In this document: positions 1 through 64,000 of the stretch, piece by piece
Layout of the letters: each line of letters begins with the position of its first letter
How positions within the stretch are numbered: position 1 is the stretch's first letter
Source of the DNA: Epithemia pelagica
Lineage: Eukaryota; Protista; Bacillariophyta
NCBI GenBank assembly: GCA_946965045.2
Contig: OX337237.1
Span: 3,038,001 to 3,102,000 of the forward strand
DNA length: 64,000 bases
Direction: 5' to 3'
Made by a program: the position numbers and the translations under genes
The notes under the pieces: model-generated
Told to the model about the DNA's origin: nothing
Database searches by the model: none
Seen by the model: only the letters and a program-made list of their open reading frames with translations

Positions 1-128
1 CTCGCGGTCAATCCGTCCATGTGAATGAAACGGTGGAGTTTCATGTCGACGACGATCCACCTCAAATTCCTGTTGGACCAGTATGGTTGAAACGAGAATG
101 GTCACTCCCACGAAACCGAGAATCGTGA
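1..128 (+). CDS. 3' end of a GT61/DUF563-like glycosyltransferase paralogue (runs off window start)
   Basis: Frame 3 reads RGQSVHVNETVEFHVDDDPPQIPVGPVWLKREWSLPRNRES* (TGA 126-128), matching the C-terminal 'DDDPP' tail of the other GT61-like copies (e.g. RGQKVHVDPTTVELNLDDDPPQ at the end of 27205-29133). Confidence 0.8.
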   Translation, partial: RGQSVHVNETVEFHVDDDPPQIPVGPVWLKREWSLPRNRES

Positions 129-616
129 TTGCACTACCATCCTTGGTGAGTTCGAATTTTGGGTAGGAGCCGTTCCACACTTGTGTGTATTCGTTCCAAA
201 AGGACATTGGAACGAGGACTCTCTCTTAGGCATTCAAAACGTTTTTCTCGTCCGGGACACAGAAATGAGTCCGTCCTCCAGCACAGTCGTGACTACCTAG
301 ATGTTTGATTGAGTATGCGTCTACGACACATCTGGATCCGTCCATCTTCGCATCTAGAATAGAGTCTTTTGTTGCTAATAGAGGGGGGGAAAGTAGACAA
401 CAGAATCGCAATGAGCTCTGGATATTTGTTTTTGTGGTATCGGATTCCCGAATGACCGCCATGCGCGCACCTCATCCGTTGGAATTGTCAGGTGCGGGGC
501 AATTGTTTAGTTCAGAACACTACTCGAGCCCCCATAATCCAAACCCACACAAAGCAGACCCCCAAATCGACAGACCTTTTTTTGTCTCCTCCAAAGCAAC
601 CATAGCGAGAGCAATA

Positions 617-840
617 TGTTGGAAGTTCCCCGTTGCCGCCCGGTGCATTCGGAACCTGGGGGGAAACTCCACGTGCGTATGGACACACGTCACCATACGA
701 CACTTCCCAACTGACGCCCCTACTGCGTCAGCACATACACACCCATAGCGTAACATGACCATACCCTTATAATTTACTCAATCCCCTTTTACGAAACTAG
801 TTGGCCCTTTTAATCGGCAGTGACCACGGTTAAAACAACA
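617..840 (+). repeat. 5' LTR (224 bp)
   Basis: TGTTGGAAGTTCCCC...TAAAACAACA; no difference from 26935-27158 found by eye. Confidence 0.97.
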
Positions 841-857
841 CGCTTCCTCTGCGCGAC
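839..857 (+). promoter_or_regulatory. Putative primer-binding site complementary to the D-arm of initiator tRNA-Met
   Basis: CACGCTTCCTCTGCGCGAC; its reverse complement GUCGCGCAGAGGAAGCGUG matches the conserved eukaryotic tRNAiMet segment GUGGCGCAGYGGAAGCGYG at all but about 2 positions. No TGGTATCA-type 3'-end PBS is present. Confidence 0.55.
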
Positions 858-926
858 AACTGTGACCTTTCATAAGAAAAACTCACCGATTTGTGCCGTG
901 AACTACTTTCAGGAGAGCAAGAGAAC

Positions 927-2279
927 ATGGGAGACGCAGCTGGAGCAGACGCCCAAGCACTCGTTCAAGCCCTGAACAATGCATCCGCTGCGATCCAGAA
1001 CGTAATAGCGCAAGCAGCTGCCGGACCAGGAGCACCAGCTGCAGGACCGTTCCTCCGTACTCCCTTGCGATCAGGGATTGCAAACACCCTGGACTTTGGC
1101 ACGAAAGAGGGCAGGAAGTACTACGAACAGGCAACGAGATCCTTATTCTCGACCGACGAGAAGTTTGATGTAGAGCCAGGCCGGTTCCAACTATTCGTGA
1201 ATCTACTCCATACGCGGGCTCGCGACCTTGGAATGCTCGAGAACGGAGCCAACTGCATGGTAACAGTTCCGGCACCTCCAGGCGGAGTCGCACCGCCAGC
1301 TGTCAACATGATCACGGATTATGGACGCTTGACGTTGGAGGAAATCAAGGCCTACGAAACGACATTCATCGGACAGAACACTAGGAACTCGCAGAACTCC
1401 AAGATGCTTCATGACTTAATCATGAACTCACTCTTACCAACCGGCATTCAACGTATCCAAATTTGGACGAATGATACCAAGGTGAATGGGGAAGATGCAG
1501 GAGGATGCCTCTTCAAGGTCGTGATTCGCGAGAGTTACCTTGACTCTAACGCGACTGTCACTACGTTGCGACTGAACCTAACAAACCTCGATCGTTACAT
1601 CGAGACGAACGGGTCCGATATCGTCGCATTTAACGCCTACGTGCAGAGCCAAGTTGATGGATTGACATCCAGAGGACACACGTCACTAGACCTAATTGTT
1701 AACTTGTTTAAAGGCTACAAAGCCGTCAAGGACGACCGTTTTCAGGATTATATCCAAAAGATTGAAGACGGCCATGAAGACGGCTCCAATGTCATCACGA
1801 GCGCAAACGAATTGATGGTTCGCGCCGTCAACTTCTACAAGAAACAAGTGACGCGCGACGAATGGGAGCAACCAACCCAGCACCAAAAGGAGGTATTGGC
1901 CCTCCAGGCCGAGGTACTCCACCTCAAAAAGCAGTCCAGCAAGAATAACGCGGACAAGGCAAAAGGAAAAGATGGGGTCCACAAGAAAGGCACCAAAGCA
2001 AAACCGGAGAACACCAAGCAGAAACCCGAACGACCAGGATGGCTCAAAGACCACACGAAGCCGAAACAGGAAAGCCTGACAAAGTACCGCACTTGGAATG
2101 GTACCAAGTGGTACTGGTGCGATGAAGCCACAGGCGGCAAGTGTGGTGGCAAGTGGAGGACCCACAAGCCAGCCGATTGTAAAGGGTATGCGAAACCAGC
2201 ACCGAAAACGGACGCAAAAGAAGAAAAGAAGAAGAAAGAAGCTCTGAAGATGGCAGTGACGCATGAGACACTGGTCTAG
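927..2279 (+). CDS. gag: Copia Gag
   Basis: Long ORF after the LTR (first ATG 927), Lys-rich region and C-terminal zinc-knuckle-like WYWC-x7-C-x6-H-x4-C. TAG at 2277-2279, then 13 more sense codons to TGA 2319-2321. Confidence 0.85.
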   Translation: MGDAAGADAQALVQALNNASAAIQNVIAQAAAGPGAPAAGPFLRTPLRSGIANTLDFGTKEGRKYYEQATRSLFSTDEKFDVEPGRFQLFVNLLHTRARDLGMLENGANCMVTVPAPPGGVAPPAVNMITDYGRLTLEEIKAYETTFIGQNTRNSQNSKMLHDLIMNSLLPTGIQRIQIWTNDTKVNGEDAGGCLFKVVIRESYLDSNATVTTLRLNLTNLDRYIETNGSDIVAFNAYVQSQVDGLTSRGHTSLDLIVNLFKGYKAVKDDRFQDYIQKIEDGHEDGSNVITSANELMVRAVNFYKKQVTRDEWEQPTQHQKEVLALQAEVLHLKKQSSKNNADKAKGKDGVHKKGTKAKPENTKQKPERPGWLKDHTKPKQESLTKYRTWNGTKWYWCDEATGGKCGGKWRTHKPADCKGYAKPAPKTDAKEEKKKKEALKMAVTHETLV

Positions 2280-2321
2280 AGCATGGAGCACGAGCAGGAG
2301 GACTCTGATTACGAATCGTGA

Positions 2322-3586
2322 CTCCTATGGAGAGGGTGGAAAACAGTAACAACGTTAGTAACTCTGATCTTGTACATGTACACCACTCTCTCCCTCGAAG
2401 AAATAATCACTTACCTGTGGTTATGGACCCTTGTCCAGCTCCTCCAACGAATGACAACCATGATAGAAGCAGCGATAAAGCTCATCATAGTCGTTCTCCA
2501 CCAGGAGAAGGAACACAAGTCGACGACGAATAAGAAGGATTGGGTGCACCAAGTCATCACGATGACCAATGAGACAGTCGAAAGCATGGCAAACTGGGCA
2601 GACACGAAACTCCTGGACACGAAACAGAGGAGGAAAGTGAGACCATGGCGAACGAGAAGGACGCAAAAGATGGTATGCAGCGCTGCAATCATGGCCATGG
2701 CAGCCAGATGCGCCGCGGCAACCAACTGTCACCCATTCGACTCGGACTCAACGATGATTGGCATCGACAACAGGTGTTCGGGTTGCATCACCCACGTTCG
2801 AAGCGACATACCTGGAACCTTGAAACAGTGCAACAAGGCAATCAAAGGTTTCGGAGGTGCGAAGGCTTATGAAGTATGGACGGGCACCATTCATTGGGAC
2901 TGGGAGGATGACCAAGGGAAGATCCACACAATGGTGATTCCCAACTCGTACTATGTCCCAGAAGGTAAAGTCCGACTACTGAGCCCGCAACACTGGGCGC
3001 AGACTCGGAAAAACAGTGAAAAGCGCGGAGGGGCGGGCGAAATGACCACAGGCACAGAAGTAGTACTATTCTGGAACGACCGTCAGTCACGAAGGACGAT
3101 CCCAATAGATACACACGGCAATAATGTGGCTACGTTCCATCTGGGGAGTGGGTACAAACAGTACCATGCCTACTGTAAAGAATGTGGGACTGAGCGCGAC
3201 CGCGACTATGACAAAGACCCATTACTACAGCATCAAACCATGCCGTCAATGGTGGTATCCGATGACGAGGGAGACGACGACGAAACGATCTACCCGATCC
3301 AAGCCCAACAATGGCACCAAGCCATACCAAAACCGACGGCAGAGGCAACGCCGGACGCAGCAACCCAACAAACGGACGAAGCAGAGCCTCGCAAGTTCGA
3401 CTTCGATCTGGATGGGAAGACCGCCGACGACGAAATTCCACCGCCAGACATCATCCCACATGAGGAGGAAGAACGACCAACGGCGGAAGCAGAGTTGCTC
3501 AGGTACCACTACGACTTTGGGCACCTGCCATTCGCCAAACTACAACAAATGGCAAAGGACGGAATACTGCCGAAACGACTGGCGAA
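2322..3586 (+). CDS. pol: Copia Pol, 5' part: hydrophobic leader, aspartic protease, first half of integrase zinc finger
   Basis: Same frame as gag; protease motif IGIDNRCSGCIT...LLSPQHW; ends LLRYHYDFGHLPFAKLQQMAKDGILPKRLA at the insertion junction. Confidence 0.85.
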
Positions 3587-3601
3587 CATCTAAGGAGGGA
3601 A
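3587..3601 (+). repeat. Left terminal inverted repeat (15 bp)
   Basis: CATCTAAGGAGGGAA, one mismatch to the right TIR. Confidence 0.92.
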
Positions 3602-4290
3602 ATGGGCCCTGGCGCTTGATTTCCACCCCCAAAAGCAAATTTCTAGAAAAAATTCGCCGAATTAAAATTTTTTATGCGCAGTTTATTTTTATATGCGCAG
3701 TTTTTAACTATAATCCTGCTTTCCCAACTTAATCTGCAAATCTAGGTCTAACAATGCACATTTCTCTAGCTAGTTCTAGATATCGAGCTAACTATCACGC
3801 GCATGCAACAATTTTAATGCGCACAAGCCCGCGATCAAACCACGAATAACGCGCGCCACACTCCGATAATGCGCACTACAACTATCTGGCGCGCTCGACC
3901 CCCCCGAGACGCGCATGACGCAACCCTCATGCGCAAGCGTCTGTCCCCTCACCTTTGAATCACGAATTTCCACTCCCACCACATCACACAGCAGCTGCCA
4001 GAAAGACTGACGCACATGGATGTCCCAAAGAATGTCTCAGATGGATCCTCCTTCCCAATCACCCAAACCGCGGGGATTACCAACTCGACACTTTGATCCA
4101 TCAAACAAAACCGAACAACCTAGCATACTAGTCATTCAACAATCAACGACCACCAGAATCGATGCTCATTCATCTCCCTCCACCTCCACCCAACACACCA
4201 CAACAAACAACAACAGCAGCAGCAGCAACAACAGCAATCGATCACCCAACGCTATCGAGATTCCCCTGTTCAATCCCATTATCTATCCAG

Positions 4291-4880
4291 CTTCTTTCAT
4301 CAACCTAACAGCTCTGCCATTCCAATCACGCTACAATTAAAGCGGCTTGGGGCATCTGTCTGATTGTTGCTTGGTTCCTTTTCAGCCACCTTTTTGTTGC
4401 TTGCTTTCTCTCTGCCAAGATTCCCTTTTCAATCCTTTCACCTATCCAACTTCTTTCATCAACCTAACAGCTCTGCCATTCCAATCACGCTACAATTGAA
4501 GCGGCTTGGGGCATCTGTCTGATTGTTGCTTGGTTCCTTTTCAGCCACCTTTTTGTTGCTTGCTTTCTCTCTGCCGAGATTCCCTTTTCAATCCTTTCAC
4601 CTATCCAACTTCTTTCATCAACCTAACAGCTCTGCCATTCCAATCACGCTACAATTAAAGCGGCTTGGGGCATCTGTCTGATTGTTGCTTGGTTCCTTTT
4701 CAGCCACCTTTTTGTTGCTTGCTTTCTCTCTGCCAAGATTCCCTTTTCAATCCTTTCACCTATCCAACTTCTTTCACCAACCTAACAGCTCTGCCATTCC
4801 AATCACGCTACAATTAAAGCGGCTTGGGTCATCTGTCTGATTGTTGCTTGGTTCCTTTTCAGCCACCTTTTTGTCGCTTG
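4291..4880 (+). repeat. 159-bp tandem repeat, ~3.7 near-identical units, followed by three shorter degenerate cores (~4988-5310)
   Basis: CTTCTTTCA(T/C)CAACCTAACAG recurs at 4291, 4450, 4609 and 4768 (period 159). Confidence 0.93.
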
Positions 4881-5743
4881 CTTCCTCTTCAGCCACCTTC
4901 ACTCCAAAACCACTGCACCAGAAGAAGAGGAAGAGGAACTCAAGCACGGCCAGAGCATTCGAGACATTGACACTTGCACTATCTTGCAGCTCTGCCATTC
5001 CAATCACGCTACAACTAAAGCGGCTTGGGGCATCTGTCTGATTGTTGCTTGCTTCCTTTCAACCACGACCTTCACTCCAAAACCGCTACAACAGGAAAAC
5101 AAGAAGAAGAGAAACCCAAGAAGAAGAACGACCACCAGAGCATTCGAAATATTGTCGACATTTGTCCTATCTTTGACACTTGCACTATCTTGCAGCTCTG
5201 TCATTCCAATCACCACGCTACAATTAAAGCGGCTTGGGGCATCTGTCTGATTGTTGCTTGTTTCACTCAGCTCTGTCCTTCATTCCAATCACGCTATTAC
5301 AATTAAAGCGGTTTCGGGCTATCTGTTAGATTGTTTATCAAGAACCCTCCTGTCCTCGTGATACTCCGACTTGAATAGAACAGACCCAAAGCAAGCAGTG
5401 TGACACGGTGGTAGCCAGTTGCTTCTGTTCTATTCTTGTCGCGAGATTGCTTGGACAACCAACCAACCCCTGGTTTTGGAGTAGCAAATTCTGGCACCGA
5501 TTGTTGGATCACAACGAACAAGACGCTACACATAAAGCGCATCGTAGTGTATTCCTTCGATTTGGTTGTTGTTTTGTTACCACCAGAGTTCAGGACAAAA
5601 CCAAAGACGCTACACAATTCAGCGCACATTTTTTACTGTTTAGACAAGTACACAAGGTTGTCTCAAAGACGCTACAATTAAAGCGCTTCCTCGACTACCC
5701 TTGTTGTTGTTGTTGTTGAAACAAAGACGCTACACAAAAAGCG
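4329..5743. promoter_or_regulatory. Array of 11 dyad sites CGCT-N8(9,11)-AGCG ending 18 bp before the ATG at 5762
   Basis: Dyads start at 4329, 4488, 4647, 4806, 5007, 5216, 5292 (N11), 5524, 5608 (N9), 5670 and 5728. The regulatory role is inference. Confidence 0.6.
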
Positions 5744-5761
5744 CATCGTGACAAGTACAAA

Positions 5762-8642
5762 ATGGCGGGCAACCGCATCAAGGGCCCTCGCTACAAAAAG
5801 CCACCGACCGCCAAGAATCCTGGTGACCCTTCTTCAATGAATGATGAAGTGCGAAACAAAAGAAAGGACGTGTCGACTATGACTGTTTCTGGTACCAATC
5901 ATACACTTCGAACACACACAAGCGAGGAATCTCACTACACTGGTATTATGCCCATTACATACGAAAGTGTCCTCAATTGGTATGAAAGTGTTTTCCAAGA
6001 CAAATCAGGAAAATGGACAACAGTGGAGGTACCACATGACGGCCATTATGTGAAGATATTCCTACCAATCTGTTATTCGCCTGCATTCCAAGATATCATC
6101 TGTCACTCCGTTTTCTGTTTCACAAGAATTAAGAACGAGATGGATGATGATGACAAGTTGACTCCAATGGTTGCTCGACTGTTGTTCAAAAAGACTCTCT
6201 ACAGTCCTGTTTCCAATATTTGGAATCAGGTGTTTGGGACGACAGTGATAGACAGTGCTGAGAATCTGAGACAAACCATTATCAGATTTCTTTCCTCTCA
6301 TGGCCTAGTCTCTAAGAAGACACGCAAGGGGATCGGTGGGATTGGAGAAGCATTGAAACGATACCTTCTAGATGATTCCTCCCTTTACAGGAAACCGCGT
6401 CTCGTACCTGTTGGTAAAATCGCATGGGTTATCGAACATATGGTGGCCATACACCGTTTCATCTCAGAATCGACATCTGACGAGAACATGGGCGTGATTT
6501 CCAATATCCAAATGGAGAAAGCACTATTGTATACGATGCCTGACACATGGTTCAAGATGTACCTTGAAGAAAGAGATTCTTTGGTACAATATGGAAGAAA
6601 CGGAGACGATGGCGGTATGTTCTACGATCTACTGCATTATATAGAAAAACAAGAGTTACTGTCTGCCAGGAAATCGAAAGAAATTGCCGTGCAACGTCGG
6701 AGTACAGACTCGCCGGCAAAAAAGAGACAGAAGGTCGTCACTGGTAATGATCCTACTGACGAGAGAAAGGAACAAGTACTACCAACTTCCATTACAACGT
6801 CGAACCAAGTCGCCCTCAAATCAGACCGTGTGGAAGAGGTCAGGAAGATTATAAGCGACGACGATGAAAAAACTGCAGACAACGAGGTAAGATGTTCGAG
6901 CGACTTGCCAAGAATTGAGAAGGATTAGACAATCTCAAAAATGATTGATCTCTTTGTCTTAGAGACGTTGTGCTCCCATAAACAAGGGAAATGAGGAGAC
7001 AGGTGATGGTGTGGTACCACCGCCTTTTATTGAAATTCCACACGTACTTGATCCTATAGTAAACCAGAAGAGAAGAAAAGACTCATGGGACTCGAATGAA
7101 TCCATCGACGACATTGGTGACGGTTACTTAGACAAGTTCGCGGAAAAACAAGCTAACAGAAACAACGAGAACATCAAGTCGGCCATGAAGCTAGCAACCC
7201 AGTATGCTAATAGTATGGGGAAGGACAACACACATGTCGAAATCAAGACATTATTTAGATGCACACTATGCATGTCTTACAGTGGGTTGATGAATGACCA
7301 GGACCCTACAACGCGTGTTTTGCATATCCCACATAGACATCGTCGGAGAGATCTTTGCTACAACACTTCAAGGACGGGCATGCCGATTGAGTCTTTCTAT
7401 ACTTGTTTGAAATTGATGGTCCATCACAACCATCAGAACCTAGTATATGTTGACAAAGTAACATTTGATGAAGCGAACAGGAACCCATTTCCTAAGAAAA
7501 TTCCTATGTCATCATGGAGACAACAGGATCCGAACACACTGATATTGGCGATCATTGCCTTGACAACAGCAACTGATGTCAGCGACCCAGCTTTATTGGC
7601 TTTCGAAATCGACAAAAAGATACTTCATATCTACGAACCAATAAATAATCGATCAGACCAATACTGGGAAGGAACAACGCGTCATGTACTACGGAAATGG
7701 GACCTGGTCAATACGTCAAAAGGTGCCCCGCCTGTCAGTCTATGTTATGACCCATCATTAGTGGAAGAAGATGAAACAACACATGATACAAACAACGAAT
7801 GTAACAAGTGGCGATATCGCATTGTGAAAATGCCAGAACCTAAGAAGGATACTCCAAAGCCAATGCCACAGGCTATTGTGATCAGAATGCTTGGAAACAT
7901 AATGAGTAGTCGACCAAACCCGGGTCGGAAAGAAGGTCAGATAGACAAGAGTATGACGATATCCAATTGTTTTTCGAGTAATCAAATACGGTACAATAAT
8001 GAATTTTCGAGAGGACTAGAGCATGCTGTTGGTGGCAATTCGATCCCTCTTTTGGTGTTGGGACCTGACAATTTCGATGGTAACAGCGACGACGATCCCG
8101 TTGAAGTGGGGTTTTCACGTGATACCGATAAATACGAATACAAGGAGAACGTCGATCTATCTGATGGTGGGTGTTCAGAGACGTGGACTACGGATGGTGA
8201 CATATTGTTCATACCGTGCCCGAAGGTGGGTTTAGAACCCAAGGAGGTGTTACTTGACTCCAAACTTTCCAAGAGAGATATAAATCGATTGCTACCGACC
8301 GTTGTATATTGTCCAGATTCTTGCGTATGCTGTAACAGGGCATTGAAAACAGATACAGACAGCGAAGTCTGTACCTTCATCCCATGTGGACATCTGGTTC
8401 ACGGAAATTGCTTACGAATACAGTTCAAGTATCATAATGTATGGTGTCCCCAGTGTGGACAAAAGATCAAGAGTAACATACACATGTTTGGTGCGGAGAA
8501 GATAGAGGGACACAAGAAAACAGCGGAAGACACTACAACTACGAGCGAGGGATCCCCTGAAGAGGGACAAAGGAAAACAGTCAAAGACACTACAACTACG
8601 ATTGAGGGACGCCCTGAAGAATCATCAAAAAATCACCTGTGA
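5762..8642 (+). CDS. Cargo gene A, 5' part: exons 5762-6886 and 6963-8642; unknown N-terminus, possible degenerate Ulp1-like fold, RING-H2
   Basis: A 76-bp phase-0 intron GTAAGA...TCTTTGTCTTAG (6887-6962) joins ORF 5762 in frame to ORF 7011 without stops. RING-H2 C-x2-C...CGH-x2-H-x2-C...CPQC at 8322-8456. Confidence 0.7.
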
Positions 8643-11600
8643 GTAACAAGCCGTCAACACTAGAACAAAGAGGAGTTGAGACAAAATACAAGCCCGAGGT
8701 TTGTTCGATTTGTATGACCAGAAAAGTGGATTGCGAACTGTTTCTTTGTAGACATACATTTTGTCGGGAATGTGTTGGAGATTGGATGCAGCGGGGCCAC
8801 AAGACATGTATGGTGTGCAGCCAGGATATTCAAAGTCTATTGTACTTCTGTCCTATGACACGTTCTGTTCAAAGAACATATACTCATCCTTCTGAACACA
8901 AAGCAATCTATCAGTCAGCAGAGGGTGAGAAGCCTAAATACCAGCAATGGGGAGGAAATAACTCATCACGTTCCGTTGCAATGCCTGCGAATTGGGGTAA
9001 CCGGAGTGAGCTGCCTGAAGAAAGACATAGAACAGAGCCAACACAACATGATAACGAAAGAACCAAGGAAAAGAGAGAGAATCCACATGGGCTATGGGGA
9101 GGACGGAATCAGAACAACGTCCTGTCGACAGCTCGAAGCCCCAGAACAAATGAGTGGGGTTCGCAACCTGAACATGACAGGCCAGTGTATTGTCAGCATG
9201 GACAGAATCGATTCAATGATGATCATCCAGGATCGAGAGGATCTAATACAACGGATTATCATGGGTCTCGTCATTCACATTTCGATCAAGATAACCAACA
9301 AACTGGAAGAGGAGTCATTGAACGACAAGACCAACATGGATATCATGATAACCACCAAGACGAGTCTAGAGGGAGAAGAGATCAAATCATGGAAAACACT
9401 TACCGGGATAGAAAAAGAAGACATGATAATCAAAATCAATTGTCTAATCGACATCCGATGGATTGGAGGAGATTCTCTGGATACAACGAACATTCCAGAG
9501 AACATACAAGGCACCATTCGGTATATAGAGATAGCCACAATCAATGGTCTAATCGACATCCGATGGATTGGGAGAGATTCCCTGGATACAACGAACATTC
9601 CAGGCACCATTTGTCACTTAGAGACAGTCATCCTGGACACAACGATCATTCTAGGCGTACCCGTCAGAGAGAGCCTAACCGTCCCTCAACTGATAGAGGT
9701 AATAGTCAACCAAATCAATCACCTCGTAGAGAGAGAGAAAAGGACATTCATCACACTACAGAGAGTCGTGGAGGGCAGGATGGCCTATCCAAACTTGGTT
9801 GGAATTCCAAGGACAATCAGGAGAGGGATGATTGGAACAGACAGAGCGGTCAGAAAGCAACCTCCAGTCACCAAGATGAATGTGGACAAGAAGAAGAGAT
9901 ACAAAGCAGAGATGGCAACGGTTCTACAGACAAACAAAAGGGCAAGGACTGTGGCAGGCAAGAGATTGTTGCTTACGAACAACACGGAAATTCAGGAGAT
10001 AACGGGTCTAAGAATGCCAACAACACACCTGACAGTGATAATCCGTCTAGCTGTCACAATGACAGTGTCAACCAAGATGATGCGACACAAACCAAAGAAG
10101 GAAAGGATAGTACCGACAAACAAAATGGTAGCAGCAAGAACAACGATGACCAAATGACAAAAAACGACCATAACAAGGGAAGTAGCATCAACACGACAGC
10201 ACAAACGGATCAGCGCATACAAGACTAACAAGGTACGAAGGAGATTCACGAGTCTGCAATACACGGTAATCATGACGATACTGACGAACAGAATACTTCA
10301 CCGGAAAGGAAAAGAAAAGGATGTAAGAACATTGGTTCATCCAGGGGACTACCCACGAACAAGCAACGACGACAAGAGGGCCTATCGAAGTTGACACTAA
10401 CACATGAAACGATGAAGAAGTATAAGAGACGACAGGCTGAGAAACCTAGCCATTTGACGACAAAATTCTCCAAACCAAATGAATCCGATCATACAGAAAT
10501 GTGTTTTTTTGGAATTCCTGACATGGACAAGGTAGCAAAAAGACTACGCGACTTACTATCACTCTGTCTCAGTAGCAATGATGATCGGAGAATGTTCGGT
10601 ATCTGCTATACAAAGGTTCTGAAAGACTACGACATCACACCAACAGACCTCCAGACAATCATGGGAAAATTACCTAACATGTACGAACAAATGAAAGACA
10701 TGGTTGGTGAAGTGACGGAAGATCCAGCAAGCCATTGTTGTTTCGAAGACAACAAGCTTCATGTGACAGAATGTGACCCGAAGTTCTTAACGACCCGGTC
10801 TCCATGTGCCTTCTTGGTAGAATGTGTACTGAATCGCTGTCAACGACATAAGGGACATCGGAAATACCCCAAAACCGTGTGGTCTGCGTTTGACGATACA
10901 ATCTTCCATTGTCGCACATCCAAGAAAAACTGTGATGATTGTATGGACCATATTTTCCATGACGTGATCGTTATCATCCCTTTGGCCGGTATTTTTTATA
11001 CTTCGGCAATGATAATGAATACTGGGTATGCAACATCGGAATGCACTTCATCTTTGGTAGCACTACCTATATCCTGGCTGCGCTTACGACATTCCGACGG
11101 CCAACCGAGTGGTGGGGCATTCCTCAAAAAGGTTGTCAAGTGTTGGTGTATTGATTGGACATTAAGTGCAAAGAGAGTTGTCCATGAATGCTACCAAGCG
11201 TCTGATGTCGAAAGTGGTTCTCCGCTTTGGGCCCCTGATCATTATACAAATGAAAAGTCCAGACCAGAAATGACACCAAATGACCAACATTCTCTTAGAG
11301 TATGGTATCGTGAAACACTGCTGAATAAAGCCAGTGCTAACAAGACTGGATGCCGAAAGTACGTCCGTGGAGCATTGTATAGAAACCTGTCCCCTCCGCC
11401 TGATACTTCGGTCCGTCCGCTCCTGTTTGATGTAAGGGAATCCGGAGAAGATACAACATTCATTGTTCGGACACGTGGGTACGCGGGTAAAAACAAAACC
11501 ATCAGCCATGTCAAAGTGACAACACTTCAACAAAATGACAAAAACCTACTTTCATTGTTACACAAGAGGTCATGTCACTTCGCACAGAGTGGTACACTAG

Positions 11601-12199
11601 AGAGATCAGCCAATGCAAGGTGTAACCATGGTGATATGGGGACCATGACATCTGTTGGTGTGTGCACAAAAACGGGTGGCAGAAGTACATTCTTTTCTGA
11701 CAAACTTTTCAAAATATCTCCGAACATGATGAATATATTGCCAAAAATCTGTGGAGGTGTCCGGCGATTCTGTGAGAGGAAATTCCCTGGTGTGTTATCG
11801 GCTTTCAGACACCTGGAAACAAACTTCGGTTTGGATATCCCAAACGAATTGGGAGGAAACGAAAGGGGTGTGTTATCATCCTTCATTTTGAGTTGCGATT
11901 TGATGAATGCAAGCCACTATGATATTCATGACGCATCAGTGTCCTTTACAATCTGGACAGAAACCAACCCGGGCAGCACCAACGATTGGTATTTCGTCCT
12001 TCCCAATGTCCTTATAAAGCATAAGGACAAGACTTATCATGGGCTTTGTATCCGGTTATTCCATGGCATTGCGATCGCATGGGACGGGAGAATCATCAGA
12101 CATGGAACATCTGTCCATACACACTCCATACCACCGAAAGACAAGAATGTGGGAAATCATACAATTGGTTGGTTTTTAGCACAAATGCAAGATCTTTGA
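8633..12199 (+). CDS. Cargo gene A, 3' part: RING-HC, His/Arg/Asn/Gln-rich linker, C-terminal TET/JBP-family dioxygenase; one in-frame TAA at 10226-10228
   Basis: C3HC4 RING CSIC...CRHTFCREC...CMVC (8702-8818). ORFs 8639 and 10391 share a frame and only one TAA separates them. TET/JBP motifs: ARCNHGDMGTMTSVG, N-A-S-H-Y-D (HxD at 11915-11923), FVLPN, WDGRIIRHGT (distal His 12101). Confidence 0.75.
9436..9605 (+). repeat. 105-bp internal coding duplication (SNRHPMDW..F.GYNEHSR x2)
   Basis: TCTAATCGACATCCGATGGATTGG at 9443 and 9548. Confidence 0.85.
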
Positions 12200-12344
12200 G
12201 TGCAACCGTAACACAAAACGAAGATGACAATTCTCATGAAATTGGAGGCTTGGCGTCGGGCCAGAAATCTAGTGACGAATAGAGATTTCTAATATACAAG
12301 ACCATGTCCACTTATCAGCAAAACCACTACCTACCATCAATCAA

Positions 12345-12787
12345 TGCCAATGATACCCCAAGGGTCTCTACGAAAATTTGGAGCGATTCAAGTTCTTGAA
12401 GAATGTCTTTGCTCCATGTCCATAGAATTTTGGGACGACGGCAACACCACACCGGTAGGGTCTATTGCAAGTTTTTTGGTTGATGATAGACAAGTTCAGA
12501 GCCTTTACTGTCCATGCCTATGATACCCCAAGGGTCTCTATGAAAATTTGGACCCATTCGAGTTCTAGAAGCATGTCATTGTTCCATGTCCATGGAATTT
12601 TGGGACAACAGCAAAGCCACACCGATAGGGTCTATTGCACGACTTTTGGTTGAGGATAGACAAATTCAGAGCCTTTACTGTCCATGCCTATGATACCCCA
12701 AGGGTCTCTACGAAAATTTGGAGCCATTCAAGTTCTTGAAGAATGTCTTTGCTCCATGTCCATGGAATTTTGGACGACGGCAACGCT
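12345..12787 (+). repeat. 170-bp tandem repeat, ~2.6 units, non-coding
   Basis: TGATACCCCAAGGGTCTCTA at 12351, 12521 and 12691. Confidence 0.9.
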
Positions 12788-12924
12788 ACCAGATTCAGGA
12801 AGTATGGAATAGAAGTTGATTTAGATTACAAATACGTTGTACCCAAGATGTGATGATAAAGGATGATGAGATATGGGTGTTGTTGTTGATTAGAAAATGG
12901 GCTTTTTGTCTTGAAATGGTGCCA

Positions 12925-14190
12925 TCATTCGTTCTTATCATTGTTTGATTCAATCTGTTCAATACACGCCTTGTAACAGGTCTTAAACACGAACATGTAA
13001 TTATAAAAGCCTCCTGTGGGTGGGCAAGAGAGTAACCACTTCGACCACGATGCTTGCTTCCAGTCATTGTAGAACGGGGATTGGTCATACCGTGACATAT
13101 AATGGACATGCCCCGCGTCGGCCTTCCAAGCATCCGTGATCGACTGTTGAATCAAGACGCGCATTCTCTGGGGAATGTCTGGTGTATACCGCGAAGGGTC
13201 GTATTCCGGATATTGTCTCTGAGTATGTAGAGCATGCCTCACCAGCAAACAGAAGCGCCAGACAAAGTACTTGTTTGGTGTCGCGAAACATGATCGGCCT
13301 TTCCAACACCCACTTAATCCTTTCGGACAAAGGCAACACTTACAGATGTCAGGTAGATTGGTAATGGATTGCCTAAAAGAGGTTATCTGGTTTGTGTTAT
13401 CAGATAATAGCTCAATCGCATCAGATTCCCATTTTGCTTTGCTATGATACAAATGCGATCGACACTGATAATCATCTGCCCTGTTTGGACAGAAATTTTG
13501 ATGGACCCCACACCCATAACAACAAGTGCCACAGTGTGACTCTACCTTGCCAAATTTATGATACGGATCCTTTCCCATTATAAGACAAAAGGGACACATG
13601 GTTTTAGGTGATTCTCCATCATTCAAACTTGCCATATGACCGAGGAATTCGTCAAAAATCTTCTTTTGACTGTTTGGGTGCGAGTGTAACACTGGATCTT
13701 GGATATCAATCCTTGCTGTTTGGTCAGTTCCATGCACCATTTTCTTAGCAAGTTGTTTTCGAGGTGGTCGATGTCTGGTCAATACTGTTTTGTAAGCCAA
13801 AGTCTTTGTCCGATACTTAGAAACAAAGGTACCAGACGACGTCGATTTAAAGGTTATCGTCTTCACTTTGCGCGGTGGGTTCCTTCGAGGGTTTGTTGAT
13901 TCGCTTGAGTTGGGGTTGGATCCATCTTCTCCACGCTTCAAGAACGCATCCGATTTGGTTGATTTTGTCTTGTGACCGAACACGACGGTTGTTATATCAC
14001 TTAGATGATCCGCATCATCGGAGTCACTCTCTACCTTGGACGCTGCTTTTGCTACTCCATGGAAATCATCAAAAACTTCAGGTACACCAGAGGAGTTCTG
14101 GCTTTCAATACTCGAGTTATCGCTTTCATTGTTCATATTTGCAAGTATGACCATACCTCGGATGACTGTTTTTGGCACTGTTATGTCCAA
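12925..14190 (-). CDS. Cys-rich cargo protein 1 (unknown family)
   Basis: 421-aa ORF; CPFC...H...CGTCCYGCG...CP, NKYFVWRFC, WSKWLLS, FYNYMFVFKTCY shared with two neighbours. Start codon uncertain. Confidence 0.75.
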   Translation of the reverse strand: MDITVPKTVIRGMVILANMNNESDNSSIESQNSSGVPEVFDDFHGVAKAASKVESDSDDADHLSDITTVVFGHKTKSTKSDAFLKRGEDGSNPNSSESTNPRRNPPRKVKTITFKSTSSGTFVSKYRTKTLAYKTVLTRHRPPRKQLAKKMVHGTDQTARIDIQDPVLHSHPNSQKKIFDEFLGHMASLNDGESPKTMCPFCLIMGKDPYHKFGKVESHCGTCCYGCGVHQNFCPNRADDYQCRSHLYHSKAKWESDAIELLSDNTNQITSFRQSITNLPDICKCCLCPKGLSGCWKGRSCFATPNKYFVWRFCLLVRHALHTQRQYPEYDPSRYTPDIPQRMRVLIQQSITDAWKADAGHVHYMSRYDQSPFYNDWKQASWSKWLLSCPPTGGFYNYMFVFKTCYKACIEQIESNNDKNE

Positions 14191-14468
14191 TGTGCGATTG
14201 AAATGTGGTTACGTCAGCCCATTGAGTGAAACGCGACCATGTTGGGAATGATTACACTTATCCTCACAGTATGTGGTAATACTCACAGTGAATAGTATAG
14301 TGTGACGATATCTGTACACAAACGCGACCGATCGGTTATCCGTGGATCTATTTTCAATACAGCTCTCGTTCATATGACAGCAGAGGTTTCATAAAAATCC
14401 AAAGAAGAAGCAACAAGGACAGGTATTTGCATTCATAGCGAAACGAAGAGAAGGAGACTACAAACAGA

Positions 14469-15410
14469 ATGGCTGACAATCCGGAGGACCAACCGGAGGA
14501 TGAATCGGGTGACGAATCGGAGGAAGAAGATTTTTATGTTCGGGAACGTAGACGACGACGAGAAATGCGGGCGATCGACGACAGGAACTTGGAAGTGAAT
14601 GATCGGCCTTGTTACAGGGACGCTGGGAGGATCTTTTTTGATTACGATAATGAAGAAGAAGATGTACCATAAGTCATAGAACAACTCAGAGAAGAGCTGC
14701 GTGTCGGTCATGAAATCCAGACTGAATTCAAACGGTTGGCGGACGAAATGCTTAGAGGTGAGAAACTCTGTCCATACTGTGTTATCCTTGGTCGTCCCAC
14801 ACCACATCACCAGTGCAATCATGGAAATACTACAGTGGTAACACGTGCGGCATATCTCAATTATTTGGTTATCTGGCAGCAGAATTTTTTGATGCGTTGT
14901 AACTTATGTCACCGCCACAGGCATCCAACATTTCATTGTCAGGTGTGTAGGGAATGTTTCCGAATTCCCGAACGCTCAATACCTTTTGGGATTCCACAAC
15001 ACGATTTGGATTCATGCAGTGTCTGTGCGGAATCTGAGAACAAGCACTTCGTGTGGCAGTTCTGTATGCTCATACGCCATATTGTGGCGCGTACCTTTCA
15101 AAGAACATCATCGTACGATGGTGTGAACTTTCCCCGTCAAATCACCTGGCTAATGTTTACTATTGTCCGCAGCGTTTGGCTTGAGGAATTGCGATCCCGT
15201 TTCTATTTTGATGATAACGATTGTGCCCCATACGATTATGCCCGAGCATCTGATAAAACATGGGCAGTATGGTTGCTTTCGTTGCCTCATTCTACGGCTG
15301 GTTTTCGCAACTACATGCCACTCTTTGTCAGGTGCTTCCGTAATTGTCTCGAAAGAATGGCTGAGACGGCGGAGTTGGAACGTGGAAATATGGATGGTAA
15401 TGATCATTGA
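14469..15410 (+). CDS. Cys-rich cargo protein 2 (acidic N-terminus; one in-frame TAA at 14670-14672)
   Basis: ORFs 14469 and 14736 are in the same frame, with one TAA and 21 sense codons between them; CPYC, NKHFVWQFC, WAVWLLS, FRNYMPLFVRCF. Confidence 0.7.
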
Positions 15411-15641
15411 CATATATTATGAATCCTGTTATCTGTTCCCAGTTTGCCTTTCGAAGAAGTCGAGTCTTTGTTTGATACATGCCACTCTTTGTCAGGTGCT
15501 TCCGTAATTGTCTCGAAAGAATGGCTGAGACGGCGGAGTTGGAACGTGGAAATATGGATGGTAATGGTCATTGACATATATTATAAATCTTGTTATCTGT
15601 TCCCAGTTTGCCTTTCGAAGAAGTCGAGTCTTTGTTTAATA
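15312..15641 (+). repeat. 164-bp tandem duplication between two convergent genes
   Basis: TACATGCCACTCTTTGTCAGG at 15312 and 15476; duplicates the last ~32 codons and 3' flank of Cys-rich protein 2. Confidence 0.9.
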
Positions 15642-16712
15642 CAATGGTTTCGATGAAGACATCAAGGCTGTGTAACAATGACGGAAGAATGGCATGTAAT
15701 TGTAGTATCGACCGAAAGACATGGAGACAAGCCATTTAGAACAGGAGTCTTGGTCCAGAACATGACAAAATGGAGATGTGTACTGAGAAGACTCCATCGG
15801 ATCTCGCAGTTTGTTGTACATCAACTCTGTTGCGTTTTTGATAATATCCTGTGCATGTTTGGGAATCGTGCCTGGTCCTTTGCAATTGGGCTTCAATTGT
15901 GCGCACACCAACGCCCGTCCAGCAATATGACAGAATCGCCAGACGAAGTACTTGTTGCAAGAGTTCCAACAACCATGCGAGAAGACGCATTCTGAATAAG
16001 AATTGCATGGCCTTAAGCAAGACTTACACACCAATGGAACCTTGTTTATGTCTGATTCTTCGCATGTGATATTCATCGAATCATGGATATACAGGGCTTC
16101 GGTGCAACAACGTTCATTCCCACCTGAATCACATCCGTTCATGGGCACTCCACAACCATAACAACAATCGGCACATGAGATAGATTTACCGAAGCGATGC
16201 CAACATTTTCCTGTAAGTCTACGATCTGTTGAAAGGTTGTCGGTTACAAAACACCAAGGACAGACTGGCTCTGGGGGAACATCATTGGATCCATAGATTT
16301 TATTGACAAGCTCAGTGAACCGAATAACTTCGAGATGCAGCTTATCTCGGTTTGCTCTTGGTTTACACATCGGAGGAGAGTCACGTAATAGCAAGATTGG
16401 AATAGTAGATGGATCGGCAACCTTGAGCTTCTTCTTATATGGGTTTGGGATCAACTGATACAATGGGCGCTTGATTGGTGGAGGTTTCTTCTCCTCTTCT
16501 TCCTTGGTATCAAGCTTAGAAGAAGGAAGTGGATGACATTTGGTTTTCGGGGTTGGAGAGTGCGTTTTGACCATGGGGGTCCCTATTTCCTCTAGCTCAT
16601 ATGGGTTGATCATCATTTCTTCATTAGATGGAGGTATCTTTGTGACTGGAAAGTTTGGTTTGACCACCAAGGGTGGAACTGTTTTCTTCCTCGATTTGTA
16701 TGGGTTGATCAT
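15636..16712 (-). CDS. Cys-rich cargo protein 3 (Pro/Lys-rich N-terminus with NPY x3)
   Basis: 358-aa ATG ORF; CPWC, CADCCYGCGVP...C, NKYFVWRFC, CSKWLVS, YYNYMPFFRHCY. Confidence 0.78.
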   Translation of the reverse strand: MINPYKSRKKTVPPLVVKPNFPVTKIPPSNEEMMINPYELEEIGTPMVKTHSPTPKTKCHPLPSSKLDTKEEEEKKPPPIKRPLYQLIPNPYKKKLKVADPSTIPILLLRDSPPMCKPRANRDKLHLEVIRFTELVNKIYGSNDVPPEPVCPWCFVTDNLSTDRRLTGKCWHRFGKSISCADCCYGCGVPMNGCDSGGNERCCTEALYIHDSMNITCEESDINKVPLVCKSCLRPCNSYSECVFSHGCWNSCNKYFVWRFCHIAGRALVCAQLKPNCKGPGTIPKHAQDIIKNATELMYNKLRDPMESSQYTSPFCHVLDQDSCSKWLVSMSFGRYYNYMPFFRHCYTALMSSSKPLY

Positions 16713-16908
16713 TGTTTGAAGAGGAGTAGAATAGCCTAACTGACTGAAGACTGAGGATGACTTTTGGAAAACGATGGAAAGTATCTACTATTTCATCCAA
16801 TTTGTGTGTGACACTCTGAGTTGAATTGGTCGGCTCGCGTACGGTTGGGGGGGGAGATTAGGAGGGGAGTGCTGGTATGTGACAACCCCCCATAGAGGCA
16901 AATTATGA

Positions 16909-19900
16909 TCATGAGGTCGAATTGCTGACGGATTGTTTCAATCTTTCTTTCATTTCATTACAGCGTTTCTCGAGATTGTCACGGGCACTTTCATTGAATT
17001 CGGAAGCCCATTCTTTGATGTTGCGCACGGCCCAGACATTGTCACTAAAGTTTCTCAAATTACGACTGTCTTCTTGGAGCAAATCTTTTTCAAGTGAAGA
17101 ATGGAAATATACTGGGATAGAATCACGGTCTTGAATCATTTCTGGGTTCTTATTCACTACACCAACAACCTCAACAATATTCCGGAGTGGAACCATGACA
17201 ATTTCAGCTATTCGATGTAGGTCAAAACGCTTCCGCCATTTTTGAAAGAGAACGGATGATTTCTCGATATCAGCTGCACTCCGTACATATGTCGTTCGGA
17301 GAAGGACATGGGTCATCTCGGGTGAAGTTGTAGGTTGACATACCGGTGATGGTTGTATTTGTATGGGGTTTGTTCGAGGAATGGGTATTTGAATGAAGCA
17401 TATCGTTTGACATAGGATGGTATCAAATTCTCCGAGAGGTTGGTTGTATACCTCGTCAAGAGGTTTCCTTTTTTTCTTTGGAACTTTAGCCATCACCCAA
17501 TCTCTCCATGGCCCCTCGCTTTGATAATTCGGATGAGCCCGTATATTTCCTATCTTGGGGTCTTCGAACTTAAGTTCTGTGCTCCCGAACAATTCCACTG
17601 TGGTTGAAATCTCATTTGTTGGATCATCACTCATCCCGTCTATATGATGAAAAAAGCGTTTGTAATGTAATCGAAAGAAGTGATTACAAAACGGTGGCAA
17701 TGTCATGTCATGATTTGTTTTGGAATGGAATTCGATATTCACTGATACCACATCCTCCTCGTGTGGTGCTGCTGTCAATCGCCTGTGTACACTACTCGTC
17801 TGGTTTCGGTTTGTTCCGTCTTGTTCTTTTCTGGTCGTGCCTGGAACTTGAATCGACATACCCAATGGAGACGGAAGATCCTTGTCTATTTCATTTGATG
17901 ACTGGTCTTGATTATCACCAGAAGTATGTACGTTAGTGTGAGGTACTGGCATAAAACGTTTTTCTCTGGTCATGGATACTACTATGACCGTTCCACGGCT
18001 ATTTGAGGTTGATGTGGTAGGGAGTTGGTTTTGGGATCCCTTTTTTCTCCTTGTTTCATAAGGCGACTTCCCTTCCTGGAGAAAGGTGACATGATCTTCT
18101 TCAAGACCTGTTGCTTCCTGCAGCATTTCCAAGCTTTGCATCCACCAGATATTTTCTGCAAGTTGCGACTCAAAAATTCCTTTTCCACGTTTCTGTACCG
18201 TTTTTGCATTCAATTTCACAATTTCCTTATGATTACTTTCCTCTGACTCCACATCAAGCAGTTGTGCTGGTCCAAAATTCTGAATCTGTTGTATAATGTG
18301 TATGAGATTGTGGAATTTTGGTATCATCCACCCGTTGGACATCAATTTGCCTTTTTTATCGAGCCTGGGTGCATATCTCCTGATGCCATCCATCAAAATC
18401 CGCACTGATTCGAGAGACTTGGATGCTGTTGTTTGTCCTTCTTGTGAGTCTGGGTCTGTTTCCCAGAATGTATCCATACAAATCCAGCTGTTGAAACACA
18501 AAAGAGTCTCGAATAGATGCAGGAAGTCTATGTATGGTTCCTGCTCATCAACATCCCAGATAGACCTGTAAGCAACTGGGTCATCATCAAAAACAGTTTC
18601 AGCTGTGATATCAATGTCAGCACTATCATCATCATCAAGACGTGTACGTTCGTACTCTTCATCTGGTGGAGTATCATCCTCATTGTCAGCAATAGGTTCA
18701 CTTGTCTCTTGCACTTGGTCCACATCCGATTGACATGTCTTGTTGGTGGTCTTAGATGTTTGCTTTGCTTGTCGTTTTTTCCATTCCGCAACCACCTTGT
18801 TCCATTTCTTTGCCATATTCTTCGCAAATATAAGGCAACCTCTGGCAGTGGCACATAGAGCTGCTGAAGCAAACATGATCCCAACCCACTCATTGGCAGT
18901 TACTTTTGAAAGGTTACTGATCCCGGTCGAGAATGATGTTCCGGGATATCCAAGTTTCGATGAATACGAGAATACAGTCTGTCTACTTGCCCGAAAGATT
19001 GAATTGTAGACATAATCAAACATGGCCCGTTCAGTTTTTGTCATCAAAGTGAAAAAGTCAATCATGATGTATCTCATTATCCCAGATTTCAATGTATGAA
19101 GAACGTCACAAGTACTGGCCGAGAAAATCCCATGTTCAGAATTGGTTCCTTCACCCAGGTAAACCTTGGAAAAACAAAGATCGACTGCATATTGTCCCAT
19201 GTCATGCAATTGGGTTTTTGCAGCTGACACAAGGGTATTGACCCCTCCATCTCTGCTATCTTCTTGACTTACTTGCGATGTGCTCAAACAGTTAGGAACA
19301 GTCAAAGTCGAAAATGTATCATTGTCTCTCTCTTGGTAATCAACATCCTGTTCGGTCAGTTTTTCTCGATTTTCATTAAGACCCAATGCATTCAAGCACA
19401 TTTTGTATGTACTTGCAGCGTTGATATAAGAACATTCATGCCATGGGTATCTGCTATCCCTTGGTTTAATGTTGCAACACCATGATAGTCTTCCAACACT
19501 TGGATGATGCGAGGCATACCGACCTGCAAGGTTATCCTGAGACTTCCCGTCTCCTTTGACAACAATCATTGGCAATATCAAACGGACAACTTTGATAATC
19601 CCATGGAGGCGTAGTTTCATCCATAAACCTTCCTGTTTTTGGATACTGACAAGACCTTCGAGGATCTTAGTCAATTGAGCATGATAATTTCGGCAAGGAG
19701 TCCCTTTATCGAGGATATGTTTTGCCGCCGATGATTTTCTTTCCATGTCTGTAATAGTCCCAAGGATGATCTGTCGCCTTGCTTTCCTCATTTGTGTTTC
19801 CGTTAGAAAAGATGGCACCATTACAACAGGCTCCGATGTATATCTTCCATCCCCTGTTGCATGTCTTTTGTCCATATAACAGACAAGACCAACCACGAAG

Positions 19901-20751
19901 GCATCTGGATCATCTCTATATTTCTCCACTGTTTTCCTAAATACTTCTCCGTCTTGTATATTTTGGATGTGCTTGTTTGGAACATATGGACGATACGGAT
20001 TGTCATCATCGAGGATCGTATTTTCTTTCTTGGTTGCATCGGGATCTTGTTATACACGCTGTAGTTGACTGATCAAATCAAATACTGGTGTTGTTATCGA
20101 TTTCTCACTCTCTGGTACAACCACACCCTGTTTTTGGGTGAATTCCATTGGTACCGGGAAAAATTTGGCCTTGGGGTAATTGAAACCTTTGGTAGAAAAC
20201 TTATCGATGAACGTTTTCCTCTTTGAATGGTTGTCCAGGAAGAACCCAGGACCGCATCTTGAGTATGTGTCACTCGACCATGCCAGGATCGAATTGTACA
20301 AATATTTGGGGCAACCAGCTTTCCGAAGTAACATCATAAGTGAGACCAAGGCTGCATCGTGTTTATGAAGTTTCAATTGCTTCCCATCTCTATCGAGGAA
20401 AGCAGGAAAATCAACCGGGCACTCCTTAATATTATCTGTATCACCAGGTACATAGTATGCTTTTGGTGGGTCAGCATGCGGAATAGTGGTGTCATCGTCC
20501 ATGATATCAATATTCATCGGACCAGCATTCATATTACTGGCACAATCATCGTCGTCATCGCCAACATTTGGCCATTTCCCTTGGGTGTTCATTTTCAATT
20601 CACAAACTGTTTCGTGACGGCTGATTCCTCTTGCATCGAAACGTGATTGACAGAAACGACACACTTGAAAGGATATGAAGGACTCCTCTTGTTGGCTTGT
20701 ATTTGAGCATCTCTTTCGCGACTTCTTTTTTACTTTACAACGCTGGCCCAT
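16909..20751 (-). CDS. Plavaka/CACTA-like DDE transposase, ~1280 codons, with one in-frame TAA (20050-20052)
   Basis: ORFs 20751-20050 and 19929-16909 are in frame, and the gap reads QLQRV*QDPDATKKENTILDDDNPYRPY...DGEVFRKTVEKY. N-terminal CRFC..HETVC zinc finger; motifs VCYMDK, VKGDGKSQD, CDVLHTLKSG, PKFHNLIH..FGPAQLLDVESEESNHK resemble Plavaka/CMC transposases. Confidence 0.82.
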
Positions 20752-21325
20752 GATGGTACGATGCTGGTGGTTTTAGATTTTGGTTTGGAATGAAAAATGC
20801 TCTATAATCGATTTCTGCAAATTGAGACATCGGTGGTCAATCTTGTGGCATATATCAGAATTTCTCCGCATTGGGTGGATCGGCCGACGTTGGTGCATAA
20901 AAGCGACTGAAAATCATTTATGTACATGAACGGATCATAATATTTTCAAACGGTCGTGTGTATTTACTTAATCCAATCCAGCCTGCCGGGTTAGATACCA
21001 ACGGTGATAGCAGCGATTGGAATTCAAACACCGTGTCAATGCCGAGGATACCGACGCTGTCGACATTCGAAAGGAAATGACAATCATTCAAACCCATGCA
21101 CCAATGTTCCATCTGACAAGTATGATGTACTTGAAACCACCTATGGTCGTCTTCATACGTTCTCCAAAGGACCATCGTTCAAACATGGAGTTTATGATTC
21201 AAACATGAAGCATTCCAGCGTTTGAATTTGAATGGTTGTCTGGTTGATCAAATCAGAGGACTTGTTGTCGCCCTGCTCTTGTTCACATCCTTGTCATAAA
21301 TCAGACGGAGCATCCAAGATAAACG

Positions 21326-23319
21326 ATGGCAGGAGTCACCACCAGAAATGCAGCTCCAACGAGGCGTCGACCCTTAGCAGTCCGAAATGCAAACTATGGA
21401 AGTAATCAGAAAGAGGTTGAACGACAACGAAGAATCATCTTGGCAGCAGTGGCAACAAGAAATAAAGAGAATCTTCCTAACAAGGACGGGACAATTACAA
21501 ACAAAGATGCTCTTATTGCAGCAGCCAATGGAGGTTTAGTACTCCAAGAAGATAGTTCTGATGATGAGGAAGAAGAGGAACAGATCTCGATGAACAACGA
21601 TCAAGCACAAGCACAAGAAGGCACAACTGTGTAAGGGAGTGGTAATCTTTTGGAGCAGGCAACAAATTCAGAAAGAGATGGAGCCGATGTGACTTCAGCA
21701 GATGATAGCAATAATGAACAGGGTGGGCTGAGAACACAACCATCATCTGGTGTTGCGCAACCAACAAACACGGCAGTTAATAATATGGAGGAGGACAACG
21801 TCGGTGTAAATATTCTCACTGGACCTGAAATGCAACAAGCCTTGCAGAATATGAGCAATGGACCCAGTGAGTATGATGGAGATGATTTTGATCCTAATGA
21901 GAGACATTTTCCTGCTGGAGGACCTGTCAGTAAGTTGTTAGATGCACAAAATGGAGGAGGACAATTTGTCGGTGAGACGGCTCTAATGACGGGGGTGTTT
22001 GTGGGTTGAATGCATCAGGTGATACCTTTGCTAACGACGTTTCTTCCCTTTCGGATATGTTGTCATCGTCGTCATCTACTTTGCTAACAACAGGGCCTGA
22101 TCAGGCGATGGAAACTCTTCTACAAGACAATATTCAAAATCAGTTGGCACAGGAAACACAGACAACAACAGTACACCATAATCAATCATCTTGCCCGACA
22201 AGTACGATTGTAACATCCACTACACACAAAGGTTCTGTCGAAAAGGACAAGAATAAGAAGCAAAAGCCGAAGAAAAAGCCTGAGGTGGTATCGGAGAAGT
22301 TCTTTGATACATTTGTTCGGAAGGTGGCATGGCGTTATGTCAAGTATTTCTCCATGTCCGAAGATACTAAGGCAGATCCGAATGGTCTTTGGGGGAAGTA
22401 TGGCAAAACATATTTTACTGAGCACTATTTCAAAGGCAAAGGCATTACGGATGCAAAACAACAAGAGGAGTGGTGGATTGAACATTCACCTTATATGCTT
22501 GACAAGTTCCGAAGCAAACGATCAAATGTTCTGGCTTCCATGCGAAAAGCATTCATAAGTAAGTGTCAATCGAAGAGTGAATATGTTGGTTCATCACGTC
22601 GTCTTCTCACAAAGAGATGTGAGATAATTTGTTGCGGAATCTAGAACATGTGGGTCTTGATCTATGGCGTGACAGTAATTTCCAGCGGAGGTATCCATGC
22701 CTTTTGAACGACTGTGAAGACTTTGGGCCAATGCCTACCCTGGAAGAATTTCTGTTATTGAGAGGAGAGAAGTGTGACAACTATGCATTTTCATATCTCT
22801 TGCAATTGTTTGGTCCATGTGTCTATGGTGAGAATATGCATAAAACCGTGATTGATTTCAATTTTGGTGACCACACTGAGCAGCAGGGAAAGGAACATTG
22901 CGAAAAGGCCTTGAAGTTATTCACTTCAAGTGACGAGGCGTTCATATTGACCATCCTTGTGGATTGCTGGGATGTGTGGACTCACATGGGCAAGACCACT
23001 TTCAAGGCAAAACTATTTGAATTAAATCCAAGGTGGTACAATGAAAATGGTGTTGATCAAATGATTGATACATCCTCAGCAAGGTATCCTCGCTTCAAAT
23101 ATTCAGGCAGTTGGAACTCAAGTCGATGTATGAATGAGGATGGTATGGACTATTTTGAGGATATGGAGAGAGAAAATCGCTCGTGAAGACAGAGCAGGCG
23201 ACCGCGGTATCTGGTTCATGACGTTTCTCAATGGGCAATATCGCTCTCGAATGGGGTATGCAGATGATGATGCTGTGACAAGGCCTTCTAAAAGGCCGCG
23301 AAAACGGTCGTGGCAGTGA
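21326..23319 (+). pseudogene. Divergent accessory gene of the DNA transposon (TnpA-like position), spliced, with one stop and two frameshifts
   Basis: In-frame TAA 21632-21634; frame change near 21975; 86-bp phase-1 intron GTAAGT...CTAG (22559-22644) giving RKAFIKHVGLDLW; conserved-looking block FTSSDEAFILTILVDCWDVW...YSGSW; +1 shift in GAGAGA near 23167 would extend it to 23319. Confidence 0.6.
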
Positions 23320-23526
23320 TTGATCAGAGTGAAAATTGGTTTCATTTCATATACTACTCCTATATAGCTACATGTATTGTGTTCCATTCATTGGCTGGTT
23401 GTTAGTGGGAGTGTGTGCATGGTGCTAGTTAAATGCACTGTGTTCAACTTGCTTGCACTTGATGCTGGAGTAATGCGCATGATGGTGATGTGACACAATC
23501 AAGGATGAGTGCATACATAGGAGGGT

Positions 23527-23775
23527 ATGTGATGACTGTTGGTTCTTGACTGTGCATGAAGGTGGACGATTGTGATGACTGTTGGTTCTTGACTGCGCAT
23601 GAAGGTGGAGGGATGTGATGACTATTGGTTCTTGACTGTGCATGGTGTTGAAGTTGGTGAAATGTGGGTCATGCGCTTGCTGGTTCTGGAAAGCACATTT
23701 TTAGTAATAACGTGAGGAAGGGGTATGCGCATGTTCTTGTAGGTGTGCGCGTGTTCTTGTAGGTGTGCGCGTGTC
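23527..23775 (+). repeat. Right subterminal repeats: ~44-bp unit x3 (23527-23644) and 20-bp unit x2+ (23733-23775)
   Basis: GATGACT(G/A)TTGGTTCTTGACTG(T/C)GCATG three times; GTTCTTGTAGGTGTGCGCGT twice. Confidence 0.88.
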
Positions 23776-23855
23776 CTGCGCGCGGATGATTCTAGTAGGA
23801 TGCGCTTAGGGGTGCTTTCTTATCGATAATTAAACCGCCATAAACTGGCGTACCG

Positions 23856-23870
23856 TTCCTTCCTTAGATG
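23856..23870 (-). repeat. Right terminal inverted repeat (15 bp)
   Basis: TTCCTTCCTTAGATG, followed by the AA TSD. Confidence 0.92.
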
Positions 23871-26800
23871 AAGTGTCACGTCCCAGTGTGTTCGGCATGC
23901 AATTTTGCCAAAGCAACGAAGCGAGCATGGCGCACAAGGTCGTCGAAAGACTGGTCGAACAAGGCACCTCCAAGCAAACCAGGCATGGTTGTGTCGGTCG
24001 ACCAGTTGGTATCACCCACTCCAGGACTCGTGGCACAGATGGCAGGGTTCATCACGAAACAGCGCTACAAATACGCTACCGTGTATGTGGACCAAGCGAC
24101 GTCACTGGGTTTCGATTTCCTACAGAAGACTTCAACCGTTGAAGAAACACTGCAAGGCAAGCGAGCTTTTGAGCGCTATGCCATCAACAGAGGGGTGACA
24201 GTGCGTGCCTACCACGCCGATAACGGAATCTTCAAGGCGCATGGGTGGGTGAAGGCATGTCACGACCAAGGACAAGACCTCACGTTCGCAGCTGTTGGCG
24301 CCCACCATTCCAATGGAAAGGCGGAGCGCAGAATAAGGGAATTGCAAGGGATGGCGCGCACGATGCTTCTGCACGCGAACAAGCGATGGCCACAGGCAAT
24401 CACAGCCAACTTGTGGCCCTACGCCGTGCGCCACGCAAACGACTGCATCAACGCGTCCCCAAATATGCAACACGAAACGAAGCAATCGCCAATCCAACTG
24501 TTCTCCCAGACAGCCATTAACACGAACAAAAAGCACTGGAGGCCCTTTGGATGCCCAGTATACGTGCTGGATGAACGACTGCAAGGAAACAAACCACACA
24601 ATAAGTGGGAGAATCCAGCCAGGGTGGGAATTTATTTGGGCCAGTCACCAATCCACAACAGGAATGTGGCATTGGTACTCAACCGACACACTGGACACGT
24701 GAGTCCACAATTCCACGTACGATTCGACCGCAGTTTCCACACCCTCCAACAGGAGCAACTGACGGCAACGTGGCAAGTCAGCACATTCTTCGCTGATACC
24801 AAACGAACCGGACAACCGCAGAGGAGCCAGAAAGGAAAACGACGGAGGAGGCAAAAGGGGCAAGAGGGAGCCCCACAACACACTCCAACTGGCACTCCAC
24901 CGGAAGACTGGCAACAACAAATGCCAAACAACACATGGCCGGATGAAGCACCCATCCACAATTCAAACACGAGTCCATCAGGTGGGACGCCACCACAATA
25001 AGCACAACATGGACCAACCATGGATCGAACGCCTCCACAGGATTCAGAGGGAGCACAAGGCCAGAGGGAGCGGCAACTCCCACAACAACAAACAACCAAC
25101 CACATTCGGACACGATCAGGTCGACTACGAAAACCGACACAGCGCCTTATCGAGGTGATGTCATCGGAAATCGAGGACGAGACGACTGTCCCAGGGGAGT
25201 TGTTTGCATTGTCAACCCTCGTGCCGCAAGACGACATGGATGACATGGGAAAGCCACTCATGGCGTACAAGGCAGCAATTTCCGACCCAGATACAATGTA
25301 TCACCACGAGGCTATGAAAGAGCCGGACAGGGCGGAATTTATAAAAGGGATGCAAAAGGAAATGGAAAGGCAAATGGAGGACGGAAATCTATCCATTGTA
25401 CGCCGAGACACGGTCCCAAAAGGCCAACGCATCTTCAAGGCAGTCTGGCAGATGCAAAGAAAAAGAGACATCCTGACACGTGACATCAAATCACACAAAG
25501 CACGTCTCAACTTCGATGGATCAAAGATGGAACAAGGAATCGACTACGACCAGACTTATGCCCCAGTGGCATCATGGGCGTCCATCAGACTGGTGTTGGC
25601 ACTGGTGTCCGCGTTCAATTGGCACACGCAACAAATCGACTATGTCCTCGCGTACCCACAAGCCCCAGTGGAAAGGGAAGTCTACATGGAGTTCCCTGTG
25701 GGATACGACTTGGACGAGGGAAAATCGAAAAAGGACTACGTACTCTCAAGCTCCATGCCAACCTGTACGGCCAAAAGCAGGCCGGTCGGGTATGGTACCA
25801 GCACCTTTCCAAAAGGTTGGTCAAACAGGTGGGCTTTACTAAGTCGTCAGTGGATGAATGTGTCTTCTACAGGGGGAGCGTAATCTACGTGCTCTATACA
25901 GATGACAGTATCATCGTTGGCCCAGACAAAGCCGAAATCGACAAAGCAATCAACGATATACGGGCAGCCAAGCTCAATATCACGGTTGAAGGCGACATAA
26001 AGGACTTTCTGGGAGTCAACATCCACAAACACGACAACGGGGAGATCACGTTCTCACAGCCACACCTCATTGACAAAGTTTTGAAAGGACTGCGCCTGGG
26101 TAAGGACGCTGTCACGAAAGATACACCAGCAGCCCCATCGAAGATCCTGCACCGACATCTTGAAAAACCCGCATTCGACAACAACTTCAATTACCGCTCC
26201 ATCGTGGGCATGATGAACTACATTGAGGCAGGGTCAAGAAGCGATATAGCCTATGCCACTCACCAGTGCGCAAGGTTCGCATCCAATCCACGTAAACCAC
26301 ACGGAGACGCGGTCAGGTGGATCGGGAGGTACCTACGGGCGACGAGGGATCAAGGCATGACATTCCGTCCCAACAAACAAGCGGGGCTGGAAGTGTGGGT
26401 TGATGCGGATTTCGCAGGCAATTGGAAACGGGAGGACGCATCGACTGACCGAGACACGGCCAGATCACGCCACGGATATATCATACGATATATGGGATGT
26501 CCCATAATCTGGAAATCCCAACTGCAAACGGAGATAGCTCTAAGCTCCACCGAGAGCGAGTACACCGGCCTCTCATATGCACTCCGTGCCGCGATTCCAA
26601 TCATGCGCCTCCTGGAGGAGATGCAACAGCAGGGCATCACGATCCACAACACAAAGGCGGAAGTCCACTGCAAAGTATTCGAGGACAACAGCGGGGCTCT
26701 GGAAATGGCCAAAGTGTACAAATTCAGGCCTCGCACGAAACACTTGAACGTAAAGCTCCATCATTTCAGAACATATGTGGAGGATGGGAGCGTGACGATT

Positions 26801-26899
26801 CATAAAGTTGCTACAGAGGACCAACTCGCTGATTACCTCACCAAACCATTACCACAGGACACACAACAACGTCTGCGTCAACGGGTCCTGGGATGGTAG
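23871..26899 (+). pseudogene. pol: Copia Pol, 3' part: integrase, reverse transcriptase, RNase H; in-frame TAA at 24999-25001 and +2 frameshift near 25744
   Basis: CHVPVCSAC; integrase D (SVDQL), D (ADNGIF), E (NGKAERRIRE); RT IDYDQTYAPV, LYGQKQAGRVW, LYTDD; RNase H DADFAG, ALSSTESEY, EDNSGA, ADYLTKPL. GTA CTC TC AAG carries an extra TC relative to YVLKLHANLYG. Confidence 0.92.
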
Positions 26900-26918
26900 T
26901 CACAAATGGGTGCGATTT

Positions 26919-26934
26919 GAAAAGTGAGAGGGAG
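26919..26934 (+). promoter_or_regulatory. Polypurine tract
   Basis: GAAAAGTGAGAGGGAG directly before the 3' LTR. Confidence 0.85.
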
Positions 26935-27158
26935 TGTTGGAAGTTCCCCGTTGCCGCCCGGTGCATTCGGAACCTGGGGGGAAACTCCACGTGCGTATGG
27001 ACACACGTCACCATACGACACTTCCCAACTGACGCCCCTACTGCGTCAGCACATACACACCCATAGCGTAACATGACCATACCCTTATAATTTACTCAAT
27101 CCCCTTTTACGAAACTAGTTGGCCCTTTTAATCGGCAGTGACCACGGTTAAAACAACA
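26935..27158 (+). repeat. 3' LTR (224 bp)
   Basis: Identical to 617-840 by eye; followed by GCAATA. Confidence 0.97.
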
Positions 27159-27204
27159 GCAATACGAATGGACGCCCGGTCACTCAACCATTCGCAGGCA
27201 AAGA

Positions 27205-29133
27205 ATGACAAACCATGGTAGTTCGGTAAACGACGAGCACACAAGCTGCCGAAACCACGACCCGAAAACCATGGCTTGTTCTTCTTCTTCTACACATGCC
27301 AGCAGCACAACAACAACAAGACGACGGCAGCAACGTTCGTCGCAACGAACCAGTCTCTTGGCCATGGCCATTTTGTTGGTCTCTTTGGGAAACGTCGCCT
27401 TTTTGTCTCGTCAAATTTTGGGTTTCTCTCAACTGTCAGCGGCATGGACCAGTGAGGAGGACCCGGCACACACCAAGGAGGCACAAACGGCCGAGGCCAC
27501 GGGATTTTTGCGGTTCAACCACAATCCCAACAACAATTACCACAACCAGTCGCATTCGTCTTTTGATGTGCTTGTCTCTCCTCCCGAATACGCGGGCAAA
27601 CCCCTTTTCCAGGACCGTGCCATGCACCGCCCTACAGCACCACCATCACCACCACTACCACCATTCGGTACCCATTCCTCCCCCCACACTAATGCAACCA
27701 CCACAACCACCATTACCTTGATTTGTTTGTTGGGCAAAGGCAACACGTATCACTTCTTTCACTTTCCGCATGCCCTGCAAGCACTGAGTCAATGTTGGAG
27801 TTTTTTTCAGACCCAACAAGACCAACGGATCCAGGCATCACTGGATCGCCAACAAGAACAACAACAAGAACAACAACAGTCCGAGAGCAATCACCACCAC
27901 CAGGAGGTTGGTTCGTCCCGCCTGGTTTCGCCGCCTCCCACGGTTGTGACGGAAATTCATACCAAAAACCTCGTGCCCTTGCAATCCATTCACAAGGATT
28001 GGCGTGCCGCCTTGGTGGCACTAATGAATTGTACCGTGGTATCCCATGCCAAGAATTTTCCAAAATTTCCAACAACGAAGAATGCTACCCATGAGCAGTA
28101 CGTCTATCGCCCCAGCCGTTTGGATGCCACGGATGGCTATCGATTTTTTTGGCAGCCTCGTCATGCCCATGAATTGCAACGTCGTCTCTCTCTGGTGGAA
28201 AACCAACAAGAACAACAACAAGAAGCACCCACCAGTCAACATCCTGATCGTCTGGAAACAGCAGCAACTCATCTCGAGACAGCAACTCATCTCGAGACGA
28301 GGCAAGGACACAGCTCATCGAGCAACACCAACACCACCAACAACGACGAACCGCCCATACTTCGCATTGGAATAGTGAACCGGTTCAAGACGCGACGCAT
28401 TCTGAACCTTGCCAAATTGGTACGAGCCATTCGACAGGAATTTCCTCGTGCAGTGGTGGACGCCGTCTACATGGAAGAGATGACACCGATGCAACAATTT
28501 GCCTGGTGGCATGGCCACTCCATCGTCCTTGCTGCGCACGGTGCCGCCACGACCAATCTTGTGTTTCTCCAGGCAGGCTCGGCCGTGCTGGAACTCTTTC
28601 CACCCCACTATTATTGGTGGGGATTTTGGAAATTGGCTCAAACCGTCCAGGTCCGATACTATGCCTATTTCCCCACATTGATCCCCAGCACTTCCACCAA
28701 TACTACTCGAACGCACACCAGCAGCCAGGACCCTTCCAGTAACAAAAACCACACACACTGGAAGAAGAAGCAACAGCAGGAACAAGCTATCGCTCTGTAC
28801 CAGGAATTTGTTCAAAATTGTCGCAGCTTTGAGATTCAAGCCAAGCATCAAAACGCGCGATTCTTGGAACTCTCCATTCCTCATGTACTGGTCCTTCTTC
28901 GACGGGCCGTGCAAGAGGGTACCGACCTGCAACGACATCGACAACAACGACAAGAAGAACTAGGCCACGATGGGACAGGGTCCTCCTTCTCGCCGGTGCG
29001 TCCTCAAATTGCGCGCCTGGAACCCAGTTGCAACCGTGGTCAAAAAGTCCATGTTGACCCTACGACGGTGGAACTGAATCTCGACGACGATCCACCCCAA
29101 TCTTGGTTGGACCAATACGGCTGGCTGCCATAG
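27205..29133 (+). CDS. GT61/DUF563-like glycosyltransferase, type II membrane
   Basis: N-terminal anchor (LLAMAILLVSLGNVAFLS), HFFHFPHALQ, LRIGIVNR..RRILN, QQFAWW...AHGAATTNLVFL...VLELFPPHYY. Confidence 0.8.
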   Translation: MTNHGSSVNDEHTSCRNHDPKTMACSSSSTHASSTTTTRRRQQRSSQRTSLLAMAILLVSLGNVAFLSRQILGFSQLSAAWTSEEDPAHTKEAQTAEATGFLRFNHNPNNNYHNQSHSSFDVLVSPPEYAGKPLFQDRAMHRPTAPPSPPLPPFGTHSSPHTNATTTTTITLICLLGKGNTYHFFHFPHALQALSQCWSFFQTQQDQRIQASLDRQQEQQQEQQQSESNHHHQEVGSSRLVSPPPTVVTEIHTKNLVPLQSIHKDWRAALVALMNCTVVSHAKNFPKFPTTKNATHEQYVYRPSRLDATDGYRFFWQPRHAHELQRRLSLVENQQEQQQEAPTSQHPDRLETAATHLETATHLETRQGHSSSSNTNTTNNDEPPILRIGIVNRFKTRRILNLAKLVRAIRQEFPRAVVDAVYMEEMTPMQQFAWWHGHSIVLAAHGAATTNLVFLQAGSAVLELFPPHYYWWGFWKLAQTVQVRYYAYFPTLIPSTSTNTTRTHTSSQDPSSNKNHTHWKKKQQQEQAIALYQEFVQNCRSFEIQAKHQNARFLELSIPHVLVLLRRAVQEGTDLQRHRQQRQEELGHDGTGSSFSPVRPQIARLEPSCNRGQKVHVDPTTVELNLDDDPPQSWLDQYGWLP

Positions 29134-30176
29134 CAGTGCTGCTCCTACTAGCAAACGCAATGCGGCTCGTTCCTCTAGTACGTAGATTCCTCTTGCCATG
29201 GCTCGCATCCTGGTGGTGGTGGTTTTAAAACAGTGTGGTCCCACAACGGCCACGGTACGGTCGAGGTTCCAAAGGACCATATACTGGCGATTCACAACAA
29301 CATGTGACTCGAACCACGAAGAATCCGAATGAATGCTGTGTGTGCATGGGAGAAACCCGTCATTGTCTCCTCAATGAGTGAGTGGGTTGCCATGCCGGAG
29401 GAGAATCGGTTCGGGGTCGTTTGGTGCGGAACGGACCGAGCACGAGACGGCACACAGGTTCGTTCCGGGCAAGAGTATGGTGCTTCGCTGGGGTACAGAT
29501 GAGGCTGCGCCACCCACCCGACACGGTTCCACACGACGGACCAACTACTAGGTAGACACGGTTGTTGTGGCGTTTGCGTCATTTCTAGCTATGTATTGTA
29601 GTATGGTAGAGTTTGACCGAGAGGGACACGATCCGAAGGAACTCGTGTGTGTCCTGCTTTCGTCTTTTCCAGTGTGGGTTGGATCGTTGTGGGTGTATGA
29701 TCCGTAGTAGTATTGGAGAGGAACACACTGTGGTGTGTGGGTCTGACAAAGAATGGGAATGGTTCCAGCCAATATCCGACCGCCCTGCGTACACGCCGTC
29801 CCAGTTCCGTACAGAACGTTGTGGGGCTATTGTCAAACATAGAACTGTGACAAGAAATCGTTGGATGGGCAGGCGGTACAAGTAGGACAAGCTGTTCCCT
29901 AAAAATCTTTTTAGGATTCGAAAACCAAAAAGACCAGGCCGCCACAAAGACCATGAGACGGACCGTGCTCGAATAGAGAGAGTGTGTGTTTCTTGTGTCG
30001 CTACTCCTTACTACACGAATCCACTACTACAAGAGAGGATTTCAGTATTTGGTTCCATTCGCGCTGTTGTCGTTCCTCCTCCTCATTCCAGACACGCACC
30101 ATTCGAGTTTGTCGAGTTGGACCAACACCACAGCCCCAACAACAACACCCAAACGAAACACAAAGCATAATACACC

Positions 30177-32549
30177 ATGGCGAGTGGTGCCGGACCTTCC
30201 TTGTTGGAATTGACGCAGGATGCCTGGAATGGCGTGGTGGCCGGTGACGACAACCACAACGACAAGAACAAGGACGACGAATCCACCGTGCCGTACCAGT
30301 GTACATGGCACCGCCATGTGTGGTGGTATTTGGTCGATCCAAGTACCGAAACCTTGTATACACCTCCCCAAGTTGTGGGGAGTGGACACTTGATTCAAGC
30401 GGCCTGGACGGGGTGGCAACGGGCCGTGCAACAGCAACAATTACAACAACAACAAGAGAGACAACGACAGCAACAGCAAGAAAAAGAAACACAACAATCC
30501 GCACAACAGTCACCTCGTCGCAAACGAAAATCCAAACGTCGTTCGTCGCCCTCTTCTTCGTCTTCCGAATCCACAACGTCCACTGTATCTTTATGGACAC
30601 GACTGTCCGTGTGGTGGACCCAGTCCGTGTTGGATCCTCTCGTGGAACAAACCCTGCGTCGGTTCGACGGCCAGAAGGGCACCCAGTCGTTATCGATTCC
30701 ATGCCTGTGGGTGTGGATGGTCTGGATTCTCCTTCATACGACCATTCCCTACGCCCTGACATGGTATTATTCGCCCACCTTTTACTTTACCGCGCGCCAT
30801 GACCATGACGACGACCACGACCCACTCGACCACGACGAATCTTCTACGACTCCCACCCATTCGGAGGATTCGTCAGCCTTTTCTCAAGCCTCGCACGATC
30901 ATGCCTGGTTGGTCCATCATGCCTTGGCCGGTTATGTTCCCGCCTGGGTCTTGCTGGCGAATGCCCTCGGTCATGTCGGAACGTGGCTCGGCTTGAGTGT
31001 GGTGCGACGCGGCTGGTCATCGGTTCCTGGGCGTTTGTCGTCGTGGATGCCAACCACCACCAACGACAACCACCATTGGTTTGGACCGTGGTTGGTCGGG
31101 CACTTGTCCCTGTATGTGTTGGAATCCACGGTCTGTCTCCTGGTGCTCGTGTCGTCCCTGCAGGCCGTCGTCATGTGGGAACCGGCCACCTTGCTGTGGA
31201 TCCAAGTCGTCTTGCAAGTCACCTACTTGGTGACGTGTGTGTGGGAACCGGCCCATGGTACGGCAGCCTTGGGGGCCGTGGCTGATTCGAATCGTTGTCG
31301 ATCACACCCAGTTGCCGCTTCGTGGTGGCCTTCGTGGCCGGGTGGGACGGCCAGTTTGGTCGTGGCCGTCGTTTCGTTGGGACATGCCCTGGTGCGAGAA
31401 GAAACCGTCGTGTGGTATCACATTAATCTCTATCCCTTGATTTTGCCGTGGTTCCTGTCCTGGGTGCCATTCATTGAGTCGTTCTGGTCGTTGTCGTCGG
31501 TTTCCAGTCATTATGACCTGCCGGCGGTGGTCACCCACTGGATCTTGACGGCCTACAGTTGGATGGAACGGCTGTGGATTGTCTTTGCCAGTCGCGACGA
31601 AGAAAATGACCTTGTTCATGACGATCCCGCGGCCGTCTTAGACAATGGTCGTACCAAGACGGTTTATTTGGATGACGACCAAGACATGTACCATCCCGAT
31701 CATCATCATCGACATGGCCATGTCTTGACCTTGGGACAAGGGTTGGAATTTCTCATTGTCCTGACCTGTGGGTGGCTGATTTTAGGATCGCTGTATCGTG
31801 TCTTGTCCCACTTGACCCTTCGACCAGCCCTTTCGGCATGCAGCAAACTACTGGTTCCAGCCAGTGTCTTGTTTGTGCCGTGGATCTTGATTGGGTTGGA
31901 AGAATTGGAATGGATGGCGTATCATCCCGATGCCTGGTCCACGGCCACCACCTTGGATATTGTGTGGTGGACCTGTACCCGGACCCTGCATCTGGCCTTG
32001 ATCGTGACGTGGACGCAGGGGACGTGGACGCTGTGGTTGTGTGGACAGGCCCACCAGGCGTGGCCCGTTCTCGGTGCCACGACGACCATGGCGGCCGTGT
32101 GGACCAGTGTTGTGCTGTGGATTGTGTACGATGTGCGATGGAAACGCATTCATCAAGTCTTGGTATTGGTGCTCGTGTGGCAATTGGGGCAAACGGCTCG
32201 GTCCATGAGACGGGCCGTCGCCGCCGCGTACGCGTCGGGAACGACCCCGACTCCACCATCTACCACACCCACCGAGCCACCACAACGAAACGACGACGAC
32301 AAGGACGACCACCAGGAGGATACGAATCCCAATGCACCACCAGCAGCAGCAGCTGCTGCGGAAACCAGTCAACCCACAACAACACCAGCAACCGTCACGT
32401 CACCACCACCACCACCATTCCCACCCACGAATCCCAAGGTTGGATTTGCCGCGGCTCTCTCCTCCTCCTCGACAACCGCAGCACCAGCAGTGCCAGCCAA
32501 CAAGATAAGTTTGGGAATGCCAAACAATCCGACTAGTACGGGGGATTGA
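30177..32549 (+). CDS. Hypothetical multi-pass membrane protein (790 aa)
   Basis: Long ATG ORF with many Trp/Val/Leu-rich hydrophobic stretches, poly-Gln, His/Asp-rich loops and a Pro/Thr tail; no family recognised. Confidence 0.65.
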   Translation: MASGAGPSLLELTQDAWNGVVAGDDNHNDKNKDDESTVPYQCTWHRHVWWYLVDPSTETLYTPPQVVGSGHLIQAAWTGWQRAVQQQQLQQQQERQRQQQQEKETQQSAQQSPRRKRKSKRRSSPSSSSSESTTSTVSLWTRLSVWWTQSVLDPLVEQTLRRFDGQKGTQSLSIPCLWVWMVWILLHTTIPYALTWYYSPTFYFTARHDHDDDHDPLDHDESSTTPTHSEDSSAFSQASHDHAWLVHHALAGYVPAWVLLANALGHVGTWLGLSVVRRGWSSVPGRLSSWMPTTTNDNHHWFGPWLVGHLSLYVLESTVCLLVLVSSLQAVVMWEPATLLWIQVVLQVTYLVTCVWEPAHGTAALGAVADSNRCRSHPVAASWWPSWPGGTASLVVAVVSLGHALVREETVVWYHINLYPLILPWFLSWVPFIESFWSLSSVSSHYDLPAVVTHWILTAYSWMERLWIVFASRDEENDLVHDDPAAVLDNGRTKTVYLDDDQDMYHPDHHHRHGHVLTLGQGLEFLIVLTCGWLILGSLYRVLSHLTLRPALSACSKLLVPASVLFVPWILIGLEELEWMAYHPDAWSTATTLDIVWWTCTRTLHLALIVTWTQGTWTLWLCGQAHQAWPVLGATTTMAAVWTSVVLWIVYDVRWKRIHQVLVLVLVWQLGQTARSMRRAVAAAYASGTTPTPPSTTPTEPPQRNDDDKDDHQEDTNPNAPPAAAAAAETSQPTTTPATVTSPPPPPFPPTNPKVGFAAALSSSSTTAAPAVPANKISLGMPNNPTSTGD

Positions 32550-32671
32550 CGCACGGTCGACATGTAACAAACGTTCCTCCGAATACTTGGTAGGTATGGC
32601 TCGAATCCATACGACTACACAGGGAAAGTTGGTACAACAAAGAGAGTGTTTGATCCGGGGTGTATTACTTG

Positions 32672-32698
32672 TATATATATATATATATATATATATAT
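32672..32698. repeat. (TA)n microsatellite
   Basis: About 13 TA units. Confidence 0.9.
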
Positions 32699-33075
32699 TA
32701 TGTATATACCCAAAGGGTCCCACACCAATGTCTGTCGATCGAATCTACTCCTAGATGGGAAATTGATTTGGGTAATCGACATGTCTATTAAGGTACTACA
32801 TAGGAGTAGATAGTCCCCAGTATATGGTGCACTTTTTTGGGGGGGAGTGAGCCAATCACGGGGTACCATGAAAAAGCCCAGGGGGGAGGGGGGTTTTGTA
32901 AGGTCAAGTCTTGTATGATCGTGAATCCTAACGCATTCGCTCCCAACCAGAAATCGAAAAACATGGCATGGTGTCCACGACTGCTATGGGCCAATGACCA
33001 ACAAAATCACCCCGAATACCACACTTTCATTTTTTAGTTGACACAAAAGACGACGACGACGACGACGACGACACC

Positions 33076-34698
33076 ATGGGGAGGAGGAGCCGGTCCCATT
33101 GTGATCGATCCACGACGAAAGCGACGCCTTCTTCTTCAAGAAGAAACCTTTCCCAATGGAGGAATCTCGTGGCAACCACAATGTTTTTGGCTTTTGTTGG
33201 AAACTTTTTCATGTCTCGTCAATTCCTTCTGGAACTCTCGCCCTCGTCTTTCGTAGTTTGGGACAGCCCCGAAGAAGAAGCTCCGCCACTAGTAGAAGCA
33301 TCGCCAGGATTCGTTCGGATGAGAAGCAACAACAACACGGAATTGCAAGGTCCACAGGAGCATGCCACCATACTAGCACGAGAACTACAGCAACCGAGCA
33401 GGAGGACCATTGCCTTGTGGTGCTTTTTGGACGACCAGTCAACTTATATTTTCGCTCATTTTCCGCATGCAATGCAAGCCTTGAGTCAATGTTGGAGTTT
33501 CTTTCAGTCGCAGCAAGCACAACTCCAGGCAACAACAGCGTCTTCTCAACTGTCCAACGACAATAACGAGGACATGTTTCAGTGTCATATCAACCTCAAC
33601 CGCGTGACAGGTTTGGGTTCAGTCGCACAGGATTGGCGAGCGGCCTTGATTGTCAAGTTGATGAAGTGTACCTACGACTACACAGAGTTCAATCTGTCAC
33701 AGCTGCCACAAAATAGCACGGTTGTCTCACTAAAGCATCCGCCCGATAAACCACAAGACCAAAAACAATCAAAGGGAAAGAAGCGCATGAAACGGAAACC
33801 AGAGCTGCCACGAAACACTGCCACTCATACCTATTACTTGTTTCGGCCGCACCGTAACGATTCCGCTCTTCATCGATTCTTTTGGGATCCCCAACATGGA
33901 CAAGTGCTGCGAAATCGACTCTTTGAAACAAAAAGCTATCGAAACCACAACAACATTAGCGAAACCACCAATTCCAGTAACAGCATGGCCGTACTGGATG
34001 AGACTGCTCTCCGAATTGGCTTGGTCAATCGATTAAAAAATCGAAAAGTTGGGAACATGGACCAACTGGAGAAAGCCATTCGCCGAATGTACCCGGATTG
34101 TATTGTGGAAAATGCCAATATGGAAGGCATGAAGCCAATACAGCAATTTACATGGTGGTCTCGACAGTCCATTGTGATTCTTCCCCATGGTGCTGCCTCG
34201 ACCAATCTCTTGTTTCTGAAAGCAGGATCAGCCATTATTGAACTGTTTCCGCCCCATTATTACGAATTTGGCTTTTGGGCCTTGTCCAAAAGCTTAAACG
34301 TCCGTTACTATGGATACTTTCCCTTAATGGCTCGACGCAGGAAGACGAGCCAATCCAAACGAAAGAAACTGGTCGTGAAGATGTACGAAGAGTTCAAAGA
34401 AAATTGTAGAAAAATGGCGGTAGATCAAATGCATCGGACAATCCCAGTTCATTATCCATCCATCCCGCACGTGCTTGTCCTTCTTCGGCGGGCCGTTGCC
34501 GATCGGCAACTTTATCAGCAACAAACTCTATCCCAGAAGCAAAGTGACAGGAACGTGTCGTCGTGGTCCTATGTACCCCAAATTTCTAAAATGGTGTCCT
34601 GGTGTTGGTCGGCTCAACACGTTTTCCCAAACGAGGACAATCTGGTCCATCATTTTGACGACGACCCGCCACAATCCTTCGTGGATGAGTACTCGTGA
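33076..34698 (+). CDS. GT61/DUF563-like glycosyltransferase
   Basis: Anchor LVATTMFLAFVGNFFMS; FAHFPHAMQ; LRIGLVNR; PHGAASTNLLFL..IIELFPPHYY; DDDPP tail. Confidence 0.82.
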   Translation: MGRRSRSHCDRSTTKATPSSSRRNLSQWRNLVATTMFLAFVGNFFMSRQFLLELSPSSFVVWDSPEEEAPPLVEASPGFVRMRSNNNTELQGPQEHATILARELQQPSRRTIALWCFLDDQSTYIFAHFPHAMQALSQCWSFFQSQQAQLQATTASSQLSNDNNEDMFQCHINLNRVTGLGSVAQDWRAALIVKLMKCTYDYTEFNLSQLPQNSTVVSLKHPPDKPQDQKQSKGKKRMKRKPELPRNTATHTYYLFRPHRNDSALHRFFWDPQHGQVLRNRLFETKSYRNHNNISETTNSSNSMAVLDETALRIGLVNRLKNRKVGNMDQLEKAIRRMYPDCIVENANMEGMKPIQQFTWWSRQSIVILPHGAASTNLLFLKAGSAIIELFPPHYYEFGFWALSKSLNVRYYGYFPLMARRRKTSQSKRKKLVVKMYEEFKENCRKMAVDQMHRTIPVHYPSIPHVLVLLRRAVADRQLYQQQTLSQKQSDRNVSSWSYVPQISKMVSWCWSAQHVFPNEDNLVHHFDDDPPQSFVDEYS

Positions 34699-34944
34699 GG
34701 CATCAGTTCCAGATCACATCGATATCATTTTCCAATTCGCTCTTGTGACGGATGGTCCATGGAACCAGGAGACTTGTTTTCAACTCACATGTTACAAACA
34801 GCTCCCAAACCATATAATCGGGACGATGCGACCAAATCAAGAATGACTCGAGCTATTTTCAAGAGGACACGAATGCGCATCTTTCTTGAAAGAGAAGGGA
34901 TATCGAATATTGGTTTTGTGGACTATTCCTTGTCCTCATGCTCC

Positions 34945-35150
34945 GGAACGACATTGCAAGCGTGCGCCAAGGCTTCATGTTCATCAATGTGGCGTTGTTC
35001 GTAGGTCTAAAAGTTGAAGGAAAAAGGCGGTACCTTACCGGCTTGTACCGGATTATTGGCATTGCTTTCCCTGGAATGTGCACAACGGCCACTCCCACTT
35101 GGCGCGGACCATGTCGTGCTTGAACCTGCTCGACGCAATATTGCAAGGTC
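34945..35150 (-). pseudogene. Rearranged 3' fragment of the purine phosphoribosyltransferase gene (intact copy at 40066-40791)
   Basis: Minus strand gives LQYCVEQVQARHGPRQVGVAVVH and ...IDEHEALAHACNV, while the intervening ~75 bp (KKGGTLP / DYWHCFPW) matches the plus strand. Confidence 0.75.
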
Positions 35151-35216
35151 CGTCACAAAAAGACGCATCGTACCACCACCCAGCCGTCTCAAGCGGAGGA
35201 GGATCCACTTTTGGCA

Positions 35217-35891
35217 ATGCTGCGCAACAATCTGAATCTACAACACTCCAGTGGTGCAGACGACTTGTTACATTCGTTGAATGACAAACAGTCTTGGTTT
35301 CACCAACTGGGTGGTGGGGACCGTGCGGCGGAATGGATTGTGGATTGCTATCGTATGCGAGTCGATGATGACGCCGTCTATGGAGCCACCTTTCGTGGTA
35401 TGTACGCCATTTCCGACGACGACGATGTCATCGAACAGGCATTGGACTTGACCAAGGATTTTCTCCTCTTTTTCAAACTGGCCGTGAAACAGCAAGTCGT
35501 GCCCGACCACTTTCCCTATGCATCGTGTCTACGGCACCATGCTCCCAATCTTTTACTCTTGGCCTTTGAAAAGTCGGATGCCAAGGAAAAGTGGGGCGGA
35601 GAAAATGTCTTTTCGGCCGGTCCTAGTCTTCGCCGAACGGCCGAATTGGTGTACGGCACGAGTTGCATGTCGGATAACCGGGATGAAACCACGATACTGG
35701 CAGAAGAAGAGTTGGTCGAAGACATTGCCGAGAAGCTCCAGTACGACGGCGAGCAGGACTACGATCTGGAGGTTGCCGGGGACCAGGACTCTTTGACGAC
35801 GTGGGAGGCAAACCGGACTGGGTCGCTCTCTGGAAGGCGTTGCAACAAAAACTACTCGAGTGATGATTCGGCACTACTGCGAATGCGGTGA
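35217..35891 (+). CDS. Hypothetical protein, possibly 5'-truncated; resembles the domain found C-terminal to MYND fingers
   Basis: WIVDCYRMRVDDD...DFLLFFKLAV...AFEKSDAKEKWGGENVF...SLRRTAELVYG. The family resemblance is from memory; no MYND finger is visible. Confidence 0.45.
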   Translation: MLRNNLNLQHSSGADDLLHSLNDKQSWFHQLGGGDRAAEWIVDCYRMRVDDDAVYGATFRGMYAISDDDDVIEQALDLTKDFLLFFKLAVKQQVVPDHFPYASCLRHHAPNLLLLAFEKSDAKEKWGGENVFSAGPSLRRTAELVYGTSCMSDNRDETTILAEEELVEDIAEKLQYDGEQDYDLEVAGDQDSLTTWEANRTGSLSGRRCNKNYSSDDSALLRMR

Positions 35892-36369
35892 ATGCCATGG
35901 ATCCAGTACTCAATGTTCAGTGTTGCCGTTGTATCCTTCTTGGCGGGCTCGAATTCTAGGAGACACGCACAAACACACATCATATGGATGTTCCACACAA
36001 ACTCCCGAGATTCATCATTCTCTCTTTCTCTCTAGAGTCGATTGTTGTGCCATGGATTCTGTACAACAGGAACCATCTGAAAGGTGAGATGCAATGGAGA
36101 GACTGTTTCTAGCTAGAAGAAGAGAGCAAGTGTTGGACTTTAAATTAGGGGTAGGCCTCCATGTTTTCGTGCGCGACTGAAACACCCACACTCAACGTGC
36201 GACTGGCATACCGCCGGTGTCCCAGTCGCGTTGCCCCACAAAACGTCACCCAGATCTCAAGTGTCAACCATCAAAACAAAAATGAACCATGATTCTCCAC
36301 TGATTGAGAACATCACCACAACCACATCATTCGATCCGAAACGATCTAGTAGAAGAGCAGAGAGACAAC

Positions 36370-37503
36370 ATGTCTACAAGTACAAGCGGCCAAAGTTGGT
36401 GGACCATGGCGGCTTCCGCCTTGCAGCATATTACCACTACTACGACTCGTTCAGCCGCTGATGCAAGCACGACGGCTCTTTGGGCAGCAGTCGTTCCGGC
36501 AGCCGTGCTTTCCTGTCATTATCTTTACTCGAATTATTGGTATTGCAAACCCATTGCCGGCAAAGATGCCATTGTTGTCACGGGTACGGATTCGGGCATT
36601 GGCAAGCATGCCGCCTTGACCTTGGCGAAACGGGGCTTTGTGGTCTTTTGCGGTGTATTGGACCGACACCATGGGGACGAGTTGGTCCAACTGGCCATTG
36701 ACAATGGGATTGATCCTTCCAATATCAAGCCAATGTTGCTGGATGTGACGAATGCGCAACACATTCAAGACGCGGTCAAGCACGTGACTGCCGTTGTGGG
36801 TCAAGACCATGGATTGTATGGCTTGTTCAACAATGCCGGAATTGGTAATCCCGTCCGACAGGGCGAAGGTCGATCCATTGAACATGCACCCCTGTATCAA
36901 GTACGCAAGGTCATGGACGTGAATTTTTTTGGCACGTGGCAAGTCACACAAGCCTTTTTGCCCTTGATTCGACAACGACAAGGCCGGATTGTCACCAATG
37001 CCTCCTTGGCCGGAACCATGGCCTCGCCCTTTGTCGGCCCGTATACCGCCTCCAAATTTGCCGTCGAAGCCATGATGGATTCGCTCCGACGCGAACTCTT
37101 GGGGTTGGGTGTCACGGTCTCCATTTTGGAACCCGGCTTTGTCGCGACACCCATTTACACGAGTGTGGTCACGGCGGACCAATTGCGGTCGTATTCCGGT
37201 GTGGGTGTGTATGCGCAAACCGAAGTGTGGCAAACGCGAAACATGATGCACTTGGCCTGGACCATGGGCGTGTCCCCAAAATCCAGTACCTCCCCCGCCA
37301 TTGTGCATGCCTTTCAATCTCCGACCCCGCAACTCCGATACAAGGTGGGAGGCTTGTGCACCGGGTTTTCGTTCTTGGCCCGATGGCCCGCCGTTTGGAC
37401 CGATTGGTTCTTTTGGATCACGACCCAAATTCCCGTCCCCGCCGTTTCGCCCGAGCAGGAAACACAACTCCAACGGAAATTGGCCACGGATTTTGCTCTG
37501 TAA
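36370..37503 (+). CDS. Short-chain dehydrogenase/reductase (retinol/17-beta-HSD-like)
   Basis: TGTDSGIG (TGxxxGxG), NNAG, catalytic S...YTASK (YxxxK), EPG; N-terminal hydrophobic segment. First ATG at 36370. Confidence 0.92.
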   Translation: MSTSTSGQSWWTMAASALQHITTTTTRSAADASTTALWAAVVPAAVLSCHYLYSNYWYCKPIAGKDAIVVTGTDSGIGKHAALTLAKRGFVVFCGVLDRHHGDELVQLAIDNGIDPSNIKPMLLDVTNAQHIQDAVKHVTAVVGQDHGLYGLFNNAGIGNPVRQGEGRSIEHAPLYQVRKVMDVNFFGTWQVTQAFLPLIRQRQGRIVTNASLAGTMASPFVGPYTASKFAVEAMMDSLRRELLGLGVTVSILEPGFVATPIYTSVVTADQLRSYSGVGVYAQTEVWQTRNMMHLAWTMGVSPKSSTSPAIVHAFQSPTPQLRYKVGGLCTGFSFLARWPAVWTDWFFWITTQIPVPAVSPEQETQLQRKLATDFAL

Positions 37504-37940
37504 TAGGAGTACGAAACTTTATCTCTTGCGTGTGTGAGTGTAGAAAGAGCACCCTCCCTTCTGGTGTGGGGCGTTTTCGGGTAGAGTCTCCTTTTTTCTC
37601 GTGTTTTTTTACGGCGTCTTTTGTGTGCGTTTGCCAGCAAAAGTGCAGTGGACCGCCAACCGCGCAATGGGCCCACAAGACAGAAGATTCTTCCAGAAAC
37701 GAGCTCCTCCATGTCATTGGAACTACCTAGTACATCCTTGACGCCGACCTTGATACACAACGAGAGACTCATGTAGAAAGTAGATCCATAGTCCAAAGTG
37801 TTTCTCTTAGTTTTGTGGGCCATGTTGTCACTCATTCGAATATTGGTTGAACGCTTCTCCGATGGTTGAAACCTCATGTTAGAAATATTAGGAGTACACT
37901 TCCAAAGACATTGATATCGACGTGATCTAGAACTCATGCC

Positions 37941-39653
37941 TCACGAGTACTCATCCAAGAGGGATTGTGGCGGGTCGTCGTCAAAGTGATGGACCAGGTT
38001 GTCCTCGTTTGGCGAAACGTGTTGAGCCAACTCACAATGCGACGCCATTTTCGATATTTGGGGTACATAGGACCACGATGACAGGTTCCTGTCACTTTGA
38101 TTCAGCTGAATAGTTTCTTTTTGTTGTTGTTGGTAATGCTGCCGATCGGCTACGGCCCGTCGAAGAAGGACAAGCACATGCGGAATGGATGGGTAATGGA
38201 CTGGGAGGTCGCGATTTTTATGATCCACAGTCCTTCTTGTACAGCTTTGTTTGGACGCTTCGTACATCTTCACGACCAGTTTGTTTCGTTCGGATCGGCT
38301 CGTATTGCCAGTTGTGGACATCAAGGGAAAGTATCCATAATACCGCACATTTAAAGTTTTGGACAAGGCCCAAAAGCCCCACCAATAATAGTGCGGTGGG
38401 AAAAGTTCAATAATGGCCGATCCTGGTTTCAGAAACACGAGATTGGTCGAGGCAGCGCCATGTGGAAGAATGACAATGGACTGTCGAGACCACCATGTAA
38501 ATTGCTCCAGAGGCGTCATGCCTTCCATAGTGGCACGTTCCACAATACAATCCGGGTACATTCGGCGAATGGCTTGCTCGAGTTGGTCCATGTTCCCAAC
38601 TTTACGATTTTTCAATCGATTGACCAATCCAATCCGGAGAACAGTCTCATCCATGAGGGCTATGCTGCTGCCACTGGAATTGGTGGTTTCGTTGTCCTTG
38701 GTATCGACAATGCTGTGGTTCGTCGTCACGGCATGAACAAGATTTGTTTTTCGATAGGTTTCTGTTTCATAGAGACGATTCCGCAACACTTGTCCATGTT
38801 GGGGATCCCAAAAAAATCGATAAAGTGCAGAATCGTTATGGTGTGGTCGAAACAAGTAATAGGTATGAGTTGCATTGTTTCGTGGCAACTCTGGTTGCTT
38901 TTTCGTGTGCTTCCTCCCCTTTGGTTGTTTTTGGTCTTGTGGAAGATCGGCTGGGCTTGTTAGTGAGACAACCGTACTATTTTGTGGTAGCTGTGACAGA
39001 TTGAACCGTGTGTAGCTGTAGGTACACTGCATAATCTCCACGACCAAGGCCGCTCGCCAATCCTGGTCGACTGAACCAAAACCTGCCACGCGGTTGATGT
39101 TAATACGACACTGAAAGTTGTCCTGGTTCGGCTGGTGTGGAGGAGAGGCTGACGCCTTGAGCTCGGCTTCCATGGACTGAAAGAAACTCCAACATTGACT
39201 CAAGGCTTGGAGTGCATGCGGAAAATGATGGAAAATATAAGTTGACTTGTCGTCCAAAAAACACCACATGTCAATGGTTGTATTCTGCAGCTGTGGCCGT
39301 GGTTCTGGTAGTTGTGCCTCTCGTAGCGACACTGCTTTTGTACTATTACCAGGTTGCTCCTGGAAACCTTGTCGTAGCTCCGAGTTGCTGTTGTGGTTGG
39401 TGGTGTTGCTGATATTGTCGTTTTCCCTCCCAAACAATCCAGATGCCTCAGCAAGGAGGTGAACTTCGTCGAGACTGGTCCATGCCACGGAAGAGGAGGA
39501 GAGTTGAATCAGGTATTGACGTGACAAGAAAACGTTTCCAGCCACTGCTACCAAAATTGAAATACCAACCAAACTCTTGCGCGATGTGAAACGTCTTGTA
39601 GTTGAAATCTTCGTATTCGGATGAGATCGGTGCCTCGTCATGGTCGTCGTCAT
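37941..39653 (-). CDS. GT61/DUF563-like glycosyltransferase
   Basis: Close paralogue of 33076-34698 (same LRIGLVNRLKNRKVGNMDQL, PHGAASTNL and DDDPP blocks). Confidence 0.82.
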   Translation of the reverse strand: MTTTMTRHRSHPNTKISTTRRFTSRKSLVGISILVAVAGNVFLSRQYLIQLSSSSVAWTSLDEVHLLAEASGLFGRENDNISNTTNHNSNSELRQGFQEQPGNSTKAVSLREAQLPEPRPQLQNTTIDMWCFLDDKSTYIFHHFPHALQALSQCWSFFQSMEAELKASASPPHQPNQDNFQCRININRVAGFGSVDQDWRAALVVEIMQCTYSYTRFNLSQLPQNSTVVSLTSPADLPQDQKQPKGRKHTKKQPELPRNNATHTYYLFRPHHNDSALYRFFWDPQHGQVLRNRLYETETYRKTNLVHAVTTNHSIVDTKDNETTNSSGSSIALMDETVLRIGLVNRLKNRKVGNMDQLEQAIRRMYPDCIVERATMEGMTPLEQFTWWSRQSIVILPHGAASTNLVFLKPGSAIIELFPPHYYWWGFWALSKTLNVRYYGYFPLMSTTGNTSRSERNKLVVKMYEASKQSCTRRTVDHKNRDLPVHYPSIPHVLVLLRRAVADRQHYQQQQKETIQLNQSDRNLSSWSYVPQISKMASHCELAQHVSPNEDNLVHHFDDDPPQSLLDEYS

Positions 39654-40065
39654 TACTTCTGGTTGTCGTTGGTGGTTTTTTTCGGAATTGTTGGTGACTG
39701 GATCCCTCTTTTGTGTTGAAAGCCAAGGAGAAGGAGATTGGTTCGTCGTCGTGAACGATCCTACGGAGGTACGGAGGTTCAGTTTTCAGTTGTTGTGTTT
39801 TCAAGAGTTCAAACGAGAAAGAATGAGGGGCTGGAGTATACCTCCAAAAGGAAATTGCAAATTGCAACTTTGTTGAAAAATGAATGTGCACAGTAAAAAT
39901 TACACACATCCACATCCGGATGGTGGAGCGAACGTCGATAAAAAGATGGGCGCGCGTTCAAAATGCTGGACCGTCAAGGAAACGCTTATGGGTCGCTTTA
40001 CGTGTGGAATCACCACCCAAAATCTTTTTTGTTGGAGATATCTCTTTGCTCTTTGCCACCAAAGA

Positions 40066-40791
40066 ATGATGGCTCCCCCGGATGAACCACCCAAAGAAGA
40101 CATAGAGGAGGAACCAATCGGTACAAGGACAACCAATGCCGTGATTTACCAGAAACAACCGGCACCCGACGGCAAGGTCTACTTTAGTTACCGAGACGTG
40201 CACGCCACCATTCAGTCTCTGGTCCCTCGACTCCTCGCTGCATCGTCGTCCTTTCAACCAACGGTCCTGTTGGCCATTGGAAGTGGCGGATTTTTACCGG
40301 CTCGTATTTTACGCACCAGTCTCCACATTCCCCTCCTTACCGTGACGTTGCAATTGTACAACGACGACAAGGACAACAATCCAAACGACAACCAGGAACG
40401 GAACGAGGACAACCCACAACAAGTTCGCTGTTTGCAATGGTTCGATGACACGACCTGGCCCGGTACCTTGGTTCGTGGGGGCAACGTTTTGATTGTCGAT
40501 GAAGTGGACGATACGCGATGGACCTTGCAGTATTGCGTCGAGCAGGTGTTCGCACGACATGATCCGCGCCAAGTGGGAGTGGCCGTGGTACACAACAAGA
40601 GGAAGAAAAAACGCGGCACCTTGCCGGCCACGGTACACTACTTTGCCGGCGCCACGGTTCCGGATTATTGGCATTGTTATCCCTGGGATGCCGAGGCCTA
40701 CGACCAACGCACCATTGATGAACACGAAGCCTTGGCACACGCGTGCAATGTCGTCGTTGCCGACCCAGAGCCGGAGGAGGACCAGGAATAG
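40066..40791 (+). CDS. Xanthine/hypoxanthine-guanine phosphoribosyltransferase (yeast XPT1/HPT1 type)
   Basis: KVYFSY..VH, LAIGSGGFLPARILRT, PRPP loop VLIVDEVDDTRWTL, VAVVHNK, WHCYPWD. ATG at 40066. Confidence 0.88.
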   Translation: MMAPPDEPPKEDIEEEPIGTRTTNAVIYQKQPAPDGKVYFSYRDVHATIQSLVPRLLAASSSFQPTVLLAIGSGGFLPARILRTSLHIPLLTVTLQLYNDDKDNNPNDNQERNEDNPQQVRCLQWFDDTTWPGTLVRGGNVLIVDEVDDTRWTLQYCVEQVFARHDPRQVGVAVVHNKRKKKRGTLPATVHYFAGATVPDYWHCYPWDAEAYDQRTIDEHEALAHACNVVVADPEPEEDQE

Positions 40792-41039
40792 TCTGCAAAA
40801 AACTGGAGCCTTTTTTTCTACACAAAGGATTGGAACCCCTTGTGGGAATCGTTTGGACTGCCTTGGCTCGTCCACGAACCATGCGCTCTGGTTCGGGCAC
40901 ATTCGTACCCAACACGGAGCACAAACCGCGGCGTTCTCCATTTGGCTCCGGAACCGTCGTTTCCCTCTGCGTCTCCAACCCGTCCGTAGTGTACCTCACA
41001 GGAAACGACACACGGCATGGAAATGCCTCCTTGTTTTGT

Positions 41040-41220
41040 GTTGACCGTGGGACTTACTCCATTCCTGGAAAATGAGGATGCCGGATGGAACGAATTCCAT
41101 AGTTCTACACCAGTGATGAACGACCGACGTTCTGTTCCAGATCCAACGTAATCCTCTAGGTAGAGTAACTTTCACAATAAACCCGGCCTTTTCCTACAAC
41201 TAGCTAGACGTGCAATACCT
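41040..41220 (+). repeat. Orphan copy of the conserved non-coding module found upstream of GT61 copies
   Basis: ATGCCGGATGGAACGA(A/G)TTCCATAGTTCTACAC.AGTGATGAA.GACCGAC also occurs at ~48763 (+) and ~57130-57185 (-). Confidence 0.75.
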
Positions 41221-41770
41221 ATAGAGTACATGGCACATGATTCTTCAGAAACAAACGAATCCAGATAGATATACCGTACGGGAAGACCCGTGAGACTCAC
41301 CTTCTCGCTGTCTCTGGCAAGTAGCTACTCTTGCTCACAAAATTGGCCAAAAACTCAGGTCCACAATTCCACAACAACTTGACAACTCACAAAATTGGCC
41401 ATTTAGAACCGGTAAGACATTATTTCAATACTGTCCAAGGTATCTAAAGTAGATATTGACTACCTAGCTAGTATGTAGATTGGGACATAACATGTGGACA
41501 AAAAAACAGAAACTCCCCTGGACAATTTTGTGAGCTCACAATGGGCTCACAAACTTATCCTCCCTCTCCACCCGAAGGTTGTTTTTCTCTATAGTAACAA
41601 TACTCAACTAGAAGAAAAAAAACAGGTGCCATTGTTCCAATCCAAAGTAGATCTTTCTACCAACAAAGAGAAAAGAAAGAGAGACACGAGGACAACGAGG
41701 AGCGGTGTGGAGTGAGCTCGAGAAGCACAACACAGTCTTTCCAAGAAAAAGGAGAAGAAGCAGAACAAGC

Positions 41771-41890
41771 ATGTTGGTCGAACCGTCGGCTCGAATGGCC
41801 GCCACGGCCATAACGAAAACGACGATATCCGCGGCTGCTGCGTCTCCCTCCAATCAGAAGAACAGCAGCAGCACCAACAACACCAACACC

Positions 41891-41933
<43 letters not shown>

Positions 41934-44900
41934 CTGTTTCGTGGTTGGCCTGGCGAGTGTTGGATGTCGTCGTGTGGGGCACGTTTGTGACGGTGGCCGT
42001 CACGTCATGGATGCGTCATGTGGCCACACAGTATTGGGAACCCCAATTGCGGGCCGCCTGGTGGACGGAAGATCGACAAATTGACGAATCCACCTATTAT
42101 CCCCGTTCCTGTACGGCCGACGAAATCTCGACGCAAGATCCTGCCGACTTGTTCTTGCCGCCGCCCCTGCCGACAACGACTGGCCGTTCCATGGATCCTC
42201 ATGGCTCCTATTATCATCATCAATTGCAACATGGCTTTAGTATGGTTCGATCGACACTCTCCGAAAATACCATGCGAGACTTGCGCAGTCATGTGCTACA
42301 ACGCAATCAAGAGATTGGCAAAACCTACTCTGTCTTGAAAAATGAACATCGGTACAGTTTTGGATTGGATACGACCGTACCCATTGTCGCACAAGCCGTC
42401 ATGGAATTGACCAATCACCCTCAATTAACGTACGTATAGAGAGTGTCGAGTGTTGTGTCGTGTCGTGTTGTGTTGTGGAATCTGTGCGCAAGGGGTGATG
42501 TCGTCCTTGTCTGGAGAGAGCGCCGAGAATGGGTCGTTGGGGATTCTGTTTTGCGTGACGACAATGACAAAAGACTCTCACTGTAACTTGGCTCTGTCTG
42601 GTTTTCCTTCTTGTGCTTGCTTGGTACTGGTCTGGTGTATGGTTGTGTGGTGGTTGTGCGCCTGTCTTTCTTTGTTGGTTTTCTCGTTTCTCGATTCTAT
42701 GTTTCGTTCTTTTGTAGGGAATTGGTGCGTCAAGTCATGGGACCGGATCCTGCCCTGGTGGAATTGACGGCCATTACGGCCACATACGGTGCCACGGATC
42801 AACATTATCACAAAGATGTCCATCCCGCGACCTCCGCCTTGCAATATGGACGATCCTTTGATCCCTTGTGGAGTATTTTTGTCCAATTGCAAAATACGAC
42901 CGCCGCCATGGGTGCCACGGGCGTTTGTCCTGGCTTGCACTATTGCAGTCGCGGCTATCATAAAAGCCTGTGCGAAACACACGGCTATCAAATGGTGGAT
43001 CCCACGACCGGCTATTGGCGTGCCGGCGATGCCTTGCTCATGAGTATGAATTCCTTTCATCGCGGACCGGCCCACAACGATCCCAACGGAGTGGATCGGG
43101 TCATGCTGATCTTGACCTTCACACCGCAACCTCGACACGATCACCCCGAATCGCGACAAATTTCCCAAGGCTCCACTATGTGCCTTCGACATGATTCGTG
43201 GGTGGGTAGTATTGGATTGGTTGGTTCGACTTGGACTCTCTCTCTCGCCCTGACCCCCCTGTGTTTTGATGTCCGTCCATTTTGGTTTGTTCTACTTTTA
43301 TGACAGGGCCATACGTGGAAGGATTTGCAACAGGCGTCCACCTATATGCAATTTCCTTGGAATTGGTTGCGTTCCTACGGTTTGTACAATGCCAAACTCA
43401 ACAAGGCTGAGTGGGGCTACGATTATTTGGCCAATTTGGCCTTTCGCATCACCAACGATGGCAATTTTTACGATGCCGATTATTTGGAGGAAAGGCAAGA
43501 AGAAGGCAAACTCTTGCCCTTTGTACCCCAATGGTTGCATCCCAAACACTTGACGGAAGAGGAATTGGACCATGAATTGGCCTGGATGATTTACTTTCAA
43601 GCCACACTGAATCGAGTCCATCAGTTTACCTCCTTGTGCGCTGCCAGTGCCATGGTCCTTTATGTCCTGGTCTATACGCTATTGGGAGGAAGTGGCACCA
43701 GAGCCAATAACAACAAGAAACGGACGCGTGGATGGCAACGCGGCACTCTTCAGGTCAGTGTCATGGCCGTGGTGGTCTATTTCGGTTGGTTGGCGGCGCG
43801 TCACCATGTGGATGGTACCTTGTGGGCCCGCAACATTCGCCAACATCGCTTGTACACATCCGTCTTGAACAATGAGGCGAACTTTACCGATATTGTCAGC
43901 AAGGGTTGGTCGACTTTTCCCACACGCTCCGATGTCTTGCTCGAGTATCGACTGGGCGGATCGCATTATTTGGGCATTGTCAAGGATTTGATTGACCAGG
44001 GACATTATGGCAATCGTCAGTTGAATAGACTCGTGGAAGCTTTTGTTGTCCACGACCGTGGAGTGCAGCACAACCCTTCGGCCATGGTCTGGATGGCACG
44101 CGACGCTGTGGCGAATTGGATGTATCAGACACTGCGTCATGGACAAGACACGGGAGAACCCGCACGATTTTTGCAACAAGGACGGGGTGGCCGATGGATG
44201 CTCCAGAGTCACACACAATCCTTGGAGTTTGTGTCGCATCGACTTGTGAGTCGTGCCGTGTATCCCATTTTGCATCGGTTGATGCGCGAAACGATGGAAC
44301 CCTTGTTGTCGGAATGGCGGTTTGGCATTTATCGCACCACGGCCCTGGCCTATCGCCATGCGGTGCCCACCTTGTTGCAACTGCAAGAACGGCTCTGGAC
44401 GACCGCCCTGGAAACCGCGGATCAAGCCTCGACGCAACATCTCGTCACCAAACCATCGGTATTAGTGTCGGCCAAATCGCCGTCAAAATCGTCGGCATCC
44501 CTGGCTCGTCCAGTGCCGGATCTGTTGCAGGCAACCCCCGATGGTTCAGCCTTGGATAAAACGTGGGAAGAAACCTTGGCGTCGTCCCAGAAAACCACCT
44601 GGACAGTTGGACAACGGCGGTTTGTCATGCCCATGCTTCCGGAACAAGAGGAGATTGCATTGGACCGTCGTCGTCATGCCATATCCCCCTCTCCAGTTTC
44701 CATGGTGGCTCGCATGTCCAACCCCTTCCAAACACCCATTCGAGAACCGTCGAGAAATGCCTGGTTGGTCGCTGGTTCGCTGGCCCAAGTGCGACAAGGC
44801 AAGTATTGGTACATGGGGGTCGTTACCGATGCCTATACCGATGCCTATTACCGCATGGACGTGCAAAACGATTTTGAGGAATACGAAGTGGGCCAGGTGC

Positions 44901-45208
44901 AGCGCTTTGTTCCACACTCCTTGGTGGGACAAACCATTCAAGTGCGGATTGAAAATGACGAGCAGCAAGAGGAGTGGGAGTTTGAAGATTGTGTCGTGAT
45001 TGCTGCCCACTTTGATCGCACTCATCCAGACACGAAGCAGTACTTTTACCGTCCAGGAACATGGTTGTACACTGTAGAATTTGAAGATGGGGAGGTGTTG
45101 GACAAGGTTCACTTGAGTGACGTTCGACTTCTCGTTTCGGCGGAAGAGAAGCATGCCGCGAGTCAAACTCCTCCCGTCCAAGAACGAGCTCCGGCGTACA
45201 GTAAATAA
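41771..45208 (+). CDS. PhyH-like 2OG/Fe(II) dioxygenase-domain membrane protein, 3 exons (41771-42429, 42718-43201, 43307-45208)
   Basis: Introns GTACGT...TTTTGTAG (42430-42717, phase 2) and GTGGGT...TGACAG (43202-43306, phase 0) keep frame; QHYHKD, LQNTTAAMGATGVCPG, GDALLM..FHRGPAH, DRVMLILTF; poly-Asn at ~41890-41931. Confidence 0.78.
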
Positions 45209-45547
45209 TAAGAATGATCTCCAGTGGTTGTGTATCTCAACCAGAAACACACCAAGCGAGAGTGTGTGTGATGGTGGGATTGCTCAAACGAAGTAGTAGT
45301 TGTTGAAGTATAAAGTAGTCCATAATAGGATGCAGAACCATGTGTGTGTCGCGTATAGAGCGAGCCATTCCGTCAACCACTATCGCGTTAGACCTCAGAG
45401 ACGACCCATTTGACCGACCGATGTCCCAGCAGGCCAAGTCGGAGAGTCAAACACCATCTATAGAGGAGAGGAAAAGTTTTTGCATTGGGAGAGTCAGGAA
45501 ATCTTCGAGCGCAATAATCAATACTAGTAATGGCTTGTCATTTATCC

Positions 45548-45835
45548 ATGGTTGTCACCTTGAGACGTTTGCCTCAGCAACAGAATCAAGCATTAGACGA
45601 CGGAAATGAGGAAGATTCGACAATCACTTCCAAGAGAAATTCCACGAGAAGAAAAAGACGATCACGCATTGATTTTTCCAGCAATGATTATTTGGGCTTG
45701 GCACACAGTGAAGGACAATATCATGCGGTCCAAGCCCGATATAAGCAAGCAGTGGCAAATTTACAACAGGACGACAATCTAGCTGGTACAGCACCTTCCT
45801 TAACGGGTTCCACTGGATCTCGTAGGCGTTCCAAG
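45548..45835 (+). pseudogene. bioF: 5' fragment of 8-amino-7-oxononanoate synthase
   Basis: TLRRL...IDFSSNDYLGLAH...GSTGSR, typical of BioF N-termini, then an abrupt switch to the GT61 upstream module and a stop. Confidence 0.75.
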
Positions 45836-46219
45836 CAGGCACTCGATGCACCATGAATATGCTCTCTTGAACGACGAATGCGAAAAAATGAGTTTAGGAA
45901 TGATAGACGACGGGCTCATCCCGACGGTCGACTGGCGGAGCACAAGTATTATTGGCGACGTAAACAGTATAGTCGCGAACCGGGAGGGTCGTCGAACTCG
46001 CGAAGAATCTGCTTCTGAACCGTTTTCAGCCCGGCTGATTCTTGTAGATGACGAGCTAGGAGTACAATAGCTTTATGGGTCACGAGTTCCCAATGCTGCA
46101 ATAGCATGGCTAGTATGGGTCGCGGGTTCCCAACCAGAAAGCAAACGTACTTACTCCTACTGGGTCATGGGTGTGCCTCCCCCACACCGAAAAAACAGCC
46201 CAAGCAAAACGAGACCACC

Positions 46220-48076
46220 ATGACGAGGAGCCGGTCTCATTCTCGCTCCACGACGAATTCTACGAATGCTTCAACAACAACAACAACGAGAAGATGTTTC
46301 ATCTGGTAGAGCCTCGTGAGCGGCACACTTTTGGTCGCATTGGCGGGAAACTTTTTCCTGTCACTTCAATACCTGTTGCAACTCTCCTCGGCATGGACCA
46401 ATCGAGACGAAGTGCACCTCCTATTAGGCGAGGCATCTGGATTGTTTGGGAGGGAGAACGACACCAACTTTAGCAGCACCACCAACCACAACAGCAACTC
46501 GGAGCTACGGCAAGGCTTCCAGGAGCAACCTGGTAATAGTACAAGCGCAGTGTCGCTACCAGAGGCACTAATTCTACCAAAACCACAGCCACAGCAAGTA
46601 ACAACAACGCCCACCATGATTACCTTGTGGTGTTTTTTGGACCAGAGTTCCACGTATAATTTCTTTCATTTTCCTCATGCCTTGCAATTCTTGAGTCAAT
46701 GCTGGAGTTTCTTCCAGTCCAAGCAACAAGAGATTCTTCAAAGCAAGAACAATACCAACAGCACGGCTGCGTCTCCACCACTGGATTTTCAGTGTCGTGT
46801 CAATCTGGATCACTTGGCTGGGTCTGGCTCCATTGACCAGGATTGGCGAGCCGCCTTGGTGGTGAATCTCATGCAGTGTACCTATTCCTATGGAGCCTTT
46901 GATTACTCGGACATTGCCTCTCGAAATCAAGTCCTGCCATGGTCGTTGCCCTTCACCAACCATGATGATGCACCACAAATGAACGAGACGGCTGTCCCAC
47001 GAAACCTCAAACGAAAAACGCGTCGTCCCTTGCCTGCCAACAATGCCAGTCACGTGCACTACTTTTGTCGACCGGAGCGGCATCATGTGTTTCAGTACTT
47101 TTCGCATCCCAGTCATGTACTGGAATTGCAGAATCGATTGCAGCAAAAGCTGCTCCACCAACAACTCAACGACTCTACCACCACCACTCGTGTCGAGATT
47201 CAGAGTCCCATCAACAGCAAAAACGATGACAACAATCGCAGCAATGGTACACTTGCTTCCATCTCTCAGAGTCCAGTCACGACAGCAAATAATGATAATA
47301 CTGGTGATGCAACGCCAAATACACTCCGGATTGGATTGGTGGATCGATTGTCGAAACGTCGACTGGGCAACATTGACTTGTTGGAACAAGCCATTCCAAA
47401 GGCGTATCCACATGCTATTGTGGAACGAGGGATTATGGAACGTCTCTCCCCCTTGCAACAATTTGCCTGGTGGTCTCGACAATCCATTGTTCTCCTGGTC
47501 CATGGTGCCGCCGCGTCCAATCTCCTGTTTCTCCCGCCGAATACTAGTGCCGTGATTGAACTGTATCCCGCTCATTATTATTGGTGGGGAGTTTGGCACT
47601 TGGCTCAGTCCGCCCAAGTTTGGTATTATGCCTATTTTCCCATTTGGACCGTGCATGATTCGAACCTACGGAATTCCACCACCACCAGCCAGCAGCAGCT
47701 AGAAAGGGAACAAGAGTCTCCCCAATGGCGATTATTGAAAGATTATGGCAAACATTGTGCCTCGTTTGGGAAGCGGACTCAAGTGCGGGACATTCCAACC
47801 ATTGAACCATCCATCCCTCATGTCATGGTACTCCTTCGACGAGCCGTCACGGACCGAGAAAACGAAATTCGTCGTCAACAACAACAACAACAAGAACAAC
47901 AACAGGGAGGCAACAACCATAGTCATTCCGTGGTGTCGTCATCATATGTACCACAAATCGCTCGCATGGACGTGGGATGTGGAGACGCGCGCAATCCTCG
48001 TGCGTCTTTGAAACGAGTGGAGGTACATGTGGATGACGATCCGCCACCGTCGTTCTTTACCGACTATTCTGGGTAG
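46220..48076 (+). pseudogene. GT61/DUF563-like copy with nonsense codon before the membrane anchor
   Basis: ATG 46220 (MTRSRSH...) is in frame with ORF 46316. TAG at 46307-46309 stands where paralogues have AAG (W-K-S-L). The rest of the frame is open. Confidence 0.75.
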
Positions 48077-49226
48077 CTCTACAAACGAACAACAAGAGAA
48101 GAAGGAAAAAATAGGAAGAAAAGAAAGCCGAGGTCTCTCGAAGCAATGGAGCCTACATGTAACAAAGAGACAATCTATTACTTGTAGAGCACATCACACA
48201 ATATGGGTGGATGCTGTTTCGGAAAAAAGGATACAAGATCTAAAAAACGTGCGCTGTCGGTCCTACTCGAGCGGTCAACGCTTTCGGAGGTCGAAATGTA
48301 GAACCAAAAACTGACACAAAGAGCAAAGGTTCGAATGCTAGTATCCCCAACGAAACATCGATTGCTTAGCTCTATACTCCTAGTTGCATTCGACGATAGT
48401 TCCACTAAAAATGAAAAACACGGCCAACAAAAAAGGAGAAACACTGTACTTGAAACGTTATATTAGGGTCGTGGCTTCTCAAGGTGGATGCCGACAATGT
48501 ATTTTCCTGGACCGGACCGACCTATAGGAGCTCTTTTGTTGTACTACCCTTTTGTGGGTCCCCATGTTTGCGTTCCAACAGGCACCACACCATCCTCCAT
48601 ATAGCTAGAGAGAGCGAGACTTGGAAAACGATTCGTACAGAGATTCTTTTGAAAAAGGGATTCGGTTCGGTCGTCGTCAGAGTATGTGTACAGGAAAAAT
48701 GACACTCTACAAAGAATGGGGATCCCTGATTGTTTTGTGCTGGCCGTGGAGCAAAATGGGAATGCCGGATGGAACGAGTTCCATAGTTCTACACGAGTGA
48801 TGAAAGACCGACTTTCTGTCCCAGACCCAACGTAACCCCTACCTAGAGTAACTTGACAAACAAAAGCCGGGCCTTTTTCGAGCTAGACTTGCAATGTATA
48901 TGCATTTCGAGCAGGCACTCGATGCATCAGCATACTCTCTATACTCTCTTGAACAAAGAATCGAAAATCTATGTGCTCTCTTGAACAAAGAATATCGAAA
49001 AAACAACGAGTATGTAGATTATCAAATATACATCAGAGGCCCGTTTCGTTTTGCATTAGTCTTCCGGAATCAACCTAATCTATCAGAAGGGGACACAGCT
49101 AGGTTGTATGGGTCACGGATTCCCAACCAGAAAGCGACATACTCCTATTACGTAGGGTCATGATGGAAAGGGGGTGTGCGTCCCCCAAACTCTCCCTCAA
49201 TTTCCAAACGATAAAAAACGACCACC

Positions 49227-50234
49227 ATGAGGAGGAGCCGGTCTCATCCTCTCTCCTCGACGAATCATACGAATGCAACAACAACAATAACAACAAGAGG
49301 CTTCTTATGGAAGAGCCTCCTGGGTAGCACACTTTTGGTGGCATTGGCAGGAAACGTGTTCCTGTCACGTCAATACCTGTTTCAACTCTCAACCTCGTCC
49401 TCTTCCCTGGCATGGACCAGTCTAGACGAAGTTCACCTCCTAGCCGAGGCATCTGGATTATTGGGGATCGGAAACGACAATATCAGCAGCACCACTAACA
49501 ACAACCCGAAGCCACTCAAACGTTCCCTGGAACAACCTAATAGTACACGAGCACTGTCACAACCAGAACCTCCACGACAAATGCAAGAGCCACCACTGCC
49601 AAACCAAGCAACAACAACGCCCACCATTATTACCTTGTGGTGTTTTCTGGACAAGAGTTCCACTTTTGTTTTCTTTCATTTTCCCCATGCCTTGCAATCC
49701 TTGAGTCAATGCTGGAGTTTCTTCCAGTCCAAGCAACAAGAAATTCTTCAAAGCAAGAACAACCACCCGGCTGATTCTCCTCAAAAACTGGAGTTTCAAT
49801 GTCATATCAATCTTTATCAAAGTTCTGGGTTTGGCTCCGTGGACCAGGATTGGCGAGCCGCCTTGGTAGTGGATCTCATGCAATGTACCCATTCCTACGG
49901 AGCCTTTGATTACTCGGACATTGCCTCTCGAAATCAAGTCCTGCCATGGTCGTTGTCTTCCACACAAATCAATGACAACCACACGACGGTCCCACCTACA
50001 CAACAAAAGGGTCCTCGTCCCTTGCCCGCCAACAATGCCAGCCACATTCACTACTTTTTTCGACAGGATCTCCAAGAATGGAATTTTTTCAGGTACTTTT
50101 CTCATCCCAGTCATGTACTGGAATTGCAAAAACGATTGCAGCAACAGCTCATCTACTCCAACACCACCACTCGTCCGGGGTTGCAAGACAAGAACACAGA
50201 GAGCCTTCCAAACAACCGCAGCATCATCATCATC

Positions 50235-50266
<32 letters not shown>

Positions 50267-51062
50267 CCGTACTGGTAACGTGCATCGTGCCCGTAACGAC
50301 ACGCCGAATACACTTCGGATTGGATTGGTGGATCGATTGTCGAAACGTCGACTGGGCAACATTGACTTGTTGGAACAAGCCATTGTCAAGGCGTATCCAC
50401 ATGCTATCGTAGAACGAGGGATTATGGAACGCCTCTCCCCTTTGCAACAATTTGCCTGGTGGTCTCGACAATCCATTGTCATTCTGGTCCATGGTGCCAC
50501 CGCGTCCAATCTCCTGTTTCTACAACCAAATATCAGTGCCGTGATTGAACTCTATCCGGCTCATTATTATTGGTGGGGATTTTGGCACTTGGCTCAGTCC
50601 GCCCACGTTCGGTATTATGCCTATTTTCCCATTTGGACCGAACAACGGAACCACAGTCAGTTCCAATGGGAACCGCACATGTCCTCCGAATTGCGCTTAT
50701 TGGATGATTATGACAAACACTGTTTGTCGATCGTTCGGCGGAACCGAGCGCGGGACGTGAAAACCATGAAACCATCCATTCCTCATGTCATGGTACTCCT
50801 TCGACGAGCCGTCACGGACCGACAAGAGGAAATTCGTCGTCAACAACAACAACAAGAACGACCAGAACAAGAACAACGACAACAGGGAGACAACAACCAT
50901 ACCCAGCACTCCGTGGTGTCCTCGTCGTATGTGCCCGAAATTGCTCGCATGGACGTGACATGTGTACAGGCTCGCTATGCGCGTGCGTTTTTGAAACGGG
51001 TGGAGGTACATGTGGATGACGAACCGCCACCGTCCTTTCTTGCCAACTATTCTTCTGGGTAG
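49227..51062 (+). CDS. GT61/DUF563-like glycosyltransferase
   Basis: Anchor LLVALAGNVFLS; FHFPHALQ; LRIGLVDR; VHGATASNLLFL..VIELYPAHYY; DDEPP tail; poly-Asn. Confidence 0.82.
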
Positions 51063-52169
51063 TTCTACACAAAAAAGGCAGAGTCTCGAAGCACTGTAGT
51101 GTACAAGGAGAAACAGGGACGCTCGACCAATAGAAGAGCACCACCACATACCAGAAGGGTCGATCCTGGGCAGTCCTGTCGTTCCTGTTCTGTCTCGGCT
51201 GTAGTGGATCCTGAGTATTAGCCATTGTTGTGGCAGGTCCTGGATGTGCGTTTCTGCTTTTTGTCGGAGCACCCTCAAAAGATTCGAAGAACAATCATCT
51301 TGTATCCAGTTTTTTACAAACGTGCGCTGTCGGTCCTATTGTACTCGAGCGCTCGACGCGATCCGAACGATGGAACGAAATGCGGTGGGGATCCAGGTTC
51401 CGAATCCTCTCTTCTTCTCCCCAACAGCGCCATCCATTTCTTGGCTCTCTCTATGACTCCTAGGTAATAGTTGTCGTGGACGATCGTTCCACGAACCATA
51501 GAAGTCACATGGCCAATAAAACAAGGAACAACACTGTACTTTCTATACGTTCCTACTAGACTCTCGTTGCTTCTCCAGGTTGGCTGTAGTTCCCTTTCGG
51601 CTCGTTTGTTACAGTCGTAGTACCCTCTAGGTCCCCATTCCTCTATCCTAGAGAAAGTAGTAGTAGTAGCAGCAGTCGATTGTACTCCTAGCTACCCTCT
51701 GGAATCCATTCTTATTTCTGTTGCTACTCCTAGCTCCTCTAGTATACATTATACTCCCCTAATAATACTCCTATCAACTCTATATTCTTGTAGAGATACA
51801 AGTACTCTCGTAGCTTGCCGAGTCCACCCAGGAATGACGATCCTGCTTGGGCATCACGCACACCCAACCAAGATCTCCCTACGTGGCAATACTAGTACGA
51901 ATACAGCCCGAAAAGGCGAACTACGCCTTTCGCACTTCTTTCCTTCATTTCCTTTTGCGTGTTGCGACACAACAAGGCAACAATAAACAATACACACACA
52001 ACACAACAAACAGAGTTTCGAAGGCAACAACAAGAACAACAACAACAACAACCAACGGAGAGACCGACCACAAAACAAACAAGAACCACATCAACGAAGC
52101 AAGGCGGCAAACGACAGACACCAGAAAGCAAGCAAGAAAGCAAAAGAAAGCAGCAAGAGCACCATCAGG

Positions 52170-54116
52170 ATGAGCCGGTCCCCCCATCGAACGAGCACCA
52201 ACCACAACCACAACCACAACCAGACGAAACCACCCCCTCGTTATCACCAACCACAATGTCTCGTTTCGTTTGTCGTCATTTTCGCAGCCTCCTTTGCCAA
52301 TGTGTACTTGTCGCGTCACTTTTTTTGGCACCTGTCCTCTGTGGCCTGGAACAGTCCCGAAGCACAAGTGGCGGAATCCCTCGGCTTTTTGCAAGCACCA
52401 CCACCATGGACCAACACCTCCTCCTTGTTGGAATCCTCCTCCCAGCAGCCACAACAACAACCACAAGAGGAGCAGTTGTCACCCATTCCAGGGTCGGCTT
52501 CTTCCACCCAACGAGTCACCACAGCAACCGCAACCGCAACAGCCGACGCTGCCGTGGAACCAGCCGCAGTTGTCGCAACAACAGAACCACACCCCAATGT
52601 CGTTTCGACCCGGCAACCACCAGAGCATTTGCCGTATCCTCCTCCGCATCCGCAGAGTACTACCACTAGTACTACTCCTCCTCGTCGTATTACCTTGTGG
52701 TGTTTTTTGGACAAGACCAATACCTTTTTCTTTTCCCATTTTCCCCATGCCGTCCAGGCCCTCAGTCAATGTTGGAGCTTTTTTCAAACGCAGCACGCCA
52801 AGATTCGACACGCATCCAACCATACTCCTCCCACGGTTGTGGACTGCAAGATTCATTCTCGCCTGGCGGGGTTGGGACCGATGGACCAAGATTGGCGTGC
52901 CGCCTTGATTACGGAAATTCTGCAGTGTTCCATGGATACGACCCGTTTCAATACAACGTACTTGCCGGCCGACAATGTCGTGCGGTCGTTTGATCGGGAG
53001 GAGCTGCCTACAGTGACCCAAAAGGGCCTGCGGAAATTGCCCTTCAATACGGCGACTCGTACACACTATCTGTTTCGACCCGACGCCAAGGATTCGGTCA
53101 ATCACACCTTTTTTTGGCACCCGGAACATGCCCAAGTCTTGCGCGATCGACTCTATCAAACGGACTGGTATCGACAGAATGTGACACAACAACAAGAAGA
53201 ACCGACCGCAACCACCACAACACCATTCGTCAAGGAGAAACAACCGGATGCATCATCAGCGCCACCAGTCCTTCGGATTGGCTTGGTCAATCGCGTCAAG
53301 AATCGTCGAGTGGGCAATTTGGATCAAATTGAACGCATCCTTCACCACCTCTATCCCGAGGCGGTGGTGAGTCGAGCCTACATGGAAGACTTGACCCCGC
53401 GACAACAATTTGTCTGGTGGTCGCAACAATCCCTGGTCGTGTCGCCCCATGGTGCCGCCTCGGCCAATCTCTTGTTTCTCCAGGCCGGATCGGGCCTGCT
53501 CGAGATTTTTCCACCCCATTATTACGAATTTGGCTTTTGGGCCCTGTCCAAAACAACAAGGGTGCGCTTTTATGGCTACTTTCCCATCATGACCAACCAT
53601 AGTTATGTATCCACCCTTCACAACAGGACCAAGAACAAGAAGAAGAAGAAGACGAAATCAAACACTCGGCTGTCGAAACAAGATCAATTGGTCCACGACA
53701 TGTACGAAGAATTCAAACACAATTGTATTCGACGACGATTGGATGACCGTCATCGCACCCTCGTCACAATGTATCCCTCCCTTCCCCATGTCACGGTCCT
53801 GTTGAAGCGGGCCGTGACGGATTGGTACCACTATCAGAATCATCATCCAACCACAACGACAACGACAAGGACTGACAGCAGCACCAACCACAATGTGTCA
53901 TTGTCATCCTTCTCCAATGAGTATCGCTATGTTCCCCAAATTTCACACATGGTGTCGTGGTGTCGATCGGCTCAACCCATTCCGGCCCATACCATTGTGC
54001 ATCAGTTTGATGACGACCCACCGGAATCCCTCCGACAAGAAGTGGCGGGCATTGTGTCATTGTCGTCGTCCTCCGAAACCGCAAACGGTGGAATGGCGGT
54101 TGGGGATATTCCATAA
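52170..54116 (+). CDS. GT61/DUF563-like glycosyltransferase
   Basis: Anchor LVSFVVIFAASFANVYLS; Pro/Thr stem; SHFPHAVQ; LRIGLVNR; PHGAASANLLFL..LLEIFPPHYY; DDDPP. Confidence 0.82.
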   Translation: MSRSPHRTSTNHNHNHNQTKPPPRYHQPQCLVSFVVIFAASFANVYLSRHFFWHLSSVAWNSPEAQVAESLGFLQAPPPWTNTSSLLESSSQQPQQQPQEEQLSPIPGSASSTQRVTTATATATADAAVEPAAVVATTEPHPNVVSTRQPPEHLPYPPPHPQSTTTSTTPPRRITLWCFLDKTNTFFFSHFPHAVQALSQCWSFFQTQHAKIRHASNHTPPTVVDCKIHSRLAGLGPMDQDWRAALITEILQCSMDTTRFNTTYLPADNVVRSFDREELPTVTQKGLRKLPFNTATRTHYLFRPDAKDSVNHTFFWHPEHAQVLRDRLYQTDWYRQNVTQQQEEPTATTTTPFVKEKQPDASSAPPVLRIGLVNRVKNRRVGNLDQIERILHHLYPEAVVSRAYMEDLTPRQQFVWWSQQSLVVSPHGAASANLLFLQAGSGLLEIFPPHYYEFGFWALSKTTRVRFYGYFPIMTNHSYVSTLHNRTKNKKKKKTKSNTRLSKQDQLVHDMYEEFKHNCIRRRLDDRHRTLVTMYPSLPHVTVLLKRAVTDWYHYQNHHPTTTTTTRTDSSTNHNVSLSSFSNEYRYVPQISHMVSWCRSAQPIPAHTIVHQFDDDPPESLRQEVAGIVSLSSSSETANGGMAVGDIP

Positions 54117-54599
54117 ACGAAAACAAAACACTCTCTTGGCTGACAACGATCACACAGTGTCCCAGAATTGGCGCCACCCTCCACGGCGATAAATACATTT
54201 ATACCATTCGATAACAGCGCAACACCACAGACACACAACCGAATGATCCTCCTCGTTCTTTCTTCTTGCTGTGTCATTAGTATCAGGATCCTTATGAGTC
54301 AGGGAACCTCCTCCATGGTGGCTGTACATACACATGATGCTATCTGCGGGTAATACTAGATGGATCCAAAATATGGTGTTTCCCACTTTCGGACAACAAC
54401 AACAACAACCCAAACACCCGAATCCCTCGTTCCAAAGAGAGAGAGTCTCTGGTACGAATCGTCCCCCCAACACTCTCTCTCTAGTGTGTTACCTGTGGGG
54501 CCACTGCAACCATGCGCCAAAGGATATACTACTACTACAACAACAAACGAGCCGAAATAAGGGAACTGCAGTCTCGGCACCAATCTGGAGAGTCGAGGA

Positions 54600-57280
54600 A
54601 CGTAAAAAGTAAAGCGTTGTTCCTTTTTGATTGGCCATGTGTGACTCGTAGTATTTGTGGAACGCTCGTCCAAGGCCACAACCTATAGGAGTATATAATA
54701 GAGAGCCAAGAAATGGATGGCTTTGTTTGGTAGAATAATAGAGGATTAGGAACCTTGATCCCCACCGTTTCGTTCCATCGTTCGGATCGCGTCGAGCGCT
54801 CGAGTACAAGAGATCTTTATTCAATCCTTTTGGGTGCTCCGAAACAAGGGAAGCACATCCATTAAGATGACCTGTCACAGCAATGGCTACCCACGATCCA
54901 CTATAGCAGAGACAGAACAGAAACGACCGGGACAAGGACAACGACGACAAGAGCTGCCCATGATCGACCCTTTGTGTGTGTGGTGGTGCTCTATATATTA
55001 GTAAAGTGTCCCTTTATATTTCCTTCTATACTACAGTGCTTCGAGACTCTGCCTTTTTTGTGTAGAACTACCCAGAAGAATAGTTGGCAAAAAAGGACGG
55101 TGGCGGATCGTCATAAACATGAACCTCCACCCGTTTCAAAAACGCACGCGCATATCGAGCCTGTACACATCCCACGTCCATGCGAGCAATTTGGGGCACA
55201 TACGATGATGACACCACGGAATGACTGTGGTTGCTGTCTCCATGTTGTTGATGATGTTCTTGTTCTTGTTCTTGTTGTTGTTGACGACGACGACGAATTT
55301 CCTCTTGTCGGTCCGTGACGGCTCGTCGAAGGAGTACCATGACATGAGGAATGGATGGTTTCATGGTTTTAACGTCCCGCGCTTGGGTCCGCCTCACGAA
55401 CGACATGCAATGTTTGCCATAATCATCCAATAAGCGCAATTGAGGGGACATGTGCCGTTCCATCAATGGAAGCTGATGAAGGGGATTCCGTGGTTCGGTC
55501 CTAATGGGAAAATAGGCATAATACCGAACGTGGGCGGTTTGGGCCAAGTGCCAAAATCCCCACCAATAATAATGGGCCGGATACAATTCAATCACGGCAC
55601 TGATATTTGGCTTCAAGAACAGGAGATTGGACGCGGCGGCACCATGGACCAGAATGACAATGGACTGTCGAGACCACCAGGCAAATTGTTGCAACGGGGA
55701 GAGGCGTTCCATAATCCCTAGTTCTACAATAGCCTGTTGATACGCCTTGACAATGGCTTGTTCCAACAAGTCAATGTTGCCCAGTCGACGTTTCAACAAT
55801 CGATCCACCAATCCAATCCGGAGTGTAATATTCGTCGTGTCACTAAGGGTAATACCATGTACGCGAACAGTACTTTTGTTGTTGTGGTTGCTGCTGCTGT
55901 TGTTGCTGTTGCTGTTGTTGGGAGGACTGTCTTTGTTCTTGTCTTGCATCCCCAGACGAGTGGTGGTAGAGTTGAGTTGGTAGAGCAGCCTTTTTTTGCC
56001 ACCGTGTGGTTGTTGGTTCGTGTGGCATCCTGGTTACTGGTGAAAGACGACAAGGACCATGGCACAACTTGATTTCGAGATGCCATGTCCGAGTAATCAA
56101 AGGCTCCGTAGGAATGGGTGCACTGCATGAGATCCACTACCAACGACGCTCGCCAATCTTGGTCGATGGAGCCAAAGCCAGCCACTTGATACAGATTGAC
56201 ATGACACTGAAACTCCAGTGGTGGAGGAGAAACAGCCGGGTTGTTGTTCTTGCTTTGAAGAATTTCTTGTTGCTTGGACAAGAAAAAACTCCAGCATTGA
56301 CTCAAGCATTGCAAGGCATGGGGAAAATGAAAGAAATTATACGTGGATGTCCTGTCCAAAACACCACAAGGTAACAATGGTGGGCGTTGTTGTTGCTTGC
56401 TGTGACAGTGGTGGTTCTGGTATTCGACGGGGAGGTTCTGGTTGTGACACTGCTCGTGTACTATAAGGTTCCTCCAGGGAACCACGAAGCGGCTTCGGGT
56501 TGTTGTTAGTGATGTTGCTAACATTGTTGTTTCCGATCGCAAACAATCCAGATGCCTCGGCTAGGAGGTGAACTTCGTCTAGACTGGTCCATGCCAGGGA
56601 AGAGGACGAGGTTGAGAGTTGAAACAGGTATTGACGTGACAGGAAAACGTTTCCTGCCAATGCCACCAAAAGTGTGCCACCCACGAGGCTCTTCCATATC
56701 AAGCCTCTTGTTGTTATTGTTGTTGTTGCATTTGTAGTATTCGGGGAGTGAGGATGAGACCGGCTCCTCCTCATGGTGTTGTCGTTGTTTGTTTTTTTCT
56801 GCGGTCGATCAACTGGGGGAGAGTTTGGGGGAGGCACACCCCTCTTGGTACATGTCGCTTTCTGGTTGGGAATCCGTGACCCATACTATAGCCATGCTAG
56901 CGGTAATGGTCCCGTTCTGATAGAGAATACTCCTAGGCAGATTCCGGAAGACGAATGCAAGGAAACGAGTCTCTGGTATTTTATAATCCATCATTCCATA
57001 CTCGTGTTTTTCGTATTCTTTGCTCAAGAGAGCATAGAGAGTATGCTTGGTGCATCGAGTGCCTGCTGGAAATGCATATACATTGTAAGTCCAGCTCGAA
57101 AAAGGCCCGGCTTTTGTTTGTTAGAAAGTCGGTCTTTCATCGCTGGTGTAGATAGAACTATGGAACTCGTTCCATCCGGCATCCCCATTTTGCTCCACGG
57201 CCAGCACAAAACAATCAGGGATCCTCCTTCTTTGTATTGTGTCATTTCCTTTTTCTGTAGACATTCTCTGACGACGACCT
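54600..57280 (-). repeat. Inverted duplicate of ~48670-51545 (gene plus both flanks)
   Basis: Reverse-complement matches: 55030-55085 with 51060-51110, 54600-54810 with 51320-51540, 57170-57280 with 48670-48790. Confidence 0.88.
55068..56774 (-). pseudogene. GT61/DUF563-like pseudogene (two frameshifts, internal deletion)
   Basis: ATG 56774 (MRRSRSHPH...); frame break at WCF|GQD (~56368); second break near 55990, where about 140 bp (PLPANNASH...LQKRLQQ) present in the 49227 copy is missing; three ORF pieces in different frames. Confidence 0.85.
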
Positions 57281-57697
57281 ACCGTGTCGCACGATTCACT
57301 ACTACGTTGTCATCGATGCTATATTTCATATTTTGTGGAACTCTTCTCCACTGCTGGAACACTCTATTATACTCCGGAGTAATACGTTGGATGAAAGAGG
57401 AATAGGCTATAGGAGTGCTCGTATAGGTAGTTTGGTAGTTCCATGCGAATATATAGTCGGGACTCTCCTGGTCCGAGAAACCATGGTGTGTGTGGGTCGG
57501 CGGTGGATGCGCGTTACGACCGAGACACGCCGGGCATGTCGAAAACCAAATGCAAAAGCAAATAACGAGGAACCCAATTCTATCATAGAGATCAATACAC
57601 TATTCTTATTCTCGTACGACGACGAGAGTTTCGCAGACTCGGCTCTTTGGGAATGGTGGTGCGGGTGTGTTGGTTCGGACGGTTCCTATAGTATATA

Positions 57698-60600
57698 TTA
57701 CGGTTTGTCTTGAAAGGAGTTGGTCTCCAACAGTGTTGTGGTGGCAACCACCTTGGCCATGGACGTTTTCCAATAATCCACGCCTTCTTGAATGGTAAAC
57801 GACTTGTCGTCCACCTGGAGCGTCATCACGGGAGATCCATTCAGTGCACTGGGTTCCAAGGTGGCCACGACTTTGAGGACCAAAGGATCCAAATCATTGC
57901 GGACGGCCAATGTGGGTCGCGTCAAGACCACCGTCACAGTGGTGGATCCCACGGGTACGGCCGATTCCGTTGCCCCAATCGGTACGGCATGGGCCGGTTG
58001 AAATCGTTGGGGCAGGGGCAGGGCCTTGAATTTGGCCTCGAGCATGGCCCGATTCAAGGCCACGGCCTGTTCGACTTGGGTACTCCCGACAGGTTCTTGG
58101 AAAAAGACTTCAACGACATCGGACAAGTCCAATCCGGCACTTTTGCGCAATTGTTGAATGACATTCATCAATTCTCGGGCCATGCCGGCCGTAACGGTGG
58201 CCTCGTCTTGCGTACAATCCACCGCCACGACCAAGGAGCCATCCACCTTGACGGCCGGTTCCCAATCGCCATCATCGCCATTGCTGGTCTTGGCAAAATC
58301 CAATTTGGATTCCACTTCGGTCGCACAATCCAACACAATGGACCCATTGTCTCCCACCACGAGTTGGCCCGCTTCCAAACACTGGACGGCCTCTTCGTGG
58401 GTCAAGGCATTGACTTGTTTCTTGACGGTTTGCATGTGTTTGCCCAACCGTTTGCCCAAGAGTTTGAATTTCGGGGTCAAGGACAATTTGATCCAATCGT
58501 GTTCTTGGTCCTTGGGGACAAGTTCAAACTCCCAGGCATTTAATTCGGACAAGATATAGGATTTGAGCGGTCCCATTAATCCCTCCACGACATATGGGGC
58601 CGGATTGCGCAAAATGGCCACCACCTTCTTGACGGGATACCGCAAGGAAATGTTGCGTTTTTCGCGGGCATAACGTCCCTGTTCCACAACACTTTGCAAG
58701 AGCTTCATGGCCTCGACGGCTTGGACATTTAACCGAGATTCATCGTAGGTGGGAAGACGTAGGTAATGGACCGAATCGCTCTTGCCGGCCTGAACCGGAT
58801 TGGAGGAACCATAGGTGGGATCGTCGGGAGTGGCCTGGTAGGAAGGTTGCAATTTGCGCAAGTGTTGATAAAAGAATTCCGAAATAAAGGGTGTAAAGGG
58901 TGCCATCATGATGGTGACATCCAACAAGACATTGTACAAGACTTGCAAGCCCGTTTCGGCTTGTCCCGGACCCTCGATGGTTGTTTCGTCGTCGTCTTCC
59001 AATCCCTTGAGACGATCGCGATTGAGTCGAACATACCAATTGGTCAATTGACCTCCAAAGCTCACCAAGGCGGGCATGACCGTATACAATCGATAGGCTT
59101 GCATTTCTTCGTGGACAAATTTAATGAGACCTTGCGTTTCGGCTTGAATCCAAATATCCGTGGCATTGGGCGATTGTCGCACCACGGCATCGTCGGGCAC
59201 CAGCGTCTTATTACTGGCCTGTTCCCATCGTTCGACATTTTGACAAAAGAATCGAAAGGCATTGTAAAGTGGCAAAAAGACTTCCTTGACGACACTCTTG
59301 ACGCCTTCTTCCCGGAATTGCAAGGATTCGGCCCGCACGACGGGCGAATTGACCAAATACAAGCGCAGGGCATCGGCTCCATACTCGTTAATGACGAGAT
59401 TGGGATCGGGATAATTCTTTTTGCTCTTGGACATTTTTTGGCCATCGGCCGCTAGTACCATGCCACTGGTAATATTGTTCTTAAAGGCTGGTTTGCCAAA
59501 GAGAGCTGTGGACAAGACCATGAGGGTATAAAACCATCCACGCGTTTGATCAATGCCTTCGGCAATAAAATCGGCCGGAAATCCCTTTTCCCACGTTTCG
59601 GCATCGTCAAAGGGATAATGCGATTGAGCGTAGGGCATGCTACCGGATTCAAACCAACAATCAAAGACTTCTTCGACGCGTTTCAATTTGGGACCATTGG
59701 GATCTTTTTGGGACGGAATTTCAATGTGATCAATGGATTCCCGATGCAAATCCGTCACGGGTGGCAATCCCGACTTTTCGGCCAATTCGGCAATGCTCCC
59801 AATACAAACGACTTCACTGTAATCGTCATTGGCCCAAATGGGAATGGGCGTCCCCCAAAATCGATTGCGGGACACGGCCCAATCCCGGGCATCGGTCAAC
59901 CAATTGTGAAAGCGTCCCTGTTGGACTTCGGACGGAACCCAATAGGTTTTTTGATTGTTGGCGACAATGTCGTCGCGAATGTCTTCCACCTTGACAAACC
60001 AGGAGGGTACGGCCTTGTAAATGAGGGGTGTATCGGAGCGCCAACAAAAGGGATAGGAATGATCCAAAACATCCTTGTGCCACAGTTTGCCTTCTTGTTT
60101 CAAGTGCGCAATGAGCGTGTCATCGGCTTGCTTGACGTGCACGCCTTGGACCAAGGTGACGGGTTCGGTAAAGTTGCCATCGGCATCGACGGGACAGGGC
60201 ATGGTGGCTTGGACATTGGATTTTTCAATCACACCATTGGCCATGCAGACACGATAATCGTCTTCGCCAAAGGCCGGTGCTTGATGGACAATGCCCGTCC
60301 CGGCATCGTCCGTCACGTACGTGTCGGACCAAATGCGAAAATAATGGTCGTGGGCCCAGTCCGACGCGGCAAAATAGTCAAACAAGGGCTGGTACTGCCA
60401 TCCCACCAAATCTTGGCCCACCAAACCACTGCTGCCGTCTTTTGGTTCCACAATGGTATAATAGTCGGCCGCCTTGTCCGGCTTCCATTTTTTGCTCGCC
60501 ATGACGGGATACAATTGGACCAATCGCGATTGCGCGACATAGATGCGTTTGCCCGACGCCTTGTCTTCCACCAAAATGTAGGGCAAGGTGGGATGGACAC

Positions 60601-61451
60601 AGAGAGCGACATTGGAGGGCAGGGTCCACGGTGTGGTCGTCCACGCCGCGACATAATGATTGGGTTGATTGGTCAATTCAAACAAGACGACAATGGCGGG
60701 ATCCTTGACATTTTTGTAATTGAGTCCGGCTTCAAAATTGCTGAGGGGCGTTGTACAAGCGGTCGAATAGGGCATGACTTTGGATCCTTGATAGACGAGA
60801 TTTTTTTGAAACAATTGACAAAAGACCCACCAGACGGATTCCATAAAATTGGCATCCATGGTCTTGTACTCGTTGCGAAAATCAATCCATCGTCCCAATC
60901 GGGTAATGGTGGATTCCCATTCCGAGGTGTACCGCGTGACAATACTCCGACACGTGGCATTGTATTGATCAATGCCCATGGCCAAGACTTGATCGCGATG
61001 CGTAATGCCGAGTTTTTGATCAATTTCGTATTCGACCGGCAAGCCATGACAATCCCATCCGGCGCGACGTTCCACGTAGTGGCCTGTGAGAGCGGCGTAG
61101 CGGGTGACAATGTCTTTAATGGTCCCCGCCAAAATGTGGCCGTAATGCGGCAACCCCGTGGCAAAGGGAGGACCATCGTAAAAGGTAAAGCGCTATACAA
61201 GAGAATATAGTATAAAACAACAACAAACAGAAAGAAAGAGAGAAACATATACGTACACACACAAAATGAGACACCACAATGACCACAAACACAATCCACA
61301 ACAACAACAACAACGTTCTATTCGTTCGTACCTCATCGCCTCGTTCTTGACTCAATCGATTTTGGGTGGCAAAGGAATCTTCTCGTTTCCATTTTTCCAC
61401 CATGTCCACTTCCATGGATGGAAAATCCAAGGCGGGTGGCAACGACGACAT
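57698..61451 (-). CDS. IARS1: Cytosolic isoleucyl-tRNA synthetase, 2 exons (61451-61332, 61192-57698)
   Basis: 139-bp phase-0 intron GTACGA...GTATAG; FYDGPPFATGLPHYGH (HIGH), GWDCHGLP, WTTTPWTLP, GTGIVH, RNRFWG, EGIDQTRGWF, KMSKS. Confidence 0.96.
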
Positions 61452-62169
61452 TTTTTTGGTTGTTTTGGTTTAGTGGTGATTGTCGTTGGGATGGTGGTTG
61501 TGGTTAACAATACAAACGTGTGCACCACACACGCGCGTGTTTCGACTGTGTGTCGTGTGTAGGTGTGCTTTCCAGAGAAAGAAAGAGACGTGTGTGCCTG
61601 TCTAGTAGCTAGTAGTATAGTGTGTCAAAACAGAGAGACACGAGGCCAACGACACAACAATGAAGGCGATGAAGGATGATGGAGAGCGAGAGTGCCGACT
61701 TTTGTTGCTTCAGCATATAAAAAGATCCAAAAGACACCTGTACGAATGGTCGACATGGTTCCACGTGGCGACGACTTGAAAAGGGGGGTAGTGAAAGGGG
61801 ACGAACACGAACCCCTTTTCTATTTGTATGGGCCCCCAAACTTCATTTTTGTGAGTACCGAGTCCTGGCCCCGCGTGATGGGGGCAACCTCCAGCATTAG
61901 AAAGTTCTTTGTACACCCCTCCTCATAGTATGGGTTATGGTGTAGCACTCTTCAGTGTTATGTACTTGACACGGTGCGAACTCCACGGGGAAGAAAGGGA
62001 TTCTTTGTTGGGAAACTGCGGTTGGGGGGATTGCTTCCACGATGTGGTGTTCTCGTCAAACTAATACAACCACAACAAAGAGGGTTTGTTGTTGGGGCAT
62101 TGACAGATGCTTCACATTTTGTGGTTCGAATGAACAGGGAGAGCTAGAAACGAGGAGACGAACACCACC

Positions 62170-64000
62170 ATGCAAGCCACTACTCTGTTGGGTTCGAAAG
62201 CCGCACCATTCTGGCCGCAAGACCAACTCGAACAAGAACAAGAAGAAGAAGAAGACGAAGAAGGAGAGGACTCTGAGGACAATGACAGTGAGGAAGACGA
62301 CCAGTTGCAACAACAATTGGATCAACTTGTGGTCGAACCCTCGACCAATCATCCGTTTCGGCATCCCTTTCCGCCCCATGACGACGACGACTATGACAAC
62401 CCGGACGACGACAATGACGATATTCTCTTTTGGGATCAAGGCGGACCGATTGTCTGGGAAGCACCACGGGATCATTATGATCCAGGAATCATGGGCAATC
62501 CTCATGCTCCTGCTCCTCCGGCACCACAGGCGGACCCGTCTTGGTGGGTGATTCAACGCGCCTGGGCCGCCAGTTTGGAAACGGGACGATTGCGGCTGGA
62601 TCAAGTAGCCTTGCGTCGCACCAGTCTCGACTATTTGATCCATCAAATGGCGACGGTCCCCCCAACGGCCCGACCCCATCATTTGAGTCTCTGTCATGTC
62701 ACCTTGATCGACGACAATGACACGGATGACAATGACACGGAGTTGTGGTTGGCCCACTTGGTGCAAGACTTTCCCGACGCGTGGACCTCGATTCACTTGC
62801 AAGATTCCAGTTCCAATCCTCGTTGGAGTCACCACCAGAACATTCTGGAATCTCTCTTCAACGCCATGACGAGCTTGACCCAGTTGCAAACCTTGCACTT
62901 GCAAGGATTGGATTTGAGAAAACGTCCCGAACGACAACGACGACCCATAGGTTCCGCGTCGCAGTGTTTGTGGGACTTTACCGAACAGTGTCGTCGTCGT
63001 CAACAACAACAACAATTAGAGCCGTACACACCACAAACGCATTCCTGCGGCGACGGTCACCATCAATCGCACCGCCATTCCTATCACACCGTCACGAGTC
63101 CCGCCAGTCGGGCCAGTCGAGCCTTAAACCGCCTATTGGTACAACAACGACACGCCCTCGTTCGGTTGGAAGTGGACTCGTGTCCCCTGCACGATGCCGA
63201 TGTGGCCCGTGTGGCCCAGGGAGTATCGCATCTCCAGAAATTGCAACACGTGGCCGTCCACAATTGTGGCCTGGATCTCGATCGACTCGAATGTCTCGTG
63301 CAACACTTGCCCCGACAATCATTGTCGTCCTGGCACTCTCCTCACGACAATGAAGGGAATGACCCGGACTGTTCCATTCGTGATTCAGAGTCGGACCACG
63401 ACGACGACGATGAAACATCCGTCTCATCCTCGTCCCCTTCCTCCTCCTCCTCATCTTCTTCTTGTTGTGGTTCTTCTTGTGCTTCTGCTGGTCCTGCTAC
63501 GAGTGGTACTTTGAAACGGGTCACAATCTATGACAATCAACTCACGGGTCGTGTCTTGGGAACCTTGGCACGCTTGTTGCAGCAACAACCACAATTGGAA
63601 CAACTCCAGGTGGCCTTTTGGGGATCCGACCATAATCTTGGCAATCCTTTAGTATCGGAGGGCAACCGAACCGCCGGTACGACAGCCACTCATCGGGGAG
63701 TGCCCTCCTCCAATAATACGTATGCCAATCACCACCAGCATCATCATCCAGAGCAGTTGGACAATGAGGAATGGATCCACGCCTTGCAACAACATTCCTG
63801 TTTGCAACAAGTCCACGTCTTTTGTCGCAATACCGGTGCCGCCCAAGTCGTTCAATGGTTGCAAGCCTTTGATTTAAATTGTGGTGCCTGGCACGAGTTT
63901 CACTTTGGGGTCTTTTCCTGTACCAAACCACCACGGATTCGTAGTGGTACTAGTAGTTTCCCAAACAACCATGATGGTCGTCGTCGTCCCATGACGTTGG
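62170..64000 (+). CDS. Acidic N-terminus, leucine-rich-repeat (RNI-like) protein, open to window end
   Basis: Frame from ATG 62170 (MQATTLLGSK...) has no stop to 64000 on my translation; LxxLxxLxL units (LTQLQTLHLQGL, LVRLEVDSCPL, LQHVAVHNCGL, LKRVTIYDNQL). Confidence 0.65.
   Translation, partial: MQATTLLGSKAAPFWPQDQLEQEQEEEEDEEGEDSEDNDSEEDDQLQQQLDQLVVEPSTNHPFRHPFPPHDDDDYDNPDDDNDDILFWDQGGPIVWEAPRDHYDPGIMGNPHAPAPPAPQADPSWWVIQRAWAASLETGRLRLDQVALRRTSLDYLIHQMATVPPTARPHHLSLCHVTLIDDNDTDDNDTELWLAHLVQDFPDAWTSIHLQDSSSNPRWSHHQNILESLFNAMTSLTQLQTLHLQGLDLRKRPERQRRPIGSASQCLWDFTEQCRRRQQQQQLEPYTPQTHSCGDGHHQSHRHSYHTVTSPASRASRALNRLLVQQRHALVRLEVDSCPLHDADVARVAQGVSHLQKLQHVAVHNCGLDLDRLECLVQHLPRQSLSSWHSPHDNEGNDPDCSIRDSESDHDDDDETSVSSSSPSSSSSSSSCCGSSCASAGPATSGTLKRVTIYDNQLTGRVLGTLARLLQQQPQLEQLQVAFWGSDHNLGNPLVSEGNRTAGTTATHRGVPSSNNTYANHHQHHHPEQLDNEEWIHALQQHSCLQQVHVFCRNTGAAQVVQWLQAFDLNCGAWHEFHFGVFSCTKPPRIRSGTSSFPNNHDGRRRPMTL

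Follow-up and report, generated by a model that had tools for sequence, protein, structure and literature searches.

A PlavakaB-like DNA transposon of a diatom-like genome, carrying a predicted TET/JBP-fold dioxygenase joined to two RING fingers

A bounded Plavaka-type element and its genes

Positions 3587–23870 of the window (the 64,000-nucleotide stretch of Epithemia pelagica contig OX337237.1 analysed here) constitute a bounded cut-and-paste DNA transposon of ~20 kb. The left terminal inverted repeat (TIR; 3587–3601, plus strand, CATCTAAGGAGGGAA) and its inverted right-hand partner (23856–23870, CATCTAAGGAAGGAA on the minus strand) agree at 14/15 positions, start with CATC and are the sole two matches in the 64 kb (0.09 expected). 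A 2-bp target site duplication (TSD), AA, lies at both flanks (3585–3586 and 23871–23872). The insertion splits a plus-strand Copia-type pol/integrase ORF (5′ part 2370–3586; 3′ part 23873–25001), with a weak gag_pre-integrs match upstream and SH3_retrovirus downstream. Removing the element in silico together with one AA brings back the integrase frame, giving a 782-aa Copia pol frame that contains GILPKRLAKCHVPVCSACNFAK and has a single stop. The CATCTAAGGA terminus recurs in two further insertions of this assembly, L001 (both ends present, TSD of TG rather than AA) and L004 (one end examined, flanking DNA unlike that of the window). CAT/ATG is thus part of the element, leaving a TSD of 2 bp. 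The TIR match, AA flanks and restored Copia frame uphold the bounded element described in the first-pass annotation.

The minus strand carries a DDE transposase gene (16909–20751; 1,285 aa in intact copies), interrupted here by an in-frame stop (Leu to stop, 20050–20052). The window transposase itself has no direct Pfam match. It shares 217 features with Plavaka clusters (atlas feature score 0.97); protein P0001, which has 97% identity with the window ORF, aligns in colinear HSPs to the protein of environmental contig L006 (E 6e-44), which matches Pfam Plavaka at 3.5e-12 (46.6 bits, cut-off 26.3). By this transitive homology the transposase is assigned to the Plavaka type, and the CATC…GATG termini and 2-bp TSD agree with PlavakaB, the TET-carrying subgroup in fungi (Kojima 2025, PMC12730594). 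The element is a PlavakaB-like member of the CACTA/CMCT superfamily, multi-copy and recently active in a diatom-like genome, in line with the Plavaka/CACTA placement proposed earlier.

Subterminal repeats, also proposed at first pass, are real. Five copies of an ATGCGCA core, putative transposase-binding sites, occupy the left end (3667–3940), and the right end (23470–23810) holds ATGCGCA and GTGCGCG units with 43-bp and 20-bp tandem arrays; 10 of the 14 ATGCGCA matches in the window fall within ~400 bp of the two element ends. An upstream repeat region on the plus strand (4258–5743) combines a four-unit 159-bp tandem array (4258–4888) with nine CGCTACA-N4-AAGCG dyads, ending 19 bp 5′ of ORF1. 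Counted as CGCT-N8-AGCG, there are nine exact dyads, all on the plus strand (4329–5743), against 0.26 expected; the count is not 11. In a diverged element, L002, six copies of the motif precede the ORF1 homologue, and the CpG-ended dyad is retained 5′ of ORF1 in two families that can no longer be aligned there at the DNA level. Calling these repeats CpG-rich was partly right: CpG observed/expected reaches 1.27 in the left subterminal region and 0.86 in its right-hand counterpart, and is 0.62 for the promoter repeats.

ORF1 (5762–6928, plus strand) is intact in the window at 388 aa, the length it has in most copies; it has no Pfam match, and its homologue in L002 is 35% identical. The three Cys-rich ORFs, Cys1 (12925–14190, minus strand), Cys2 (14469–15410, plus strand; 313 aa in intact copies, Q to stop at 14670–14672 here) and Cys3 (15636–16712, minus strand; 358 aa), are 30–33% identical with ~10 invariant cysteines, which fits the paralogue family claimed for them. 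Cys3 belongs to a 28-member cluster and is 81% identical over 110 aa in L002. Intact members carry two or three such paralogues; segment 12603–14209, comprising part of a 170-bp repeat array (12344–12773) and Cys1, is present in the window copy and absent from L001, L003 and L004. The plus-strand ORFs towards the right end (21326–23186) measure 227, 193 and 222 aa in intact copies; in the window the first is split into pieces of 102 and 119 aa.

The RING–TET fusion and its dioxygenase domain

A RING-H2/RING-HC/low-complexity/TET–JBP fusion lies at 7011–12282 (plus strand), as a pseudogene split into ORFs 7011–8642, 8639–10228 and 10391–12199. The RINGs and TET domain had been read as separate genes; intact copies instead have a single fusion ORF of 1,699–1,757 aa, in which a conserved N-terminal region is followed by RING-H2 and RING-HC, and a long low-complexity stretch links these to the TET/JBP-fold Fe(II) dioxygenase at the C terminus. 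Relative to intact copies, the window has a frameshifting 1-bp deletion in an A-run (8627), a GAA to TAA nonsense change (10226–10228) and a 1-bp deletion in a T-run (12173) that alters the last ~35 residues of the TET tail; either deletion could be a homopolymer assembly error. Both RING fingers stand as first described. RING-HC (C3HC4; 8696–8836, plus strand) passes its Pfam cut-off (zf-C3HC4_3, E 1e-7, 32.1 bits versus 27), and RING-H2 (CxxC...CxHxxHxxC...CxxC; 8316–8456, plus strand; zf-RING_2, E 1.4e-3) scores under the gathering threshold (19.3 versus 27.3 bits) yet has 8/8 ligands. At the RNA level, the sole hint of expression is a 186-nt contig from a seawater polyA metatranscriptome.

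The TET/JBP-type double-stranded β-helix (DSBH) domain spans 11090–12199 (plus strand), with HxDxxD at 11915–11932 and the distal His at 12101–12103. Pfam Tet_JBP had no match to the window domain and, among 51 family members, matched only 1; PDB sequences searched with a profile gave no hit, so the TET assignment depends on predicted structure. Searching the PDB by Foldseek with an AlphaFold model of the domain (pLDDT 89.9) placed TET2 best (5.7e-10), then CMD1, CcTet and NgTET1; in AFDB it matched a ‘Tet-like 2OG-Fe(II) oxygenase’ (5e-12). VIA-align Z-scores for TET2, CMD1, NgTET1 and CcTet were 14.5–18.5 (top three 18.5/16/15; TET2 18.5, CMD1 16, CcTet 14.9), against at most 11.7 for AlkB/FTO. 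As modelled, the cargo domain is a TET/JBP-fold Fe(II) dioxygenase with an HxD…H iron site. The first-pass assignment thus holds for fold and site, on structural grounds, and fails for the Tet_JBP profile.

The active site is well kept across the 51 relatives: H and D in 51/51, D+3 and the distal His each in 50/51, and a candidate N-terminal Arg in 48/51. In CMD1 and NgTET1 the HxDxxD aspartate contacts 5mC at the N4 amino group (residue roles from PMC7854593). At the position of the C5-carboxylate-binding Arg (TET2 R1896, NgTET1 R289), placed by motif spacing and not by residue-level superposition, 39 of 50 members have a conserved Asn. The family does not conserve the canonical C-terminal 2OG-binding Arg, and activity or co-substrate may therefore differ.

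Copies, linkage and CpG mutation

The family comprises ~50 copies, each gene having ~30–50 sequences at at least 90% identity. Several lines agree that cargo travels with the transposase, as the first-pass annotation had supposed: the transposase and RING–TET clusters are about equal (53 and 47 sequences), L003 and L004 are full copies with transposase and cargo, L002 (a diverged paralogous element, 35–60% aa identity) keeps the order ORF1–RING–TET…Cys, and the tail-to-tail TET/Plavaka pairing recurs in environmental contigs L006 and L011. One copy with the same TIRs, L001, has an intact transposase and no cargo; it is an internal-deletion derivative, so the linkage is not refuted.

The window copy has inactivating lesions in its transposase, RING–TET and Cys2 genes; on this evidence it is pseudogenised and non-autonomous, and would be movable only if supplied in trans. 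Between intact copies, dN/dS is 0.30 for RING–TET, 0.13–0.25 for the transposase and 0.2–0.5 for ORF1, values that point to purifying selection on transposase and cargo.

Among copies, CpG transitions are 4.2-fold commoner than other C/G transitions, so the copies are probably methylated; the enzyme would be supplied with substrate, yet any protection is incomplete. CpG observed/expected is 0.77 in the element versus 0.94 in the rest of the window, and this depletion, with the hypermutability, shows that copies are not kept methylation-free. In the diatom Phaeodactylum tricornutum, methylation is reported to be restricted to transposable elements (PMC12344493). In fungi, oxi-mC lies on many classes of element (PMC12730594), which suggests that the action is not self-specific.

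Candidate functions and relation to known systems

We consider it fairly probable that this is a TET–RING Plavaka element whose fusion protein acts on its own methylated DNA against silencing. The protein would act on methylated cytosine, most plausibly in the element’s own CpG-bearing subterminal and promoter repeats; transposase-binding sites and promoters would then stay usable despite host CG methylation. The same role has been put forward as a hypothesis for fungal TET+ transposons (PMC12730594). The RINGs may give the same polypeptide an E3-ligase or chromatin-targeting function. The chemistry could be oxidation with 2-oxoglutarate or a CMD1-like reaction, since a conserved Asn seems to occupy the place where the C-terminal 2OG-binding Arg normally sits.

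That Asn, together with CMD1 as second-best structural match, lends some weight to a different enzyme: a hypermodifier rather than a demethylase, producing CMD1-like 5-glyceryl-methylcytosine or JBP-like hydroxylated thymine, a new mark on or around the element that may influence transcription or transposition. Kojima 2025 allows this for divergent fungal types (PMC12730594). Chlamydomonas CMD1, which converts 5mC to 5-glyceryl-methylcytosine with vitamin C as co-substrate (PDB 7CY4–7CY8), shares the DSBH fold, an HxDxxD whose Asp reads N4 of cytosine, and an N-terminal Arg ~100 residues before HxD. Both are atypical at the C-terminal Arg position, although CMD1 keeps the Arg but turns it away; identity is only 11–13%, and CMD1 is encoded by the host rather than carried by a transposon. 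We regard hypermodification as unlikely: TET2 is the best match, the candidate N-terminal Arg is retained, an RxxRH cluster adjoining the distal His is a potential 2OG-binding site, the Arg-to-Asn call is based on spacing, and neither a glycosyltransferase nor any other partner is among the element’s genes.

A role in transposition mechanics, with RING–TET demethylating CpG subterminal repeats for transposase binding or marking donor or target DNA rather than relieving transcriptional silencing, seems improbable and overlaps largely with the favoured anti-silencing account. Every subterminal ATGCGCA repeat has a CpG, transposase and cargo are under similar constraint, and binding to subterminal repeats is methylation-sensitive in maize Ac and Spm; against this, cargo-less L001 persists with an intact transposase, though it could be served in trans. 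Arabidopsis VANDAL VANC and maize Spm TnpA, which bind specific DNA sequences and are not known to have base-modifying enzyme or RING domains, have only the concept in common with the present element (a transposon factor relieving methylation of its own family), with no known homology.

That the cargo is selfish baggage or host-directed, its TET and RING domains inert or acting genome-wide with no specific benefit to the family, is very improbable: oxi-mC in Coprinopsis and Laccaria also covers retrotransposons and centromeres (PMC12730594) and the window copy and others are decayed, but RING–TET is constrained across intact copies, its active site is conserved, gene order persists in L002 and the TET–Plavaka pairing recurs in unrelated environmental contigs.

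TET/JBP expansions linked to KDZ (Kyakuja/Dileera/Zisupton) transposases in basidiomycetes (Iyer et al. 2014, cited in PMC12730594) are likewise multi-copy genes travelling with DNA transposases, CcTet being a structural match here. They differ in transposase superfamily (KDZ, 8-bp TSD for Zisupton), in AG-type TETs that Pfam-level profiles find where the present clade is missed and, as far as that citation describes them, in having no RING fusion.

Closer counterparts are the boundary-defined TET+ PlavakaB elements published for the Agaricales fungi Agaricus bisporus and Gymnopus confluens, with CATC termini and a 2–3-bp TSD (Kojima 2025, PMC12730594). These narrow the novelty assumed at first pass, which knew of no boundary-defined example in diatoms. 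Compared by termini and fold, the two share a Plavaka transposase, 5′-CATC…GATG-3′ ends, a 2–3-bp TSD and a TET/JBP-fold dioxygenase inside the TIRs; both dioxygenases are so divergent that structure mainly identifies them, and the same anti-methylation role is proposed. The present termini are CATCT, the fungal ones CATCA, and HxD here contrasts with HxE in the fungal PE type, which several transposon lineages, Plavaka among them, carry. The diatom-like element also fuses the enzyme to two RING fingers in a ~1,700-aa protein, and its extra ORF1, Cys-rich and right-end genes bring it to 18–20 kb. TET-carrying Plavaka transposons have so far been described only in fungi; the host here is a diatom-like stramenopile.

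Boundaries, transposase and copies of the element

The element is delimited by TIRs, CATCTAAGGAGGGAA at 3587–3601 and an inverted partner at 23856–23870 with 14 of 15 bases identical, which are the only matches with two or fewer mismatches in the 64 kb (0.09 expected). AA lies on both flanks, and excision of 3587–23870 together with one AA fuses the ORF at 2370–3586 in frame with that at 23873–25001. The joined ORF (782 aa, one stop) contains ...GILPKRLAKCHVPVCSACNFAK..., the Copia-type integrase zinc-finger region, and Pfam finds a weak gag_pre-integrs match upstream and SH3_retrovirus downstream in the interrupted host ORF. A bounded element with TIRs, a 2-bp TSD and a host frame restored on removal, as proposed in the first-pass annotation, is thus borne out.

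Two further copies from the same assembly define the termini at independent sites. L001 (ENA ERZ21939226, ctg1263l) reads ...cccttg|CATCTAAGG...CCTTAGATG|tgagc across both ends, and L004 (ctg1341l) reads ...ttttgga|CATCTAAGG at its single fetched end, a third insertion site with an identical terminus. In the two complete insertions the TSD is 2 bp long, AA for the window copy and TG for L001. Because the termini of L001 and L004 are the same while their flanks differ, CAT/ATG is part of the element, and its 2-bp TSD varies in sequence. A rival start at CTAAGG with an AT TSD, which also keeps the frame, is excluded by the constancy of CAT/ATG at independent insertions with differing flanks. Two of the three insertions lie within or adjoining Copia pol ORFs near gag_pre-integrase/integrase (window 2370–3586 and 23873–25001; L004 5509–6966), which could be coincidence in DNA rich in TEs or a sign that other TEs are preferred as targets.

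The transposase had been described as a Plavaka/CACTA-like DDE enzyme, and three lines place it in Plavaka. Pfam hmmscan (E up to 10) gives no PF18759 Plavaka match in the window ORF, in P0001 (a relative 97% identical to it) or in five relatives. The AlphaFold model of the 1,006-aa ORF (11-sequence alignment) is unusable (pLDDT 38.5), and a word-based search for homologues, started from the transposase alignment, returned same-genome fragments only, with zero Pfam-labelled relatives. The first line comes from Atlas, a resource comparing language-model features of protein clusters, which matches the transposase to a Bacillariophyta cluster and two others whose members carry PF18759 (feature score 0.97, 217 of 256 features shared); at a greater distance come neighbours with the CACTA model Transposase_21. 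Second, the environmental contig L006 encodes a TET homologue, P0013 (36% identical, E 6e-66), and, tail-to-tail to it, a protein of 1,188 aa scoring 46.6 bits on PF18759 (E 3.5e-12, cut-off 26.3); BLASTP aligns P0001 to the latter over 573 aa (E 6e-44), with a further two colinear HSPs. Opposite D, D and E of the L006 protein the element's transposase has the candidate catalytic motifs YMDK, KGDGKSQD and ESEESNHK; the H(3)H motif is present (KFHNLIH), and the C(2)C motif is not retained (SWCC in the element's transposase family versus CRGC in the L006 protein). Third, the termini CATCT...AGATG share four of five terminal bases with those of PlavakaB, the Plavaka lineage carrying TET in fungi (5'-CATCA..TGATG-3', with 2–3-bp TSDs against 2 bp here; Kojima 2025, PMC12730594). 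The assignment therefore holds through homology to the L006 protein, although not through a direct match to the Plavaka profile.

Protein clusters of the element's genes, built at ≥90% identity and with members spread over many contigs of one assembly, contain 53 members for the transposase, 47 for the RING-TET gene (a RING-H2/RING-HC/TET fusion), 36 for the 388-aa ORF1 and 28 for the Cys-rich paralogue Cys3. The window's two RING-bearing ORFs (543 and 529 aa) share one cluster, whose representative, P0175, has 1,699 aa and whose other members have 1,683–1,757 aa. The full copies L003 and L004, 97–98% identical to the window, each encode ORF1 (388 aa), one ORF of 1,699 or 1,702 aa, two Cys-rich genes, a 1,285-aa transposase and three right-end ORFs. 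Relative to these two, the window copy has three lesions in the RING-TET gene (1-bp deletions in an A-run at 8627 and a T-run at 12173, and GAA>TAA at 10226), a Leu>stop in the transposase (20050–20052) and a Gln>stop in Cys2 (14670–14672), and its first right-end ORF is split into 102 and 119 aa. The homopolymer deletions could be assembly errors: the extra base is present in most sequencing-run contigs, and one contig sides with the window. The substitution lesions are harder to dismiss, and private changes in the window lineage are about twice those of L003 or L004, so we judge the window copy to be dead and non-autonomous.

Among the four copies compared, a 1.6-kb segment (12603–14209), which holds the Cys-rich paralogue Cys1 and a portion of a 170-bp repeat array (12344–12773), is present in the window copy only and lacking from L001, L003 and L004; the family's set of cargo genes is therefore still in flux, by gene duplication or recombination between copies. 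L001 is a 12.8-kb internal-deletion derivative without 6822–12525 (RING-TET) and with its transposase intact. It is thus a cargo-less copy with the same TIRs, which the first-pass annotation had named as refuting evidence; the linkage of cargo and transposase stands, since L001, at 97–98% identity, arose by deletion from an ancestor that bore the cargo. Just beyond the right end of the L001 copy is a 1,264-aa ORF with a weak DEAD-helicase match (L001 2361–6155). Intact and cargo-deleted copies side by side in one genome provide a natural experiment for methylome comparison.

The dioxygenase domain and its RING fusion

The 602-aa TET ORF has 632 relatives at E ≤1e-3, counted at 50% clustering, among 1.84 billion cluster representatives (367 at ≤1e-10). 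Pfam Tet_JBP (PF12851) leaves the window domain unmatched at E up to 10 and touches one of 51 aligned relatives (E 0.0055), and a TET family profile has zero matches to PDB sequences at E up to 10. A word-based search with the ORF finds no near-identical protein, the intact ~1,700-aa gene falling outside the length range of that search. The clade is invisible to Pfam Tet_JBP, and surveys of TET distribution probably overlook it.

We modelled the product of 11090–12199 with AlphaFold (51-sequence alignment; pLDDT 89.9, pTM 0.89). Foldseek against the PDB ranks TET2 first (5.7e-10) and CMD1 next (1.4e-8), then CcTet and NgTET1, with FTO behind; VIA-align gives Z scores of 18.5 for TET2, 16.1 for CMD1, 15.0 for NgTET1 and 14.9 for CcTet, and a next tier of ALKBH3 and FTO at Z ≤11.7. 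At the top of the AlphaFold-DB cluster matches (5e-12 to 1e-7) stand entries named Tet-like 2OG-Fe(II) oxygenase or JBP1/TET oxygenase. The modelled domain is a double-stranded beta-helix fold nearest to the solved TET/JBP members.

In the alignment of 51 relatives (P0175 numbering), the HxD...H iron triad comprises H1578 and D1580, both invariant (51/51), and the distal H1640 (50/51); D1583 is conserved in 50, and R1479 and R1639 in 48 each. The TET/JBP HxD...H domain of the initial annotation is thereby upheld by predicted fold and triad, but not by Pfam Tet_JBP. We rejected assignment to Kojima's fungal PE type, whose hallmark is HxE, in contrast to the invariant HxD here. In known structures N4 of 5mC is hydrogen-bonded by the residue at position +3 from the HxD Asp (D350 in CMD1, D234 in NgTET1, N1387 in TET2; PMC7854593), and conservation of D1583 at this position argues for a cytosine-type substrate. 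Two arginines hold 2OG (R1261/R1896 in TET2, R224/R289 in NgTET1), the C-terminal one lying six residues ahead of the base-stacking aromatic (PMC7854593). The N-terminal candidate here is R1479. The C-terminal position, placed by spacing without superposition, is Asn in 39 of 50 sequences and neither Arg nor Lys, with an aromatic six residues on in 47 of 50, and the family alignment has no conserved Arg/Lys column after the distal His. With an Asn at the Arg position by this spacing, the co-substrate may be other than 2OG.

Of the two RINGs first annotated, the RING-HC passes Pfam thresholds (zf-C3HC4_3 32.1 bits, cut-off 27; zf-C3HC4 30.3 bits, cut-off 21), also in the intact fusion proteins P0175 and P0185, whereas the RING-H2 is recognizable by all eight of its ligands (CxxC...CxHxxHxxC...CxxC) but not by its zf-RING_2 score (19.3 bits, threshold 27.3). 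Pfam on all element ORFs and their relatives (E up to 10) yields matches to the RINGs alone. Both RINGs lie ~650 residues upstream of the TET domain on the same polypeptide, with a histidine/arginine-rich low-complexity stretch between. An intron joining the RING and TET ORFs was considered and rejected: intact copies have a single read-through ORF, and there are no spliced joints in contigs of the three runs holding the element, which appear to be DNA assemblies (contigs up to 443–509 kb). This architecture suggests base modification coupled to ubiquitin signalling.

Among the homologues checked, the double RING and TET share one polypeptide in the source genome only. Pfam finds a RING in none of eight long TET-clade homologues from elsewhere (a DEAD-box helicase in one), and 18 metagenome loci, from a search with 11 closer TET-clade sequences, contain zero homologues of the RING region, ORF1 or the Cys-rich genes; the fusion and accessory genes therefore appear specific to lineages of the source genome. 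On each of the environmental contigs L006 (JGI 3300060905) and L011 (Ga0102812), a TET-clade gene and a Plavaka-type transposase lie tail-to-tail as in the element; both contigs lack RING, ORF1 and Cys-rich genes. P0129, a 922-aa relative in the TET clade, has an N-terminal DEAD/Helicase_C module in place of the RINGs, another fusion architecture. Within the source genome, sequence comparison indicates that the fusion and accessory genes are old. The diverged paralogous element L002 keeps the gene order, with ORF1 (35% amino acid identity), the N-terminal region and RING-H2 (40%), TET (60%) and Cys-rich genes, and has a Copia insertion between these genes.

Comparison of the three Cys-rich ORFs confirms them as paralogues, in agreement with the first-pass annotation. 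For this family, Atlas offers chance-level leads to IBR/RBR zinc domains (0.84) and Pfam nothing. A 164-bp tandem duplication (two units, 97% identical; 15312–15643) runs from the 3' end of Cys2 through intergenic DNA up to Cys3.

Promoter repeats, constraint and CpG footprint

Of the window's 14 copies of ATGCGCA, ten lie within ~400 bp of the element's two ends; a 159-bp unit is repeated four times in tandem upstream of ORF1. Also upstream of ORF1 (4329–5743) are nine copies of CGCTACA-N4-AAGCG, on the + strand only (0.26 expected). L002 has six copies upstream of its ORF1 homologue (L002 3435–4682), where the DNA is unalignable to the window; sharing of the dyad despite this divergence points to a conserved putative protein-binding site. 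The 16-bp dyad, with a CpG at either end, is probably a site for an element-encoded protein, possibly a methylation-sensitive one. The left end of L002 was not found where expected; a CAA/CAC microsatellite of ~450 bp (L002 2980–3430) stands in its place, directly upstream of the first dyad.

We computed dN/dS between intact copies, a choice that biases against stops and leaves missense changes unaffected. Values are 0.13–0.25 for the transposase, 0.30 for RING-TET (28.5 synonymous and 32.5 non-synonymous changes against a neutral ~1:3.8) and 0.2–0.5 for ORF1. The cargo is thus constrained to the same degree as the transposase. The element is a mobile, multi-copy, PlavakaB-like one carrying a single RING-RING-TET fusion gene under purifying selection.

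CpG transitions are 4.2-fold commoner per site than transitions at other C/G positions in three aligned copies, and CpG o/e is 0.77 in the element versus 0.94 in the remainder of the window. The simplest reading of both is that copies are CpG-methylated at least part-time, in agreement with the TE-restricted methylation reported in the diatom Phaeodactylum tricornutum (PMC12344493). So read, the footprint shows that substrate is available and that protection, if any, is incomplete. A hint of transcription comes from a seawater polyA metatranscriptome, in which one 186-nt contig falls on 11409–11592 (95–99% likeness).

A candidate counter-silencing role

TET-bearing DNA transposons with defined ends, PlavakaB included, are already published for fungi, so far the only group in which such elements were structurally defined, and recently, with the same anti-methylation role proposed as a hypothesis (PMC12730594); literature searches combining Plavaka or TET/JBP with diatoms returned nothing relevant. 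The present case adds the non-fungal host, a TET clade that Pfam does not cover and in which Asn takes the place of the expected Arg (by spacing), the double-RING fusion, the accessory gene set and the recurrence of the TET–Plavaka pair in environmental contigs.

In the element, a dioxygenase whose iron site is intact and whose cytosine-reading position is an Asp goes with CpG-bearing terminal and promoter repeats, and the copies bear signs of CpG methylation. We propose that the RING-TET fusion would modify 5mC on or near the element. As in the fungal proposal, this could keep promoters and putative transposase-binding sites usable, and the RINGs may contribute E3 or targeting activity. Three other readings seem less likely. 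The TET domain may be a CMD1-like hypermodifier; CMD1 ranks behind TET2 and ahead of the other TET/JBP members in both structural comparisons. Alternatively, RING-TET may act directly in transposition, although L001 persists with an intact transposase and RING-TET deleted. Last, its activity may be non-specific or the gene a passenger, a reading against which the purifying selection on RING-TET speaks.

A more far-reaching reading, to which we give little credence, is of an active family in diatom-like algae whose ~1,700-aa RING-RING-TET protein would be a self-directed epigenetic editor. Its TET domain, from the Pfam-uncovered clade of 632 representatives and without the canonical 2OG-binding Arg, would carry out a non-canonical (CMD1-like or new) 5mC modification, while the RINGs would attach ubiquitin to chromatin, or to factors maintaining methylation, wherever the TET domain acts. 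If true, this would be a two-pronged counter-silencing enzyme, undescribed in any organism.

The pairing of a PlavakaB-type transposase with a divergent TET/JBP protein also in a stramenopile, diatom-like by the taxa of its Atlas neighbours, and in two environmental contigs makes the TET-transposon strategy far older, or more mobile, than an oddity of fungi would be. The family would give diatoms, where methylation is reported to be TE-restricted at least in Phaeodactylum, a candidate enzyme of 5mC modification in several dozen copies.
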